Source: Sphaeroforma arctica JP610
Lineage: Eukaryota
Direction: 5' to 3'
Assembly: GCF_001186125.1 (NCBI RefSeq)
Contig: NW_014040418.1
Coordinates: forward strand, 15,688-79,687
Length of the DNA: 64,000 bases
The notes under the pieces were generated by a model. The model was not told the DNA's origin and ran no database searches. It saw nothing but the letters and a program-made list of their open reading frames with translations. A program made the translations under genes and the position numbers. This document shows, piece by piece, positions 1-64,000 of this stretch. Position 1 is the first letter of the stretch; every line of letters starts with the position of its first letter.

Positions 1-122
1 GGTCTATATATATAAATAGAATTATTAATATCTACATATGAATATATAATTATATATATATACATGTCTGTGTGTGTGTATGTGTGTGTGATCGTTCATG
101 TATGTATATATATGTATGTAGG

Positions 123-202
<80 letters not shown>

Positions 203-280
203 ATATATATGGATATGCTGCCAATCAAATGTATCGCAAACATACGCGTGTGGACTACTTTGTCTTAGCCTATAGCCTAC

Positions 281-437
281 CTGCATCGTCACTGTTTTGC
301 ATCAGCTCTCTATATATGGTATACTCTGCCGAATATCTAGCCAGAATTTTATCGATCAGATGCCGCTGGTTGACTTCTACTTTCTCCTCCTTCCCTTCCA
401 ACAGCACATGCTGTTTGATGTCATCGTACTTCCCCAT
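281..437 (-). CDS. First coding exon of a GHKL/HATPase_c (sacsin-like N-terminus, DUF3684-type) protein; gene continues beyond the left edge of the window
   Basis: ATG at 437 gives MGKYDDIKQHVLLEGKEEKVEVNQRHLIDKILARYSAEYTIYRELMQNSDDA, followed by a GTAGGC donor at 280 and a microsatellite-rich intron. RELMQNSDDA is GHKL motif I (ELxxNxxDA). VNxRxLIDKxLARYS resembles, from memory, fungal DUF3684 proteins. Confidence 0.8.
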
Positions 438-2919
438 ACGAATCCCCTGCACGCCTTAGCTTGGTCTACGTATGATATAGGATTGATTACTTGTGCAGAA
501 CGTAATTGTATTGTATTTGAGGTTTGAGATACCTTCTTCTAATCACAAGATCAAAATTGAACACCAATAATACAAATACAGATGCGCGATCCGGGCTTAT
601 TCCTTCTTCTGGTGACTGAAGAGACCACTAAATACATATTTACGACTACTACATCGAGAGACTAGAAACTCTAGAAAGTGATGATTATTTTTAAGTTTTA
701 AGAGCAAACCCTAAAATCGATTACTCATCGGAATCATTATCGCAGAAATCTATACATTCATGTCTTCTTCGTTACAACTTGAGGCGTATATATTTACTTA
801 TGTACAGTATATAGAGTATGTTTAGAACCAAAGCCAAACCCATATGGATTGTGTATTTATGTGACAAGGTGTTTTCAAAACAGTGTGGTGACTGCACATT
901 GTATGCAAGTTTAGTTAAGCAAATACTTTCGATTATGACGGACGACGGGATGTAGGTTTTGTACAAAGTTAAAAAGCAATTACAATTGTGATACTTTTAA
1001 TAAATTAATAAATGTTCAGTAAAAGACCTAATAGTTTTTTAATCATATATAATATGAATAGAACAAAACAAGGAGGACAACAAGAATCTCTCGATGCCTC
1101 TAGTATCGATACAACATTTCATTAAGCTTTTGATTCATGTTCAGTCACTCAACAAACATTTAGATACATTGTGATACCTCGGAGAGTACCTCGATTGGAC
1201 ATGCATATATTTCAAGGAGTGAATGTAGATTCCTGTGGTATAAGATTAACACGGTGTCCATGATCACTCGACAGGTTAGACCTTTTATCTACTCATGAGC
1301 ATAACATATACTGCCGGTGGTAAAGTGTACACCCTCTGCGAATCCACGTGTCGTTACAAGTCAAACCTGTTCCTTATATTTTTTATTTCAATACCCCTTT
1401 CAGAAAATCTGGATCAAGTTGACTACTACTCTACTACCAGTAAATATCAGTTCTGTGATTGTGCATAATATCATGAACAAATTCAGTTGACGATACGTGA
1501 CAGGAATAGCAGTACCTCTTGTATTCTTGTTCTTGGTATCAAAATATGACCATCTCGGGGCATCTCCAGTTCTCCACAAGTAAAAATATATTTAAAAAAA
1601 ATTGGGACTATCAATCTGTGTCCCGACTCCAGTCCAGTGACCAGCCCACACTCACAGCCGCCACAGTCCACGACTCTACACTGTCTACACTCTACAGTCT
1701 ATACACTCTATTGTCGAACACTCTATTTTACAGTCCAATTTTTTTTTCTAAAGTGTACATAAAAATACTGCATGTAACGTTCTTTTTTTTTTCAACAAAA
1801 ATAACAAAACAAAATAAATAATAAAACAGGTTGAAGTCTGATGTTTTTTATTAGAAGAAGGCTATGAGTCAGACTGTCAGAGTGACACTTGGACTCCTGT
1901 TGGCTTTTGAATTTGCAGCCATGCTCCCTCATGTATTTTTTTTAAATTATTCATTTTGCTTTTGTTTTTTTGGGGTTTTATTTCTTTCAATTTTATTTTT
2001 AACCGCTGACGTCAGACAGCTACTGTATGTACTACTCTGCCGCGGAGGTTGAAAATATTTTCTAAAAATATACTAGGCAAATTCATCAGTCAATCAGTCA
2101 TGGCAAAAAAATAATTTACTGGATGGCCCAAGTCCCGTGATGGTATCGTCCCAGAGAGAGAGAGAAGTCCCCCTCGCCTATATGATTTTATTCCCAAAAA
2201 GGAATCTTTTTTATACTAAAACCGGTGATCGCTGTTTCGTTTCTCGTTACTAGGGAATTTACGACAACGAAGTTGCTTGGTAGCATATATTTAAAAACAA
2301 TGTTTTAAACATGTGATCAAAAATGTGTTTTATTCGATTTCTCCCGGGGAACTCGAGACTACGTATGGGATTTTTCGACATCTCGCGAATAAAACACAAC
2401 CATAGCCTGTCCCTCAAAAGTTAGTAGCCATCCAGTTGTACGTCGTTGAGAGGCGCGAGCTCTAATTAAATCATCATATCAACAAACATCAGATGATCAG
2501 ACGGCTGACCCCCCTATTATTATCAATATTTTGAACTGGTGTGCTAAAATCATACACCTGTGGGCTGTGGCTGTGTGGCATCTGTGCACTTGAATTACTC
2601 GAAGCGAGTCGAGCACGTTAGATTCATGCACGCATGCACACGAAAGCACACGCGTGAGGGTAGCGTATGAGAGCGCATGCATAGTCATAGTCACTCACTT
2701 ACCCACGCATAGATTTTATATCGGAATTCAGAAGGTGGTCCCTTCCGAACTTCTGCGCAATAAGGCCACTAACCGTGACAGCCTATTTTTATATAAGCAC
2801 CTTATAATAGTATATATATGATCAACACCTTTACTCAAACTTTTAAAATTAGGTCCGACTTAGATATTTTTATTTATTTATATATCTAAAGAAGGAGCTG
2901 TAATCAGGACACAGCCAAT

Positions 2920-3111
2920 ATGAACACAACTGATGCAAAATTTGTCCTGGGGGGAGTGTGTGGACTACTTATCATTATCTGCGTGCTCCTGAACCGGAGA
3001 TTAATATTCAAACGAGGCGAGAAAAGCATCGGTCCAGGTTTGGTGGTACGTTAATAAACATATTTAAATATATATATATATATATATGTAATATATATAT
3101 AGTAGTATATA

Positions 3112-3152
<41 letters not shown>

Positions 3153-3196
3153 TATATATTATATATATATATATGTGTGTGTGTGTGTATATATAA

Positions 3197-3229
<33 letters not shown>

Positions 3230-6161
3230 TATTACATAGACAAACTCGTGTATTTTTTTATTCAACCTATTCTCTATGGCCTTGCATACATGATCAGAGT
3301 TGTACTTACAGTCGTTTCCTCTGCATCTATTGTATCAGATTTGCATGCTGGTGGGCATGTCTACGGACAATCTTAGTGTTTATGACAATGCACATGGTAC
3401 ATATATATGCTCTATACGTGCACATGCACATATTCATATACTTGCACATACACATATTCATATACTATATATATTCATGTACTTGCACATACACATAAAC
3501 ATACATGTGTCATTTTGTACTATCGCATGTACACTTTTAGTAAGCAATCGACACCTACACACAAGCACATGCGCAATCACTCACCCACACGTCCACACAA
3601 ACGTACACACGCACGCATACAAGCCACATACACTCGTACGCACATGCTTCCACATCCACAGTCGCATACACACACATATATACCCACACGCACAGAACAC
3701 TCATACACATACACGCGTTGAAACATACGCCCACACACATATGCTTTCATGTTCACAGGCACACGCACGCACGCACACACAAAATGCTTTTCACAATCAT
3801 ACTCACACTTGCATTGACACATACGCCCACAGGCGAGGGAGACAACGGAGAAGACTCTGTTGCCACCCACCGCACCGGATGTCGATCCCAAAGACGATAA
3901 GCCTCTCCCACCAAAGCCGCCTACTATCAAAAGGTAAGTGACTATTAACAAAGGCCTGCGACTAATATCAAAATAAGTTATATACAAGCATATATATAAG
4001 TTATATACAAGCATATATACATAAATATAAAAGGAAGTTATATAGACATGCATAGATATTAGTCATATTTACAAAAGTCATATATACAGGCCTAATTAAG
4101 TCATATATTCAAGCATATGTATGTTTTTATAAGTTATATATACAAGAATATATGTATGTTAAATGGACAAGAATGTATAAGTCACAGCTCAAAGGATGTA
4201 TAAGTCACAAATACGAGGATATGTAAGTTATATATACAAGGATATGTAAGTTTTATATACAAGGATATGAAAGTTATATATACACGGATATGTAAATTTT
4301 ATATACAAGGACATGTAAGTTGTTCATACAAGGATATGTAAGTTATACATACAAGAATATATAAGTTATGTATACAAGGATATATAAGTTATATATACAA
4401 GGATATGTAAGTTATATATACAAGGATATGTAAGTTATATATACAAGAATATGTAAGTTATATATACAAGGATATGTTAGTTATATATACAAGGATACAT
4501 ATGTTTTGCCCCTGTACTATTACCCGCACACTCTCGTCGTGCACTACTCGCCTTCTAATTGTCACTTTTGTGTGATAAATGCATATGCACGCATGTATAC
4601 ACTCTGTCACGTACGTATGTTCTGTGGCGCAGACGGTGTTGTCTGTTGATGCATGCACGGACATACAAACCTTTGCACATCCACTCGTATATGGCCTGTT
4701 GTATGTGGTAAACAATCCAAACACTTCTCATCCATTCACCCATGCATGTACTACAGCACAACACAGCTCCAGTCACTCGTGTGTGCACAGGATGCATCGC
4801 TTCTCTGATCGAAGGCCTCAGGCTTGTTTTGTGTCACCACTCAACTTGCTTTGATTATGCATAGACACAGTTTACGTGCTTCTTTCATCAACACCTCATG
4901 GCATCATTTGTTGGTTGTGTCACCCCACAGCTTACTTTGATTATGCATAGACACAGTTCACGTGCTTCTTTCACCTACACCTCATCGCATCATTTGTTGC
5001 ACGGTGCAGCTTCGCGTATTATCTCGGCACGGACTCCCCGCAGATCAGAGATGAGCTCAACAAGAAAGTGGACATGGTTATTGTACGCGGCCCAGGAAAA
5101 ATCAGTGGATCAAGGGTACGTACGTCTAACAACTGTGGGTGGGATATGTGGAGAGAGAGCAGGGGTTGTAGCACGTACTTGACAGCTCAACTAGGGCGAG
5201 ATAAGAGAAATGTATATATATATATATATAATACTAGTGTTTATGCGAGTTTCAGATACGTCTCTATATCAGTGTCGGTAGATTGCCAGTATGCCCTGTA
5301 AGTTATATACCTAGACTTCTAGTAAGGCCCGTGCCTACAACCTGCTGGGTTTTAGGCTTTGTGGTCTCGAGGACAATACTTCCAGGTTTCGGGACAATCG
5401 CACCATACACTCACTGTCTCCGGTCAGCAGCTAACCAGGCTCGGGTTTTGGGACAATCGAGTTTTTGAGCATAAAGCTGTCTATACGTTCATATACACGC
5501 CATATAATACTACCCACACAGACCCAAATACACACACACACTACAAGTGCACAGGCACCGCAACAGGCGACTGTACGTGCTGGCGTTGTTATGCCGTCGT
5601 GAAACTCACACATCTCATTGCGTGCGTGAGTGCGTTGCTCACTCACTCACACGTATCTCCATCCGTTGGTGTGTTGTCTGGTTGTTCTCTTGCAGAGCTC
5701 CTCCACTGATGAGAAACCCTCGAGTGAACTCGGCATGCTCCCGGTAAGTCGTGTTAAGCACTTGCCCCGCGACTGTGTGTCTGAGTTGGAGTCCAATTAG
5801 ATCCGCTATGTGTGTGACATAATGTCGTATGATCGTACGACATTTGTCATACACCTGTACGTTGCGGTTTCCCGACTGTTTCCTGTGACATGTGTCTGTG
5901 GGTAAGGGTAATGTTTGAATCGACCACCTGTGTTATATTATTACGTCGTGTTGTCCTACAGCCAGACGGTTACATACGATAAAACAGGTATACTTTTAGT
6001 TAACGGTATCTGCACTTATGTTTGTTACGTCTATATATATATATACATATATATTGTGTATGTATGTATGTATGTATGTATGTACGTATATATGAGTGTA
6101 TGTATCTATATATATATATGATGTAGGTATATATGTATATATATATATATAAATATATATG

Positions 6162-6192
<31 letters not shown>

Positions 6193-7267
6193 GTGTGTGT
6201 TTATGTATGTATGTATGTATATGAAGTTGGTGTATATATATATATATGCAAGTAGAGGGATCTAGTGGTCTAGTTGCTGGTACGCTTGTGTGGGCTACAA
6301 GGTACAGACCTGAATAGACTCTTCTGTGTTGTGACGCGATGGTTGGTTGGTTGGTTGGTTGCACACTACCATCCCTATGATATTGTTCCGGTGGGGCCGA
6401 TTATAGTGGGAAAATAGTTCAGTGTCGAATATTAGTGGCTTGTCCATGAGGCCTACACATGCACGGCACTTGTCAACTGGGACTAAATCGCATTCACTGC
6501 GCAATGCTGTACACCTGACGACTGCCGTATGTGTTTGTAGTCTGACGGGGCCGAGTCACAGCCTAGAACTAATTCTAGTGCGAGATTTAGTGCGAAGCCA
6601 TTAATTGAGTGTACGCACACACAGGAAGGTCCTGCAGGTAAACTAATTCTCAATTACGAATACACACTTTATTTCGCAGGATGGGAACCTGGTGATGCTG
6701 GATAGGTCTACTGTGGTGGAAGACGACAACATGATGTCCTTTCCGAACATCGTGCAGAGCAAACCTAAGGAGAGGGAAAGTATGTAACAGGCGCACTCGC
6801 ACACATAGGCACATGCACACAATAGGTCTGAAGCAAACACATACACATACACACAGGTATATTAAAGCACGTGCACACAATAGGTCTGAAGCAAACACAT
6901 ACACATATACACACAGGTATATTAATGCACACACACACACCCAGATACATTCAGACATACGCCTGGGTATGATTAGGCACAAACCCCTACACACGCACAA
7001 CACTGTATACTGCAAGACATACTCACGCGTAAGCACATGAACGCTTGACGTATCTCGGAGCGTATGCACACACGTAAGCTCATAGATGCATTCAGTACTC
7101 CAGAACACACAATCACTCACATGCGTACACACACCCTCTAAGTGCTTCACAGCACATACACGCACGCGCCACGCATGTGCGAATATATAAATGTATATGT
7201 ATGTATGTATGTATGTATGTATATATATATATGTGTGTGTGTATATACATATATATATATATGTGTG

Positions 7268-7299
<32 letters not shown>

Positions 7300-10200
7300 T
7301 TCATGTGAGAGCATACCTCTGTATAATTCAGCCATATATTTCTTATCCTTGGCACTGCTTCTTACTCACTGTCACACTAATTCACTCACTCACTCCCGCC
7401 CGCAGATGATGTGGATACCATGTTCATTGTGCTGGTTGATCTGATCTCGTTGTCTGCGGAGGAGAAGACAGGCTACGAGAAGCGCTTCAGGAAGAGGCTG
7501 TCGGATTTTTTGAGTAAAACGGGCTCGAACAACTATCAGGTAGGTGGTGTGTAATAATGTTCATGCTCACTCTGCAGAAAGGAACTATCTCTAGTGGACC
7601 TCTATCATCTCAATCTCTGAGCTGTAGGCGCCTTCTCATCTGCGAGTGTGCGTGTAGCTGTATGCCATTAGGAGGCTCTCTCTCCCCTACAAACACACGC
7701 GTTCTGAACGAATTCTAACCTAGTCACCGTTGTCTCTGCAGGGTGTTGTCTTTGGCGGGATCAACGCGTGCACAGGCATTCTGGGTGTGCAGATGGTGGC
7801 TAAGCTCATCCAGTCTGCTAAGCTGCAGTTCCCACAGCACCTGTTCTTCATGGAAGAGGGTGGCTTGGTGTTTGACCACGTGTCAGACTTCGTCAACGGT
7901 AGGTAGAATATGCCTATTTATGGATATCTATTTATAGATGTTTATTTACAGAACGTGTACTCCAAGACCGTGTAGTCGGATACGTAGTTATGGGCATGCT
8001 ATACTGTAGGTAGTATGACACACAAAACACACGCCTCGAAACTGCACAACGACTGCCACAGCCACACATACATGCGCACACATATCCACACGTACACATA
8101 CAGCCACAGCCACACATACATACGCACACACAGCCACACGTACACACAAAACACACGGCCGCGCCTGCATGAACCAGACCCCACAGTCAACCAGGCTCTA
8201 GAGAGTCTACTACAGATCTCTCTCGCGAGTGAGAGCGAGAGAGAGGGGTGTAGGTGCTGTTCTGTGGTGGAGGGTAGATAGGCACATGGGGACTCTGGGC
8301 TGAGAGCATAGGCAACCCTAACCTTACAGCAACACACACTCACATGCACGCTTGTGTGTCTAGTTCAGTGTCTGTCTATGTTGATTGCTGATTGTTGATT
8401 CTATGTCGCGATAGGAGACCGGGGTGTTTATAGACTGTACTGTGTGTATGCTCAGGGATAGGCACCCCACACATTTACACACACAACAACACTGATCACA
8501 TACAAATACTATCTGTCTACTATACCCCTAAATACAAATCATAAACCAAAACCCTAAACCCTAAAACACACACCCACACACCCTCCCACAGGCGTTATCC
8601 TTCTGAACCCAACGCTGGATCCCAGTGGCAAGCTACGTGTGCGTCTGTACGACAAAGAGACGGAGACCTACAACCAGTTTGTAGCCAAGCTCAACACAGA
8701 GATCGCCATCCGCACAGACTTCTTTACGCTCGCGTGTGAGGCTGTGAGAGTGCCGCCGCCTGCGGAGTTGGTGGCGAACTTTGTGTCGTTTACGGAGGGT
8801 ATGTGGGGGGATGTATGGACAGACTGTAGGACAAGTGTTGAAATGTGTAAAAGGGGTGATATGAGGGGTGATTAACATGTTTATAAGGGGTGGTTAATAT
8901 ATGTATAAGGATAAGGGGTGATTAACATATGTATAAGGGGTGATATGAGGGGTGATTAACACATGTATATGGGGTGATATAAGGGGTGATTAACATATTT
9001 ATAAGGGGTGATATGAGGGGGGATTAACATGTGTATAAGAGGTGGTTAATATATGTATAAGGATAAGGGGTGATATGAGGGATGATTAACATGTGTATAA
9101 GGGGTGGTTAATATGTGTATAAGGATAAGGGGTAATTGACATATGTAGAAGGGGTGATTAAAATTTGTAGGCTAGTAACCTTATTAGGTAGCGCTTCTTT
9201 TGGTGACGTTGTTTCCGAGGTACATTGATATGGTGCTAGTGGCACAGTACACACCATTGTTACTCCGTTATATTTATATACTACTCCCACCTGACTCCTC
9301 GCATAAATACAACCCTAACATTGTTCAGGGCTTGGGTTTGTGGGATGGATGACAACTGACGTCACCATGCAGAACACCAATCAAGTGCGTCCGTTGGCTC
9401 TGGATCTGATGCCCGGAGGTCTCCTTGGTAGGTATCCCTCGACCGATGTGCTATAAATAGAACACCCGCTCATCAGGCAATCGATTAATCACATGCACTA
9501 GTTTTTATTGACACCATATCTTCATCAGTCTTTTGTGTATGCTTTCGTGCCCCGTCAGTAGCAGTTTATGAATTATATATATTATACATATTGAATGGCT
9601 CTCATCTAACCTCTGCTTATTTTCCGATGTCCCGTTGGCTCTCGTTTAATTTCTGCGTATTTGTCGATATATCATTGGCTCTCATTTAACCTCCGCGTAC
9701 CTGGCACATTGAACCCCCACGTTCAGGATTGATCGACATCTCGGCTGTGGTCAGTTGCTGTAAGGCAGTGGCGGCTGTGACTAAACAACACTCTCTGGTG
9801 CTACAGGATAGCGTGCCGTCACAGGACTGGGATACCTTTCTCCAAGAGGTATGTTCGTATGCACATGTCTGTGTGGTTTGGTCTACACATGATGCTCATG
9901 TATGTATCATATACATCCGGATGTCTGTGTATGTGTATGGGTGTTTATGCTCATGTATGTATCATATACATCCGGATGTCTGTTTGTGTATATGGGTGTT
10001 TATGCTCATGTATGTATCACATACATCCGGATGCCTGTGTATGTCTGTGTATGTATATGGGTGTTTATGCTCATGTATGTATCATAACCCTTATGCTCAT
10101 GTATGTATCATATACATCCGGATGTCTGTGTATGTCTGTATATATGTATGGGTGTTTATGCTCATGTATGTATCATATACATCCGGATGTCTGTGTATGT

Positions 10201-13200
10201 ATATGGGTGTTTAAGCTCATGTATGTATCATATACATCCGGAAGCCTGTGTATGTCTGTGTATACGTATGGGTGCTTATGATCATGTATGTATCATATAC
10301 ATCCGGATGTCTGTGTATGTCTGTGTCTGTGTATGGGTGTTTATGCTCATGTATGTATCATATACATTCGGATGTCTGTGTATGTCTGTGTGTGTGTTTG
10401 GGTGTTTATGCTCATGTATGTCAGTGTATGTCTGTGTGTGTGTATGGGTGTTTATGCTCATGTATGTATCACATACATCCGGATGTCTGCATAAGTGTAT
10501 GTCTGCGTATGTGTATGGGTGTTTATGCTCATGTATGTATCATATACATCCGGATGTCTGTGTATGTCTGTGTTTGTGTATGGGTGTTTATGCTCATGTA
10601 TGTATCATATACATTCGGATGTATGTGTATGGCTGTGTATGTGTATGGGTGTTTATGCTCATGTATGTATCATATACATTCGGATGTATGTGTATGGCTG
10701 TGTATGTGTATGGCTGTTTATGCTCATGTATGTATCATATACATCCGGATGTCTGCATAAGTGTATGTCTGCGTATGTGTATGGGTGTTTATGCTCATGT
10801 ATGTATCATATACATTCGGATGTCTGTGTATGGGTGTTTATGCCCATGTATGTATCATATACTGTATATGTTTGAGTGTTTATGCACATGTATGTCTGTG
10901 TATGTGTATGGGTGTTTATGCTCATGTATGTATCATATACATTCGGATGTCTGTGTATGTGTTTGGGTGTTTATGCTCATGTATGTCTGTGTATGTGAAT
11001 GGGTGTTTATGCTCATGTAAGTATCATATACATTCGGATGTCTGTGTATGTGTATGGGTGATTGCTCATGTATGTATCATATACAAACGGATGTCTGCAT
11101 AAGTGTATGTCTGTGTATGTGTACGGGTAAGTTCCTGTGCTTTGCTCGCGACGTAACCACTATCACACGCTGGTGCAGTAGCATGACTTTCACTTTCACG
11201 TCTGCGATGCCTAAGCAGACCTGTGTGCGTATGTGTGTGTATTTGGTTACGAATCTTCTAATATGCATATGTATATTCGTTTGGCTACTAATCTTCTTAT
11301 ATGCATATCATATCGAGGTCAACTACACACCCCACTCACCTGCATTCGCCTTCACCTTCGCATTCGTTTTGAACTCCTCTTTATTTGGCCACTATGCAGT
11401 TGGGCATGGACGATGTGATTGAGGACTACTGCCCCGAGATCAAGTTCATTGACCCGGATGTGTGGAGGCTGGATAACGACATGCGCAAAGTGGACAGTCG
11501 GTCCTTTCAGCTTGCACTTGCACCTGTAGATCCGGACTTTCGAGACTGGCCAAGCAATGAGTGCCGAGGTCAACGTCCTGTCGGTGGTATGTGTTGTGTG
11601 GGTGCATCGATGTGTATGTAGACTATATGTCTGTATGTCTGTACATACGGGTGAGCTTATACGGAGCTATTGGTATCGGATATAGTACTTGTGACAGTAA
11701 TAGTATTGTTGTATATGAAGTGTCTGAGGGGTGTATGCGTGCGCATCTGTACGCGTACGGGAGTGCTTCTAAACTGAGACGGGACCTGTTTCCGTTGCAC
11801 AGTAGGTCGTCGGTGCCTCTCGTCTTCAACCGAGTGCGCAGTAGCACGTGTGTACATGTATTCACCTACGTCAAGTGGTTATACCTGGTGTGAGTGTATG
11901 TGTCTTCATATGACTAGCGTCGAGGTGCATTCGACTATCACAGACACGTGTGCTGCCAAGTATACTCATGAACCATCCTTCCTCCGTGTGGTTTCACGTA
12001 TCAAGTGCCATCCATACATCCCCCTCACTCACTCACTCACCCCACCCTACCTGTCTCCGTGCACACACACACACACCACAGAATGGGCGCATGACTTCAA
12101 ACACGAGGACCGTATCCTGGCGTCGCTGAGTTTCCTGCAAGGAGAAGGCCATCTCAAGAACATTGCGGATGTTATTAAGCTGGAGGTAGTGCCTGAGTCA
12201 TTCGACCAGTTTGAAAACAACGTCGTCGATGCGACAGAACCCTCCTTTGACGAGGTGAGTATCTCAGAATAACTACCCACCCAAAGGGTGAATAGAATAG
12301 CCTGTACCCATCTAGGTAGAAAGAAGATATGTATCTGTATATAAAAGTATGAACGTATGTATATATGTATGTACGTATATATATATATATGCATATACAT
12401 ACGCACACACTCACACCCCCAACCCACTCACCCACCACCCGGCAGCTAATCTCTACCCTGGCTGGGCTGCTAGAAGAACCTACGCCCAGTGCACAGAGTT
12501 ATCTGCGCATGTGCAGCCAAACAGCAGTGCAGGAGCTGCATGTGCTTAAGGCTGGCCTCATGCGCAAGGTCATTAAGGTGTTCACAGCCGATAAGACGGT
12601 GTTCTTCTACCAGAACAATGCGGAGGATAATATAAGTATGTGTTTGTGGTGGTATGTGTGTAGGCGATAGATATAGGTGTGTGTGTGTGTAGTATACATG
12701 TAGGAGAGAAGTGTAGGTATGTGTGGGTGTAGCATGTTTGTAGGAGAGAGGTATAGGTGCGTATGTTGTAGTATGTATGTGGGAGATAGGTATAGGTGTG
12801 TGTGTGTGTAGCATGTATGTACCAGGGCACCAACGAGACTATTATACGTTTGCTTTGTTATATAATACTCTTATTCGTACGCATATATCCACATACATGT
12901 AGCACCACATACAACCCCTCACACTAACGCACATATGTAAACACTCACACTCCACACATATGTACACACTCGCACTTCACACATATGTGCACATTCACAT
13001 GTCGTAGCACGGTATCCCATACACCTCTCACACTCCCCCACACCTGTGCCCATTCTCTAACAGACTCTCTGAGCATTGAGCAACAAATCGCTCACCAGTG
13101 GGAACGGGCCAGCCGATTCATGGCAATGTACGAAGACGCAGACCGTCTACTCAACATCTACGTAGCCTCAGACCACCCTAGTGTAGCCGAAGCCACGCTG

Positions 13201-16200
13201 CACTGCTACATGAAGTACAAGGGCTTTTCCCAGAGCGAGTGTGTGATAATGGAACATCTCATCGAGGCCCAGGCTAACCCGCGCACGGGCGGTGACTTGA
13301 CGGTCAAGCCACGCCGCGTAGGATGGGAGTTGGCGAATGTAAGGATGGGGATAGGGATAGGGATACAGATATGTTGTATATGGAACGTATCTTGAACATA
13401 TATAGAACGTATCTTGAACATATATGGATCGTATATTGAACGTATATAGAAAGTATATGGATCGTATATTGAACATATTTGGATCGTATATTGGACGTAT
13501 ATTGAACTACATGCAACGTATATGGAACGTTTTTGGAAAGTATATGGTCTGAATGTATATGCGTGCTTGTTGGGTCGAGTCTTCGCGTGCATGCGGGCTA
13601 GACACGTGTGTATCTCTATCTATTCATGCAGATGATATATTCATCTGAGGATACGGATAATATAACGTACATGTAGTAGGTAGTATATTTGTGTCCACGT
13701 GACTATCTACCAAGTGTACTGAACATAACGTTAAGATACAGATAATATAACGTACATGTAGTACGTGGTATATCTGTGTCCACGTGACTATCTACCAAGT
13801 GTACTGAATATAACGCTAAGATACAGATAAAATAACGCACATGTAGTTAATATAACGTTCATATAGTACGTAGTATATCTGTGTCCACGTGACTATCTAC
13901 CAAATGTACTGATACATGTGTGCAGCCGCCGGTTGACCGCGTGCGCTACATCCATGTCCATAAATCGGACACCCTTTTCTTTGCCAGCTATCCAGAAACA
14001 CCGACACAAACACACTCACTCGTATACCTGTACACTTACACAACACACTCACCCACACCGAGACGGCGGGCTGACATGTGTATGTATTGCATTGCTTTAC
14101 CTTACTTAAACCCCCCAAACCCCTAAAACCCTAGGCACCCCGAGAAGAGTTGATTGAACTAACACTCAACACAAACGTAACCCAACGACGCATCCGTGAA
14201 CGGCGTGAGCTGTCAGACGCCCAACGCGAAGTGCTGTTTCAGTTGTGCGAGTACATTGCGGTGGTGTCACGTGTGCGCTTGATCGACGAGGTCAGTGCCA
14301 CCAGCCGAAGTATTGCGGAAGTCAAGGTGTGTGTGTGTTTACGTATGCAAGTGTATGCGGATATGTATATGTATATTTATGTATATATATATATATTCGC
14401 ATATATTGTCTCAGCCGTGGATGCACATGGCTGTGGTGTCACGTGTGCACTTAATCGACGAAGTTGGTGCCACCAGCCATAGTCTCAAAACCATTGATAT
14501 ATGTGTATTATTGGCATTTCCCCGCCCCCCCCACACACACACATATATACATACCTGGATACTGTACATTCATTCTCAACTATAGAACCCGAACCTCCTT
14601 ACTTTCACACACATGTTCCCACTCTCACACACATGTTCCCACTCTCACACACACACACACACCCTCACTCAGCATCCGCGACTCTTCACCCCTCACCCCT
14701 ACAGGCTTTGCTGCATGAGCCTAAGTCGGATGTGTTGCGTGAGATGTGTAACATGGTGTCGTCTGCCACAGTCAACGCAGACGCACGGCAGTCGTTTGTT
14801 GAGCTGTGCACTGCTTTGGATGAATATGTGAAGAAAAACACAGGCAGCTCAGAGAAGGAGGCCAAAGCAGTCACTAAGATACGCTACTTCTACCGGTAGG
14901 TGCATGGCCTATGCTACAGTTTATGTACGTGTAGATGTTGTTTTACGAATATGTGTGTATGTATGTATGTATGTATGTATGTATGTATGTATATGCACAT
15001 ATACATGTAGATGTCTATATATTTGTATATTTACATCCCCATTTGCCCTTCCTTACCACATGTTTTACGAATATAGGTGTCTGTATGTATATAGGTATGT
15101 ATGTATGTGTATATGTACATATACATGTAGATGTCTATATATTTGTATATTTACATCCCCATTTGCCCTTCCTTATCACACACAGGATCATCCACACAGC
15201 GTTCCGTCGCGTGGTGCTGCGTGAGCTGTGTCTGAAGGTACAGCAGGTCAATCCGTTGCCACTGCCTGATCCCGATCAGATCACAGTCAACATAGAGATG
15301 CAGGTGTCACGTGACAAGATTGCCTTTCTCTTTGGCCTTAGTAGTAATCAGGTATGTTGGCTCTATTTATGGACATGTTCTATTTATAGATGGCCTATGC
15401 ATAGGTGTGGTATCTGTGCTCGTCGTGTGTTTGGTGTGGATGTCCACGGAAGTGGTGTCGATGGCGAAGCGCGTACGTGCGGAAACCCCTTTGGTTTTTG
15501 TCGGTGTTGTGAACTAAATGCAGTGAGTGGCGTAAGTTGATGTATGTATTTAAACACAACGATAGATGCTATGTATACATCGATAAATGCAGGATCTGTT
15601 GATGGAGGCATGCAGCTGCGTACGTATTATGGTGCATATTATACATTTGTATTTCCGTATTCCTGAGCACGTACACATACACGCATGTACATACACACCG
15701 TCTTGCACGCATGTCCACATACACATACGCACACATATCCACACATGCATACATATACACTCATACCTTCATACACACACATACACAGCTGGGACGCATC
15801 CTGCACGATTATCTGCGTGGTCAAATAGTGCGAGAGGAGATCGTGGGCCTTAAGGAAAGCACGCAAGTGGAATCGGATGAAGACTCGGAGGAGAGCGTCG
15901 CCTTCTTCAAACGCCTGTCCAGTGGCATGTTCTTCACAGTGCCGGCCATGCTGGATGTGTTGCTGATTCTGTTTGTGCAGTCGGGTATCTTCAGGTGCGT
16001 GTGGGGGTTGGAGTCTCTGAGCGTGTGCGTCTGAGTTGTTGTTGGGAGTGTATGTCTGAGTTGTTGTTGTATGGTTGTATGCATTGCTTGAGTGTTAGGG
16101 TTTGTGGGTTTTAGAGTTCGGGGGTTAGGGTTTTGGTGCGAGCGTCGCTGTGATTCAAGAGCCTCTCGGATTGGTGTCGGTTAATATGGGCTGCTTCCAA

Positions 16201-19200
16201 GCAATACAATATGATCGACCATGCCGCAAAATCCAACATAAATTGAGACATGACACTGTTATGTCTAATGTCGTGTGTACAGTAAGGAGTCTGCTCTCTC
16301 GAGTGTAAGGAGAGCTACCTACATGTTAGTGTACAGTGTGGAGTCTGCTCTCTCGAGTGTAAGGAGAGCTACCTACATGTTAGTGTACAGTGTGGAGTCT
16401 GCTCTCTCGAGTGTAAGGAGAGCTACCTACATGTTAGTGTACAGTGTGGAGTCTGCTCTCTCGAGTGTATGAAAAGCTACCTACTTCACTCTCTCTCGAG
16501 TGTATGAAAAGCTACCTACTTCACTCTCTCTCGAGTGTAAGGAGAGCTACCTACATGTTAGTGTACAGTGTGGAGTCTGCCCTCTCGAGTGTAAGGAGAG
16601 CTACCTACATGTTAGTGTTCAGTGTGGAGTCCGCTCTCTCGAGTGTAAGGAAAGCTACCTACTTCCTCCTACACGTACTCGAGAGAGGGGGCGAGCTTAT
16701 CGCTATGTTTTGGATCTTTTTTAAGTCCTTTGCTGATGACTTCGGATAGTCCTTTATTTCATTTCCCCCAGGCCAATCCAATTTGAAACATAGCCCAGCC
16801 CTATTTTATATTATATTGCAGTTCCTCGCTGATGACTACAGATAGTCCTTCATTTCATTTCCCCCACGCCATTACAATTTAAGACATACCCAGCCCTGTT
16901 TTATATTATGTTGCAGTTCCTCGCTGATGAGTAAGAATGCAGTGAACGTCGTCAACCTGACGTTCCTAATTGTCTTCACTGTCATGGGCGGAGTAGCCAA
17001 CAGTATTGCGCGTGTGTGCAGCTACTACTTCAGTCAGTACTCTATCCCCCTCATGCTGGCGTCCTCCATGCGAAGGTATGTCTACGACACAGGTACTGTG
17101 TGGGTATGTATGCGTGTTCGAGTGCGTGGTTACTCTATGTTTGTGTGTGTGTGTGTGTGTGTGCGTGTGTGTGTGCTTGAAGATCCCTGTATACCGCTCG
17201 AGATTATACATATATTTAAGAGCATGATTCTGTCTCGTTGTGGATGGTGTCGTCAGGCAATAGTCAGCTACACCCCACTAATTCGAAACTAATTCAAACT
17301 AATCCAACTACGTATTAATCTCAGAATTACTGGAGGGCTGCTGTTTGCGTTATTCTGGTCGGTTGTGGGTGGGGTCGTTGTGGCAGTGATCACTCCTGAG
17401 GCGCCATGGTGGGGCTTGATGTGCTTCTTCTACGTCTTCACCTTCTCCGTGTTCTTCATGTTCATGTCCAGTAAGTCTCGATATGTGTGTGCATGTGTAT
17501 GTGTGATATATGCATATATGTGTATGTTTTGTTTTATTTTCTGTTTATAATCTGTGTATGTGTCATATCAGTTTGTTTTGTCATTCGTACATATATCATA
17601 CTATTATGTGTTCTATATACATATGTGCGTGTCTTGTTTTATTTTATTCTGTGTTATTTTCGTGTATGTATCATATCATTAAGTGTTACAATTCGTATAT
17701 ATGTTTTTCCATTATGTGTGCATGCAAGTTTCATACACCCGTGTACCTGCGAATGTATGCCGTTTCCCAGCTACTGGGGTATTCCTCTACGTCCGGTCAA
17801 TTTTCTATTGAACCCTATACACAAACAATGAAACGTATATCAATCCGTACGTGCATCAACAGGATATATGTACTTGTGGTCCGTTTGTAGAGCGACAGAG
17901 TATCAGACACAGCACAGCCCACTCAGGACACCCCACATATGCTACACACGTACTTAGGGTTTAGGGTTTTCTAAAGCATATCTGCGATAGAGACTATTAC
18001 GCGCACGCACGTGATGCGGTGGATACTGTATTTTAGGGTTTCTGGTTTTAGGGCTTAGACACGCACAACCGCCTTTCAGTAGGTGCGTGGTAACAACTGC
18101 ATGTCCAAACACACACCCGTGTGCGTGTGTGCGTGTGTGTGTGTGTATACTCAAACCACACACACGTGAACATATACATAGACACACATGCATGTTATGC
18201 ACAACATATCAACCCAATGAACCCCTGCTGACCTGTGTCTGTGTCTCCTTTCCTCTGCCCAGCTCTCTTTATAATGCAGACGGGCACAGACTTTGTGCTG
18301 AAGGGAAAGGGCCCCCGCGCAGTCTTCATTGCCCTGCTGCTGCTAACTGTGCCGTGCATTGTATGTAATCGATCGACACTCCTCTTTATTTGTCCACTAC
18401 TACATGGTCGTGGTTGCTGACCAAGGATATAGGTGCAGGTAGTTTATATCTACCACTGGTGCATGATCAAACTTGTTTATTGCTCCTCTTTATTTGTCCA
18501 CTACTACATTGTCGTGGTTGCTGACCAAGTGTATCGGTGCAGGTAGGCTATATCTACCACTGGTGCATGCTCAAAGTTGCTTACTGCTGCTCTTTATTTG
18601 TCCACTACCAGATCGTCGTGGTTGCCGACAAAGCATTTCATTACAGATTCCCCTTCGATGTGATCTTCATCTACTACGGCTTCATGGTGATCTCCACTAC
18701 CTGGCTGATGTATTCGTTCAGAAGCAATGCCGAGGACTGGCTGCAATGGCCCAACTCAATCCAAATCACAAAGGTACGAGGAAGAAGAGGGTTATATGCA
18801 TTCTAGTGTACACTGTGCGTCCAGTATTAAGTTATATATATTATGTATGTATGTATGTGTAGCATATATATAATAATGCATTTTAATTGCAAAGGTGTTG
18901 GCGTTAGGTGTATACATTTCATAGTATATCGATTATCGAGATAGCCTACAGCACGAAAATCACGATGAATATATATATATATATAAGAATGTGATACCTA
19001 CACACACTCACAATATTTTTGGAACATCCATGCACTCTGTTGTACCTTAACACCAACACACACATGCACACAGATACTTAGTATTGCACTGTACAGCGCC
19101 AAAATCACGACGAACATATCATCACGCATGTTTTTAATCCTGTGTTTAATTACATATACATTGGGTTTTAGGGTTTAGCAAACCCCCTAAACTCTAGAAC

Positions 19201-21812
19201 TGTGTCATCCCACTCAACGCCCAATTCCTCTGAACTCCTGCTCACCCACTCACTCACCCACCCACGCAATATGTTCTCCTGCACACAGACACTCACTCAC
19301 CCACCCACCCACTCACTCCTCAGGTGTCCAGCATTGAAGAAGCCTACAGCACTAAAGTCAAACGGCCCGTGCGCCGTCCCGAGGAGTCTATCACGGACCA
19401 CGGCAAACGTGTTAAACGTTTTGAGAAGCGTGCGCGTACGTTCTTTATGCAGGCGGTATACGATCGGTTGGACAAGGAGAAGAAACAGTGGTTCCTGCCC
19501 TCACGCTCATACAAGGAAGGCAGCCCTATGAAGGTAGGGACGGTGTACGTGTGGGACACTCAACTGTTTATGGTATGGCCATAGTCATAGTCATTTGCTT
19601 TCAAGTTCTTCATATATTCTGTCATATTCTTTTATATTATTTCATATTATTTCATATGCAAATATTTATTGAGATTAAAATTACATCTGTATTTAATTAT
19701 CTGTGCATGGGTAGTTTTCGCCCTATCCGCGTAGTGGGTTGGTGCGTGGCTGCATGTTTTGTGTATTTCTCTGTTTAATATGTCAAGTTTCAATTCGTGC
19801 ACTCATTCACTAGCCCTTTCTCAGTCTCCATACAACGTATTTAATACATAGTCGCCATTCCTGGTTATTTTTCCACTACCAGATCGTCGAGGAGAGATGT
19901 GGGCAGACCAAATCGGAGAAGATTTTGATGAATTGGTATCTCATGCGCACTGGTCAGGACAAGCCATTGTACGCATCCTTCCAATGGGATGTCCTTCTCA
20001 AGCAGGTGTGTATGTGTGCACTTGGGCTCATATCTCTATGCAACTGGTTTAGGGTTTGTAAGCTGGTGATTTGATTTTACCTACAAGTAAAAGTCAGTGG
20101 CCATATATGTGCATATGTCAATGTGTGTCCATGCCCATATCATGTCAATGTCGTGAATGGAAGTTTCGCCTTTCCTTCCGCAGACCCTCGTTGTCTCCAG
20201 ACAATGTGGTGCTGCGTGTGCGCTATTCAACGAATGCAGTATCCGTTACGTTTATATACTTATACAGATGCGTTACGTTTCTATACGTATACAGTTGCGT
20301 TATGTTTCTATACGTATACAGTTGCGCTACGTTTCTATACGTATACAGATGCGCTACGTTTCTATACGTATACAGATGCGTATGGAAATGTTTTCATAGT
20401 GACGCATGTGGGAACGTGTTCATAGCGTATGTTGCTTGTGTATGTCCTGCAGGCCTCCAACACATCATGTTTCTATTTTGTGTTTGTATTTGCATTCAAA
20501 TCCCTATCCCCGTCGCCATTCCTCCTGCCCCAGGCGCTGGGTGAGATCCATAAGAAGTTTTCTGTGGAGAAGTTGAACCGTGGGGGTCTGCTGTATGACT
20601 TCGAGGGCCAGGCTATTCTGTTTGGGTGGATGTACTTCTTCATGATCTTCATCGATCGCTGGTGCTCTATCTTCACCGGCAACGGCATCTTTGTGTTCAT
20701 TGCAGGTATGGGAGGGTAAGCCTCATTTTTGGCCTCGAAACGGCCTTCTCCTCGTTCCTGTTTTATTGTCCACTATGCACGCACGGGTGCTGGCTTTCGA
20801 ATCAATCGATTCCTTTCTCACTTGCTCTTCCACCTCCCGCAGTTATGACCACTACACACACTCGATCGTAAATAGTGAGTGCTCGTACGGTTGCGGGTGT
20901 TTTACTATGTACATGCACACACACCATAGAAATAGCCTTTTTCAGCGGCTGCCGTTGACCCTGCAGGCAACTCACGCGCGTGTCTCGCTGTGCACTCCAT
21001 TCCTCCTTAATTGACCACTGCACAGACTCTGCGATTGGAATCGAGTACTCGTACGGCATTGGATGGGCCACTGTGTACATGCTGTTGTCGGCGGGTACCT
21101 TTGAGCTGAATCTGAGTTCCATTTCCATCGCCGAGCGCTCGTGGCTGAGTGTGCGATTGGGCGCAGAGAAAGCGGAACAGGTACACCTCACACCTCACAC
21201 CACAGTGTATGAATTAGAGGGGTGCATGCGTCAACCAGAAGGAACTGTGGGAGGGAACTACAATGAGCTATATTAGGCAATAGAATGACCTATATTAGGC
21301 AACTATAATGATCTATAGTGTGTGTGTGTCTATTAGTTACGTATACTGATAGATTCGTGTTTGTTTCGTATATCTGTGTATGTACTGCATATACAAATTA
21401 ATCTAGTATATATCTTTGTGTGCGTATCAAGTGGTTTTGTTCAAACTAATGGACTCTGTGTCAGCCATCATCCTGGTGACAACTGAGCGGTTGCTAAGGT
21501 GCGCTGATGGTGGCACAAACACGGCACCAAATGTTGCACGGTGAATGATGATGCAACGAACCTCCAGTTTGTTCTGGTGTGCATACATACAAACATACGC
21601 TCGTTTATAGTCAGAAGTACTTCCTAAGAATACGCTCGTTTATAGTCAGAAGTACTTCCTAAGAATACGCTCGTTTATAGTCAGAAGTACCCCTAAGAAA
21701 ATCTTATATCAACAACGCACACTGACCACTCGCAAACAATCACCCCATCCATACACAGCCAATGCACACACCGATTGACAAAGCAAAACACACATCTACA
21801 CATGTATACACA

Positions 21813-21850
<38 letters not shown>

Positions 21851-24800
21851 AAATTCCTAAACTACTTACACCCCTAAACTCTACACGAACACACACACAC
21901 ACACACACAACTTATGAACTACTTGTCAAGCACACACCGATTACTAATACAACACACACACATACACATACAGCTGGTAGAATCACGTAAGGCGCAGAAG
22001 CATCGGTTCTATCGTGCTGAGCTGGCACGCTTCTTCACAGCCATCTCCATCGTCTGTTGCATCACCACGGCTTTCATGATTGTGCTCAAGCCCAGCAAGG
22101 GCATTGACGCGTACAAGTACTACGGCATTGGAGTACTCTCTTACTCTGGTATGTAAATCTTAATTCCAAAATGTGGAATTTAGAATCTTGTATGTGCACG
22201 TAGTGCATATGCGATGCTGACCATGGTTATTGTGCTGTGTCTCCCCATCGAACTCGTGGTAGTCTTTGCCCCGCTTAGGGGCACCAATGCTTTGGCTTTC
22301 TGTTGTATCGTATCTCTCCTATGGACGTCTCTATCCCACGCAGCTCATACCCATACGCTCTCAATACGAAATACACCCCCTACAATCCCTAATCCCTAAC
22401 CCCCCCCCCCTACTCCTACCCAGGCTTGCTGCTGGGTCTCTTCCACAAGCTGTTCCTGGCCCCCAAGGAAGGCGCCATCAACGCGTGCCTGTTCACGGGC
22501 ATTGTGGTGGGGTTGTTGGTAGGTATAGTGCTGACCATCTTCCTGGGCTCTGTGTGGAGTCTGTCTGCCCTCACTGCCGGGTCGTGGACCTTTGGCATTC
22601 TGGTCATGTTCCTCTACAAGTATGTGGCAGTGTATACTTGAGTGAGTGTTATTGGTACAAGTATGTGGCAGTGTATGCTTGAATGAGTGTCGGTGGTGGA
22701 TATGTGGTTTAGGGTTTTAGGGTTTTAACCCCTAAACCCTGTATAGTAGTATGCCCATACCTACCTATGTTGTATGACTCGTGTTCTTATCATTCACTTG
22801 GTCATAACAAAGGAATAGCCGTGACATTGGTGTGCCTTGAGGTGTAGCACTATCGCCCACGCTCATAACTTCATGGCAAGCCTTCAGTGGTACTGTATAT
22901 ACAGTATCTTTCTATGGATGTATTTACTTTTATATATATATATATCACTTATGTATATATATATATATATATATCACTTATGCCAACGTCGTCTACTCGA
23001 ATTTACCTACCACTCAGGCGAGAGATCCGAGTGCACCGAGGTGTGGCCCTGTCCCCCACTCTCATGTCTTCGGGACAAGAGTGGTATGGTGTGGATGGCG
23101 TGGCTGGTGAGCAGAATGTCCGAGATCGTGTCCTCAAACCTCTGCTTAAGGACCGGTCCTCACGCCTGCAGATCAGGCCAGACCAGGTGAGAATGACTGC
23201 TTATCTGTGGGTTAATTTGTGCCTGTGTGTACATGCAGAGACTGGACCTGCTGTTTACTGTGTGTGTCTGTGTGTTCTTATATGTAAAGTAGCTATGCCT
23301 GGTTTGTGTGTGTTTGCGTGTTCTTATATGTAAAGTTGTGTATGTAAGTAGGCCATCGTATATCCCATGCACCTTTTGCCTCTGTACTTTGTCCACATAC
23401 CCCTCGCACTTTGTTCACATCCGGCTGTCCCATCTCTTCGGAGTTCGGTACCTCCTACTAACACGCACTCCTCCCCTTGCTCCTTCCACAAAAGGCAATC
23501 GGCAAACAGGCGGTCGAGATGATCCGCAACACCGCCGCCCATTATGACTCGTTGCCCTCCGTAGTCAAATCCGCCTATCCCAATGGCGCCAGGTCACTCA
23601 GTACTATCGCCGATGCGCTGGAACGGGGCAAAATCAAGGCATACATGGTGCTACACACCAGTCTGTGGGTAGATAAGGACCCCCTAAACGCACAGGGGTA
23701 CTCAGCCCTGAGTGAGTATGACATGGCTAAGGATAGGCTCAGAGTGTTCATAGCCACTCCTTCAGGTGAGTGGGGTGCGAGAATGTCGATACACGTACAT
23801 TCACATGCATACATGCACACACTCGCATATCCGTTTAAATACGCAGAATAAACACGCACACACCTATCAAACACCTGGGGAACCTCTATACACTGAGTCA
23901 TGTTAACGTACGCACACTCTCACGCACACTACACACACGCCAACCCCTCTCCCCACCCCACCCAGGCGGAGCGGCCGATATCATGGTACAGATAGTAGCC
24001 GAAGCCATCGTCCACGAGTACATGGAATCGTTTGGCATGTCACACAACCATGCCACAGTGTCGGAGATACTGCTGGACGACCGCGTGCGGCTACCTCAGC
24101 GTGTGTCGTATCACATCGCAACAATGAACGGCAACGCTCTGGTGGATGTGAAGGCGAGCTTTGGCGCCAATGTGTTCAAGGAGGCGCTGCTGCTCGTGGA
24201 TGTGGCGACGGAATGGCAGAAGGTAGGGCGAGTGGTGTGCAGAACTGTGTGTGTGTATGCAGAGATGTTTATTTATATATATATATGTGTGTATGCAGAG
24301 ATGTTTATTTATTTATATATATGTGTGTATGCAGAGATGTTTATTTATATATATATGTGTGTGTGTGAGTGTGTGTGCGTGTGTGTATTTATGGGTATGT
24401 GCTGCGGGGATGCGTGTGAGTGTGCCGCCTATGTGAATCTCCTCTCAGGACACTGTGGTGGTGGTAAGCCACGTGATGATTGATTGTCTGAGATGGGATA
24501 CGCGTATGACATGAATACATAAACTGTTCATTTTATTGCAACCTGGGACAACGTTGTCCATTTTATTGCAATCTGGACAACGTTGTCCATTTTATTGCGA
24601 TCTGGACAGAGGTCTCCGTATTATTGTGTTCTGGACAAAGGTGTCCGTTTTATTGCGTTCTGGACAAGGGTGGTGTCGGTGACATCTCAGGGGACCACTA
24701 GGTGTTTCTCTCGACAAATACGCGCACGTGTGTGTATGTTTATTTGAATTTGGTTGGCATGCGTACTTGTTATTTAGTATTTGCAATTGGGCTGATCTGT

Positions 24801-26705
24801 ATCCGGGTCGTACAACATGTATGGGTGACATAGCCAAAACTTTAAACCCTATCGTTCAGTACACTTGACCGATGTTCTTTTCTCACTCACTCACACATAC
24901 ACTCACATACCACCCACCCAAGCATATATATATATATTCATATATTTATATACCCATTCCATCTCTTGCGCCCATCTTCACAGGTGCCAGAGAGCATTCG
25001 CATCTTCATTGTGGACTACTGTCTGCAGTTCTATGATCTGGTGCACAATGTCATCAACACACAGACAATTGATATGCGGCAACTGCCCTCCACCAGCAAC
25101 ATATCAGCCAGTGACATGGTCATGTACCGGTCCATGGTAGGGGGCACCCCAGGCGAGGAGCTCGAGACGGTGGAGAGTCAGGTGTGGGTTGTTTACAAAT
25201 GCTTTTAGGTGAATGTCTTTGATATATGTGTATCTATATCTATATGTATATAAGGCTATATATACATATATATATATAATATAATATAAATAGTTAGTTA
25301 GTTAGTGAGTTAGTTAGTAAGATACCCCACCCACTAACCCATGCCCATGCCACACAGATTGAGTCGAGTGTAGCTCGGTCGTGTCTGGGGTATGAGCTGT
25401 CGCTGCGGGTGAATGAAGTGGTGGACATAATGTTGGACCAGTTGACGCCTCAGGACTTCTTCTCACCGCACGATGTGCTGGAGGATACCTTCTCCGATGA
25501 TGTGTCTCTGGCCTATTCGCAGTGGTTTATGTACCGCCTCAATAACTTTTTCAGGTAGGTAGAGCGGCTGTGTATATCTATATATTATATTATATTATAT
25601 TATATATATAAATATATATATGTGTTTAGTTGTTTAATTGTTTAGTTATATAGTTATATCACCTTCCTTTCCTATTACCAACACAACAACACATAGTCTC
25701 CCACCGCACCTTCTCATACCACCTCTCCTGCACAGGTTGACGTTTATGGCCTTTACTGCGGACCCTCGCATTGGGCGTGAGATGTGGTTTGGTGAGTGCT
25801 TGCCTGCATGGTTGGCCCATCTGCTTCTACCTACACTCCATGCTACAGCCCGTCACATTCTGCTGAGGATGGAGCTCACCTTCTTACTCAGGTGTGTGTG
25901 CGTATGTGTTGATGTGTGTAGGGTGATGCAATGACGGATAGCAAGCCTCAAGTCATTAGGTATGCATATATGTTATGTATATATGGTAGATATGTATATA
26001 TGATAGATATGTATATATGATAGATATGTATATATGTATATATGTATATATGGGATGTGTGTGTATAGTCATAGTAATAGCCATAGTGCCTCGTACCACA
26101 TAGTGTATATAGGGATGTGAGTATATAGTCATAGTCAAGGGTAGTGTGAGGTATTTGTGCTAGGTCCATACAACCACCCCTGGACACATACCATACACCT
26201 GTACCTATTCCGTTAAAACGTGAATGCCTATGTACTAACCCCTGTACAACCACCCTGTCTCTGTCCTTGTCCTTACTATACACTCCCCGGTCTCACACAG
26301 ATCAAACGTTAAAACGTGCATGTCTATGTGCTAACCCCTATACAATCACCCTGTCTCTGTTTTTGTCCTTACTATACACTGCCCCGTCTCACACAGATCA
26401 AACTTTAAAAGGTGCATACTATATACGAACCCCAGTACTACCACCCCGTCCCTGTCCCTGTCCTTACTATAAACTCCCCCGTCCCCTCAGATCAAAACAC
26501 GTGCAACACTTCCTGTCACGCACTCGTCGTGGGTTGAACCGTGAGATCTTCAACCTACAGAACCTACTCAGCAGCAAACCCAAGGACCCCTGCTACATCA
26601 AGTACTACGACGCAGAGGTGCCCCTCACGGCCTTTGTGCAGCCGCCGAATGCTGGGGCTGTCAAGTATGTCCACTGAGACATGTTTATTTGTTTATATAA
26701 GTATG

Positions 26706-26737
<32 letters not shown>

Positions 26738-29700
26738 TATATGTATATATATATATCTATATCTGTATCTATATATGTGTGTGTGTGTGTATGTGTGTGT
26801 GTGCGTGTGTGCTCATTATTATATATATATATGTATGTATGTATGTATGTAGGTCGGTACTTTGGCGCTTGTATGTGCATGTGTGTACTGTGTTGAACAT
26901 ACATACGTATATCTTCGTCCTATCTGTATCGCGTATCGAGCATCCTTCGATTAATCCTCCAGAATACATTGGAGGTGTATCCATTCACACGTGTGTAGTC
27001 GTCCATACATAACCTCCTCTCATGACCTCAACGCCTTGGCACCCGCACTGCTCTCCATCCGCATCCACAATACCAAACCCAGCGCTCTCATACCTACACC
27101 AAGTGACAATCTCAACTTACACGCATTTCATTTGCCTTCACTTGTCCCTGCCACAGGGTTTTAGGGTTTTGCGCCAATTGACTTCACTTCACTTCTCCCT
27201 GCTACAGGGTTTTGCACCACTTGACCTTTCTTCCCTCCTCCCCAATCCACAGAGACGCGGCTGGCTTGTCCGTGCCGTTGGTAGATCAGCCTCTGCTGAT
27301 TCACCATTTCCAGGGTCTGCACACGGTCGTTCCCAAGGCAACACCATCGATTGTCAGCACGTACCAACGGGGAGCCAAGCGACCACGTCTGTTGAAGCAG
27401 TTCTTAGCAGGGGTGAGTGTCTCAGTCAACGGTTGATAGGGTTGTGGTGCATGATATTGTATACTATACCAGTTGGGCGGGAAAGGTTGGCTGTGTGGGG
27501 TTTCTGTATGCGTACGGATGCTGCAAAGGTTGTAGTTAATGTTTTTATACCCTATAGGACAAGACATATATATATATATATATATATATATGGGGGGGGG
27601 TGGGTATGTATGCATGCATGTATGTATGTATGTTGATTTTTATATAAGTTTCTTACAGCTTATATTCCTCCCATTCTACTCTGGCCACCCAGGAGGGTCC
27701 GCAGAGACAGGGGCTGACGGTGTTCTACCACTACGAACCCCATGTGCCGTACTATCCCACGGCGGCGTTCTTCTTCTTGGGCAATCTGGCGGCCATTGAA
27801 GACGCGACCGATGAGCTACGCTACATGGCATTGGCTTATGATCCCAAGGTGTGTGTGTGTGAGTGAGTATGTGTATTTTGTGCGTGTGTGAATGTGTGTG
27901 TGTGTGCACGACCCTTATGCTAAGGCTAATGCTTGTGATTTGATTCGTATGCGTGTGTGTGTGTTTGTGTTACACTTAGGCTAATGCGTATGATTTGTAT
28001 GCGTGTATGACAAACTTACATATGCAAACTAACCTCAACTCGGCTTTCCTTTTTTATCTCTATATATAGTACGTTGGAGATTATATCAGTATATATAGTA
28101 CGAATGGGAGTACATCTCTATATATAGTACCACCTTACTCAGGTCTCTACCAGATGTATCGCCATTACCACCTATTACACCTACCAACCCCTTACCCTCT
28201 CTCTACCACCCCCCACTTTGTACCTACAGTCGGGCAATGTATCTGCTGGCACGTTGTATCGCACGCAAGTGGGTGTGGGCAAGGGATCGCTGGTGAATGA
28301 GTTTGAGGCGCGCTTCTTCTACGAGGATAATGGTGCGGGTGCCCCTATCACCAGGGCCTTCTATGTGTCTGTTACGGAGAAGTGGTCTATGCTGGTGCAG
28401 TATGCTGGAAAGGTGGGTGTGTGCGAGAGTGTACGGGTTGTGGTTGTGTGTGGTGTTGGTTGCGTATGTTTGGGGGTGTATGTGTGTTGCCGTTGCATGT
28501 TGGCGCGCATGTCCAGGTGTGTGTTTGTATTTGCCCTGAGTTTCGTATTTAATACATAGCTGTATTTAATATATATATATGCGGGAACTCAACTACTTCG
28601 ATACACACACCCTTTGTCCGCATTCGCCTCTGTCGTCAACTCAGCACCTACGCTACCTACACCTTCAATTTACCACACATGTCTCATATTCCGACTCATG
28701 TCGTTTATTCCACCATCAGGTGAGCGGCGAGGATCAGCCGCACATCTCTTATGTGGACTACGTAGACCCTCACAACATCAAGTGCCGTACGCATTACTCC
28801 TACACCCATCCGCTGCACCCCACTCTGCAGACCATGAAGGTATGCATGTGATTGCAGGGTTTAGTGTTTTTTAGGGTTTGAAGGTATGCTTGTCTTGTAT
28901 CAGAGTCTTCAAAAAAAAATGGTATAGTAAGCAGGTGTATTGTGTGTGTTTGTTTTATGTGCTGTGCTTGTTTGGTGTATTATGGTGTGTGATAGGCGTA
29001 GATATAAGAGTATGTAGATGGCATGTGTTGTGTGATAGGCGTGTAGATATATGAGTATGTAGATGGCGTGTGTATGGGGTACAATATCGCAGTAGAATCT
29101 GTAGCGCTAGCAAATAGTGCACCTCCTCTACAGCACCAGAACCGTCTGTAGTTCAGTCGTATGTACAGGCGCCCGTATTCACTTACCACACACATACACA
29201 CACTTAAACATACATACACACACAGCTTCGCACAGGTAACATCGCACATCGGAAGGTCAAAGTAGAGACTCCGTTGGTGATCAAGAACGATCCATACCAA
29301 CTGATCAATGCACTACCGCCACGCGGCATCTACCACTACGACATGCTACTCACCCACGGCCTCAGGGAGAAGCGACGCGGCAACTACTTCGGGCAGCAGT
29401 GGTATGGATAGGAGTGTGTGTGTATAGGCATGTAGATGTGTGGATGTGTGTATAGGCATGTAGATGTGTGTACGTGAGTATGGGCATGTAGACGTGTGTA
29501 TGTGAGTATGGGTATGTAGATGTGTGTATGGGCATGTGTGCATGTGTGTGGGCATGTTCACGGATCAGCTCATTCGAATAGCGGTGTCATTTAGATCTAG
29601 ATACATATATACTTGTACTTATGCTTTTACTTATACTTGTACTATAGTTGTAACTATACTTATAATTATACTTATACATATACTTATATATATATATATG

Positions 29701-32700
29701 TGTGTGTGGGCGTTTATGCATGTCTGTGTGCCATCATCTCTAACTTATTTACCCCTTTCACTCCCTCCATCTCTCCTTCATTAGGACTGAGTTCTACTCC
29801 CGTGCTGCTACAACACAGCGCAAGCGAATGGAACTGTGGACACTGTGGCGCTCAGGGTTCATTGAGGGAGCCTTCGCTATGGACATTGACGAAGTCTTCC
29901 TGCGAGAAGAACCTATCCTCAAGCGGTATGTGTATGTGTACACGTATGTGTATGTGTACACGTATGCGTATGTGTACACGTATGCGTTTGTGTATGTGTA
30001 TGTGTATGTGTACACGTATGCGTATGTGTTTATGTTTAAGTGTACGTATGTGGGTGTGTGTATTTGTATGTGAATGTAAATTGTCAGAGTATTACTTGGC
30101 CAAGCCTGGCCGCAAAGATCGACCAAGGCGTGTGTTAATTTGCAAATAAAACATACGCTCACCTGTGCCCATCCCTCCCTGTGAGCTTCCCCTACACCTG
30201 AGTCACCTACACTTACCCCCACGGCTCTCCGAGCACCTGTGCCTGGTACTCTCCGAATCAAATTCTGCACATAGACCGTTATAACAGCCGACACGCACAA
30301 CAAGGTGTAACCTGTAATTGTACTTTAAATGTTATTCAGAGGCTTGTGTCGTGATGCATACTCCCTTCTTTTTTTTTCTCGCAAAACATATGCTCCTATG
30401 ATTCCTTTCACACATATACTTACACTCATACCTACCTCTCCCATGCCCCACCCACACAGCTACAGACACTCATACCTACCTCTCCCATACCCCACCCACA
30501 CAGCTACAGACACTCATACCTACCTCTCCCATACCCCACCCACACAGCTACAGACACTCATACCTACCTCTCCCATACCCCACCCACATAGCTACAGACA
30601 CTCATACCTACCTCTCCCATACCCCACCCACATAGCTACAGACACTCATACCTACCTCTCCCATACCCCACCCACATAGTTACAGACACTCATACCTACC
30701 TCTCCCATACCCCACCCACATAGCTACAGACACTCATACCTACCTCTCCCATACCCCACCCACACAGCTACTGGAAATTCCGTGACCGTGGCGACAAGGC
30801 CGGTGCGCGTGACCAGATAGACCACCACCTGGTTGCTATCTCTAACCTGGTAGTACGAGACACCCCCAACACACGCACACACTTGCAACTGCGCATAAGT
30901 GATCTACAGGGCCTCGGCTGTGGCGGTGACTCGTCCGAGATCACGTCGCTGGATGTGAGCACAGACATGAACCGGGAGAATCTGCAGGTGTGTGCTTGCA
31001 GATAGAAAGATATATATGTGTGCGTATATGCTTGTGGTTGTATATATATATATATATATATATATACATGTGTGTGTGTGTGTGTGTGTGTAAGGCATAT
31101 ATGCTGCGTGCGTGTGTTTGCACATGCGTGTTACTTCCATGCACATGTGTGTGTTTAGCTCTATGCACTGCTGTGCATGCGTGACTGCACGTGACGGGGT
31201 GCTGTGGTGTCTATTGGTGGCCACATGTTGCATGCTTTGACATCAGCAGTTTCATGTGTCCTCGTTGTGTGTATATATAGATATCTCGCAGACCCTTTAT
31301 CCTTTCCTTGTGTTGTAGGTAGTTTCTCACATACCCCTTGTCCTTTCCTTGTGTTGTAGGTAGTTTCTCACATAACCCTTATCCTTTCTTTATGTTGTAG
31401 GTAGTTTCACATACCCCTTGTCCTTTCCTTGTGTTGTAGGTAATTTCTCATATACCCCTTATCATTTCCTTGTGTTGTAGGTAGTTTCTCACATACCCCT
31501 TATCCTTTCCTTGTATTGTAGGTAGTTTCACATACCCCTTGTCCTTTCCTTGTGTTGTAGGTAGTTTCTCACATACCCCTTATCCTTTCTTATGTTGTAG
31601 GTAGTTTCACATACCCCTTGTCCTTTCCTTGTGTTTTAGGTAGTTTCTCACATACCCCTTATCCTTTCCTTGTGTTGTAGGTAATTTCTCACATACTCAT
31701 ATCCTTTCCTTGTGTTGTAGGTAATTTCTCATATACCTCTTATCCTTTCCTGGTGTGTAGGTACTTTCGCTTGACTCTGGCACATGGCCTACGGGTGGGG
31801 GTGGTGTGGGCAGTTGTCGTCGTGATCTGATTGACAATCTCAACCGCGTGCGCTGGACGGCCATTGCGGAAATCGGAACCGATTCAGAGATGGTGCAGAA
31901 GGGGTATGTTGTGCTATGTATAGGACATGCGAGCTATGCATTGTGCTATAAATAGATCATCTGAGCTATATACTGTGCTATAAATAGACCATCTGACCTA
32001 TACATTGTGCGCTGAACAGATGATGAGAAATATTCCAGGCGGCGTTCTAGTTAGTGGTATTCTGCATGTTTTCAGGGTCATTTATCAGGCCTTTCTGATA
32101 CACCACTCCGCAAGCTGTCTCGCCACTTATCCTTCCACCATACTGTTCTTACTGTACACCACATTCTTCTCACTTATCCTTACACCATACTGTTCTTCTA
32201 CCTGCTTCTCCAGATACCAAGCCGAGCGTTTTGTGAATGCCATTGACTACGTGCCCTTGTGGGGACTGGATATGGGAACACCCAACCAGGTAAGCGCACG
32301 CTCTGTCATGCGCAGACAACGCTGTGTGTACTTTGTTATACGAGCATGAGTGTATTTGCAACAGACATAAGCGTGGATTGAGATATGTGTACATGATTGT
32401 ATGCATCTGTATATGTATATATATATATATGTATGAACATGTTTATGTTTGCATGTGTATGTATGTCGGTATCCTCGTAGTGTTGCATGAAGATGATTGT
32501 TTTGCTATTCATGAACTTGCTTGTAATATCACTATTTTAAATCTCAACTGAGCGCAGCCAGTTACTTCTCTGGCAGTTATGTGACCCTGGTGGCAGCTGA
32601 ATGTCTTTAAGCGTTTAGTACTAATAAACGCAATAACCTGTTTGAATAATAGAAACCCGAAGATGCTTATAATTCTGTATTCTATTTATAGACCAGCTGC

Positions 32701-35700
32701 TCACAATTCTATATTCTATTTATATACCAGCTGCTCATAATTCTGTATTCTATTTATAGACCAGCTGCTCATAATTCTGTATTCTATTTATATACCAGCA
32801 TGTGTTGTCTGACCAGCCGTACGGCGAGTTGCAGCTGAAGGCCAAACGTACGACGGACAATATTGTGAAGCGCAACTTCATTCCGTTGCTACAGCAACTG
32901 ATCTATGGTACGTGTTGTTCTATGTGCCACTGCTTGGGTGACGGTGTGGTTGCGTACGAAGGCCTGTGCGCAGTTAAACACTCTCGTTCACACTTAGCTC
33001 ACACACCTGAGCCTATTTGTATCGTATAATGTCTTGCTTATGAACACCTCTTTCTAAAACATGTGCATGCGCTCTATCTAACACTGTCAATAGCCGTCTG
33101 TTCTGAGGTGTGTATACTGTGTCTGTTCTAAAGTGTTTATAAGCTTAAAACAGCCATCGAGAGGCCCTACCGTCGTCCTATACGCCTGCCGTGCGCAGAT
33201 GTTCTCTTGCACGTACGCACACCAATTAGAGCTGAAAGCATGAGCTGCAAATCACATACTACACCCTACACGCACCTTTCGTGGTATGTTGTACCTTGAC
33301 TTTACACTCACGCCTGTTGACACGCCTCATCTATCTATAACAAACCCCTCAAACCCTTAACGTATCCTATGTATTGCTTCCTACCCCCCCCCCCCCCACT
33401 GCACCTACCAGGGATGAACCAGACGGACTTCAAGCCCTACCACACCACACTGTACGCCAACATGTTTGTGAAGCTGCACCTGTACTTCCAGGAGTTTGAT
33501 TGGCTGACCTCGTGGGACCACGAGTACTCACGCCGTGCATGGTACCGCACATGGTTCCAGGTGCTCAACGACGCCAACAGGGGACGCTTCAACGCCAACC
33601 ACAAGCAGAAGTTTAATAGTATGTGCGGCTACATAGAGAGATGCATATTGATATATATATATATATTGCTGTGTCTGTGTCTATGTCTGTGTCTGTGGTA
33701 GCGTATGGACACTCTGTTTACTTCTGACACTAAAAATCTCCCCCAACACCCGCTCACGCCTACTCACCCTCACCTACCCCTTACCCCCCACAGACCGCCA
33801 GCCAGGGTTTAATGACCCTGATGACGGAGCCGCTGACTACTATCTGCAGTTGGAGATGCCTACGCTGGAGGATCTAGATGCGCTGTATGAGCTGATTGTG
33901 CGTCTGCTCTTCCCCATTGCCGCACGCTTCCCGCGGCTGTCTGTGGTCCATGCCTCCCACCACGGCATCCAGTCTCTGTTGGGAGTTATCTCCAAGACCA
34001 TGTATGTCTGCGTGTGTGTGTGTGTTTGGGTTTTAGCCTCCCACCACGGCATCCAGTCTCTGTTGGGAGTATCTCCCAAGACCATGTATGTCTGCGTGTG
34101 TGTGTGTGTTTTTGCCTCCCACCACGGCATCCAGTCTCTGTTGGGAGTTATCTCCAAGACCATGTATGTCTGCGTGTGTGTGTGTGTGTTTGGGTTTTAG
34201 CCTTCCACCACGGCATCCAGTCTCTGTTGGGAGTTATCTACAAGACCATGTATGTCTGCGTGTGTGTCTGTGTGTGTTTGGGTTTGGGTTGATTCGTAAG
34301 AGTATACCTACATGTTTCTCGGATTCTTGTCTCGTATAAGTAGATTATGTTCCTGCTGTGTCCCGTTGCTTCTTTTTTCACTCGTCTGAGGCGCGTGCCT
34401 CTCCCTACAACCTCTTCACTCTCCTCCCATCCCAGGTACGGTTCCTAAATCCTATACACCTAAAACCCTATACCCTTTACCCTATACACCCCCCTGGCAG
34501 GTACGGTTCGTCCCTGATTATCTGGGATCATGGGGTGTTGTGGCGTGAGCGTCTACTGGCCCTGTCCACTCTACCGCCCCAGGTCATGGCTAAGTTCGTG
34601 CAGATTGGGTTTGTGGGTCTGACGCGCCTTTCGGCGACACTCGCGTACAACGCAGCGAACTGTGTGTGCCCGTGCACTTCTATCCAGAACGTCCAGTGGG
34701 AGGTATGTGGTCGATGATGTGTTTTTACGTGTGCTTGTATGTGTATGTGTGCGTGTGCGTGTACGTGTGTGCATTACATGAGCTGCTGTTGCATGCTGTG
34801 TGTCACAGCCAATTACAAACTAAAGTGAACGCATTCACGCCCTGATACCTACGCATACTTCGTTGTGTGGTATTGATGGGGTGTCTAGGTATTTCAACAC
34901 ACAAAGGATACTATATACATGCACCTACGCCCACTCTCACATGCACACTCATACTCTCTCTCACTCTCACACGCGCACGCATTCGTTTTCTCTCACCCAA
35001 GGCCTATCTTATGTACTGCACACACTCGCTCTCACAACACACATACCCTCTCGCTCGCTCACTCTCTCACCCTCTCACACATTCGTTTTCTTTCTTAAGG
35101 CCTATCTCGGCGGAGGCAAGTACAGCAACGATACGATGGAGCGTATGATCTACCGTAAGATCTCACCCGTGCTCAACGGAATGGATGTGAACCGTTTCCG
35201 TATCGACAAGTCGAAGGAAAAGGACAACCCCACGACCGTGATGCTGTCCCACGTCAATCGTATCAAGGATGTGCTCAACGCCATTGAGGCCGCCGCGGTC
35301 ATCGTGCACGAGTATGTGTGTATCTATGTATGCATTCAATTATATGCATGTGTGTGTATGTCTATACTTTCAAGTACGTACACACATGTGTGTGGGTGTG
35401 TATGTCTTTCAAGTACGTACACATGTGTGTGTGTGTGTGTGTGTCTACATATGCATTATACTATATGCGTGTGTGTGTCTGTGTTTTATATATACTAACA
35501 GACATGTATTTCTTGCCTGCGCTCCGAAATCTTCGTTTACTAAGAATCTCGACCATGACAATCATATCGTCACAGGCGATATCACATACACACATTCCCC
35601 TGTCCTTACCTACTAACTTGCCCCCTCCCGCAGATACGGACTGAAAGAGTACAAGTTGCTGGTGTATGGATCTCTGGACTCGGATCCGTTGTACGCCAAC

Positions 35701-38700
35701 GAGTGTGCCAATGCAATCATTGCGCTTAATTTGGCGGAGAATGCCTTCCTGTGTGGTTTAGGTGAGCGAGAGCACTGCTATTTATAGCTCATGTGCCCCC
35801 TGCCATTCTGGTCCATTGTTAGGGCCAATGTACAGCCTTTTTTCTTTTTTCTTTTTCTTCGGCTGTAGAGTACACACTGTTCTGTTGTGCGGTACATAAA
35901 CCATCCGAACTGCTGTTGTTGTATTAAATTGTGCGGCCTATAGCTCATACCTCACCTACCAATACGCTACCTATACCCTCAGGTAACCCTGCGCTGGTGC
36001 TGCCCCAAGGATGGGTGTTTGTGAACAGTTCGGTATCTGAGGGTCTGCCCTTGGCCATTGGTGAAGCAGGACTCACTGGACTGCCTGTGGTGTGCACGGA
36101 TGTAGGTGGATCTCGAGAGGTAGGTATATGTGGCATTTTACTATACATATATTGGTATATAGTTCATATACTTTCTATACCCTCCGATGCTTGGTACAAT
36201 TTCCCAGAGGAGCAGTACCAGTTACATCCAGCCCAACAAGCCTACGCTGTATTCCTTTAGACTATAGACATCGTCCACACTGTGACTTTCCCTTTGCTAC
36301 TCTTGCTGTGCCTACCTACCTATGCCTACCTGCTTTTTTCAACCTACCTGTCTACCTACAGGTGCTGAGTGACACCACTCCGGGCGAAACCATTGATCCG
36401 CTCATTACTTACGGGCGCATTGTGGCCCCTCGCGCACCCGCCGATCTCGCGCGAGCACAACTGGAGGTATGCGGCGGGAGTACTTTTGGAATGTGTGGAG
36501 CAAGTTGTGGTCTACGCAACATGACTTTTCACACATGCGAATGGACGCACGCGTACGGATATCTTAAGATTGTAATAGTGAATGTTATGTGTGATGTGAT
36601 AGTGTTTGCTATGTATGATGTATTAGTGTGGTGTTCAGTTTCCATGGCTACAACCCGGAGCAGAAGAGCACTATGAGAGCACACGTGGTGCTACAATCGC
36701 AATATGTGCGCGATATTGGCGGTACATGTGTGTGTCTCAGATGTGCATACGGCAGTTACCAGCTGTGCATAAATGACAGTCAGAGGTACACCAACATGAG
36801 CTAGAGCATGCGTAGGAAACCTGTTGCCCTGACAACGCATCACTTCTCTTCTCGTGACAACATGTAGCGACACTGTATATAAATATAAAGGACGGATTTA
36901 GGAAGTATGTACTTATTAATGTCTTTTTATGTATGTGTACCTGGTCCAAAGAATATATTTATTGGTGTCTTACTATGTACCTGGTATGTGCACCTTGTCC
37001 AGATTATGGGACTGTTGGATGGTGTGGAACGAATTGTGGACCCAAAGTACACGGACGACGATGTCAAGCTGGAGGACATCCGACACGACCACTCACAACT
37101 ACTAGGCCGATTAATGGACCCCCGAATCAAGGCCAAAAGGCGGCGCCTGGGGCTGCTACTGCGATCGCGCGTATTCAGGTGACGATGCATTTGATGTTGA
37201 TGTGTATGTGTGTTCCTGTGGGTGGGTGGTATGTGGTGAGCGAGGGTGTATTAGACTTCCAGGAGATATGTGAACATCTCCAGTACACAGGCACTTGTAC
37301 TATCTACACTACGCATTGTCTGCCCCTATTTCAGGTCTGTTAGTAGCCTGTGTGTCCCTCTTAGTCTCCCACCGGTCATGGCTCATCCATCCATCCTTCC
37401 ACACACACCATGTCTACTGTATGCCACACACAATCTTCCATCTTATTCACACGCACCTCCATCTTACACGCACACCTTCCAACTTATACACACATATCTC
37501 CTGTATGATACACACAATCTTTCATCTTACTCACACATGTCTCCTATATAACACTCACATCTTCTCTCGTTCTCACTTTCCTATTCCGCGTATGTACCTT
37601 TTACCTTCGCCTGCAGAGTGTTCCCCATCTCTCGGTACTTGCGTGAGCACGAGCAGCAGATCTGGATCTCTGCGCTGCAGTGTCAGCATTGGGATCTGTG
37701 GCAAATGGTGCAGCGCTTTGTGATGCCCCGAAGGCGTGACCCCAACCGACCGCAGGAGATGCTCGAAGACGGCGAAGATGATATCAGGGACGACGATTTG
37801 TCAGGTGAGGATATGTATCTATATATATATATAAATATAAATTGTATATGTATGTATGTATATATATATATACATACTTGTATACTTGTATACATATGTG
37901 TGCACAATGATTCTGTACCTGTTTTGTATTCGCGTATATAGTTTTCTTCCTCTTTATCGTCCGCCGGAGTTGCTGAACGGCAGTGATGACAATATGAGAC
38001 ACTTTCAGTGAACTGTACACACAGTTTCTGAGCCCCACTCTGTACTCTCGCCCGATGCTATCACCCGGTACCATACCATCTCTCTAATTACTTTGGCTGC
38101 TATATATATATATATATATATATATTCTCCTCTCCCCCACAACCTAGTCTCATTGGCTGATATTTATCCCCAGGTGGTCTCATGGCCTTCACCCACGCCA
38201 CCGCGGCACTGGCGCCCAAGGTGCAGGAGATACGCACAGAGATCCGGTCAGAAAGTACCGAACCTCTAAACCCCCCAGCGGAAGCCGTAGCCCCATCCTC
38301 TACGCCGCCTAAGGTGGCTGCACGCCCACAGTTTCTGCTGGCAGATGCCGACGAAAAGGACCGCGAGGGCATGAAGGTGTGCATGTGCATGTGTTGTTAC
38401 GTATGCATGTGCATGTGTGTTGTTATGTATGCATGTGTATGTGTGTTGTTATGTATGCATGTGCATGTGTTTTTACGTATGCATGTGCATGTGTGTTGTT
38501 ATTTATGCATGTGCATGTGTGTTGTTATTTATGCATGTGTATGTGTGTTGTTATGTATGCATGTGCAAGTGTTGGGGGTTGTGTGTTGTTTTGTATGCAT
38601 GTGCGTGTCCTGGCGTACCCCCTATAGCCACACACCCCACACCCGCACCACGCTTAGCACATATCTATCCCATACACTCAACGTTATTGGACTGTTCTTA

Positions 38701-41433
38701 CATCATGGCCCAGTGTACGCTTAACGTAACAATCTCTCATTGCGCTGTATGTGTTAACTAACTTTAGCATCCGCATGTGCGTGTCACCAAACCACAGACT
38801 ATACAACTGCCCGAGTTGAAGGCCATGAGCAACAACGCAGACACCTCCGAACGCTCGGAAGTCGCGAGAGATGACGGTGAGTCGTTGTTTGTTGTTGTTG
38901 TTTTTTTTCGCTTTGATTGGTGGAATATGTTCTTTTAGTACCGGCTACTCTCTGAGATCGTATAGTATTTGTGATTGTAGTTGAAATGGAGCAATGCGAT
39001 TGGTGGATGTGTTGCGTATGATACTCGATAGTTTGTTTTACCTCGGCATATGTGGTGTGTGAATGTGCCTACCCCTTCGTTACGTACATGCATATGTATA
39101 CATTTACGTTTGATGCAGTGTTTTGTCGGTTATCTTTTTCAGATACTCCACATAATCGTACAAGTGCCAACATGTCTCTGTTTCAGTCTGTGTCAATGCT
39201 ATGAATTCAGCCTCAGTTTGTCGTTGCGCATGGTACACTGTTTTTGTCTTTAGTCTTATTAACTGAATTACTACATCCGCGTATGTTCATGTCCATTGAG
39301 TGAATATTGCATATGTAAGACCTGCATCACACCTACAGATATAAAATCTACATCACACATACAGATATAAAACCTACATCACACATACGGGTATAAAACC
39401 TACATCACACACATTAAGATACTAAACACATACCACACACCTTATGCCACCTTACAGATGACGAGGATGTCTTCTTTAGAAACCTGCCACCCACGCCAGA
39501 GACTTCGAATCCCACCAAGGGCTCTTTTGGCGCTGGAGATTATGGACAAACTGAGTCCAATTTGGAGATCGTGGTGCCTGACAGTCAGAAGAACATTCTG
39601 GGCGATAGATACGGCCCTATCCCCGTGCGCCGCAATACAGCCGTGTTGGTATGTATTGAGGAGCACGGTACGCTAGCGTGTGTTTGTGTACGTGCATGTG
39701 TGAGCATAGACTTGGGTGTGGGTGTCTATGAGCATAAACTTGGGTGTGTGTGAGTGTGTACTTTTATGAGTTGCTATTCCGCTCACTTGTTGCTTCTTTA
39801 TTATGGATCGATATTGGTGGAATTAAAAAGCCGTACTCTATACATACAAGAAACCAGGTTTATTCACACACTCGCATACCTTCTCCTTCGCGACTTAACC
39901 GACAGACGGTAACGGATGTTTCGATGAGCGAAGATGGGGAGGACCAAGTAACGCGCCCGCCAAAGATCGGAGCACCCGTTCTACCTACCGGAGATGCGGA
40001 ATTGGTTGGAGATGTCGACGCAGCACTCTCTGTGGAAAGGCAGAACACCATCATCCAGGCCAAGCAACCTGAGGACGTGTCAGCGCAATTAGGTACGGAT
40101 ATACATATATATATATATATATACATATATATATGCGTGTGGGAGGGGGGGATTAGTTGTTCTAGTATTCATACACTTTAACCCTTTGCGACTTCGATTG
40201 TTCTAGTATGCATACATATTACACTTTGTGACTTCAATTGTTTGAAACGGCATGTTTTTTAATCCGTTGCAACTTTTAAATATCTTCTGCACTCCCAGGA
40301 AACATTGTGGAACGACATCGTCGGCGTAAAACAATCACAGATGTCCAGGGCAGAACCAAGCGAGAGCAGTCATTGGTGGCCAAGACACTCAAGCGAAATG
40401 CGGAACACCAAACACCCTTGGCTATGACGGTATGCTTAGTTCGTTAATGTTTGATTAGTGGGTGACTCTGTATGTGCATCTAGTCAGTTCACTTGCGGGC
40501 CTACTACAACAGATACTGGAGAAGTATGCGTGTTGCTACTTGTATTGTTTCTTGGTAATCGCATTCTCGCTCAATTGTTTGATCTTGTACGGTATATTCT
40601 GCGTATTCGTTCACAAGAAAATCTGAGCCGTGCACACTTCTGCATTGAGAAATATATGTGCCCGTCTCATGCAACACGCACCACCAAATCTTCTAAAAGA
40701 CCATCACGTATCTCACATTGTGACAGTGTAGAATATACACACGATACTCATCGTATAGTGTTCTGTACACGTGCGCCTTCACGTCTAAATCAACTACTGG
40801 TGTGTTACGTTGCAGCTGCGTGAGAAGATACAAAGAGACGAAGAGAAGGCACACCGTAGAGAAAACAAATCGGGTGAAAACCTGCACATTACTCGCACGC
40901 AAAGTCTTGCGCACGAGCCCGCGACTTCCAGGTCTAGCGATCCCGAACGACAGCCAATACCTCCCCGCGACTACGCAAAGGACACTCTACACAGGCACAG
41001 GTAAGTGCGTTGCTAATTTATATTCGTGACACTTTTGAGCGTACGGCATAGGTGTATATATGTATATATTAATACTTAATAATTATGTATATGTAGTATA
41101 TGTGTATGTGGTTATGGGTTTTAAGAATTAGGTATAGGTATAGGTATGTTTGTATGTGTGTGTACTTGTATGTACATGTGCTTGTGTATGTATGTAAGTG
41201 TATATATATATATATATATATATACGTATATACGTATATACGTATATACGTATACATATATATATACTCAGTGTGTATGAGTCCAGGTTCTTATAGTCTG
41301 GGAATTAGTGGTAATCTCTTCTTCTCGCAGTGTTCGCCACAACGCAAAGGAAACATTGTGCAGGCATATTAGTCAGGGGTTCATAAACATATGTAATCAT
41401 GTTTCTTGTTTTATATGTCCAAGGTTGCAATGA
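2920..41433 (+). CDS. Giant 61-exon gene, about 3307 aa: Gtb3-like (galactosaminogalactan/Pel-type) membrane GT4 polysaccharide synthase
   Basis: Hand-spliced exons, all GT-AG, phase-consistent, no internal stop, total 9924 nt: 2920-3045, 3833-3933, 5010-5115, 5696-5743, 6680-6779, 7406-7539, 7742-7898, 8592-8798, 9329-9427, 9727-9848, 11400-11586, 12082-12254, 12446-12635, 13064-13338, 14135-14326, 14705-14895, 15186-15351, 15789-15994, 16917-17075, 17325-17470, 18263-18360, 18612-18773, 19324-19533, 19883-20005, 20534-20705, 21026-21180, 21974-22148, 22424-22619, 23018-23186, 23495-23765, 23966-24222, 24984-25181, 25358-25554, 25736-25891, 26491-26664, 27253-27412, 27693-27848, 28230-28412, 28720-28839, 29226-29401, 29785-29925, 30768-30987, 31761-31903, 32214-32289, 32799-32907, 33412-33618, 33794-34001, 34501-34702, 35100-35311, 35634-35761, 35983-36119, 36362-36466, 37003-37178, 37617-37804, 38174-38376, 38798-38876, 39458-39648, 39906-40092, 40299-40429, 40816-41000, 41331-41433. 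The motifs [68 protein letters not shown] and RYLREHEQ match my recollection of fungal Gtb3-family proteins. Exon 4, the start of exon 36 and the last exon are least certain. Confidence 0.88.
3974..4498. repeat. Intronic ~23-bp minisatellite (aagttatatatacaaggatatgt)
   Basis: Directly visible, most regular from about 4220 to 4498. Confidence 0.85.
8850..9165. repeat. Intronic G-rich minisatellite (aaggggtgatatgaggggtgattaacatgtgtat-like)
   Basis: Multiple imperfect copies after the exon 8 donor. Confidence 0.8.
9890..11110. repeat. Intronic minisatellite, roughly 20 copies of a 50-70-bp unit (gtttatgctcatgtatgtatcatatacatccggatgtctgtgtat...)
   Basis: Directly visible. It generates the spurious C/V/Y/M-rich ORFs at 9859-11102. 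Confidence 0.95.
13657..13915. repeat. Intronic ~85-bp tandem repeat, about 3 copies
   Basis: tgtgtccacgtgactatctaccaa occurs three times. Confidence 0.85.
16275..16665. repeat. Intronic 54-bp tandem repeat (gtgtacagtgtggagtctgctctctcgagtgtaaggagagctacctacatgtta) with shorter variant units
   Basis: Directly visible. It explains the 18-aa periodicity of ORF 16275..16472. Confidence 0.9.
21595..21698. repeat. Intronic 35-bp tandem repeat x3
   Basis: atacgctcgtttatagtcagaagtacttcctaaga is repeated. Confidence 0.85.
30422..30771 (+). repeat. 44-bp x8 tandem repeat whose unit is the exon-42 splice acceptor
   Basis: Unit acactcatacctacctctcccataccccacccaca(c/t)agctacag starts at 30422, 30466, 30510, 30554, 30598, 30642, 30686 and 30730. 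The last copy runs into the exon at 30768. Confidence 0.95.
31298..31770 (+). repeat. ~39-41-bp x12 tandem repeat whose unit is the exon-43 splice acceptor (..ttgtag|gta..)
   Basis: Unit tatcctttccttgtgttgtaggtagtttctcacatacccct. The twelfth copy (31741) is the acceptor that continues the ORF at 31761. Confidence 0.95.
32664..32799 (+). repeat. 34-bp x4 tandem repeat of the exon-45 acceptor
   Basis: tgctcataattctgtattctatttata(g/t)accagc; the AGs end at 32696, 32730, 32764 and 32798. Confidence 0.92.
33952..34280 (+). repeat. Fourfold tandem copy of the last 50 nt of exon 47 plus its donor
   Basis: Copies start at 33952, 34036, 34114 and 34200, with GTATGT donors at 34002, 34086, 34164 and 34250. 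Confidence 0.95.
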
Positions 41434-44400
41434 TCTAGGGAGTTACTTTTAGCCGCGCTATAAAAATATAACAAGAACATCCTTCCTCCTTCCCCTTCCC
41501 ACAAGTGTCCATATAGGTGAGTGAAAATATATTCATTCTTAAATACAAGCTCATGAGTTAGTCACGCTTATATTCTGAATGACTATGTGGTTGTAGCTAA
41601 TTAAATAGATGATTGGAAATACTAATTGGCAAGTATTAACAAGACACACGAAGTGATATACCGTGTTCAATTTACAATTGTTAGTATCAGTGTGCTTGTA
41701 GAGATCCACTGTTGCCTGGTATTAGTACTACACTGCAATGGATTCCATCGCTTTCTCACCTAACCAAATCCTCAATTTGACCACATCCACATCACAGACA
41801 GGACGATGCAAAAAAATAGGCGGCATGCGGACAACGATCATATGCTATAGAGAGTTTAGAGACGACTGCATATAAATAAGACTGCAGTTGTGATGGAATG
41901 CAGAGCGATATGTGATTGAAAATATATCTGTATGCCGTGGCTCCCGTGTTGTGCCGTACATGTGTGTGCTCGGGTTCGTGGCGGAGACCAGTACAGTGGA
42001 GATCCGAGGCGATGTGAATTTAGTTTTTTGGATTTAAGGATCGAAACGATATGAATTACTTTTATGTATGATAGAAAGGATAATGCAAAGGCATTCAGAT
42101 CTTCTGTGCTGCAACGGCTTCACCAACCACGCAACACGCTTCGCAGAAAATTGGATGCGCAGTATACTTTTAATTTAATAAACTTATAGCACGACAGGCA
42201 GTGAGCTCTGTCCATTTTGATTTGTTACGGCTTCATCAAACGCTCAGTACTTGGCCGAAGCTCGGCATTAGGGTTTATTAAATTCTGTAGTACCGCGGGT
42301 TGAATCTTCTATATTTTTCAGGCGCATTTCCCCATAAATTATATATTCAGTTTTTAATTTGTTGAAATGTCTATAATAACATATTAGAGGAACCTGTCCT
42401 GGTCCTGGGATTTTACACCTCACAAACATCTAATCTCGAATTTGATTCTTATGGCACGATGTATAAGTACGTGTGTACAGTGTAAATGTTTTAATATGTT
42501 CAACAACATGTTTTTGTATATGAACAATGTATTTACCTATGCACGAAATGCATGACAACTTATAATACTAACATACAGAATGTTCAACTTCCGGAACAGT
42601 ATTTTGCAATTGTGAATTTTATTGTCTTCTCAGTATGTAGTGCGCTGTAATCGAAGGCATAGCATTTCCGTTGATATTGGTGTCGGCACTTCACATCCTC
42701 GGTAATATAAACATGATATACAGTGAATATCTTTTGATTGTCTCGTTCTTGGAAAGTGAATTTGCAACCAGTTATTTGACTACATCGTACTAATTTTAAC
42801 AAATTCTCTGTGGTTGCGAATGACGTCATGCTCTATACGGGATCGGTCGAACGTATGACGTTCCACATGTCTGTTTCCTTGATATCGTAATATATAGGAA
42901 AATCACAAATGCACTAGTATACATATAAACTCATGCTTCTGTTTGAAGGAATCTTTTTGTTTGCTTTTAAATTTCACCAATCTCTCTCTCACACTCTTTC
43001 GAATTGAAGACGATAATGTAGTAAAATGTATGATAAAGCTCTTCAGTCGAGATACGACAATACAACAGGAATTAAATCGATTCTACTTTTATACATACAA
43101 TAAAACTCATAAATCGCATTTAGCAAGAGCAGCTTTCCGAGACCAACACAGTGCATCTTTTACAAATGGATTAGAACTGATAGCCTTGGTCTATTTGCCT
43201 TGAATATTACTCGGTACTTATGATCTTTCAAAAACAGCATTCATTTCCATCACTACTTGCAATGAATGTAAAATAATATTAAGATTAGTAACTTTATGAA
43301 ATATAAATACGAATCTAATTCCAGATATGTATTTCAAATTAAATCGTCGCTAATCCAATTCTTTTTGTACACAAAATGATTATCGTCAAATCTGAGCCTC
43401 AGTCCGTTTGTAAGATTTGCAGAAAGTCATGTTCGCACATGATTGAAACTAGTGCTCTTGCTATGGTTGCCGCTGGTGTTTGTTCCATCATTGACCTGAG
43501 TATAATATTGCACATTATGAGTATATGTCTAGCCAAACGAGGATGAACGTGATATTTCTACTCGAGTCTAGCAATGGACCTATTGTATCTAGTTGAATCT
43601 ATCGCCGGGGAAACAGTTGGTATTGATTGTAATCCGGTGAAAATCCTTTTTTGAATTTTGTTCATTTTGACTACATTTCAACTTTGTTTTTACTCCTCGA
43701 AGTAAGGATATGATCATATGTTAGTATTTAGGATCAGTTCAATAAATGCACAACGCCCCCTTTGTACGAGGAGAGTACGCTAAGATACAGTTATCTTTAT
43801 ATACGTCTTATTACAGTTGCCTACGTGCACTTTCTGTCGTTGTGGGTTTGCTTTTTTTTTTTATCAACTGCGTAGCGCCCCACTGAATGGTATTGCGCTA
43901 TAATGGTAGCATTGTCGTCGTGTGTGACTATGTCTAACTCTGCTGATTAGTCGGTGGTTTGTACCGCCGAGATTTTTATGGCTGGATGTGCTAGTCATTT
44001 TGTCAAAGTATAGTGACTTTGTGCCTGTTTTGGCGACTAACGTGATACCCCACAGTGGTTTTCTGTTGTTCCTGTTTTCCGCTAGCGTGGGATTTTTCTC
44101 GAGTACTGATGAGGATTTCTGGAATTATCTCCCCAAGATAGATTTGCCCACGCATGTATTCTATCTGCACATTTTTGGAGTAGTGCACTTTGTTCCTTGG
44201 TATAGAACTTTGCTATTTTTGCATTATGCGCAGCCTCAAATAAATCGACTGTGAATTTCTCAAACCTACGTTCCGCTTTTTTCTTGAAATCTTGTATGTA
44301 CTTACCAGTCTATGGCCGATATCAGTATGAGCATGTTCGTTTAAAGCGTTCATATTCATGACCGTTGTGTGTGTTCTTGTTAGCTCCTTTCAATATATTT

Positions 44401-44592
44401 GATGTTTTGATATTGAAAATATCTTCGTAAAATCCTGATGCATGATTTGTATGTCTTTGACTGGTACCTGGATAATCGTGAAGTGGAGGGTGGAATGTTT
44501 TTGATACCCACTTTGCTAGCATAGGGAGCTAGACCCAGGCGTCAAGAGTATGGAATCTTGGCTTCTGCAACCTTTTTAAATATTTCAGATGG

Positions 44593-45050
44593 TGTTAGCG
44601 TGTGATGTGGGGGACTATAAGTAAAGTGCAAATGTATCCAAAATATAGTGCGTTCGAATGTATTTATTTATGACAATCTCACCCTCAGTTATATACTGAT
44701 GGTGTTGTACTAGTGTTCAACCACTTGGGTTGGCCAGGGTGAAAACTCATATGATCAGTATGAGAAACCTTATGCAGAACACTTTAGCACTCGAATATAT
44801 TTTCCAGAAATAAATATATCATATTCTCTGTTATTACACTCAGTCTCGGACCTCGGCTCTCAGCTAGCCGGTGGCTCGTGTCCTATAAATAGAATAATCT
44901 GAGAAGAAGTCTCAAATTACTCTTACGTTCTCTCGGACTGACCCATCTATACGTATATTAATTTGAGAACAAGTCCCAAATTACTCTCGGGCTGACGACG
45001 TAAAACGGTATTAACGTATTTAGAAATACGTCTACTTCTGTAGTCTCTCA
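44593..45050 (+). mobile_element. Solo LTR (type A, 458 bp) with 5-bp target-site duplication
   Basis: TGTTAG...TCTCTCA termini, GATGG on both flanks (44588-44592 and 45051-45055), internal TATAAATA, and homologous inverted copies at 47688-47848, 52356-52826 and 53750-53860. Orientation is nominal. Confidence 0.93.
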
Positions 45051-45889
45051 GATGGTGTCCACTTGGTTCTTCTAACTGGACCTACTCGACAAATCATAAT
45101 ATGTAGCCAAGGCGTCTTCTAAACTGCAAGAGTACCCTAGTATATGAACGTATCTACCTCTCTCAGATGGATCGGTTCGCAATAAATCATTGAAATAAAT
45201 TTGCTGAGCCACTTGATGTTAGCCTCATGTATATGAACATCATTTAGCAACTGTGGTATTGACAACCGCGGTGGATTTGCCCATAACAGCTGCGCAAAAT
45301 GTTGAGCTGCATATATATATCTCTCTCTATGGTATCTGGGCCATATATATTGTCTGCGGTCTCAAACCATCTAGAGCTGGCTTTCCAATCGGTAGCTAGT
45401 AACTCGCGTACCATCTTTTTCAAGTCCAATATAAAGTGTGACAACATGTAGAGTGTAGAGAGTAGCTGAAAGGTACGACTGAAGGAAACAATAGACCTTT
45501 TCTCGAAGACGGTTATCTCAGCTAGGAAAAGTCCCTGGTCTGAGAGAGCCGAATTGAATCTCTATTTGTGTTTTCTAATTCACTAGGATCAGGTTTATAC
45601 TTGAGTGTTTCTCTCACACGCGGGGTCCCGATTTTTCTTACCGGTTCTACCGCTAATATTTCTGATGACTCTAATATCAGAAATACTTAGACCCGGGTCC
45701 AAAACTCAGTGTTTGATTATTCTGTGGTTTTGAGCTTTGTATTGGCTTTTTGATAATTTGGTCCCTGGATGCTACGAACATATCCGCAGTAAGTGAATGT
45801 GTTTCACAGGCGTATGTGATTTTTCAAAAGAAAATTTCGAGATCGTATCATGCCACATACTGATTATCCATCTGTGAGTTTCGTTCTAT

Positions 45890-46215
45890 TTCTAAAGGTG
45901 TTGCAATACATCGTTATTGTTGCACAGTTGGGTAATTGATTTGTGATGAGTTCACATGGCTCTGCTAAAGAACTGCACATATCTTGATTTCCCATCTATC
46001 ATTTGAAACGGTACACCTCTGATTGCCATGTCCGAGGCGTCTGTTGCTATCATGAACGGAACACCGGCTCTTGGTGGCTGAACTACCGGGGGTTGAACCG
46101 CCATTTTGAGCTGCTTAAAAACATCATGACAGGGTTTGTTCCATAAAACTCATGATTTACCTTTGTGACATCTTAATCCGACAAGAAGTTGACAAAACCG
46201 CACATGCTGTTCACA
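45890..46215 (-). pseudogene. Ty3/gypsy RT-connection/RNase H fragment
   Basis: The minus strand reads WNKPCHDVFKQLK...PPVVQPPRAGVPFMIATDASDMAIRGVPFQMIDGKSRYVQFFSRAM, then after a frameshift QINYPTVQQ. These are the TDAS and NYxxxE(K)E motifs. Confidence 0.8.
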
Positions 46216-46226
46216 TCCTTTCCTTT

Positions 46227-46708
46227 TGAGAGACAACAGGTCACAGACCAGATTTTACAGCAAGAACCCCTCTTTGATGTATAGTAGTCATCGGAGTTTG
46301 CTCACTCCTGAGAACTAATCAAGTTGCTTAAATTACTCCCGAGTGTTGAGTTAATACTTAACCGACTCCCGAGAGCAGATTAGGTTTCTCAACCAACTCC
46401 CGAGATTCAAGTCTGTCAACCGCAACATTTTAAAAAAGAGCTGCGCTTCTATGTGAGTCACAGTCTATACGGAAAGGCATCATGTGATCAGCGTGAGATT
46501 TAGTTGCAGAGAAGTCGAAATAGAATAGCATCGAAGTGTTAAAGTGTTCTGTAGAAGATTCCTCATACTGACCATATGAGTTTTTACCCTGGCCAGCCCA
46601 AGTGGCTGTACACTAGCAAAAATACTTAAATATGAAACCAAAGGTGAGGTCAGAGATAAATACATACATTTGCACTTTATTCAAAGTTTACTCCATTGTA
46701 CTCTAAAA
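46227..46708 (-). mobile_element. LTR (type B), inverted copy
   Basis: Reverse complement of the LTR at 47849-48334 along its length. No TSD seen. Confidence 0.88.
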
Positions 46709-46746
46709 GAAAGTATTAGTTTGCTGGGTTACTTCATAGTCCGACA

Positions 46747-47680
46747 CTAGAATTGAAATTCCTGCAATATTTCTCTTAGGTATTGTCGTTGATTAAGACG
46801 TACTTTTTCAGGGTGTGTTTCCACATCGCACTTGGGAAACCACGAAGGTGTGCCCATGTCGACAGTATTCCATTCGCCTTTCATTGCATCAGCTAGTTTC
46901 TGTCCGTCAGTCCTACTCTGGCATGCTGCAATTTTGTCATCTACATGTACAATAATGAAATACAGTCCACTGTGGGTTTGTTCAATGAACAGCACTCCTT
47001 CCAATTGTGCTTGTTTATATTGGTGGAGTATAGCAAACGAAGAATAGATTTAAACCAGTTGTGCCCGCTAGGTGGTAGGCCGTAAACGTAACGGCCAGCT
47101 CGACATACGACCTTTGTGTCTCCTTGTTTGTGCCTTTCGTATAGTTGTCTCTGGGGCGGATCAAGTGGCTGTTTAAAAAAGTCATATCCTTGCGGTACTC
47201 GCATATAGCTAAGGGTACTCGCATATAGCTAAGGGTACTCGCATATAGCTAAGGGTACTCGCATATAGCTAAGGGTACTCGCATATAGCTAAGGGTACTC
47301 GCATATAGCTATGGGTATTCGTATATAGCTAAGGGTATTCAGTTCTTGAGCAATGTAGGCCGAGGATGTACCGTATTGTCGAATGTCCATGTCGTAATGT
47401 GCCATTAGAGCTAGACAGATCCTGAGTGTTTCCTTGGCTAATACTGGGGCATAGCTTTCATCATAATCGACGCCCCGTTTTGCGTTGAACGCTGCTACGT
47501 TCAGACGTGATTTAAGTCGTGGGACTTGTCCTGATTCATCCGTTTTTGCCTTGAATACCCATCGAGGGGGTGTGATTTTTCCCGCGGTTTGTTGTCAATC
47601 AGAGTGAATGCCTTCCGCTGTATCACCAATCTCTTCATCTCTGAACGTGCTGATTCCTCCCAGTGGGCTGCATTTGGCAT
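46747..47680 (-). pseudogene. Ty1/copia reverse transcriptase fragment (RVT_2), frameshifted
   Basis: Minus-strand motifs RWVFKAKTDESG..RLKSRL, GVDYDESYAPV, MRVPQGY, VYGLPPSGHNW, IIVHVDD, DMGTPSWF and LNQRQYLREIL. Confidence 0.92.
47194..47340. repeat. 20-bp x7 tandem repeat inside the copia RT
   Basis: ggtactcgcatatagctaag at 20-bp spacing from 47194. Confidence 0.95.
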
Positions 47681-47687
47681 CTCATAA

Positions 47688-47848
47688 CATAAGGTTTCTC
47701 ATACTGATCATATGAGTTTTTACCCTGGCCAACCCAAGTGGTTAAACACTAGTACAAACACCATCAGTATATAACTGAGGGTGAGATCATGAATAAATTC
47801 ATTCGAACGCACCATTCTTTAGATATTTTTGTACTTTACTTTTTGTCC
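47688..47848 (-). mobile_element. Truncated type A LTR fragment
   Basis: Reverse complement of about 44620-44775, cut off by the type B LTR at 47849. Confidence 0.85.
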
Positions 47849-48334
47849 TGTTAGAGTACAATGTCGTTGACTTTAAATAAAGTGCAAATGTATGTATTAA
47901 TTTCTGACCTCACCTTTGGTTTTATACCTAAGGTGTTTGTGCAAGTGTACAGCCACTTGGGCTGGCCAGGGTAAAACCCCATATGGTCAGTATGAGAAAC
48001 CTTATGCAGAACACTTTAACACTTCGATGCTATTCTAATTCACTTTCTCTGCAAGTAAATTTCACGCTGATCACATGGTGCCTTTTCGCATAGATTGTGA
48101 GTCACATAGACCCGCAGCTATTTTTAGAATGTTGCGGTTGACAGACTTAATCCACTCTCGGGAATCGGTTGAGAAACTTAATCTGCTCTCGGAAGTCGGT
48201 TGAGTAATAACTCAGCTCTTGGGAGTAATTTAAGCACCTTGATTTGCTCTTGGGAGTGAGCTAACTCTGATGACTTCTACAAATCCAAGAGGGTTTCTTG
48301 CTGTAAAATCTGGCCTGGGACCTGTAGTCTCTCA
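47849..48334 (+). mobile_element. LTR (type B, 486 bp)
   Basis: TGTTAG...CTGTAGTCTCTCA termini. Homologous to 46227-46708 (inverted) and 52038-53034. The flanks (tgtcc, ctctc) do not form a TSD. Confidence 0.9.
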
Positions 48335-49157
48335 CTCTCCCTCAATTTTACAGTCTAAAGGGCTGAAGTCTGAAAGGCTGAAAATTGATAACTGAAGACT
48401 AATGAAGGCTGAAGACTAAAGACCGGGATTGTGAAATTGTTGACTCTGTAGATGGATTAGGCGATAAGCGTTGAACCAATGTATATATGTCGGAGACGTT
48501 TACGAATTGGTGCTGTTGAGTATGGTTTCGATGCAAATTGTTAAAAACGTTGACTTTTCTGAATAGTAGACGATCCTCTGTACAGTGACAGGCATCACGA
48601 CGGGCGTGGATAATCTTCTGTGGGACAGGCATCACAATTTCGCAGATAAAAATACCCGAGATTTTCTTGAAAAATAAATTTTGCTTACTGAATCGGTGTG
48701 GACTGTGGCGTGGATGTTGGGGGACACACAGCTCTGCGTTGTGGCATATTGGTTTGACTTTGGGATGTGGCCTGAAAGGCTGAGACTCAGAGACCGTGAG
48801 GCTGAGATTTTCTCTTGGGTCTTGGAATGCGCGGCTCTTATGCTGTGGTCCGGCTGCTATCCTTAGTATGGTTGCTTTTTTTTAAAAGTTATAATTTTGA
48901 TTAAATTGACCAACGAAATTCGTGTAGTGATAAATTCTACCCATTGAAAACAAAAATTCAGGCCGCAGTGGTCAAAAAGATACTTTTTTTTTGTTTACGG
49001 TTAGTACTCACAATGCATAGTGGGGGCGCTGGGGTAGAGAAAGTGTGGGGTTGTGGGCCCTGTAGGGGCCTGTGGGCTGCGGAATTTACAATTTTGTATG
49101 TATCCTTTCAGGATAAACTCATATTCCCTCCACTAGGAGGTTAAACATGGTTTTACC

Positions 49158-49312
49158 TGTTCATGAGTACCCTATATTAGGATTTTTGTCATACGCCATG
49201 TGACAATATGAACATGGCCGTACTGAGCATTTCAGTATAATAGGAACTTACACTTTTGTAAATAAACAGTCTTTGTGAAAGTACTTAGAATAAGTCCCTA
49301 TAGGTTATGGGC
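49158..49312 (+). mobile_element. Putative short 5' LTR and copia-type primer-binding site (GGTTATGGGC, 49303-49312)
   Basis: TGTT start at 49158, TATAA and AATAAA inside, and GGTTATGGGC 42 nt before the gag ATG at 49355. No second copy in the window to confirm the LTR limits. Confidence 0.55.
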
Positions 49313-49354
49313 AAATAATTAGTGAGACTACTAATATTTTAAGCATCTACCAAC

Positions 49355-52037
49355 ATGCTTTCCAACTCACCAACCAAATCCTCTGCGATCGCTTGGTCGA
49401 TCTTATTGAAAGATGGCTCCAATCTCGACCACTGGCTCTCTGATCTGGATATGGCTGCTACATCTATCTCATCTAAGGACTTAACTACTATCCTCTACCA
49501 TACTGAAACCCCTGAACTCGCCACCAATCTCAAAGATTTCTATTCTGATGTCATGAAAACTCCGCGGACAACCTGGACCCCGCTCAAAAGGCCACCATCA
49601 CCGAAGGAGATTACGTCAGCAACACTAAGGAATCTGGTGATTACCATGCCGCCAAACATCTCATTGTGGCAACTATCGCAATTGAACTACGTCTAAAGCT
49701 AGCTCCTACTATCAAGGCAGTCCACCCTTGGACACTACTCCAAATACTCAAGCGTCGCTTCAAACACCGATCTAGAACCTCCAGCGACATCATCGACGCC
49801 GCCTACTTACGTACTTTGTCTCGACTCCCATCCGAAACACCATGTGTCTAATCTCATCGCATCGAGGACATCCTACTCAGGGTTAAACTCCAAGATACGA
49901 CATTCTCCCCCAGTGTTGCACAATATTGACGGCTTATCTGACGCCGACAAACACCAGATCTTGAATATCTACCTTATGTCCCTAAAATCCCGAGACACTG
50001 TAACGATATACCACATGGTAGACTACCTAGAACGTCTCCATAAGTCTCTGATTCCTGCGCCAGCTAATGCCTCCCTTATCACTCCTAGTGTGGCTCAAGT
50101 CGCTCCAGCACCACAACCCACCATGCAAGAGGTTGTGCGTCTACTTACAGTGTTAACTACTAGCACTAAGGCTCCTCGTGACCGCCGTATGATGAAATGC
50201 TATGTGTGCCAGAAAACCACACATACATTCTCGGTCTGTACTAAAGCTTGCGGAGAATGTGGCCTCACTACCCACACTGGCCGCGAATGTACCACAACTA
50301 ACTTACAATGTTCTGTCTGTAACCTCACTGGGTATGTAGACGTCGTGTGCAGCAAACGTTCGAATAAAAACAATTTCCCTTACACAGCACCCTTTATTGC
50401 CAAAATTACTATACCTACTATATTCCGAGCTACCCAACCCACTACTAACAACCAGTCGCTTCTCATCGACGGGGGGAGGGGCTACCGTCAACTACATGCA
50501 CACCTCAGCTCGTCACCTCGTCACTAACGTCGAAACAGGAAGGGTTTTAAACCCTAAAACCCTAAACCCTTCCCACTCCAGCTCGCTGATAATGGCCTCA
50601 AACCCATTTACGCCCGAGGCACACTCCCACAGTTTGGCCTCACCTACCTGGACCCTGATCTAGTCCAGCCCCTCATCGCACAAAATCACATACAGGATGC
50701 TGGGTTTACCATTCAATATCCAGCAACACAGCCTCAGTGTCTTCTCTCATACCACACATACCACTTCACTATCCCTCGAATCAACGGTGTTTATTATGTC
50801 AACTACGACATACTTAAGCAGATGTTCACACTTACACCGCAGGTCGCCACAACACAGCCACACATCCCTACAACTACGCCGCCTGTGACCCCTCCCTCAC
50901 CTCCTACTGACGGACATCCCGCAGACCCTGAACCCCATAGCACTTGGCCAACAACTATGACTTATGACGCCTACCACCGAAGCACTGGCCACCGCAGTAA
51001 GCGTACTACCATCCGTATGGCTAAACGCGACGGTATTACACTCACTCTTCCTCCCCCTCTCTACGTCAATACCGAGGCTTAGATGTTCAGCAAAATTCTA
51101 CTAGTCAAGGCCTTGGATCTTCTCGGTGTCAAACCTACGATTGATATCTGCGCCTCTAAGACCAACGCGCAGTTTTCACGCTTCATTTCCCCCGAAGCGG
51201 CGAAGCACGTGACTGGTCTCATGCGGATCTGCGGAAGGAACTCGCCTACGCCTGTGCTCCTTGGTCCCTGATTAATGCTATAATCGCGGCAAACACCCGC
51301 GCTGGCAGCCGCATGGTAGTTGTTGTCCCACTCAGGCCGTGTGCCAAGTGATGGCCAGCTTTTCTCGCTCACCTCCAATCCCAACCGTTTATAGTTCAGA
51401 ACACTTCCACTACTTTTGCCCGACATGGTACTGCCACTGTAGGCAAACCCTCCTGGGTCTTCACTCTAGTGACTCTCATCGGCCCTCTACACTCACACGT
51501 CACGCCAGGGCCCGATCTCACAACTGTCATTAACTATGTTAAACTCCACCCGGAATTCCCCAAGAACTGTATCACCTGCCTCGATGGAAAAATCCGGGCC
51601 AAGGACGTCTCCCGTTCTTTGACTGACACAGTTTACGGACCGGGCGAACGTCTACATACAGATATTCAAGGCCCCTTCCCACTGGGCCGCTATGGCACCA
51701 GTCACGTTCTGAATATGTTTGATGCTAACTCTCGATATGGCCTCCACTCACTCCTTCCCGACAGACAAAACATGACCCACAAGGTCAAAGCACTCCTTAC
51801 CGCCGTCCCCGCTACATGGGTTCCGGACACAATAGTCGTCGACAATGCCCTTGAGTTCCCCAGCAAGGCGATGAAAGCCATGCTGATTGATCGACACATA
51901 CTTCTTCGACGACCCCCCCCCCACTTATTCACCCGCTCAAAACGCCAAAGTGAAGTGACCTCACGACACCTCTTGCGCAGCGCAGACATACCTCTCCCTT
52001 GTTGGGAAGACGCTAAGAGAGAAGCAGATGAACTTTT
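49355..52037 (+). pseudogene. Ty1/copia gag-protease-integrase, decayed and truncated at an LTR
   Basis: Zinc knuckles CYVCQKTTHTFSVC and CGECGLTTHTGREC plus a degenerate third; protease LLIDGG/ATVNY; YHRSTGH; CITCLDGK; integrase core GERLHTDIQGPF and VVDNALEF. Protease-then-integrase order is copia-type. Several frameshifts and stops. Confidence 0.92.
51066..51470 (+). pseudogene. Dam/DIRS-type N6-adenine DNA methyltransferase-like domain embedded in the copia pol
   Basis: NTEA*MFSKILLVKALDLLGVKPTIDICASKTNAQFSRFISPE, a frameshift near 51198, then ARDWSHADLRKELAYACAPWSLINAIIAANTRAGSRMVVVVPLRPCAK*WPAFL...GKPSW. This follows the recalled pattern PxIDLFASxxNxxxxRFxS...YAxPP[FW]xLI...hhhhPxWPxxxWWP. 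Confidence 0.75.
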
Positions 52038-53034
52038 TGTTAGAGGGCAATGTAGTAGACTTTAAATAAAGTGCAAATGTATGTATATATTTCTGACCTC
52101 GCCTTTGGTTTTATACTTAAGGTGTTTGTGCTAGTGTTCAGCCGCTTGGGCTGGCCAGGGTGAAACTCATATGGACAGTATGAGAAACCTTATGCAGAAC
52201 ACTTTAACACTTCGATGCTTTTCTATTTCGACTTCTCTGCAACAAAATCTCACGCTGATCACATGATACCTTTCGGCATAGGTTGTGACTCACATAGAAC
52301 TGCAGCTATTTTTAGAATGTTGCGGTTGGCCCACAGACTTAATCCACTCTCGGGATGAGAGACTACAGTAGTATTTCTATATACGTTAATAACGTTGTAC
52401 TTCGTCAGCCCGAGAGTAATTTGGGACTTGTTCTCAAATTAATATAAGTATAGGTGGGTCCGCCCGAGAGAACGTAAGAGTAATTTGAGACTTCTTCTCA
52501 GATTGTTCTATTTATAGAATACGTGCCACCGGCTAGCCGAGAGCCGAGGTCCGAGACTGAGTGTAGTAACAGAGAATAGGATATATTTATTTCTAGAAGA
52601 TATTTCCTAGTGCTAAAGTGTTCTGCATAAGGTTTCTCATACCGATCATATGAGTTTTTACCCTGGCCAATCCAAGTGGTTGAACACTAGAACAAACACC
52701 ATCAGTATATAACTGAGGGTGAGATCATAAATAAATACATTCGAATGCACCATACTTTACATACACTAGCACTTTTCTATTAGTCCCCCACACCTCACGC
52801 AAACAACTTATCAGGTCCCGCTAACACGAGAGCTGGTTGAGAGACCTAATCTGCTCTCGCGAGTCGATTAAGTTTTCACTCAACTCTCGAGAGTAATTCA
52901 AGCAACTTGATTAGCTCTCGGGAGTGAGCTAACTCTAATGACTTAGATCTCGGGAGTGAGCTATCTCTGATCCCTTCCATAAATCAAAGAGGGTTTCTTG
53001 CTCTAAAATCTGGCCTGAGACCTGTAGTCTCTCA
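52038..53034 (+). mobile_element. Type B LTR interrupted by a nested inverted type A LTR
   Basis: Matches 47849-48334 up to ctcggga (52355), resumes after 52831 and ends CTGTAGTCTCTCA at 53034. Confidence 0.9.
52356..52826 (-). mobile_element. Nested solo type A LTR with near-perfect 5-bp TSD
   Basis: TGAGAGAC...GCTAACA, reverse complement of 44593-45050. Flanks are CGGGA and CGAGA (one mismatch). Confidence 0.88.
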
Positions 53035-53042
53035 AATACTTT

Positions 53043-53322
53043 TGTCACACCTCAATGTAAGTACAGATATATACTTGAAATTTATTAATTGCAATATAAC
53101 AAAGAAGGTGTGGTGAGCTGTTCGGTCCCAACGGAACGTCTACCCCGTAGGTGTTACATTGTACGCTTGACTGTTTCAATCTTACGCCTAACACGTGTTT
53201 TGTATCTCAAGCTGTTGCAGATGGCGCACACACTTTGTGTCACACCTCAATGTAAGTTATAGATATATAGTTGAAATTTGATATTTGCAATATAACAGAG
53301 AAGGTGTTGATTGGTATCAAAG
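53043..53322 (+). repeat. Pair of ~70-bp direct repeats starting TGTCACACC, the second followed by TGGTATCA (tRNA-iMet PBS-like); probable LTR remnant
   Basis: Copies at 53043 and 53238; tggtatcaaag at 53312. Confidence 0.5.
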
Positions 53323-53749
53323 TCGCGACGTGACCCTTGAGAAATGAACCCCGTGGGTTGATCGACAGTGCCTGCGATTTACTTCGTTCGAAGATTTTCT
53401 TGTCTTCTATACCGTCGTCGGCCGGAGGTTCGAGTAAAGCTTTGGAGTTCTAACATTGACAAGGATGAGTTCGTTCTGCCTACTCGAGCAAGTCTCTGAT
53501 CTCAGGATCGAATCTGTCCTTCAGTTGATACAAATTCTTGACAAGATTCGCGAAAGCACCGCCACTTGTTACTCAGATGTACTTGAATCGAGCAACTTGA
53601 GAGAAATCTACTAGGAGGTCCACAGAACTACTGTCAAGCAGAGTAGCGTGCCATGCCTCGAAGTTGTTAAATCGTAAGGCTGTTTGGAATAGAACGGCAG
53701 TTCGGAATAGAAAGGCAGTTTGGAAATACTACAGGAGTGAACATATTCC

Positions 53750-53860
53750 TAAATACGTTAACAACGTTTTACGCCGTCAGCCCGATCGTAATTTGAGACT
53801 TGTTCTCAAATTAATATATGTATAGGTGGGTCAGCCCGAGAGGACGTAAGAGTAATTTGA
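53750..53860 (-). mobile_element. Type A LTR fragment
   Basis: Matches about 52378-52490 (tacgttaa...gtcagcccga...ttgttctcaaattaatata...acgtaagagtaatttgag). Confidence 0.8.
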
Positions 53861-53989
53861 GCGACCACGTGTGCGAAACTAGACAGATGTTCGTGAAAGA
53901 AGTTTGCTAAACCTAGCGCTGAAGCGATGTATTTGCACCGGTGAGGTGTTGTTGAATCAAGGTGTTGTTGAATAAGGCTTCGACTTTAA

Positions 53990-55200
53990 GAATTGAGGTG
54001 TTTAGCCTTATTCTAAAGTCGAAGCAATTTCTTTCGCTGAAATCTTCTTGCCCAAGATCATGACCTCAGCAATTGCAAAGTGACACTTTGCTGGGTTCAG
54101 TTTGAAACTATGGTATAACAGTTGCTTGATGACCTCCTGCACTGTGGCGATCTGTTCTTTATTTTTGTCACTGGCCATCACTATATTATCAATGTAGTGA
54201 TGTACGGGTGACCCCTCTAGTATCGTACTCTGCGTGCGTTGTAATTGCTGAGTCAGTACGTACAGTCCAAAAGGTAAGGAGGTGAACGAGCGCTTATATC
54301 AATCGTGTGCAAGGCTGAAGAGATATCTGAATTGGGATGTATCAGTAGCACATGATATGCTGCTTGTATGTCTAGTGTCGTGCAATACTTCCTACTCTTT
54401 AGCCTGGAAATACTTTCATTGACCTTCAGTATCAAGAAATGGTCGCGTGGTATGAGTGCGTTGACAGCCCTCGTGTCGAGATACACTCGAATTTTCTTTA
54501 CTCTGCCCTCACTGCCGAAAGTCGGAACTGCCAACAGTGGTAGATTGACTGTCGTCAGTGTCGTGCGCTTCATGACCGCTAGATCCTTAATCCACTTCGG
54601 TACTTGTTCGTCAACGTACGGCAACCACCTTTCTGATACAAAGTTGCGCGTAGATCTTTTCATACTCAGGGCGTGTTCGCGTCTTTATAGTATAGCGACC
54701 TCACTCCCCAGTAAGTGGCAACGTGCATTGTTTACAATGGCGGCGTTTGCTTTTAGTACTGTAGCTAGACGTGCCCGCACCCCCTCGAGAAGGTGGTTGA
54801 GCTCCGTTGGGTCAATCGGAGCAAGTCGTGATTGTCACCCCCCGATGTATAAACCCAGATCGGTCATCATTGTATCTAAGCCTACTATAGTATCGATGCC
54901 GTTGGGCAAGTTCATCAACCGGAACGATCCGTTGTGACTGTCGTTCTCAGACGAAGAGTACATACGGCTTTATCCGCTAAGTATATAAACGAATCGAGTG
55001 GTGCAGCTGTATTGATGTTCGTGCGATGTGTTCCCGATGCAGCTGCGGTTTGCACATGTACCTACCAACCCTCGGAATGTACGCCCGTTGACTTGTATTT
55101 GGATGTACACACGGTTGTTGATTTTAGCCACCAATATCGCATTGAGTGGATGAGCAAGCGTAAGCGCTACATCATCATCGGACACCCTCATATTTCAGGG
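53990..55200 (-). pseudogene. Ty3/gypsy protease-reverse transcriptase, decayed
   Basis: Protease region IQVNGRTFRGLVGTCANRSCIG (degenerate DTGA). RT motifs KIRVYLDTRAVN, TTLDIQAAYH, LPFGL, HYIDNIVMAS and FKLNPAKCHF. Protease-then-RT order is gypsy-type. Confidence 0.9.
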
Positions 55201-57170
55201 TTCCTCCGGTATCTGTGTCCAAGCTGACTGTGGTGTGGCCGAGTGTGGGTTTTCGGCGTGCTCATAGTCATCCGCAAGAATCGAGTTTATGCGTATCTCT
55301 GTTGCTGATGGTACCTCTTCATCGGTGTGTATGTGGCTATACTAACCTGCGGCGTTACAGCGTTGGAGGCCTTTGGCGGTTGTGAAGTGGTGGTGGTTGG
55401 TGAACGTGCCCCTGTTTCGGCGCTGCTCTCTGTACTGGTTGTGATTCACTGTGCTGACAGCTCGAGTCATACGTAGGTGTTCGATCGTCCTGTCACCCTG
55501 GTAGTACCGCCTTATAATATTGGCATCGTGGGATGGGGCGAAACTCGGGAGGCGTCTGTGATTGGCAGCCGTTGCACGTTGTTGGAGTAGCCGTCTTTGT
55601 TGGTCGATGTTGCTATTGTTACTGTTGGTGCTGTATACCGTGTGTGGGTTGGGATGGCTGTTCGTCGTGTCCCCGCGTGCTGTATTCGCATTGTGTTCCC
55701 TTCAATTTTTCAATCGCTGCGATGGTCGGATTTGTGCTTCCTGGAGGTCCAGACTCAACAATTGTAACAATTCATGCGTCTCCACCAATTGCCACTTCGG
55801 ATGTAATTGAANNNNNNNNNNNNNNNNNNNNGGTAGCGTTCGTGTGCTCTTCGATGATTTTTCATAAGATAAATCATCTGATCCATCATTGGGACGTTAC
55901 CGAGTTTGATATCTCTCTTCACTAGCTTGCGGAAGATGGCCTGCGTCCCATGCGAACAAATTTGTATTATATGTAGTTCCGGTGTCCAGGCGACAATCGT
56001 TTCTGGTTAGGTTTGTTGCAGTCGAGCGCGCGCCGACTGTTCGGCTTCGAAGTGACTCAACACCTTGTAGAACCACCGGAGACTGCATGCTTTGTCTAAA
56101 CCTGAGATTTGGGCGTTCGTAAGGGCTTCGCGGAAGGCACCTTTAGTATCGCGCTCCATGATGTTGCCGAAGTTGTACCGGTTAGAGCCAGCTACGCGGT
56201 TTCCGTGGCGCATGTTTATTGGCCGGCCGAGAACCATGTGTTGCTCGCAGTGTCTCCAGCATACCTCGCAAAGCATCCGCTCGTGGTAAGTCATTCGTCT
56301 CTACCGCACCCCAGTTCGTGCATGCAGGCTTGTCGGCCGGCTGCAATAATTTCTGGTGTTGGAGTGTGCTGTTGAGCAAGTCTCATGCTCGTGTCTACCG
56401 AGGTGGCTTGGATCAAGCATTCTCTGCACGGGCAACATCTCTCCCAGTGCGTCCCGTTCGAATTGATTGTCCTGTCGTTGTGTCCGTTCTGTGTCTGTAA
56501 CGACGTATTGATTCTATCGCGGAGATTGTACAGCGCGTCCCTGCCGCGAGGGTTCTACGTGGTTTCTCACTACCGTCTTGGTTAGACGATGTGTAACCCA
56601 ATCCATGATGAATCTCGCTTGCTCCTCTGATATGGAACTCAGGGTTGTCGGGGGACGGAGAGATCGTAGCGCTCTGAAGTCGCAGTAAACGTTGGTCGTA
56701 TTTCTCGAGGAGAGACTGTTGTTACCGAAGAAGACTCGTAAAGTGATTCTGAGTATCACTGTCTCGACCTCAGCCTTGTCTACTCCCCCCCCCCCCCCCC
56801 CCGGTTTATGGTAGCGAGGGTACTCTCCTTCCGTAGATCTAACATCCACTCTAGGAGTCGCCGTTTCCTGTTGTTGATCCTGCGACACTGGTCGCATGGT
56901 TCCTGTCGGGTCAGGGGCTTGTACTCCACGATCAATAAAGTCCACATTGCTCGGGGTTGTTGATCTCTCATTGCGTTGCTGCTTTGCAGTTTGTGTATGT
57001 TGGAGTATCGCCTGGTTAGCCGATATCCAACATCAAGGTCAATCGTCGGACCTCCGCCTGGGGCCGCCCGTTTTGGGGCATGTCGCTTGTGTCAACGCTG
57101 AAGAACGTCGTCTCGCTCGCGTTGTTCATGCGCGAGGTGTTGTTGCCGACGGCTCTGTCGAGTGTTAGTC
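55200..57170 (-). pseudogene. Gag-like ORF remnants upstream of the gypsy pol (copy 1)
   Basis: Lies directly 5' of the protease on the same strand and shares peptide blocks with 57576-59543. Frameshifted, and spans an assembly gap. Confidence 0.6.
55812..55831. other. Assembly gap (20 N)
   Basis: Run of n characters. Confidence 1.
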
Positions 57171-57575
57171 AAAATAAAAGTAACTTGTGCTTGCTTATAA
57201 ATAAACGAAGTAAAGTTTTGTGGACTTTGAGTCGATGCCGTACCTCTTGCTGATGGCATGCTTTCACCAGTGCCACTACTATTAAACCCACTATCTGTAT
57301 TGTTCACTACGGGTTGTCATAAGTTATTAATCGTCGATGTATCGGTTCTCGATGTTATCAGGATATGTTCAATTCATGTACAACATGCAGGTTAGTTAAA
57401 ATATAGCAACTCGCAAAAGATAACTGTATCTCAACTAATCCAGCTACTATCATTTTGGTCATATAATTTATCCTTATCAGTTTAAACCTTATTATGTAAA
57501 CCCGGTTCAAAACGTAGTCACTATTAAAAAAACCCCTAATATCAAATAACCCTACTCAAAATTTCCTGACTACAG

Positions 57576-59543
57576 TTATTTGTACAGACTGGACGGATGT
57601 TCCGCTGGATAACTGTATCTTGTGATCAAAAACGAAACTGCTGGTGGTGCTTGTGCTTGACACCCAGCACACGTAGTAGGTAATGTCGGTTGGGGTCGCT
57701 GTGCCCAGTTCTGTGACTGTCGTCGCACCGTCTGTGGTTTAGAACGGCTATTGGTATAGTCACGCGCCCCGTTGCCCGGTGGTCCTTCGCGATTATTACG
57801 GTTCTGGAGTCGCGCCGTGGTGCGCTGCTGTGCGTCCTGAATGTCGGGACTCAACAACTGGAGAAGCTCATGCGTTTTCATTAACTGCCACTTGGGATGC
57901 AACTGTAGAGTGCGTTCATACGTACGGCCGTTGAGAGCTTCCTCTAGCAGTTGAACAATGCAATGGTTTAATAGATTCTGTTGGAAATCAGCGTCCGTCT
58001 GGCACCGTTCACGTGCCCTCCTGTGATTCTCCATCAGCTGTGTCATTAGTTCCATAATGGGGGTGTGCATATTTCGACTGTGGCCTCGGCAAGCTTACGA
58101 AACGCAGGGTCAACAGTGGCTTGCGTCTCCTGTGAGCAAATCTGTTCGATTTGTAGTTGTGGCGTCCACCTCTTCAATCGTTCAGAGTTGTCGCGTATGT
58201 AATCCAGTGTTGACTTCTCAGCCTTAAAGTAAGACAATACCTTGTGGAACCATGTAAGGCTCCAACTCTCATCTAACCCTGCGATCTGCGCGTTCTTAAA
58301 AGCCTCCAGTAGAGCACCTCTCGTATCCCGTTCCATGATGTCGTGGAGGAGGTATCTATTCGAGGGCCATTCAGGCCATGTACGTGGTGATGGTACCGGA
58401 CGCTTTTCCACTGGACGGGACTCTAGCGTGGCTCAAAGTGTTTCAATCGCACCCCTCAGAGCTTCAGCTCGAGTCGTATTTTATCTTCTATCGCTTGGTA
58501 TAACTCGTCGCCCAGGTGTAGAATTCGTGCATGTAACCCCTGGCGACTCTTCTCAATACTCACTGGTGTGGGTGGAGAGTCTGTAACTGCTCACTGGCAG
58601 TAGATGTGAGCAACGTTGTCTCCGCATACTTGGGAGTCTGTACATACTCACTAGCAGCTACTCTCTCGAACGACTGTCGCTGTTGATGTTGACAATGGGT
58701 TGTGCTCATCTGGTCCTGCCTAGTCTTAAGTGCTTCCTTCCCGTGTGGGTTTTGCTTGGCCAACACTTGCTCCCGTGCGAACTCTTGGAATGACGGTGCC
58801 TCCTCTAGAGACGACAAGGTATCTTCCTCCTCGGAGAGTTGTCCTTCCAACCCAGGTGATTCGTACTCAAGGCCATGGTGTTGTTGCGACCGGCCTTGGA
58901 TCCGAAACGTGAGGTTGTCCTCCCTACCTTATGTCGTATATCCCCGTTTGTGTGAACTAGTCGACGCTTTGTTTGGGGACAACATGGTTGTGGGTCGCTC
59001 GGAAGATGTACGCTGCAACTTTTGTTCATACTTCTCTAAGGGCGACTGTTGTTGGGCCATAAGCCCGGTTAGCTTTTGTGTTGACGACTGGCCCCGCGCT
59101 GTGCTCTTGTTGTTGGGACGACGGCGGTAACGCCTGCGCTTGTTAGGTGGTACGCGTGGCTGCTCGATACCGGAAGATGAGGCGCCAGAAATACCCGAAG
59201 ACGAACGGGAAGGCAGTCCAATACTAGCTACATATTCACCAGTAATGGACTGCTCCTTATCTGCACGCAGGTCGGAATCTCCCTTGGCCTCGTCGTTATT
59301 TACAACGTCTTCCTGTGTTAGGCTGATATCCCCCCTGGGTGTCTTGGTTGCCTGTCTGTCGGTAGCCGCTTCTTGGCTATGAACCTTTCCATCCTGTGGT
59401 CCCATCCGTTCTTTCTCAGTTCGGTAGACGGGAGGGTACGGTGGAAACTGGCGGCGCTTAGTTCCTCGATGATCTATGTCGTCTTCCTCCCGACGTTCAG
59501 GGGTCAGATGTTGCTGTCGGCGGCTTTGACGTAGGTTGGACAT
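57576..59543 (-). pseudogene. Second, diverged gag-like ORF (copy 2), split by frameshifts and stops, no pol following
   Basis: MSNLRQSRRQQHL versus TRQSRRQQHL, and IMERDTRGALLEAFKNAQIAGLDESWSLTWFHKVLSYFKAEKS versus IMERDTKGAFREALTNAQISGLDKACSLRWFYKVLSHFEAEQS. Confidence 0.6.
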
Positions 59544-61511
59544 AATAGTACGTTGTGTGGATAAATGGAGGGTTGTAAATGTATGTAGACGTCCTTGAAA
59601 TGGGTCGGATATAGATACTCCTCCGTCCTAGAGAATCGTCTTCCATCTCAACAAGTCTCGACACTGTTCGTCTGGACAGGTGTATGTCGTGCTCCACGCT
59701 ACATTCCTGTCATGGTGGTAATTAGTACATGTGTCCTACCCTTGCCTTCTGCAGGCTATGTTGTCGCATGTTCTTCGCCGAAACACTCGTCGGGACACAC
59801 CCTGTACACCCTGTGTGCTACTTTAGGGAGCTCCTCAGCTCTCGCCTTACTCCCCTTTCTTCACTAATCTTACTCTCCGTGCTCCTGCATGTGCCGTTTT
59901 GTCGGCATGTGTCTACCTAGTATAGACCTCTCGTGCTCTACGGCCCTTCAATGTCTTCTAGATCCTACCTAATACGTTCTTCCCAGCAGCGTTACTACAA
60001 AGTTCTGCTCAGTCAAGGAGTTCCTGGTGCCTCTATGGCTTCTACTATGCCTTATACTCTTTCTACCTCGCACTTCCTTATTCTACCGAATATACTACCT
60101 GTCTATAAACTGTAACTTCTAAGTTGATTTCCTTATTTGCGGTAATCCTCTAACTGTGCCATTAGTCTATATATTTCCCTGATCCTACTACTCACCCTTA
60201 TGGTTAATGTACCTAGACGTTAACTAATTCGTACATACTCTCGTGTCCTTTGATCGTTCGATTTCGTGAGGAAAATCTCCCGTAGATCCGTGCGGAAAGT
60301 ATTATTCTTATAATCACATGGTATTCGTCGATGTTTGTGTGCGCTATTTGTTCTTTGTGGCCATACTTGTTTCTAACCATGGTGTAGTCCCTCGTGTTAC
60401 CTGTAATCAGCTTGTGTGAACTACTTGTCTCTCTCCTTTGCCTGTGGTTGGATTTCGGTTGTATTTCCTATAATTCTTATAACTTCTTGCCTTGTGTTTT
60501 TCACAGGAGCCCCCTTCTTATGTCTAACCAACTGCTACTATGTACACTCCCCTTTTACTTGTACTCGTTGTGTGTACTGGTACCATTTCTATAACGCAAT
60601 GCTTATTTAGCAATTTCTAACTAAAATGTATCTATTACAGGGTTCTAACCTGATTTCTAGCCTACAATGTCACACCTACCGTCTATTTTTACACCATAAA
60701 ATCACAAAATTATTCTTCACTATTATTTCCACTTATCTGACCGTCTGGCTGGACCCTCGTTTTGGTCATTTGGTCCTGCTGATCTTGCCCATTTCTTTCT
60801 TGAACTTCTGATGCCTACTGTTGAATCGGTTGCTCCTTCGTTTTGTCCGCGGTCTCCTTGGGTTCTGTCGTAATGCCAAAGTCTGCCTCTGACCTTGAAG
60901 TCACCGCAAAGATTGGCCGAAGCCTAAATCGTTCGAGCTGTCTGGCCATACTGATTCGATTGAGCCTGAATCGTCCATTGTTCGTCTCAATTTCCTTTGC
61001 TGAGCCCATCGGACGTGCTGATCGTTCAGACTCGGTGTCTCTTCCCCTTCACTGTCACTATTTGACATCAAGGATGGCATTGTGGCACTAGCGTCACTAC
61101 TGGTGTACCCACTATCGTCTTCTACCGCAATAGATTCTGAAAGATTCCTTCAATTTGCCGGGCCATCTTACTACTACTATTGTATTTCGATGGTTTCTCT
61201 TTTGTTCGTCTTATTCCTATAGAAAAAGAACCAATAAACTTCATTCAATTATTATAAAGTAGCTTATCCCTTAATTACTAATGAACTCACAACTTCCTTG
61301 GCAAGTTAAAAATGTAGTAAATGAACGCTTCAATAACTGTATCGCAACGTTCTCCCTCCGTAGAGAGGGAGATATTGTTCATTTATTAGTAATTGTATAA
61401 TTAATGACTCTAAAAGTGAGTCATAAGTCATGTGCTGTAATAGTCAGCAAAAACCAAATTTATCAGATTATTCTGATAAACTGTAAAAACTACAATAACT
61501 AAAATAAACAA

Positions 61512-62162
61512 CTAAAACCTAAGTACTTGTATTCTGACCACAAAGCGCTCCCCTGTAATGCATACGTCCTTGCATAGCCTACGAAAACCTCTGTCGTCTC
61601 TTACATACTGCGACTCCGAATTTGGCACAGATGGCCGTGTGCGTAGTTTGCCGTGTGCCTCAGCTGCACGCACACCGATCTCTGGTCGAGGATCGTTTGA
61701 GCGATTTTGCAGTGCATTCTCAATCAGGGCAAGACAACGCTGTCGCATACAGTTGCGCTCAGAGATAACGTCAGACACCGTTTCCTTCTCACTGCAGATT
61801 TGTGATTGCAAAGTGTCAAAAGTCGCTAGCGCTGCCTCGGCCCTTTTGAGATAATCTCGCTCACCCCCAGCCTCTGCACCTATCTGTACATCGCCCAAAA
61901 CGGCGCAGCATTCCATCACCAATTCGATGACTGGTTCCCGTATTTGTCTTACTTTCAAGATGTTTTTGTAGCACGCATGTGCGTCAGCCAAGACGTAGGC
62001 AAGAGATTGCTCCACACCGGCCGGTATGGCTAGTTTAAACTCTGGCGTTGCCAGTGCGATACTGTCCATCCGCGCTACTCGAATGCAGTCTGCGAACCTC
62101 GATACAGTCAGCAGGTACTGCTTAGAAATAGACGAAGGTACGTTCGAGTATCCTGAGTCCAT
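61512..62162 (-). CDS. Hypothetical protein or large exon, about 216 aa, probably helical
   Basis: Stop-free, non-repetitive 651-nt frame with higher GC than its flanks, ATG at 62162 and a possible GTATGC donor near 61566. No family recognised. Confidence 0.4.
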   Translation of the reverse strand: MDSGYSNVPSSISKQYLLTVSRFADCIRVARMDSIALATPEFKLAIPAGVEQSLAYVLADAHACYKNILKVRQIREPVIELVMECCAVLGDVQIGAEAGGERDYLKRAEAALATFDTLQSQICSEKETVSDVISERNCMRQRCLALIENALQNRSNDPRPEIGVRAAEAHGKLRTRPSVPNSESQYVRDDRGFRRLCKDVCITGERFVVRIQVLRF

Positions 62163-64000
62163 AGTCTGTAGAAAAGTAGGCGAGACGGACACGCATGCTT
62201 TCTACTTTTTACTCGAGCTGCTTGACGACAACAAGGGCCACAAGGCTTACTATTTTCAGGTCAAACGATGCTGAACAACATTAAAACACTTGAATATACC
62301 ATACCCTTCTTTCTTCTATTGCTCTCCGTAGTCGCGCCTTGACTTTATCGCTGGCACACAGTTCCATTGGAGTCTTTCCGTCCTACATTAACATCGAAAA
62401 TGAATGCCACACAAAAATGTCAAGCCTTGTCCTAAACGTTTAGCTGAAAGCCTATAGCTTAGATCGGTTAAGGTGGAAACACGAAAAGTTTTAAAACTAT
62501 ATTTCAGTCTTATACGAAAACAGTCAAGCTACAAGGAAGCCATAACGACTCATTGTTCAGTATGGTAAACTTTCAGGTCACGCGAGGGAACTGGATTTTG
62601 TCTGCTTCTGCACTAGCTCGGTGTTTCCTAGGTTTAATCATACCATACTACAATATTGCAGACAATTCAGAGTAACATCCAGTCTCATCAGGCTATACGT
62701 ATTGTAAGAGCGAAGCCGTGTATGTTGTACATTGTAAAGTACCCAAGCATCACATAAATATATATAGAATAGGCGACAAACGGTTTGTCAAGATTAAAGA
62801 CTGTCCTCCAACACTGGACAGAAGCGAAGAAACAATAAAAGAAAAGAAAAATCTTCAAGTTTAGAGTGAAGAAAATCGCATAAGAAGGAGTAAAATAGAC
62901 CACTCACCACTGTTTTAGCCTCTGTTTCAGTCCTATTTTCAACCAGCGTTTGCACAGCGTATCCTACTCCTTCTTTGCAGGCAATGTGAAGTGTGGTCTC
63001 ATTGTCCTACAGAGTAGATGCAAAACTATATCACAAATATTCAAAATTTACTGGGACAAAGAACAACACCGTAACCTCGTTAAAACGGTTTTGCCAGACA
63101 GACCTATGGTAGATATCCTACAGAGAATCTTTGAAATTTTATGATACTATCCGCCTCTCATCTTGCTCTTCAGTGCAAATACACCATCGTACCTTACTGA
63201 CGTGTCGTTTTCGAGACGATTTGACTCCAGATAGCAGCAGTATTACTGAAATGACATATTGTCGATAGTACGAACCACAGCCAAGACTGTGAATATTATA
63301 TTTCTCTTTTGCCGGAATAAAACACCACAAAGGGGAGAATATAAAGTACTACAACATATACTAATAGTCCATCAATAAGACACATGCTAAATATTTCCAC
63401 CTGCTTAGTTTCAGGTCATTGATTACACTTTTTGTTCAATACCAATCATTTCAGCAATATACACAACTTTCATCGCTAGTATCACGAGAACTCAATTTTT
63501 GAGTCAAATACATCCCAAAGCACAGCATGAGCATTGTGAGCTGCACCAAAAATCGGCAGATCTATGTGACCGTAGCGATGACTTTATCAGTACAAAATTT
63601 GCGAATGATTTGGAACCATATAGTTGAAACAAGTATGAGTCTTTTTCAGTTGCAAATAAACGATCAAGACTGCTGCCAGTACTCAGGATAATTGCACGCG
63701 TAGGAGTGTTGTGTTTCTTCTCGTTATGTACATATATATATATATCGACATCATTCTGTGAGTGTTAGAGGTTTGCGGTCAATTAGAACCGGTGCAAATT
63801 CGCCACACCCACGTGATCTGAGACTATCACCCGCGTACAGTGACTCGTAAATATTGAGACAGCGATCGATCACCTTGTACTACTAACGCGTCATCGACTA
63901 CAGTGTCAGTTAATGAATGCATAGCCCACAGAGGGACTGAAATTGCTGCCGTATATCTAGCTTTGGCATCAACAACCCCTTTATCGGCAACGTACTATCT

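What the first reader, a model, noticed from the sequence alone, without database searches (positions are those of the whole stretch)
2920..41433. Gtb3-like galactosaminogalactan/Pel synthase in a very intron-dense, apparently non-ascomycete genome
Seen: a complete ~3300-aa hydrolase-like + multi-TM + PelF-like GT4 protein split by 60 introns. Established: alpha-1,4-GalNAc/GalN adhesive polymers are made by bacterial PelF systems and by the fungal uge3-gtb3-ega3-sph3-agd3 cluster, mainly described in filamentous ascomycetes with compact genes. Inference: this organism, possibly a unicellular relative of animals, may make a GAG/Pel-like wall or adhesion polymer. The heavy intron load points to long residence in this genome rather than contamination or recent transfer. 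No epimerase, deacetylase or spherulin partner is visible in the window, so the pathway looks unclustered.
Basis: partly seen in the sequence, partly recalled or inferred. Interest (0 to 1): 0.78.

Follow-up and report, generated by a model that had tools for sequence, protein, structure and literature searches.

The report
Gtb3-type sugar-polymer synthase in Sphaeroforma
A 39-kb, 61-exon gene of Sphaeroforma arctica, a single-celled relative of animals, encodes a full-length relative of the fungal enzyme Gtb3 and likely makes and exports a sticky GalNAc-rich wall polymer, so this machinery is probably much older and more widespread than the moulds in which it was described.

Summary
The + strand gene at 2920-41819 has 61 exons and 60 GT-AG introns. 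It encodes, letter for letter, the 3280-aa protein SARC_02933 of Sphaeroforma arctica JP610, annotated only as hypothetical/DUF3492. Contigs from four runs (kind guessed as RNA) carry the intron-less form with the four junctions tested.

It aligns collinearly over about 2400 residues with the 2893-aa Aspergillus fumigatus protein that I take to be Gtb3 (24% identity, E 2e-153). An ascomycete member of the family lies in an agd3-uge3-sph3 cluster.

Full-length relatives occur in Creolimax, Ichthyophonus, Corallochytrium, chytrids, anaerobic gut fungi and Dikarya. Holozoans form their own branch.

Predicted structures and profiles indicate three modules:
- an N-terminal barrel closest to GH191 and PelA galactosaminidases;
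- a 12-helix MOP/PelG-like membrane domain;
- a PelF-like DUF3492 GT4 domain.

No partner genes are in the window. A published supplement lists 11 Agd3-like proteins in S. arctica. The polymer itself is untested.

This is a new member of a known kind, of moderate to high interest. The scan has met this family before on other DNA (e1-7156563).

The parts
2920..41819 (+). Whole coding region of SARC_02933: 61 exons, 60 GT-AG introns, 3280 codons plus TAG
   Evidence: Exact threading of P0006 onto the window. Intron statistics. Protein name and accessions.
2935..2991 (+). N-terminal hydrophobic segment (aa 6-24), predicted membrane anchor with the N-terminus outside
   Evidence: Hydropathy peak 2.61. 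K+R is 0 before the segment and 6 after it. Not seen in all homologues.
5011..9354 (+). Exons for aa 77-335: predicted (beta/alpha)8 barrel resembling GH191, GH166 (PelA) and TM1410 alpha-galactosaminidases
   Evidence: AlphaFold2 model m4b60329d7072, mean pLDDT 75.7. Foldseek ranks 1-12 are all GH191, TM1410 or PelA, with E 1.6e-4 to 1.1e-3. Conserved acidic residues D97, D254, E294, D300 and E307.
7394..9860 (+). Stretch whose four introns were checked against contigs of sequencing runs
   Evidence: Joints 7536/7739 (cut +3), 7897/8591, 8797/9328 and 9426/9726 (cut +1). The first is present in 3 of 4 runs and the other three in 4 of 4 runs.
11577..15914 (+). Exons for aa 460-900: small alpha/beta domain and long helical region, function unknown, conserved across the family
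   Evidence: Model secondary structure. Conservation profile. Invariant E587, L664, D773, Q774 and E780 in the numbering of the typed fragment; add 60 for protein numbering.
15912..23021 (+). Exons for aa 900-1460: 12 transmembrane helices (6+6) with a cytosolic insert of about 140 aa; MOP/PelG-like exporter module
   Evidence: Model of the Creolimax orthologue (82% identical over this part), pLDDT 78.9. The first 17 Foldseek rows are all MATE, MurJ or Wzx, E 3.3e-3 to 0.07. hhalign to bacterial neighbours of PelF-like genes gives prob 83%, E 8.8e-6.
23022..30984 (+). Exons for aa 1461-2317: central, predicted cytosolic region with no recognised domain
   Evidence: No Pfam hit at E<=1. Conserved collinearly in all groups. 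Not modelled.
30985..37011 (+). Exons for aa 2318-2830: PelF-like GT-B glycosyltransferase (DUF3492 plus Glycos_transf_1), with the EX7E motif E2766-E2774 in exon 35983-36119
   Evidence: Pfam. BLASTP to bacterial DUF3492 GT4 proteins: 26% identity over 513 columns, E 5.6e-41. Motif position.
37687..41816 (+). Exons for aa 2910-3280: poorly conserved, charged C-terminal tail
   Evidence: Conservation profile: gaps of 0.87-1.0 in chytrids.

Best explanation
The + strand gene at 2920-41819 is the S. arctica gene SARC_02933, a full-length member of the Gtb3 family. It is predicted to polymerise UDP-sugars with its C-terminal PelF-like GT4 domain. It likely exports the resulting alpha-linked, GalNAc-rich chain through its own 12-helix MOP/PelG-like membrane domain.

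Shown:
- the exon structure, and the presence of the intron-less form in sequencing runs;
- collinear homology over about 2400 residues with the A. fumigatus protein;
- DUF3492 and GT1 domains over their Pfam cut-offs;
- an intact EX7E motif.

Inferred from models and profiles:
- The protein is a covalent fusion of the three module types that bacteria encode as neighbouring genes. These are a GH114/GH166/GH191-like barrel, a PelG-like exporter and a PelF-like transferase.
- The barrel, the central region and the transferase all face the cytosol.

Inferred from family and partners:
- The product is a galactosaminogalactan/Pel-type polymer.
- After export it would be partly de-N-acetylated by the Agd3-like proteins of this organism.
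- It would serve in the wall or in adhesion of the coenocyte.
For: Gene and expression:
- P0006 threads exactly onto the window as 61 exons.
- Spliced contigs of 10.5-10.7 kb are present in runs of 3 studies.

Family:
- BLASTP against A. fumigatus P0131 (2893 aa, 324 kDa) gives 582/2400 identities, E 2e-153, as one collinear alignment.
- Gtb3 is described as a ~300 kDa transmembrane glycosyltransferase required for GAG (PMC9860509, passages).
- An ascomycete family member, 41-60% identical to Eurotiomycete proteins, lies next to Agd3 (PF25116+PF25115), an epimerase and a Spherulin4 gene on one contig.

GT domain:
- PF11997 scores 49 bits against a cut-off of 23.3.
- PF11997 rings in only 2 of 14 control genomes and 3 of 151 Acidobacteriota genomes.
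- Bacterial DUF3492 GT4 proteins align over nearly their whole length: residues 4-447 to 2318-2829, 26% identity, E 5.6e-41.
- EX7E motif at 2766-2774.

Exporter:
- 12 helices in a model with pLDDT 78.9.
- MOP-superfamily folds fill the first 17 Foldseek rows.
- hhalign to the genes directly downstream of two bacterial DUF3492 GT4 genes gives prob 83%, E 8.8e-6 over 387-402 columns. Reversed-sequence controls give E 0.05-0.34.

Barrel:
- Foldseek ranks 1-12 are GH191, TM1410 and PelA hydrolase domains.

Partners:
- 11 S. arctica proteins are listed as Agd3 BLAST hits in Supplementary file 3 of PMC7229062.
- Two Corallochytrium proteins carry full Agd3_CE domains, at 202 and 219 bits.

Descent:
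- Holozoan, chytrid and Dikarya sequences each form one branch, SH-aLRT 100, on 2406 columns.
Against: - No chemistry is known for the product. GT4 donor and acceptor specificity cannot be read from sequence.
- Identity to the A. fumigatus protein is only 24%.
- That P0131 is Gtb3 (AFUA_3G07860) is inferred from size, architecture and synteny of a relative. The locus tag was not among the 15 of 146 cluster members listed.
- The NCBIfam PelF score (84.8) is under its cut-off (100), and that model also hits ordinary GT4s.
- The exporter fold matches are weak: no Foldseek hit at E<=1e-3, and TM-scores of at most 0.54.
- Pfam PelG is not hit by P0006 at E<=1.
- One bacterial neighbour matches PelG only as a truncated ORF, at 29 bits, and not at full length.
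- The barrel has no sequence-level support. hhalign against 10 bacterial GH114 domains gives prob 4%, E 0.0099. There is no PF03537 hit.
- In S. arctica the column that is D or E in 18 of 25 family members holds M242, with E243 and E244 next to it.
- Loop charges put the barrel in the cytosol. This differs from the extracytoplasmic PelA, Sph3 and Ega3, so its role is unexplained.
- No Sph3, Ega3 or Uge3 homologue of S. arctica could be looked for, because no genome is held.
Confidence: 0.7

Rival explanations
1. It is a true Gtb3-family synthase, but the holozoan/chytrid branch makes a different polymer, such as another hexosamine or a hexose polymer, and not a GalNAc-rich GAG/Pel-type chain.
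For: - The holozoan and chytrid branches are separated from the Dikarya branch by long internal branches (0.95 plus 0.59 changes per column).
- Identity to the A. fumigatus protein is 24%.
- There is no clustering with GAG genes in the window.
- Even for Gtb3 itself the donor specificity is unsettled (PMC9860509, passages).
Against: - Agd3-type deacetylases co-occur with the synthase. They are described as acting on GalNAc stretches of GAG (PMC7229062, passages).
- They are listed or found in S. arctica, in Corallochytrium and in chytrid species that also have the synthase.
- The barrel's nearest folds are galactosaminidases.
Confidence: 0.2
2. It is not a processive exopolysaccharide synthase. 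Instead, the MOP-like domain would flip a lipid-linked sugar, and the GT4 domain would glycosylate a lipid or protein acceptor.
For: The nearest solved folds of the membrane domain include lipid-linked-oligosaccharide flippases (MurJ, WzxE) and drug exporters, with only weak scores. The central 850 residues have no assigned function.
Against: The closest bacterial relatives of both modules are adjacent DUF3492 GT4 and multi-TM genes. Loss of gtb3 abolishes GAG in A. fumigatus (PMC9860509 and preprint 10.64898/2026.06.17.732805, passages).
Confidence: 0.07
3. The gene is a contaminant, a recent horizontal acquisition from a fungus, or a dead copy.
For: The family has been suspected of horizontal spread in fungi (Trichosporon; PMC4817252, passages). 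In my tree, Vanrija nests beside a Sordariomycete. Misplaced copies exist in public bins and in a beetle RefSeq.
Against: - The gene has 60 GT-AG introns with the same microsatellite-rich make-up as the rest of the window.
- The reading frame is intact.
- Full-length spliced contigs are present in runs of 3 studies.
- Orthologues in three other holozoans branch as the species do and lie outside the fungal branches.
Confidence: 0.03

Closest known systems
Aspergillus fumigatus Gtb3 (Gt4c, AFUA_3G07860), the putative transmembrane glycosyltransferase of the galactosaminogalactan cluster
   Same: - Giant single polypeptide: 370 kDa here and 324 kDa for P0131.
- Collinear homology over about 2400 residues.
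- Same order of N-terminal region, TM block at about residues 880-1400, central region and C-terminal GT4.
- Conserved barrel motifs (D97 and the DF..V...E307 motif) also in Dikarya members.
   Different: - 24% identity.
- Not clustered with uge3, sph3, ega3 or agd3 in the window.
- 60 introns.
- A charged tail of about 370 aa that is absent from chytrid members and largely gapped in Dikarya members.
- Host is a holozoan protist, not a fungus.
- That P0131 is Gtb3 is inferred, not read from a locus tag.
Bacterial Pel system modules: PelF (DUF3492 GT4), PelG (exporter), PelA hydrolase domain (GH166) and its GH114/GH191 relatives
   Same: - The GT-B domain aligns end to end with bacterial DUF3492 GT4 proteins.
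- The membrane domain aligns with the multi-TM gene downstream of them.
- The barrel's nearest solved folds are PelA, GH191 and TM1410.
- In bacteria the three modules are neighbours: L018/L041 for GT plus multi-TM, and L019 for barrel-like plus GT.
   Different: - Here the three modules are one polypeptide, with extra helical and central regions.
- No PelB, PelC, PelD or PelE counterparts were recognised.
- The NCBIfam PelF cut-off is not reached.
- The barrel is predicted cytosolic, whereas PelA is described as periplasmic (the PelA location is recalled, not from a call).
Orthologues in other holozoans: Creolimax CFRG7686T1 (P0005), Ichthyophonus Ihof_evm5s159 (P0004), Corallochytrium Clim_evm66s152 (P0007)
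   Same: Full-length collinear alignments at 73%, 51% and 36% identity. They form one branch in the full-length tree.
   Different: They are known only as unnamed gene models. Nothing about them was found in print.
Earlier scan finding e1-7156563: Pel/GAG-type synthase fused to PH and RhoGEF domains in an uncultured marine protist
   Same: Read by that agent as an exporter plus polymerase of the Gtb3 kind.
   Different: It lies in another genome, is intronless, and carries signalling domains that are not seen here. I did not compare the sequences.

Membership tests
Gtb3 family (fungal GAG synthase) | Very large single polypeptide with a multi-pass membrane block and a C-terminal GT4 domain | tested here: met
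   3280 aa, 370 kDa. 10 hydropathy peaks and 12 modelled helices. PF13692, PF00534 and PF11997 over their cut-offs.
Gtb3 family (fungal GAG synthase) | Homology to A. fumigatus Gtb3 that extends outside the GT-B domain | tested here: met
   One alignment of 2400 columns starting at residue 601, E 2e-153. This rests on P0131 being Gtb3, which is inferred from size (324 kDa against the published ~300 kDa) and from synteny of a related ascomycete copy.
Gtb3 family (fungal GAG synthase) | Location in a cluster with uge3, sph3, ega3 and agd3 | tested here: not met
   None of these domains was found in 65 ORFs of the window outside or opposite the gene. Short exons could be missed. The 11 Agd3-like genes in the published supplement carry distant locus tags.
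Gtb3 family (fungal GAG synthase) | Required for synthesis of an alpha-1,4 Gal/GalNAc polymer | not testable with these tools
   This needs genetics and carbohydrate chemistry.
PelF (NCBIfam NF038011; DUF3492 GT4) | DUF3492 N-terminal half plus Glycos_transf_1 C-terminal half | tested here: met
   PF11997 49 bits (cut-off 23.3) and PF13692 48.7 bits. PF11997 is rare in controls: 2 of 14 genomes.
PelF (NCBIfam NF038011; DUF3492 GT4) | Score over the curated equivalog cut-off (100 bits) | tested here: not met
   84.8 bits. It is the best family by 40 bits, but under the cut-off. The model rings in 14 of 14 control genomes under the cut-off.
PelF (NCBIfam NF038011; DUF3492 GT4) | Free-standing protein of about 500 aa encoded in a pel operon | tested here: not met
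   Here the domain is residues 2318-2830 of a 3280-aa protein in an intron-rich eukaryotic gene.
PelG / MOP-superfamily exporters | 12 TM helices in two bundles of six with a MOP fold | tested here: inconclusive
   The 6+6 helix model and MOP folds in the first 17 Foldseek rows support it, but E is 3.3e-3 or worse and TM-scores are at most 0.54.
PelG / MOP-superfamily exporters | Match to Pfam PelG (PF16933) | tested here: not met
   No hit at E<=1 for P0006. Indirect link only: hhalign prob 83% to bacterial genes next to DUF3492 GT4 genes, one of which has a borderline PelG hit that is lost on the full ORF.
GH114 / GH166 / GH191 alpha-galactosaminidase barrels | (beta/alpha)8 barrel of this clan | tested here: inconclusive
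   The predicted fold matches best to this clan (E 1.6e-4, TM-score 0.51-0.59 on the target). There is no sequence support: hhalign prob 4% and no PF03537 hit.
GH114 / GH166 / GH191 alpha-galactosaminidase barrels | Catalytic Asp and Glu at strand ends about 58-69 residues apart (pairs listed in PMC12054363, passages) | tested here: inconclusive
   E307 is E in 23 and D in 2 of 25 sequences. The column 65 residues upstream is D or E in 18 of 25 but M in S. arctica, with E243 and E244 adjacent. No residue-level superposition was possible.

The most novel reading that the evidence does not exclude
The GAG/Pel-type synthase is an ancient opisthokont invention: a single-chain fusion of a pel-like operon (galactosaminidase-like barrel, PelG-like exporter, PelF-like transferase). 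It was present before animals and fungi split, and was kept by walled lineages such as ichthyosporeans, Corallochytrium, chytrids and some Dikarya. Ichthyosporeans build or glue their coenocyte wall with a partly deacetylated alpha-1,4-GalNAc polymer made by SARC_02933 and trimmed by an expanded set of Agd3-like enzymes. The Pezizomycotina 'cluster' is then a late regrouping of old genes, not a bacterial import.
Probability: 0.35. Interest if true: 0.75.

Novelty: new member of a known kind. Interest (0 to 1): 0.6.

Why it matters
In the passages I read, GAG is treated as a trait of Pezizomycotina plus one basidiomycete, possibly acquired by transfer (PMC4817252, PMC8224951). Agd3 homologues were later noted in chytrids and bacteria (PMC7229062).

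A full-length, expressed, intron-laden Gtb3 orthologue in a close relative of animals changes that picture. Orthologues across Ichthyosporea and Corallochytrium branch outside the fungi. Together these move the likely origin of the synthase to the base of the opisthokonts. They also give a concrete candidate for a wall or adhesion polymer of ichthyosporeans. My searches turned up nothing on the chemistry of that wall.

The module reading (barrel + PelG-like + PelF-like) applies to fungal Gtb3 too. A 2023 review says its structure had not yet been modelled because of its size (PMC9860509). The reading offers testable residues: E2766 and E2774 of the EX7E motif, and E307 of the barrel.

Tried and rejected
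- Pfam on 139 raw + strand ORFs found only one exon over a cut-off, the GT1 exon at 35928-36257. Four other hits were at chance level, E about 0.008-0.01.
- A profile search of the PDB by sequence gave nothing significant: 4 rows, best E 0.14.
- Barrel against bacterial GH114 by hhalign was not significant: prob 4.2%, E 0.0099.
- Pfam PelG in 151 Acidobacteriota genomes: 0 of 151 at E<=1e-10. PelG on the full bacterial neighbour ORFs: no hit.
One call on P0001 residues 1-400 gave no usable hit.
- The VIA-align second look was never run. The machine was busy.
- The genome-contig scan gave no genuine full-length bacterial homologue. Its two long matches are eukaryotic contigs inside prokaryote bins.
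- The look-up of sequencing runs: no RNA holder listed. All run kinds are guesses.
- The representative search with an Agd3_CE exon lists no names. S. arctica proteins were not among the 10 of 150 hits that I looked up. The S. arctica Agd3 claim therefore rests on the published supplement alone.
- The window's own genome is not held, so Sph3, Ega3 and Uge3 could not be sought.
- The bacterial root of the GT tree sits on a very long branch (3.1). Corallochytrium's place there is unstable: holozoan monophyly appears in 12% of bootstrap trees and is not rejected by the AU test, p 0.33. I draw no rooting conclusion from it.
- Supplements not opened that may bear on family distribution: Table S1 and Fig. 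S5 of PMC4817252, and S1 Table of PMC8224951.


Full report
**1. What is in the window**

The window is eukaryotic. No genome is held for it. It has one 20-N gap at 55812-55831.

Raw ORF scanning of the + strand gave a single Pfam hit over a cut-off. It is a GT4 (Glycos_transf_1) exon in ORF 35928-36257 (1 of 139 ORFs). Reading 34800-36700 showed short exons bounded by canonical GT..AG sites. The introns are full of TG/CA and TA microsatellites.

A 70-aa exon (35100-35309) recovered a 1115-aa protein labelled Zophobas morio, with PF11997, PF00534 and PF13692. That protein maps by tblastn to 27681-37737 in about 20 pieces.

Searching longer proteins with it gave 59 hits at E<=1e-10 among 2739 candidates. 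The top hits were 3100-3300-aa proteins of Ichthyophonus, Creolimax, Sphaeroforma arctica and Corallochytrium. Neocallimastigomycota, many chytrids, Pezizomycotina and Vanrija followed.

**2. The gene**

P0006 is SARC_02933 of S. arctica JP610 (XP_014158753.1). It is named only 'hypothetical protein' or 'DUF3492 domain-containing protein'. It threads letter for letter onto the window as follows:
- 61 exons, 2920-41816, followed by TAG;
- 9840 coding bases;
- 60 of 60 introns GT..AG, median 409.5 nt;
- intron phases 29/16/15 (phases 0/1/2);
- exon GC 0.543 against intron GC 0.415.

My own exon-chaining model, trained on 16 tblastn seeds, gave 65 exons and 3408 aa. It agrees for most exons but differs at both ends and at a few boundaries.

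Contigs of four runs from three studies cover only the exons of 7394-9860. They carry the annotated junctions, not my alternatives, with no differing letters. Two of these contigs are 10,655 and 10,504 nt long. The record positions imply roughly 400 nt beyond each end of the annotated CDS. This is my arithmetic, and so an inference.

The run kinds are only guessed to be RNA. An intron-less form is most simply mRNA. Only 4 of 60 introns were checked.

**3. Family membership**

P0006 aligns collinearly with every family member:
- Creolimax: 73% identity over residues 49-3275;
- Ichthyophonus: 51%;
- Corallochytrium: 36%;
- chytrids: from about residue 236 to 2906;
- Dikarya: in two collinear blocks, about 600-1700 and 2120-2910.

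A search from a Dothideomycete member found 439 proteins at E<=1e-60, of which 120 are listed. Among them is an A. fumigatus cluster of 146 sequences (P0131, 2893 aa). P0006 against P0131 gives one alignment of 2400 columns, 24% identity, E 2e-153, starting at residue 601.

[quoted passage not shown] P0131 weighs 324 kDa. The AFUA_3G07860 tag was not among the 15 members listed, so the equation P0131 = Gtb3 is an inference.

Synteny strengthens it. A 95-kb contig (G152:C58) is filed in a 'Deltaproteobacteria' bin but carries HET, multicopper-oxidase and sugar-transporter genes. It holds, in order:
- Agd3 (PF25116+PF25115), 21.2-23.5 kb;
- an NAD epimerase, 25.6-26.9 kb;
- a Spherulin4 gene, 29.1-29.8 kb;
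- a family member 41-60% identical to Eurotiomycete proteins, 31.3-40 kb.

So the Dikarya branch of this family is the GAG-cluster synthase.

**4. Architecture**

*(a) GT domain*
- PF11997 (2514-2626), PF13692 and PF00534 (2667-2828) are all over their cut-offs.
- In Ichthyophonus the DUF3492 match spans model positions 6-265.
- Two bacterial DUF3492 GT4 proteins of about 490 aa align from residue 4 to 447 with P0006 residues 2318-2829 (26% identity, E 5.6e-41).
- PF11997 is a discriminating domain. It rings in 2 of 14 control genomes (Deinococcus, Thermotoga) and 3 of 151 Acidobacteriota genomes.
- The NCBIfam PelF model is the best bacterial family for P0006 (84.8 bits, next best 44.9). It is under its 100-bit cut-off. 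It also hits ordinary GT4s (92.9 bits for L003) and 14 of 14 controls. On its own it proves little.
- An EX7E motif lies at E2766-E2774. That this motif marks retaining GT4 enzymes is recalled, not tested.

*(b) Membrane domain*
- Hydropathy gives peaks between 903 and 1434.
- An AlphaFold2 model of the Creolimax orthologue residues 801-1500 is 82% identical to P0006 over this part (mean pLDDT 78.9, pTM 0.72).
- It shows 12 long helices arranged 6+6, with an insert of about 140 aa after helix 6.
- Foldseek finds nothing at E<=1e-3. Even so, the first 17 rows listed are all MATE, MurJ or WzxE transporters of the MOP superfamily (E 3.3e-3 to 0.07, TM-score up to 0.54).
- In the box, a profile of this domain aligned with the two genes directly downstream of bacterial DUF3492 GT4 genes. 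The result was prob 83%, E 8.8e-6, over 387-402 columns.
- That alignment spans nearly the whole domain. It treats the eukaryotic insert as a gap and pairs the ...GWMYFF.IFIDRW... motif.
- Reversed sequences gave E 0.05-0.34, and three unrelated neighbours gave E 0.17-0.48.
- One of those bacterial genes matched Pfam PelG at 29 bits as a truncated ORF, but not at full length. 'PelG-like' is therefore likely, not shown.

*(c) N-terminal region*
- A model of P0006 residues 61-900 has mean pLDDT 75.7, built from 25 sequences.
- It has eight strand-helix repeats between about residues 77 and 335. A small alpha/beta domain and a long helical region follow.
- Foldseek ranks 1-12 are exclusively GH191 alpha-galactosaminidases (9euz, 9eux, 9ep5), TM1410 (2aam) and PelA hydrolase domains (9cgy, 5tcb, 5tsy). 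E is 1.6e-4 to 1.1e-3, and the TM-score on the target is 0.51-0.59 for the single-domain targets and 0.20 for full-length PelA 9cgy. Generic barrels come after them.
- These are the enzymes that cut Pel and GAG (PMC12054363, passages).
- Sequence profiles do not confirm the link.
- E307 sits at a strand end and is acidic in 25 of 25 sequences. The column 65 residues upstream is D or E in 18 of 25, but M in Sphaeroforma and Creolimax, with E243 and E244 adjacent.
- The published catalytic Asp...Glu pairs are spaced 58-69 residues apart. Activity is open.

*(d) Central region and tail*
- Residues 1461-2317 and the tail 2910-3280 have no recognised domain.

**5. Topology (inferred)**

Loop charges alternate. 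K+R counts are 1, 3, 0, 3 and 2 in the five short loops, 14 in the first 60 residues after helix 6, and 6 after the N-terminal segment. With 12 helices, this puts the N-terminal 25-900 region, the insert and the C-terminal transferase all in the cytosol.

A cytosolic galactosaminidase-like barrel is unexpected. The known members act outside the membrane. I cannot explain it. A role in binding, priming or trimming the nascent chain is only a guess.

**6. Bacterial context**

In the three Acidobacteriota loci with DUF3492 GT4 genes:
- two are followed by the multi-TM gene used above (L018/L041, L020/L042);
- one is preceded by a barrel-like gene with sub-cut-off GHL15 and GH114 matches (L019).

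GH114, DUF3492 and PelG models all ring in Thermotoga among the controls.

So the three module types that are separate neighbouring genes in bacteria are one chain in opisthokonts. I saw no such description of Gtb3 in the passages read.

**7. Distribution and descent**

On 2406 columns of 33 full-length proteins (LG+G4, quick search), three sets each form one side of a branch with SH-aLRT 100:
- Corallochytrium plus three ichthyosporeans;
- 16 chytrid or Neocallimastigomycota sequences;
- 13 Dikarya sequences.

Inside the holozoan branch the order is Corallochytrium, Ichthyophonus, then Sphaeroforma with Creolimax.

On the GT region alone I used 54 rows in a careful search and left out L018. 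The ichthyosporean branch, including the Zophobas-labelled protein, has support 100/98. Corallochytrium floats, and holozoan monophyly is not rejected (AU p 0.33). The bacterial root is on a very long branch and is not trusted.

This pattern fits vertical descent from an early opisthokont with many losses. It does not exclude an ancient transfer between early holozoans and fungi.

**8. Partners**

Nothing of the GAG set is in the window. Among the 65 ORFs scanned, hits were only these:
- a Dam-like fragment, 44085-44309 (-);
- RVT_2, 46750-47594 (-);
- rve, 51352-52062 (+);
- RVT_1, 54011-54298 (-).

Supplementary file 3 of PMC7229062 lists 11 S. arctica JP610 proteins among Agd3 BLAST hits. 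They show 22-26% identity and E 4e-37 to 4e-19, and their locus tags are far from SARC_02933. The main text speaks only of fungi and bacteria.

My own search with an Agd3_CE exon found 440 representatives at E<=1e-3. Of the 10 that I looked up:
- 2 are Corallochytrium proteins with full Agd3_CE domains (202 and 219 bits);
- 4 come from chytrid species or strains that also have the synthase;
- 1 is labelled as a green alga;
- 3 are unnamed.

S. arctica itself was not among those 10.

**9. In print**

- No paper in the library holds both 'galactosaminogalactan' and 'ichthyospore...' (0 papers).
- None names SARC_02933 or XP_014158753.
- 15 papers hold 'galactosaminogalactan' and 'chytrid'. The one I read in passages reports Agd3 homologues in Chytridiomycota.
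- The scan itself met a Gtb3-like synthase before, in another genome (e1-7156563).

**10. Verdict**

The gene is already annotated as a hypothetical protein. What is new is its identification as a Gtb3-family synthase in a relative of animals, together with the module reading. The product and the barrel's role are untested.

Noticed in passing
P0001 (maps to window 27681-37737 by tblastn): A RefSeq protein labelled Zophobas morio (LOC135146429, 1115 aa, on a 395-kb contig) is 59% identical to the C-terminal third of SARC_02933. It groups inside the ichthyosporean branch (100/98). It likely comes from a gut-dwelling ichthyosporean in the beetle sample, or from a transfer.
   Followed up: partly
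L002 / G152:C58 (95-kb contig), L001: Two 'prokaryotic' bins hold eukaryotic contigs. A Deltaproteobacteria-labelled bin has an ascomycete contig with HET, multicopper oxidase, MFS and a whole agd3-epimerase-sph3-gtb3 cluster. A Methanosphaera-labelled bin has a Neocallimastigomycota-like Gtb3 gene, 60% identical to P0012.
   Followed up: yes
L018/L041, L020/L042, L019: Bacterial DUF3492 GT4 genes are followed by a multi-TM gene that aligns with the eukaryotic membrane domain. In one case they are preceded by a GHL15/GH114-like barrel gene. These are the same three modules that are fused in the eukaryotic protein. The PelG Pfam hit on the truncated ORF (29 bits) disappears on the full ORF.
   Followed up: partly
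window 5011-9354 (aa 77-335): Loop charges and the 12-helix count put the galactosaminidase-like barrel in the cytosol, on the same side as the transferase. Known enzymes of that clan work outside the membrane. No explanation is offered.
   Followed up: partly
window 9849-11399: The longest intron (1551 nt) is a long imperfect tandem array. It translates as repeated ...[12 protein letters not shown]... units in three frames, with GC skew +0.21 and AT skew -0.29 over 10001-12000. Many other introns carry TG/CA or TA microsatellites.
   Followed up: no
window 44085-44309 (-), 46750-47594 (-), 51352-52062 (+), 54011-54298 (-): Downstream of the gene lie a Dam-like N6-adenine methyltransferase fragment and pieces of at least two retroelements (RVT_2, integrase core, RVT_1). 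There is a 20-N gap at 55812-55831. Long minus-strand ORFs at 56.5-62.2 kb have no Pfam match.
   Followed up: partly
P0313: A 785-aa protein labelled as a MAG of the green alga Monoraphidium minutum carries a full Agd3_CE domain (226 bits) and a weak CBM87 match.
   Followed up: no
window 2323-2919 and 41373-41819: My de novo model proposes extra upstream exons (2323-2419, 2493-2538) and a different last exon (41297-41372). The 10.6-kb contigs imply about 400 nt beyond each end of the annotated CDS, so the UTR exons and the 19-nt last exon remain unchecked.
   Followed up: no

Follow-up and report, generated by a model that had tools for sequence, protein, structure and literature searches.

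Dam-type adenine methyltransferase domains have been described in the Gypsy LTR elements of ichthyosporeans, Sphaeroforma arctica included (Fernandez-Moreno et al., bioRxiv 10.64898/2026.05.21.726589). Every DAM-LTR lineage in the main text of that preprint is Ty3/Gypsy-like and carries its Dam domain outside the integrase, and the authors propose that the DAM-LTR domains seed N6-methyladenine (6mA), which the host AMT1 then maintains. The survey was built on RVT_1 and tyrosine-recombinase markers, and the words 'copia', 'Ty1' and 'zinc' have 0 occurrences in its main text. DIRS elements also bear such a domain, which Iyer et al. (PMC4738411) placed with PCIF1 and regarded as a likely inactive RNA binder. 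Capture of DNA methyltransferases by retrotransposons is further known from SymbioDIRS-Dnmt3, SymbioLINE-Dnmt and KnitGypsy-Dnmt3 (PMC5890265), and the Symbiodinium copia of the same account is without a Dnmt domain. In open-licence PMC and bioRxiv, no report was found of a Dam domain in a copia element or inside an integrase HHCC finger.

The locus described here lies in a stretch of 64,000 nucleotides (the window). An initial annotation, made from the letters of the window, had proposed that a copia element carries a DIRS-like Dam domain inside the zinc finger of its integrase. We compared this element with its relatives at the level of sequence, predicted fold and phylogeny.

A split integrase finger in a truncated element

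Table 1. Features of the element, in positions of the window.
Feature	Position	Strand	Basis or remark
Putative 5' LTR	49107..49302	+	adjoins primer-binding site; AATAAA at 49261; left border undefined
Primer-binding site	49303..49312	+	complementary to anticodon arm region of initiator tRNA-Met
Gag-like region, broken	49355..50400	+	three CX2CX4(H/Y)X4C knuckles
Copia-type protease, two frameshifts	50459..50803	+	44% identical to SARC_09551 (P0001) 25-110
Integrase His-His block and following helix	50951..51031	+	YHRSTGH 50972-50992
Inserted Dam-like N6-adenine methyltransferase domain	51074..51489	+	profile, and fold of the relative's domain
Motif I DICASKTN 51143-51166; motif IV CAPW 51253-51264	within Dam-like insert	+	
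Extra helix after Dam	51490..51552	+	conserved His 23 residues before first Cys
Integrase Cys-Cys half	51553..51612	+	CITC 51568-51579
Integrase catalytic core and start of C-terminal part	51637..52030	+	Pfam rve

The His pair and the Cys pair of the finger are exactly 575 nt apart in the window, as the initial annotation had estimated. This leaves about 192 residues between the second His and the first Cys, versus 23-29 by hand count in the copia relatives P0005, P0008 and P0010. The gap is occupied by a complete but broken Dam-like (PF05869/PCIF1-clade) methyltransferase domain of about 140 residues. Its PTIDICASK stretch (51134-51160) shares the frame of the His half, and DW..YACAPW..VVVVPLRP (51205-51345) shares that of the Cys half and the rve core. 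The gap follows the His frame until about 51199 and then the Cys frame, starting near 51205, and a single frameshift lies at about 51197-51207; the earlier description of an insert in frame at both ends with one internal frameshift agrees with this. Two stops lie inside the insert, TAG at 51080-51082 and TGA at 51349-51351. Each had been described as one base from TGG, and each aligns with a Trp in the open-frame relative SARC_09551 (P0001). Runs X11, X17 and X18, which come from three studies and two of which may have supplied the window sequence, have contigs over the insert region that differ from it by 0 letters; because they carry identical letters, the stops and the frameshift are genomic rather than assembly errors. 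RNA editing of the two stops was considered and rejected on 0 differing letters in two runs guessed to be RNA, weak evidence given that contigs drop rare variants. The helix that follows the Dam domain is 57% identical (12/21) to its counterpart in SARC_09551, where the model shows a helix at 336-347 with a pLDDT of about 90.

At the left end of the element we infer a 5' LTR, without a second LTR in the element; the segment 49277-49316 also occurs in a diverged contig in three of four runs. Drosophila copia is primed by a half-tRNA. The primer-binding site found here, GGTTATGGGC, occurs once in the window and is a 10-base match to anti-iMet, and it is contained in a published anti-iMet-CAU probe (10.1101/2024.01.30.575011). 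No tRNA gene was found in the window. The gag-like region has its knuckles at 50198-50239, 50249-50290 and 50309-50350 and gave no relevant Pfam match, and the integrase core matches Pfam rve with E of 1.5e-7 to 1.1e-6. An aaaccct-type repeat of about three units (50548-50569) sits at the second protease frameshift, and similar telomere-like words occur elsewhere in the window.

The element ends at about 52030, where a high-copy repeat (52032-52344) begins. RT, RNase H and a 3' LTR are missing from it, and of a possible LTR pair with its target-site duplication only the 5' LTR-like end remains; the window copy is now broken and truncated. In the guessed-RNA runs X16 and X18, from two studies, one contig over 50375-52071 starts near 50375-50389, with depths of 767 and 44 versus 9 and 5 over gag, and the DNA runs are flat. 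This gives a weak hint that the pol remnant is transcribed, of a kind in which contigs cannot show level, strand or start.

Assignment to Ty1/copia

The domain order protease-HH-Dam-CC-rve is continuous at 50459-51909, with neither RT nor RNase H between protease and integrase, and in SARC_09551 too the integrase part directly follows the protease. The Atlas model of residues 1-105 of this relative matches clusters of the copia Pol_BBD (PF22936) at TM 0.62-0.73; 5 of the 10 rows are named Pol_BBD and 0 are named RVT_1. When the finger halves were compared by HHalign, the HH block scored 42% against the first half of the copia HHCC versus 5% against the Gypsy H2C2, and the CC block 94% against the second half of the copia HHCC versus 23% against Gypsy. 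We assign the element to Ty1/copia, as the initial annotation had done, from the order of its domains, the match of the SARC_09551 protease to Pol_BBD and the copia character of both finger halves.

The integrase tree agrees weakly with this membership. Among 21 rows the core is sister to the copia protein P0005 (92/91), and the copia side has support of 73/85. The AU test leaves a grouping with Gypsy-DAM integrases unrejected (p 0.108), and the core profile scores, taken with the insert left out, are close (88.8 bits for copia versus 84.3 bits for Gypsy). Protease profiles of three sequences each scored no better than shuffles. Broken copia RVT_2 pieces with interspersed repeats on either side lie at 46750-47594 on the minus strand, opposite to the element and not joined to it.

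The inserted domain and its nearest relatives

The C-terminal piece was searched against 1.84 billion representatives at E up to 0.001. The search returned 26 matches, 19 covering the Cys-core part and 7 the insert. Six of these seven are Gypsy-order Dam domains, and SARC_09551 alone has the copia layout. Three of the six (P0003, P0017 and P0018) are complete Gypsy-order polyproteins that carry RT, RNase H, Dam and integrase, and the other three (P0004, P0007 and P0011) are fragments of such polyproteins; P0004 and P0007 are from S. arctica. The Dam-like character of the insert proposed in the initial annotation stands, and the nearest relatives found are the domains of Gypsy DAM-LTR elements, not the DIRS domains with which the annotation had compared it.

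The window domain is 27-35% identical to its Gypsy-order relatives. A profile built from the six Gypsy-borne Dam domains alone matched the window at 51211-51489 (E 3e-18) and SARC_09551 at residues 190-329 over positions 7-139 of 142 (E 6e-25), and SARC_09551 is colinear with the Gypsy domains from the first Trp to the last strand. The best of 2000 shuffles reached 7.8 bits, whereas the 42-residue N half of the insert scored 10.7 bits. The window pieces gave no direct Dam match in Pfam, PHROGs or PDB sequences, and the insert is therefore tied to Pfam Dam through SARC_09551, in which the family matches at E 1.2e-5 and 25.5 bits, below the curated cut-off of 28.1. The comparison with PF05869 that the annotation had suggested thus succeeds for the relative, under the cut-off, and fails for the window pieces.

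Neither SARC_09551 nor the integrase core had a sequence match in the PDB. With TM values of 0.59-0.70, the Atlas model of SARC_09551 resembles clusters of Dam and of RT-RNase H-Dam, and an Atlas feature search with the insert gave no usable match. AlphaFold2 with a 10-row alignment modelled the Dam domain of SARC_09551 with pLDDT mostly 70-94, versus 31 from the single sequence. The best solved match of model residues 182-331, via which the window's domain is compared, is CAPAM/PCIF1 (Z 9.6, rmsd 3.2, 137 aligned), consistent with the Rossmann-fold methyltransferase that had been expected; other matches are KsgA/Erm, M.TaqI and T4 Dam (the last with Z 7.8, rmsd 2.6 and 108 aligned). As modelled, the Dam domain of SARC_09551 is a SAM-dependent adenine methyltransferase fold, a fold that alone shows no activity.

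In the Dam tree, which also includes 8 rows from Gypsy elements, the domains of the two copia copies cluster together with 100/100 support. They are separated by about 0.9 changes per site and lie far from the Gypsy-Dam remnants of the window itself. The tree has no DIRS outgroup and leaves donor and direction unrooted.

Those remnants are two decayed Gypsy-order DAM-LTR elements on the minus strand (43390-44525 and 45035-46254), each with RNase H and then Dam pieces, one near P0003/P0007 and the other near P0018, 5-7 kb from the copia element. Over 43 columns, one of them shares 72% identity with P0007; together with the S. arctica origin of SARC_09551, P0002, P0004 and P0007, this makes an ichthyosporean of the genus Sphaeroforma the likely host. 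They likely represent the donor type of the copia-borne domain. A further decayed Gypsy protease-RT remnant lies at 53863-55119 on the minus strand. Interspersed high-copy repeats, each 160-490 bases long and 80-90% alike, lie in both orientations inside retroelement remnants at 44593-45050, 46227-46714, 47688-48334, 52032-53036 and 53728-53861.

Fusion or nested insertion

The S. arctica protein SARC_09551 runs through protease, HH, Dam and CC without a break in its frame and is colinear with the window element, whose two halves it matches at 40% and 55% identity. Across HH-Dam-CC the protein has no gap big enough for a predicted intron, as far as a protein alone can tell. This protein is itself incomplete: the protease active site is missing, and the sequence departs from the integrase just past the Cys pair. 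A weak match to its last 20 residues (12/20, E 0.05) occurs at 61327-61386 on the plus strand of the window, which suggests that the gene model enters another repeat past the Cys pair. By segment, window and relative are 44% identical in the protease, 70% (19/27) in the HH block, 37% in the N half and 53% in the C half of Dam, 57% in the helix and 65% in the CC block, values that rest on one protein pair in which the linker from protease to HH is also 39% identical over 28 aligned columns. The HH block is the most conserved segment.

A third, diverged copy is indicated by one contig, found in three of four runs, that matches the end of Dam (51434-51461) and the core (51704-51740), that is 28 and 37 matched bases, at a spacing of 231 letters versus 242 in the window. 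Read by eye, its flanking codons suit a Dam strand and are unlike both the window and SARC_09551. Another S. arctica protein, P0002 (SARC_06079), has the PEFPK-Cys block and the core in common with the window and begins after the insert; it is a possible fourth family member. The whole layout was seen in two copies only, the window and SARC_09551. Protein and contig searches yielded no full-length copy with RT, and viral and metagenome contigs yielded no relatives. At 80% nucleotide identity or more, no further copy of the insert region was found in seven runs, whose contigs prove presence and not absence. A word-indexed search found 0 of 795 candidates among longer proteins and only SARC_09551 at near lengths (1/159; 1/7243).

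The annotation had named an insert with its own target-site duplication or termini as the sign of a secondary, nested event, in which a fragment of another element entered a dead copia copy. The Gypsy-Dam remnants a few kilobases away in the window would offer a source for such a fragment. In contrast, SARC_09551 has the insert in frame at equal borders despite its divergence; these borders are those of the Dam domain, with no donor flanks (RT, RNase H or H2C2); the insert borders have no terminal inverted repeat, and their direct repeats are only 6-7 bases long, at chance level; and the copia-borne domain is distant from the window's remnants in the tree. We regard a nested insertion as wildly improbable. 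Very probably the arrangement is a fusion at the level of the family, as first proposed, and one old capture followed by replication would be the simplest reading of it. Since the distant second copy has the same layout, the family likely replicated with its Dam domain.

State of the finger and of the catalytic motif

On a copia finger profile of 59 columns, the HH block takes up columns 5-41 and the CC block columns 37-55, which by this alignment puts the insert in the variable loop before CxxC. All four zinc ligands are kept in the window and in SARC_09551. In the model of SARC_09551 the Cys region has a pLDDT below 50, and a complex model of the two halves with zinc scored 0.12 (mark 0.34). 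Because the HH and CC blocks are the best conserved, the finger is predicted still to work.

The His in the helix after Dam stands at the canonical His-to-Cys distance and is a possible alternative ligand. On that basis the upstream His pair could be orphaned, with cleavage after Dam or with the Cys pair using the post-Dam His, and Dam would then be placed before rather than within the working finger. This His is present at the same distance in both copies; however, it is the single such His that they have in common, and the upstream HH block, the most conserved of all, is in register with the copia HH motif. We consider an orphaned His pair very unlikely.

Both copies retain motif I. At motif IV, 5/5 Gypsy relatives that cover it have NPPW, the window copy has CAPW and SARC_09551 has NPIW, so that both copia-borne versions fall outside the active-enzyme pattern (N/D/S)PP(Y/F/W), and the doubt that the annotation had cast on catalysis by CAPW was well placed. 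To turn NPPW into CAPW takes a minimum of 3 base changes among 6 sites. The two stops in 465 codons correspond to a decay of about 5%, at which CAPW would arise by decay with P of about 0.002, or 0.05 at the upper bound, under a uniform mutation model based on those two stops. Because CAPW is improbable at this level of decay, the change in motif IV likely predates the death of the window copy, and because motif IV drifted while the fold was conserved, a non-catalytic binding role is likely. For the domain of the window's lineage, service without catalysis appears likely from its sequence, more so than an active enzyme, and this agrees with the view taken of DIRS domains in PMC4738411.

Proposed history and role of the domain

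We favor, with moderate confidence, a history in which a Dam domain was captured once into the finger loop of a copia element and kept as an integrase-tethered binder of the element's own RNA or cDNA. Its starting point is the equal layout and borders in two well-diverged copies, in which Dam is as conserved as the protease. Since the domain arrived without donor RT, RNase H or H2C2, we infer that a single capture took place by recombination; the likely source is a Gypsy DAM-LTR (or DIRS) element present in the same host. The zinc finger would close around the looped-out domain, both halves being the best-conserved blocks. A domain within mature integrase rides with the cDNA to the target, as general retroelement biology has it when cleavage sites are assumed, and as part of the integrase the Dam domain would accompany the pre-integration complex. 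On arrival the domain was likely an enzyme with NPPW, and in the window's lineage it likely worked without catalysis; the window copy itself ended broken and truncated.

Alternatively, the domain could be an active N6-adenine methyltransferase that marks the cDNA, the RNA:DNA intermediate or the target site, with new copies thereby entering 6mA-linked active chromatin of the host and with the motif changes tolerated or acquired after insertion. Motif I in both copies, and the Asn, first Pro and aromatic residue kept in SARC_09551, are consistent with such an enzyme, as is the enrichment of S. arctica DAM-LTRs in 6mA and expression given in bioRxiv 10.64898/2026.05.21.726589. However, the Asn of motif IV is absent from the window copy, the departures from NPPW differ between the two copies, and according to the same preprint DIRS, DAM-LTR and adintovirus domains yielded no 6mA in E. 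coli. We therefore look on an active enzyme as possible but doubtful. Slightly more doubtful still is its fullest form, a first adenine-methyltransferase copia lineage in which the finger refolds round a working enzyme and the integration machine writes or reads N6-methyladenine on cDNA or target. If true, new copies would be steered into the host's active-chromatin mark.

The domain might also be a tolerated passenger in a permissive loop, constrained merely to fold so that the integrase works. An insertion site in a variable loop, a drifting catalytic motif and known copies that are few and all broken would suit a passenger, yet one deletion could remove its 140 residues and it was kept across about 0.9 changes per site, with the C half of Dam more alike between the copies than the protease (53% vs 44%). 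A passenger is in our judgement unlikely. In the retained history of capture and tethered binding, the tie of Dam to the integrase and not to RT points to a role at integration.

Comparison with known systems

SymbioDIRS-Dnmt3, SymbioLINE-Dnmt and KnitGypsy-Dnmt3 (PMC5890265) resemble the present element in being retrotransposon polyproteins with a captured DNA methyltransferase, but theirs are cytosine methyltransferases, an unrelated enzyme class. The DIRS methyltransferase domain, as described in PMC4738411, is similar in fold, motif order, catalytic-residue substitutions and the match to CAPAM/PCIF1. In contrast, it lies at the end of RT-RNase H in elements with a tyrosine recombinase, whereas the window domain is on a DDE integrase.

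The ichthyosporean DAM-LTR elements, as presented in the main text of their preprint, share with the window element the Dam domain family, the LTR element with a DDE integrase and the likely host group. SARC_09551 may itself be among the orphan Dam proteins of the preprint's supplements, because it is in EukProt, the preprint's source, and scores near threshold. Unlike the window element, which is copia-type with Dam within the finger and a drifted motif IV, the Gypsy relatives place Dam after RNase H and ahead of an uninterrupted H2C2 finger, and their motif IV is NPPW. The comparison of sequences suggests a transfer of Dam between Gypsy and copia within one host. Copia would become the third group of retrotransposons with a captured Dam domain, one that the main text of the 2026 survey leaves unmentioned.

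Ty1/copia elements with a GAG-pre-integrase (PF13976) share the gag-protease-integrase order, the Pol_BBD, the HH and CC halves and the iMet site, and differ in the shorter stretch from the second His to the first Cys. The integrase HHCC finger thus appears to tolerate a 165-residue insert, which would make the finger loop a natural insertion site for integrase fusions. With its few, broken copies, the copia fusion is a handle on the function of transposon-borne Dam domains.
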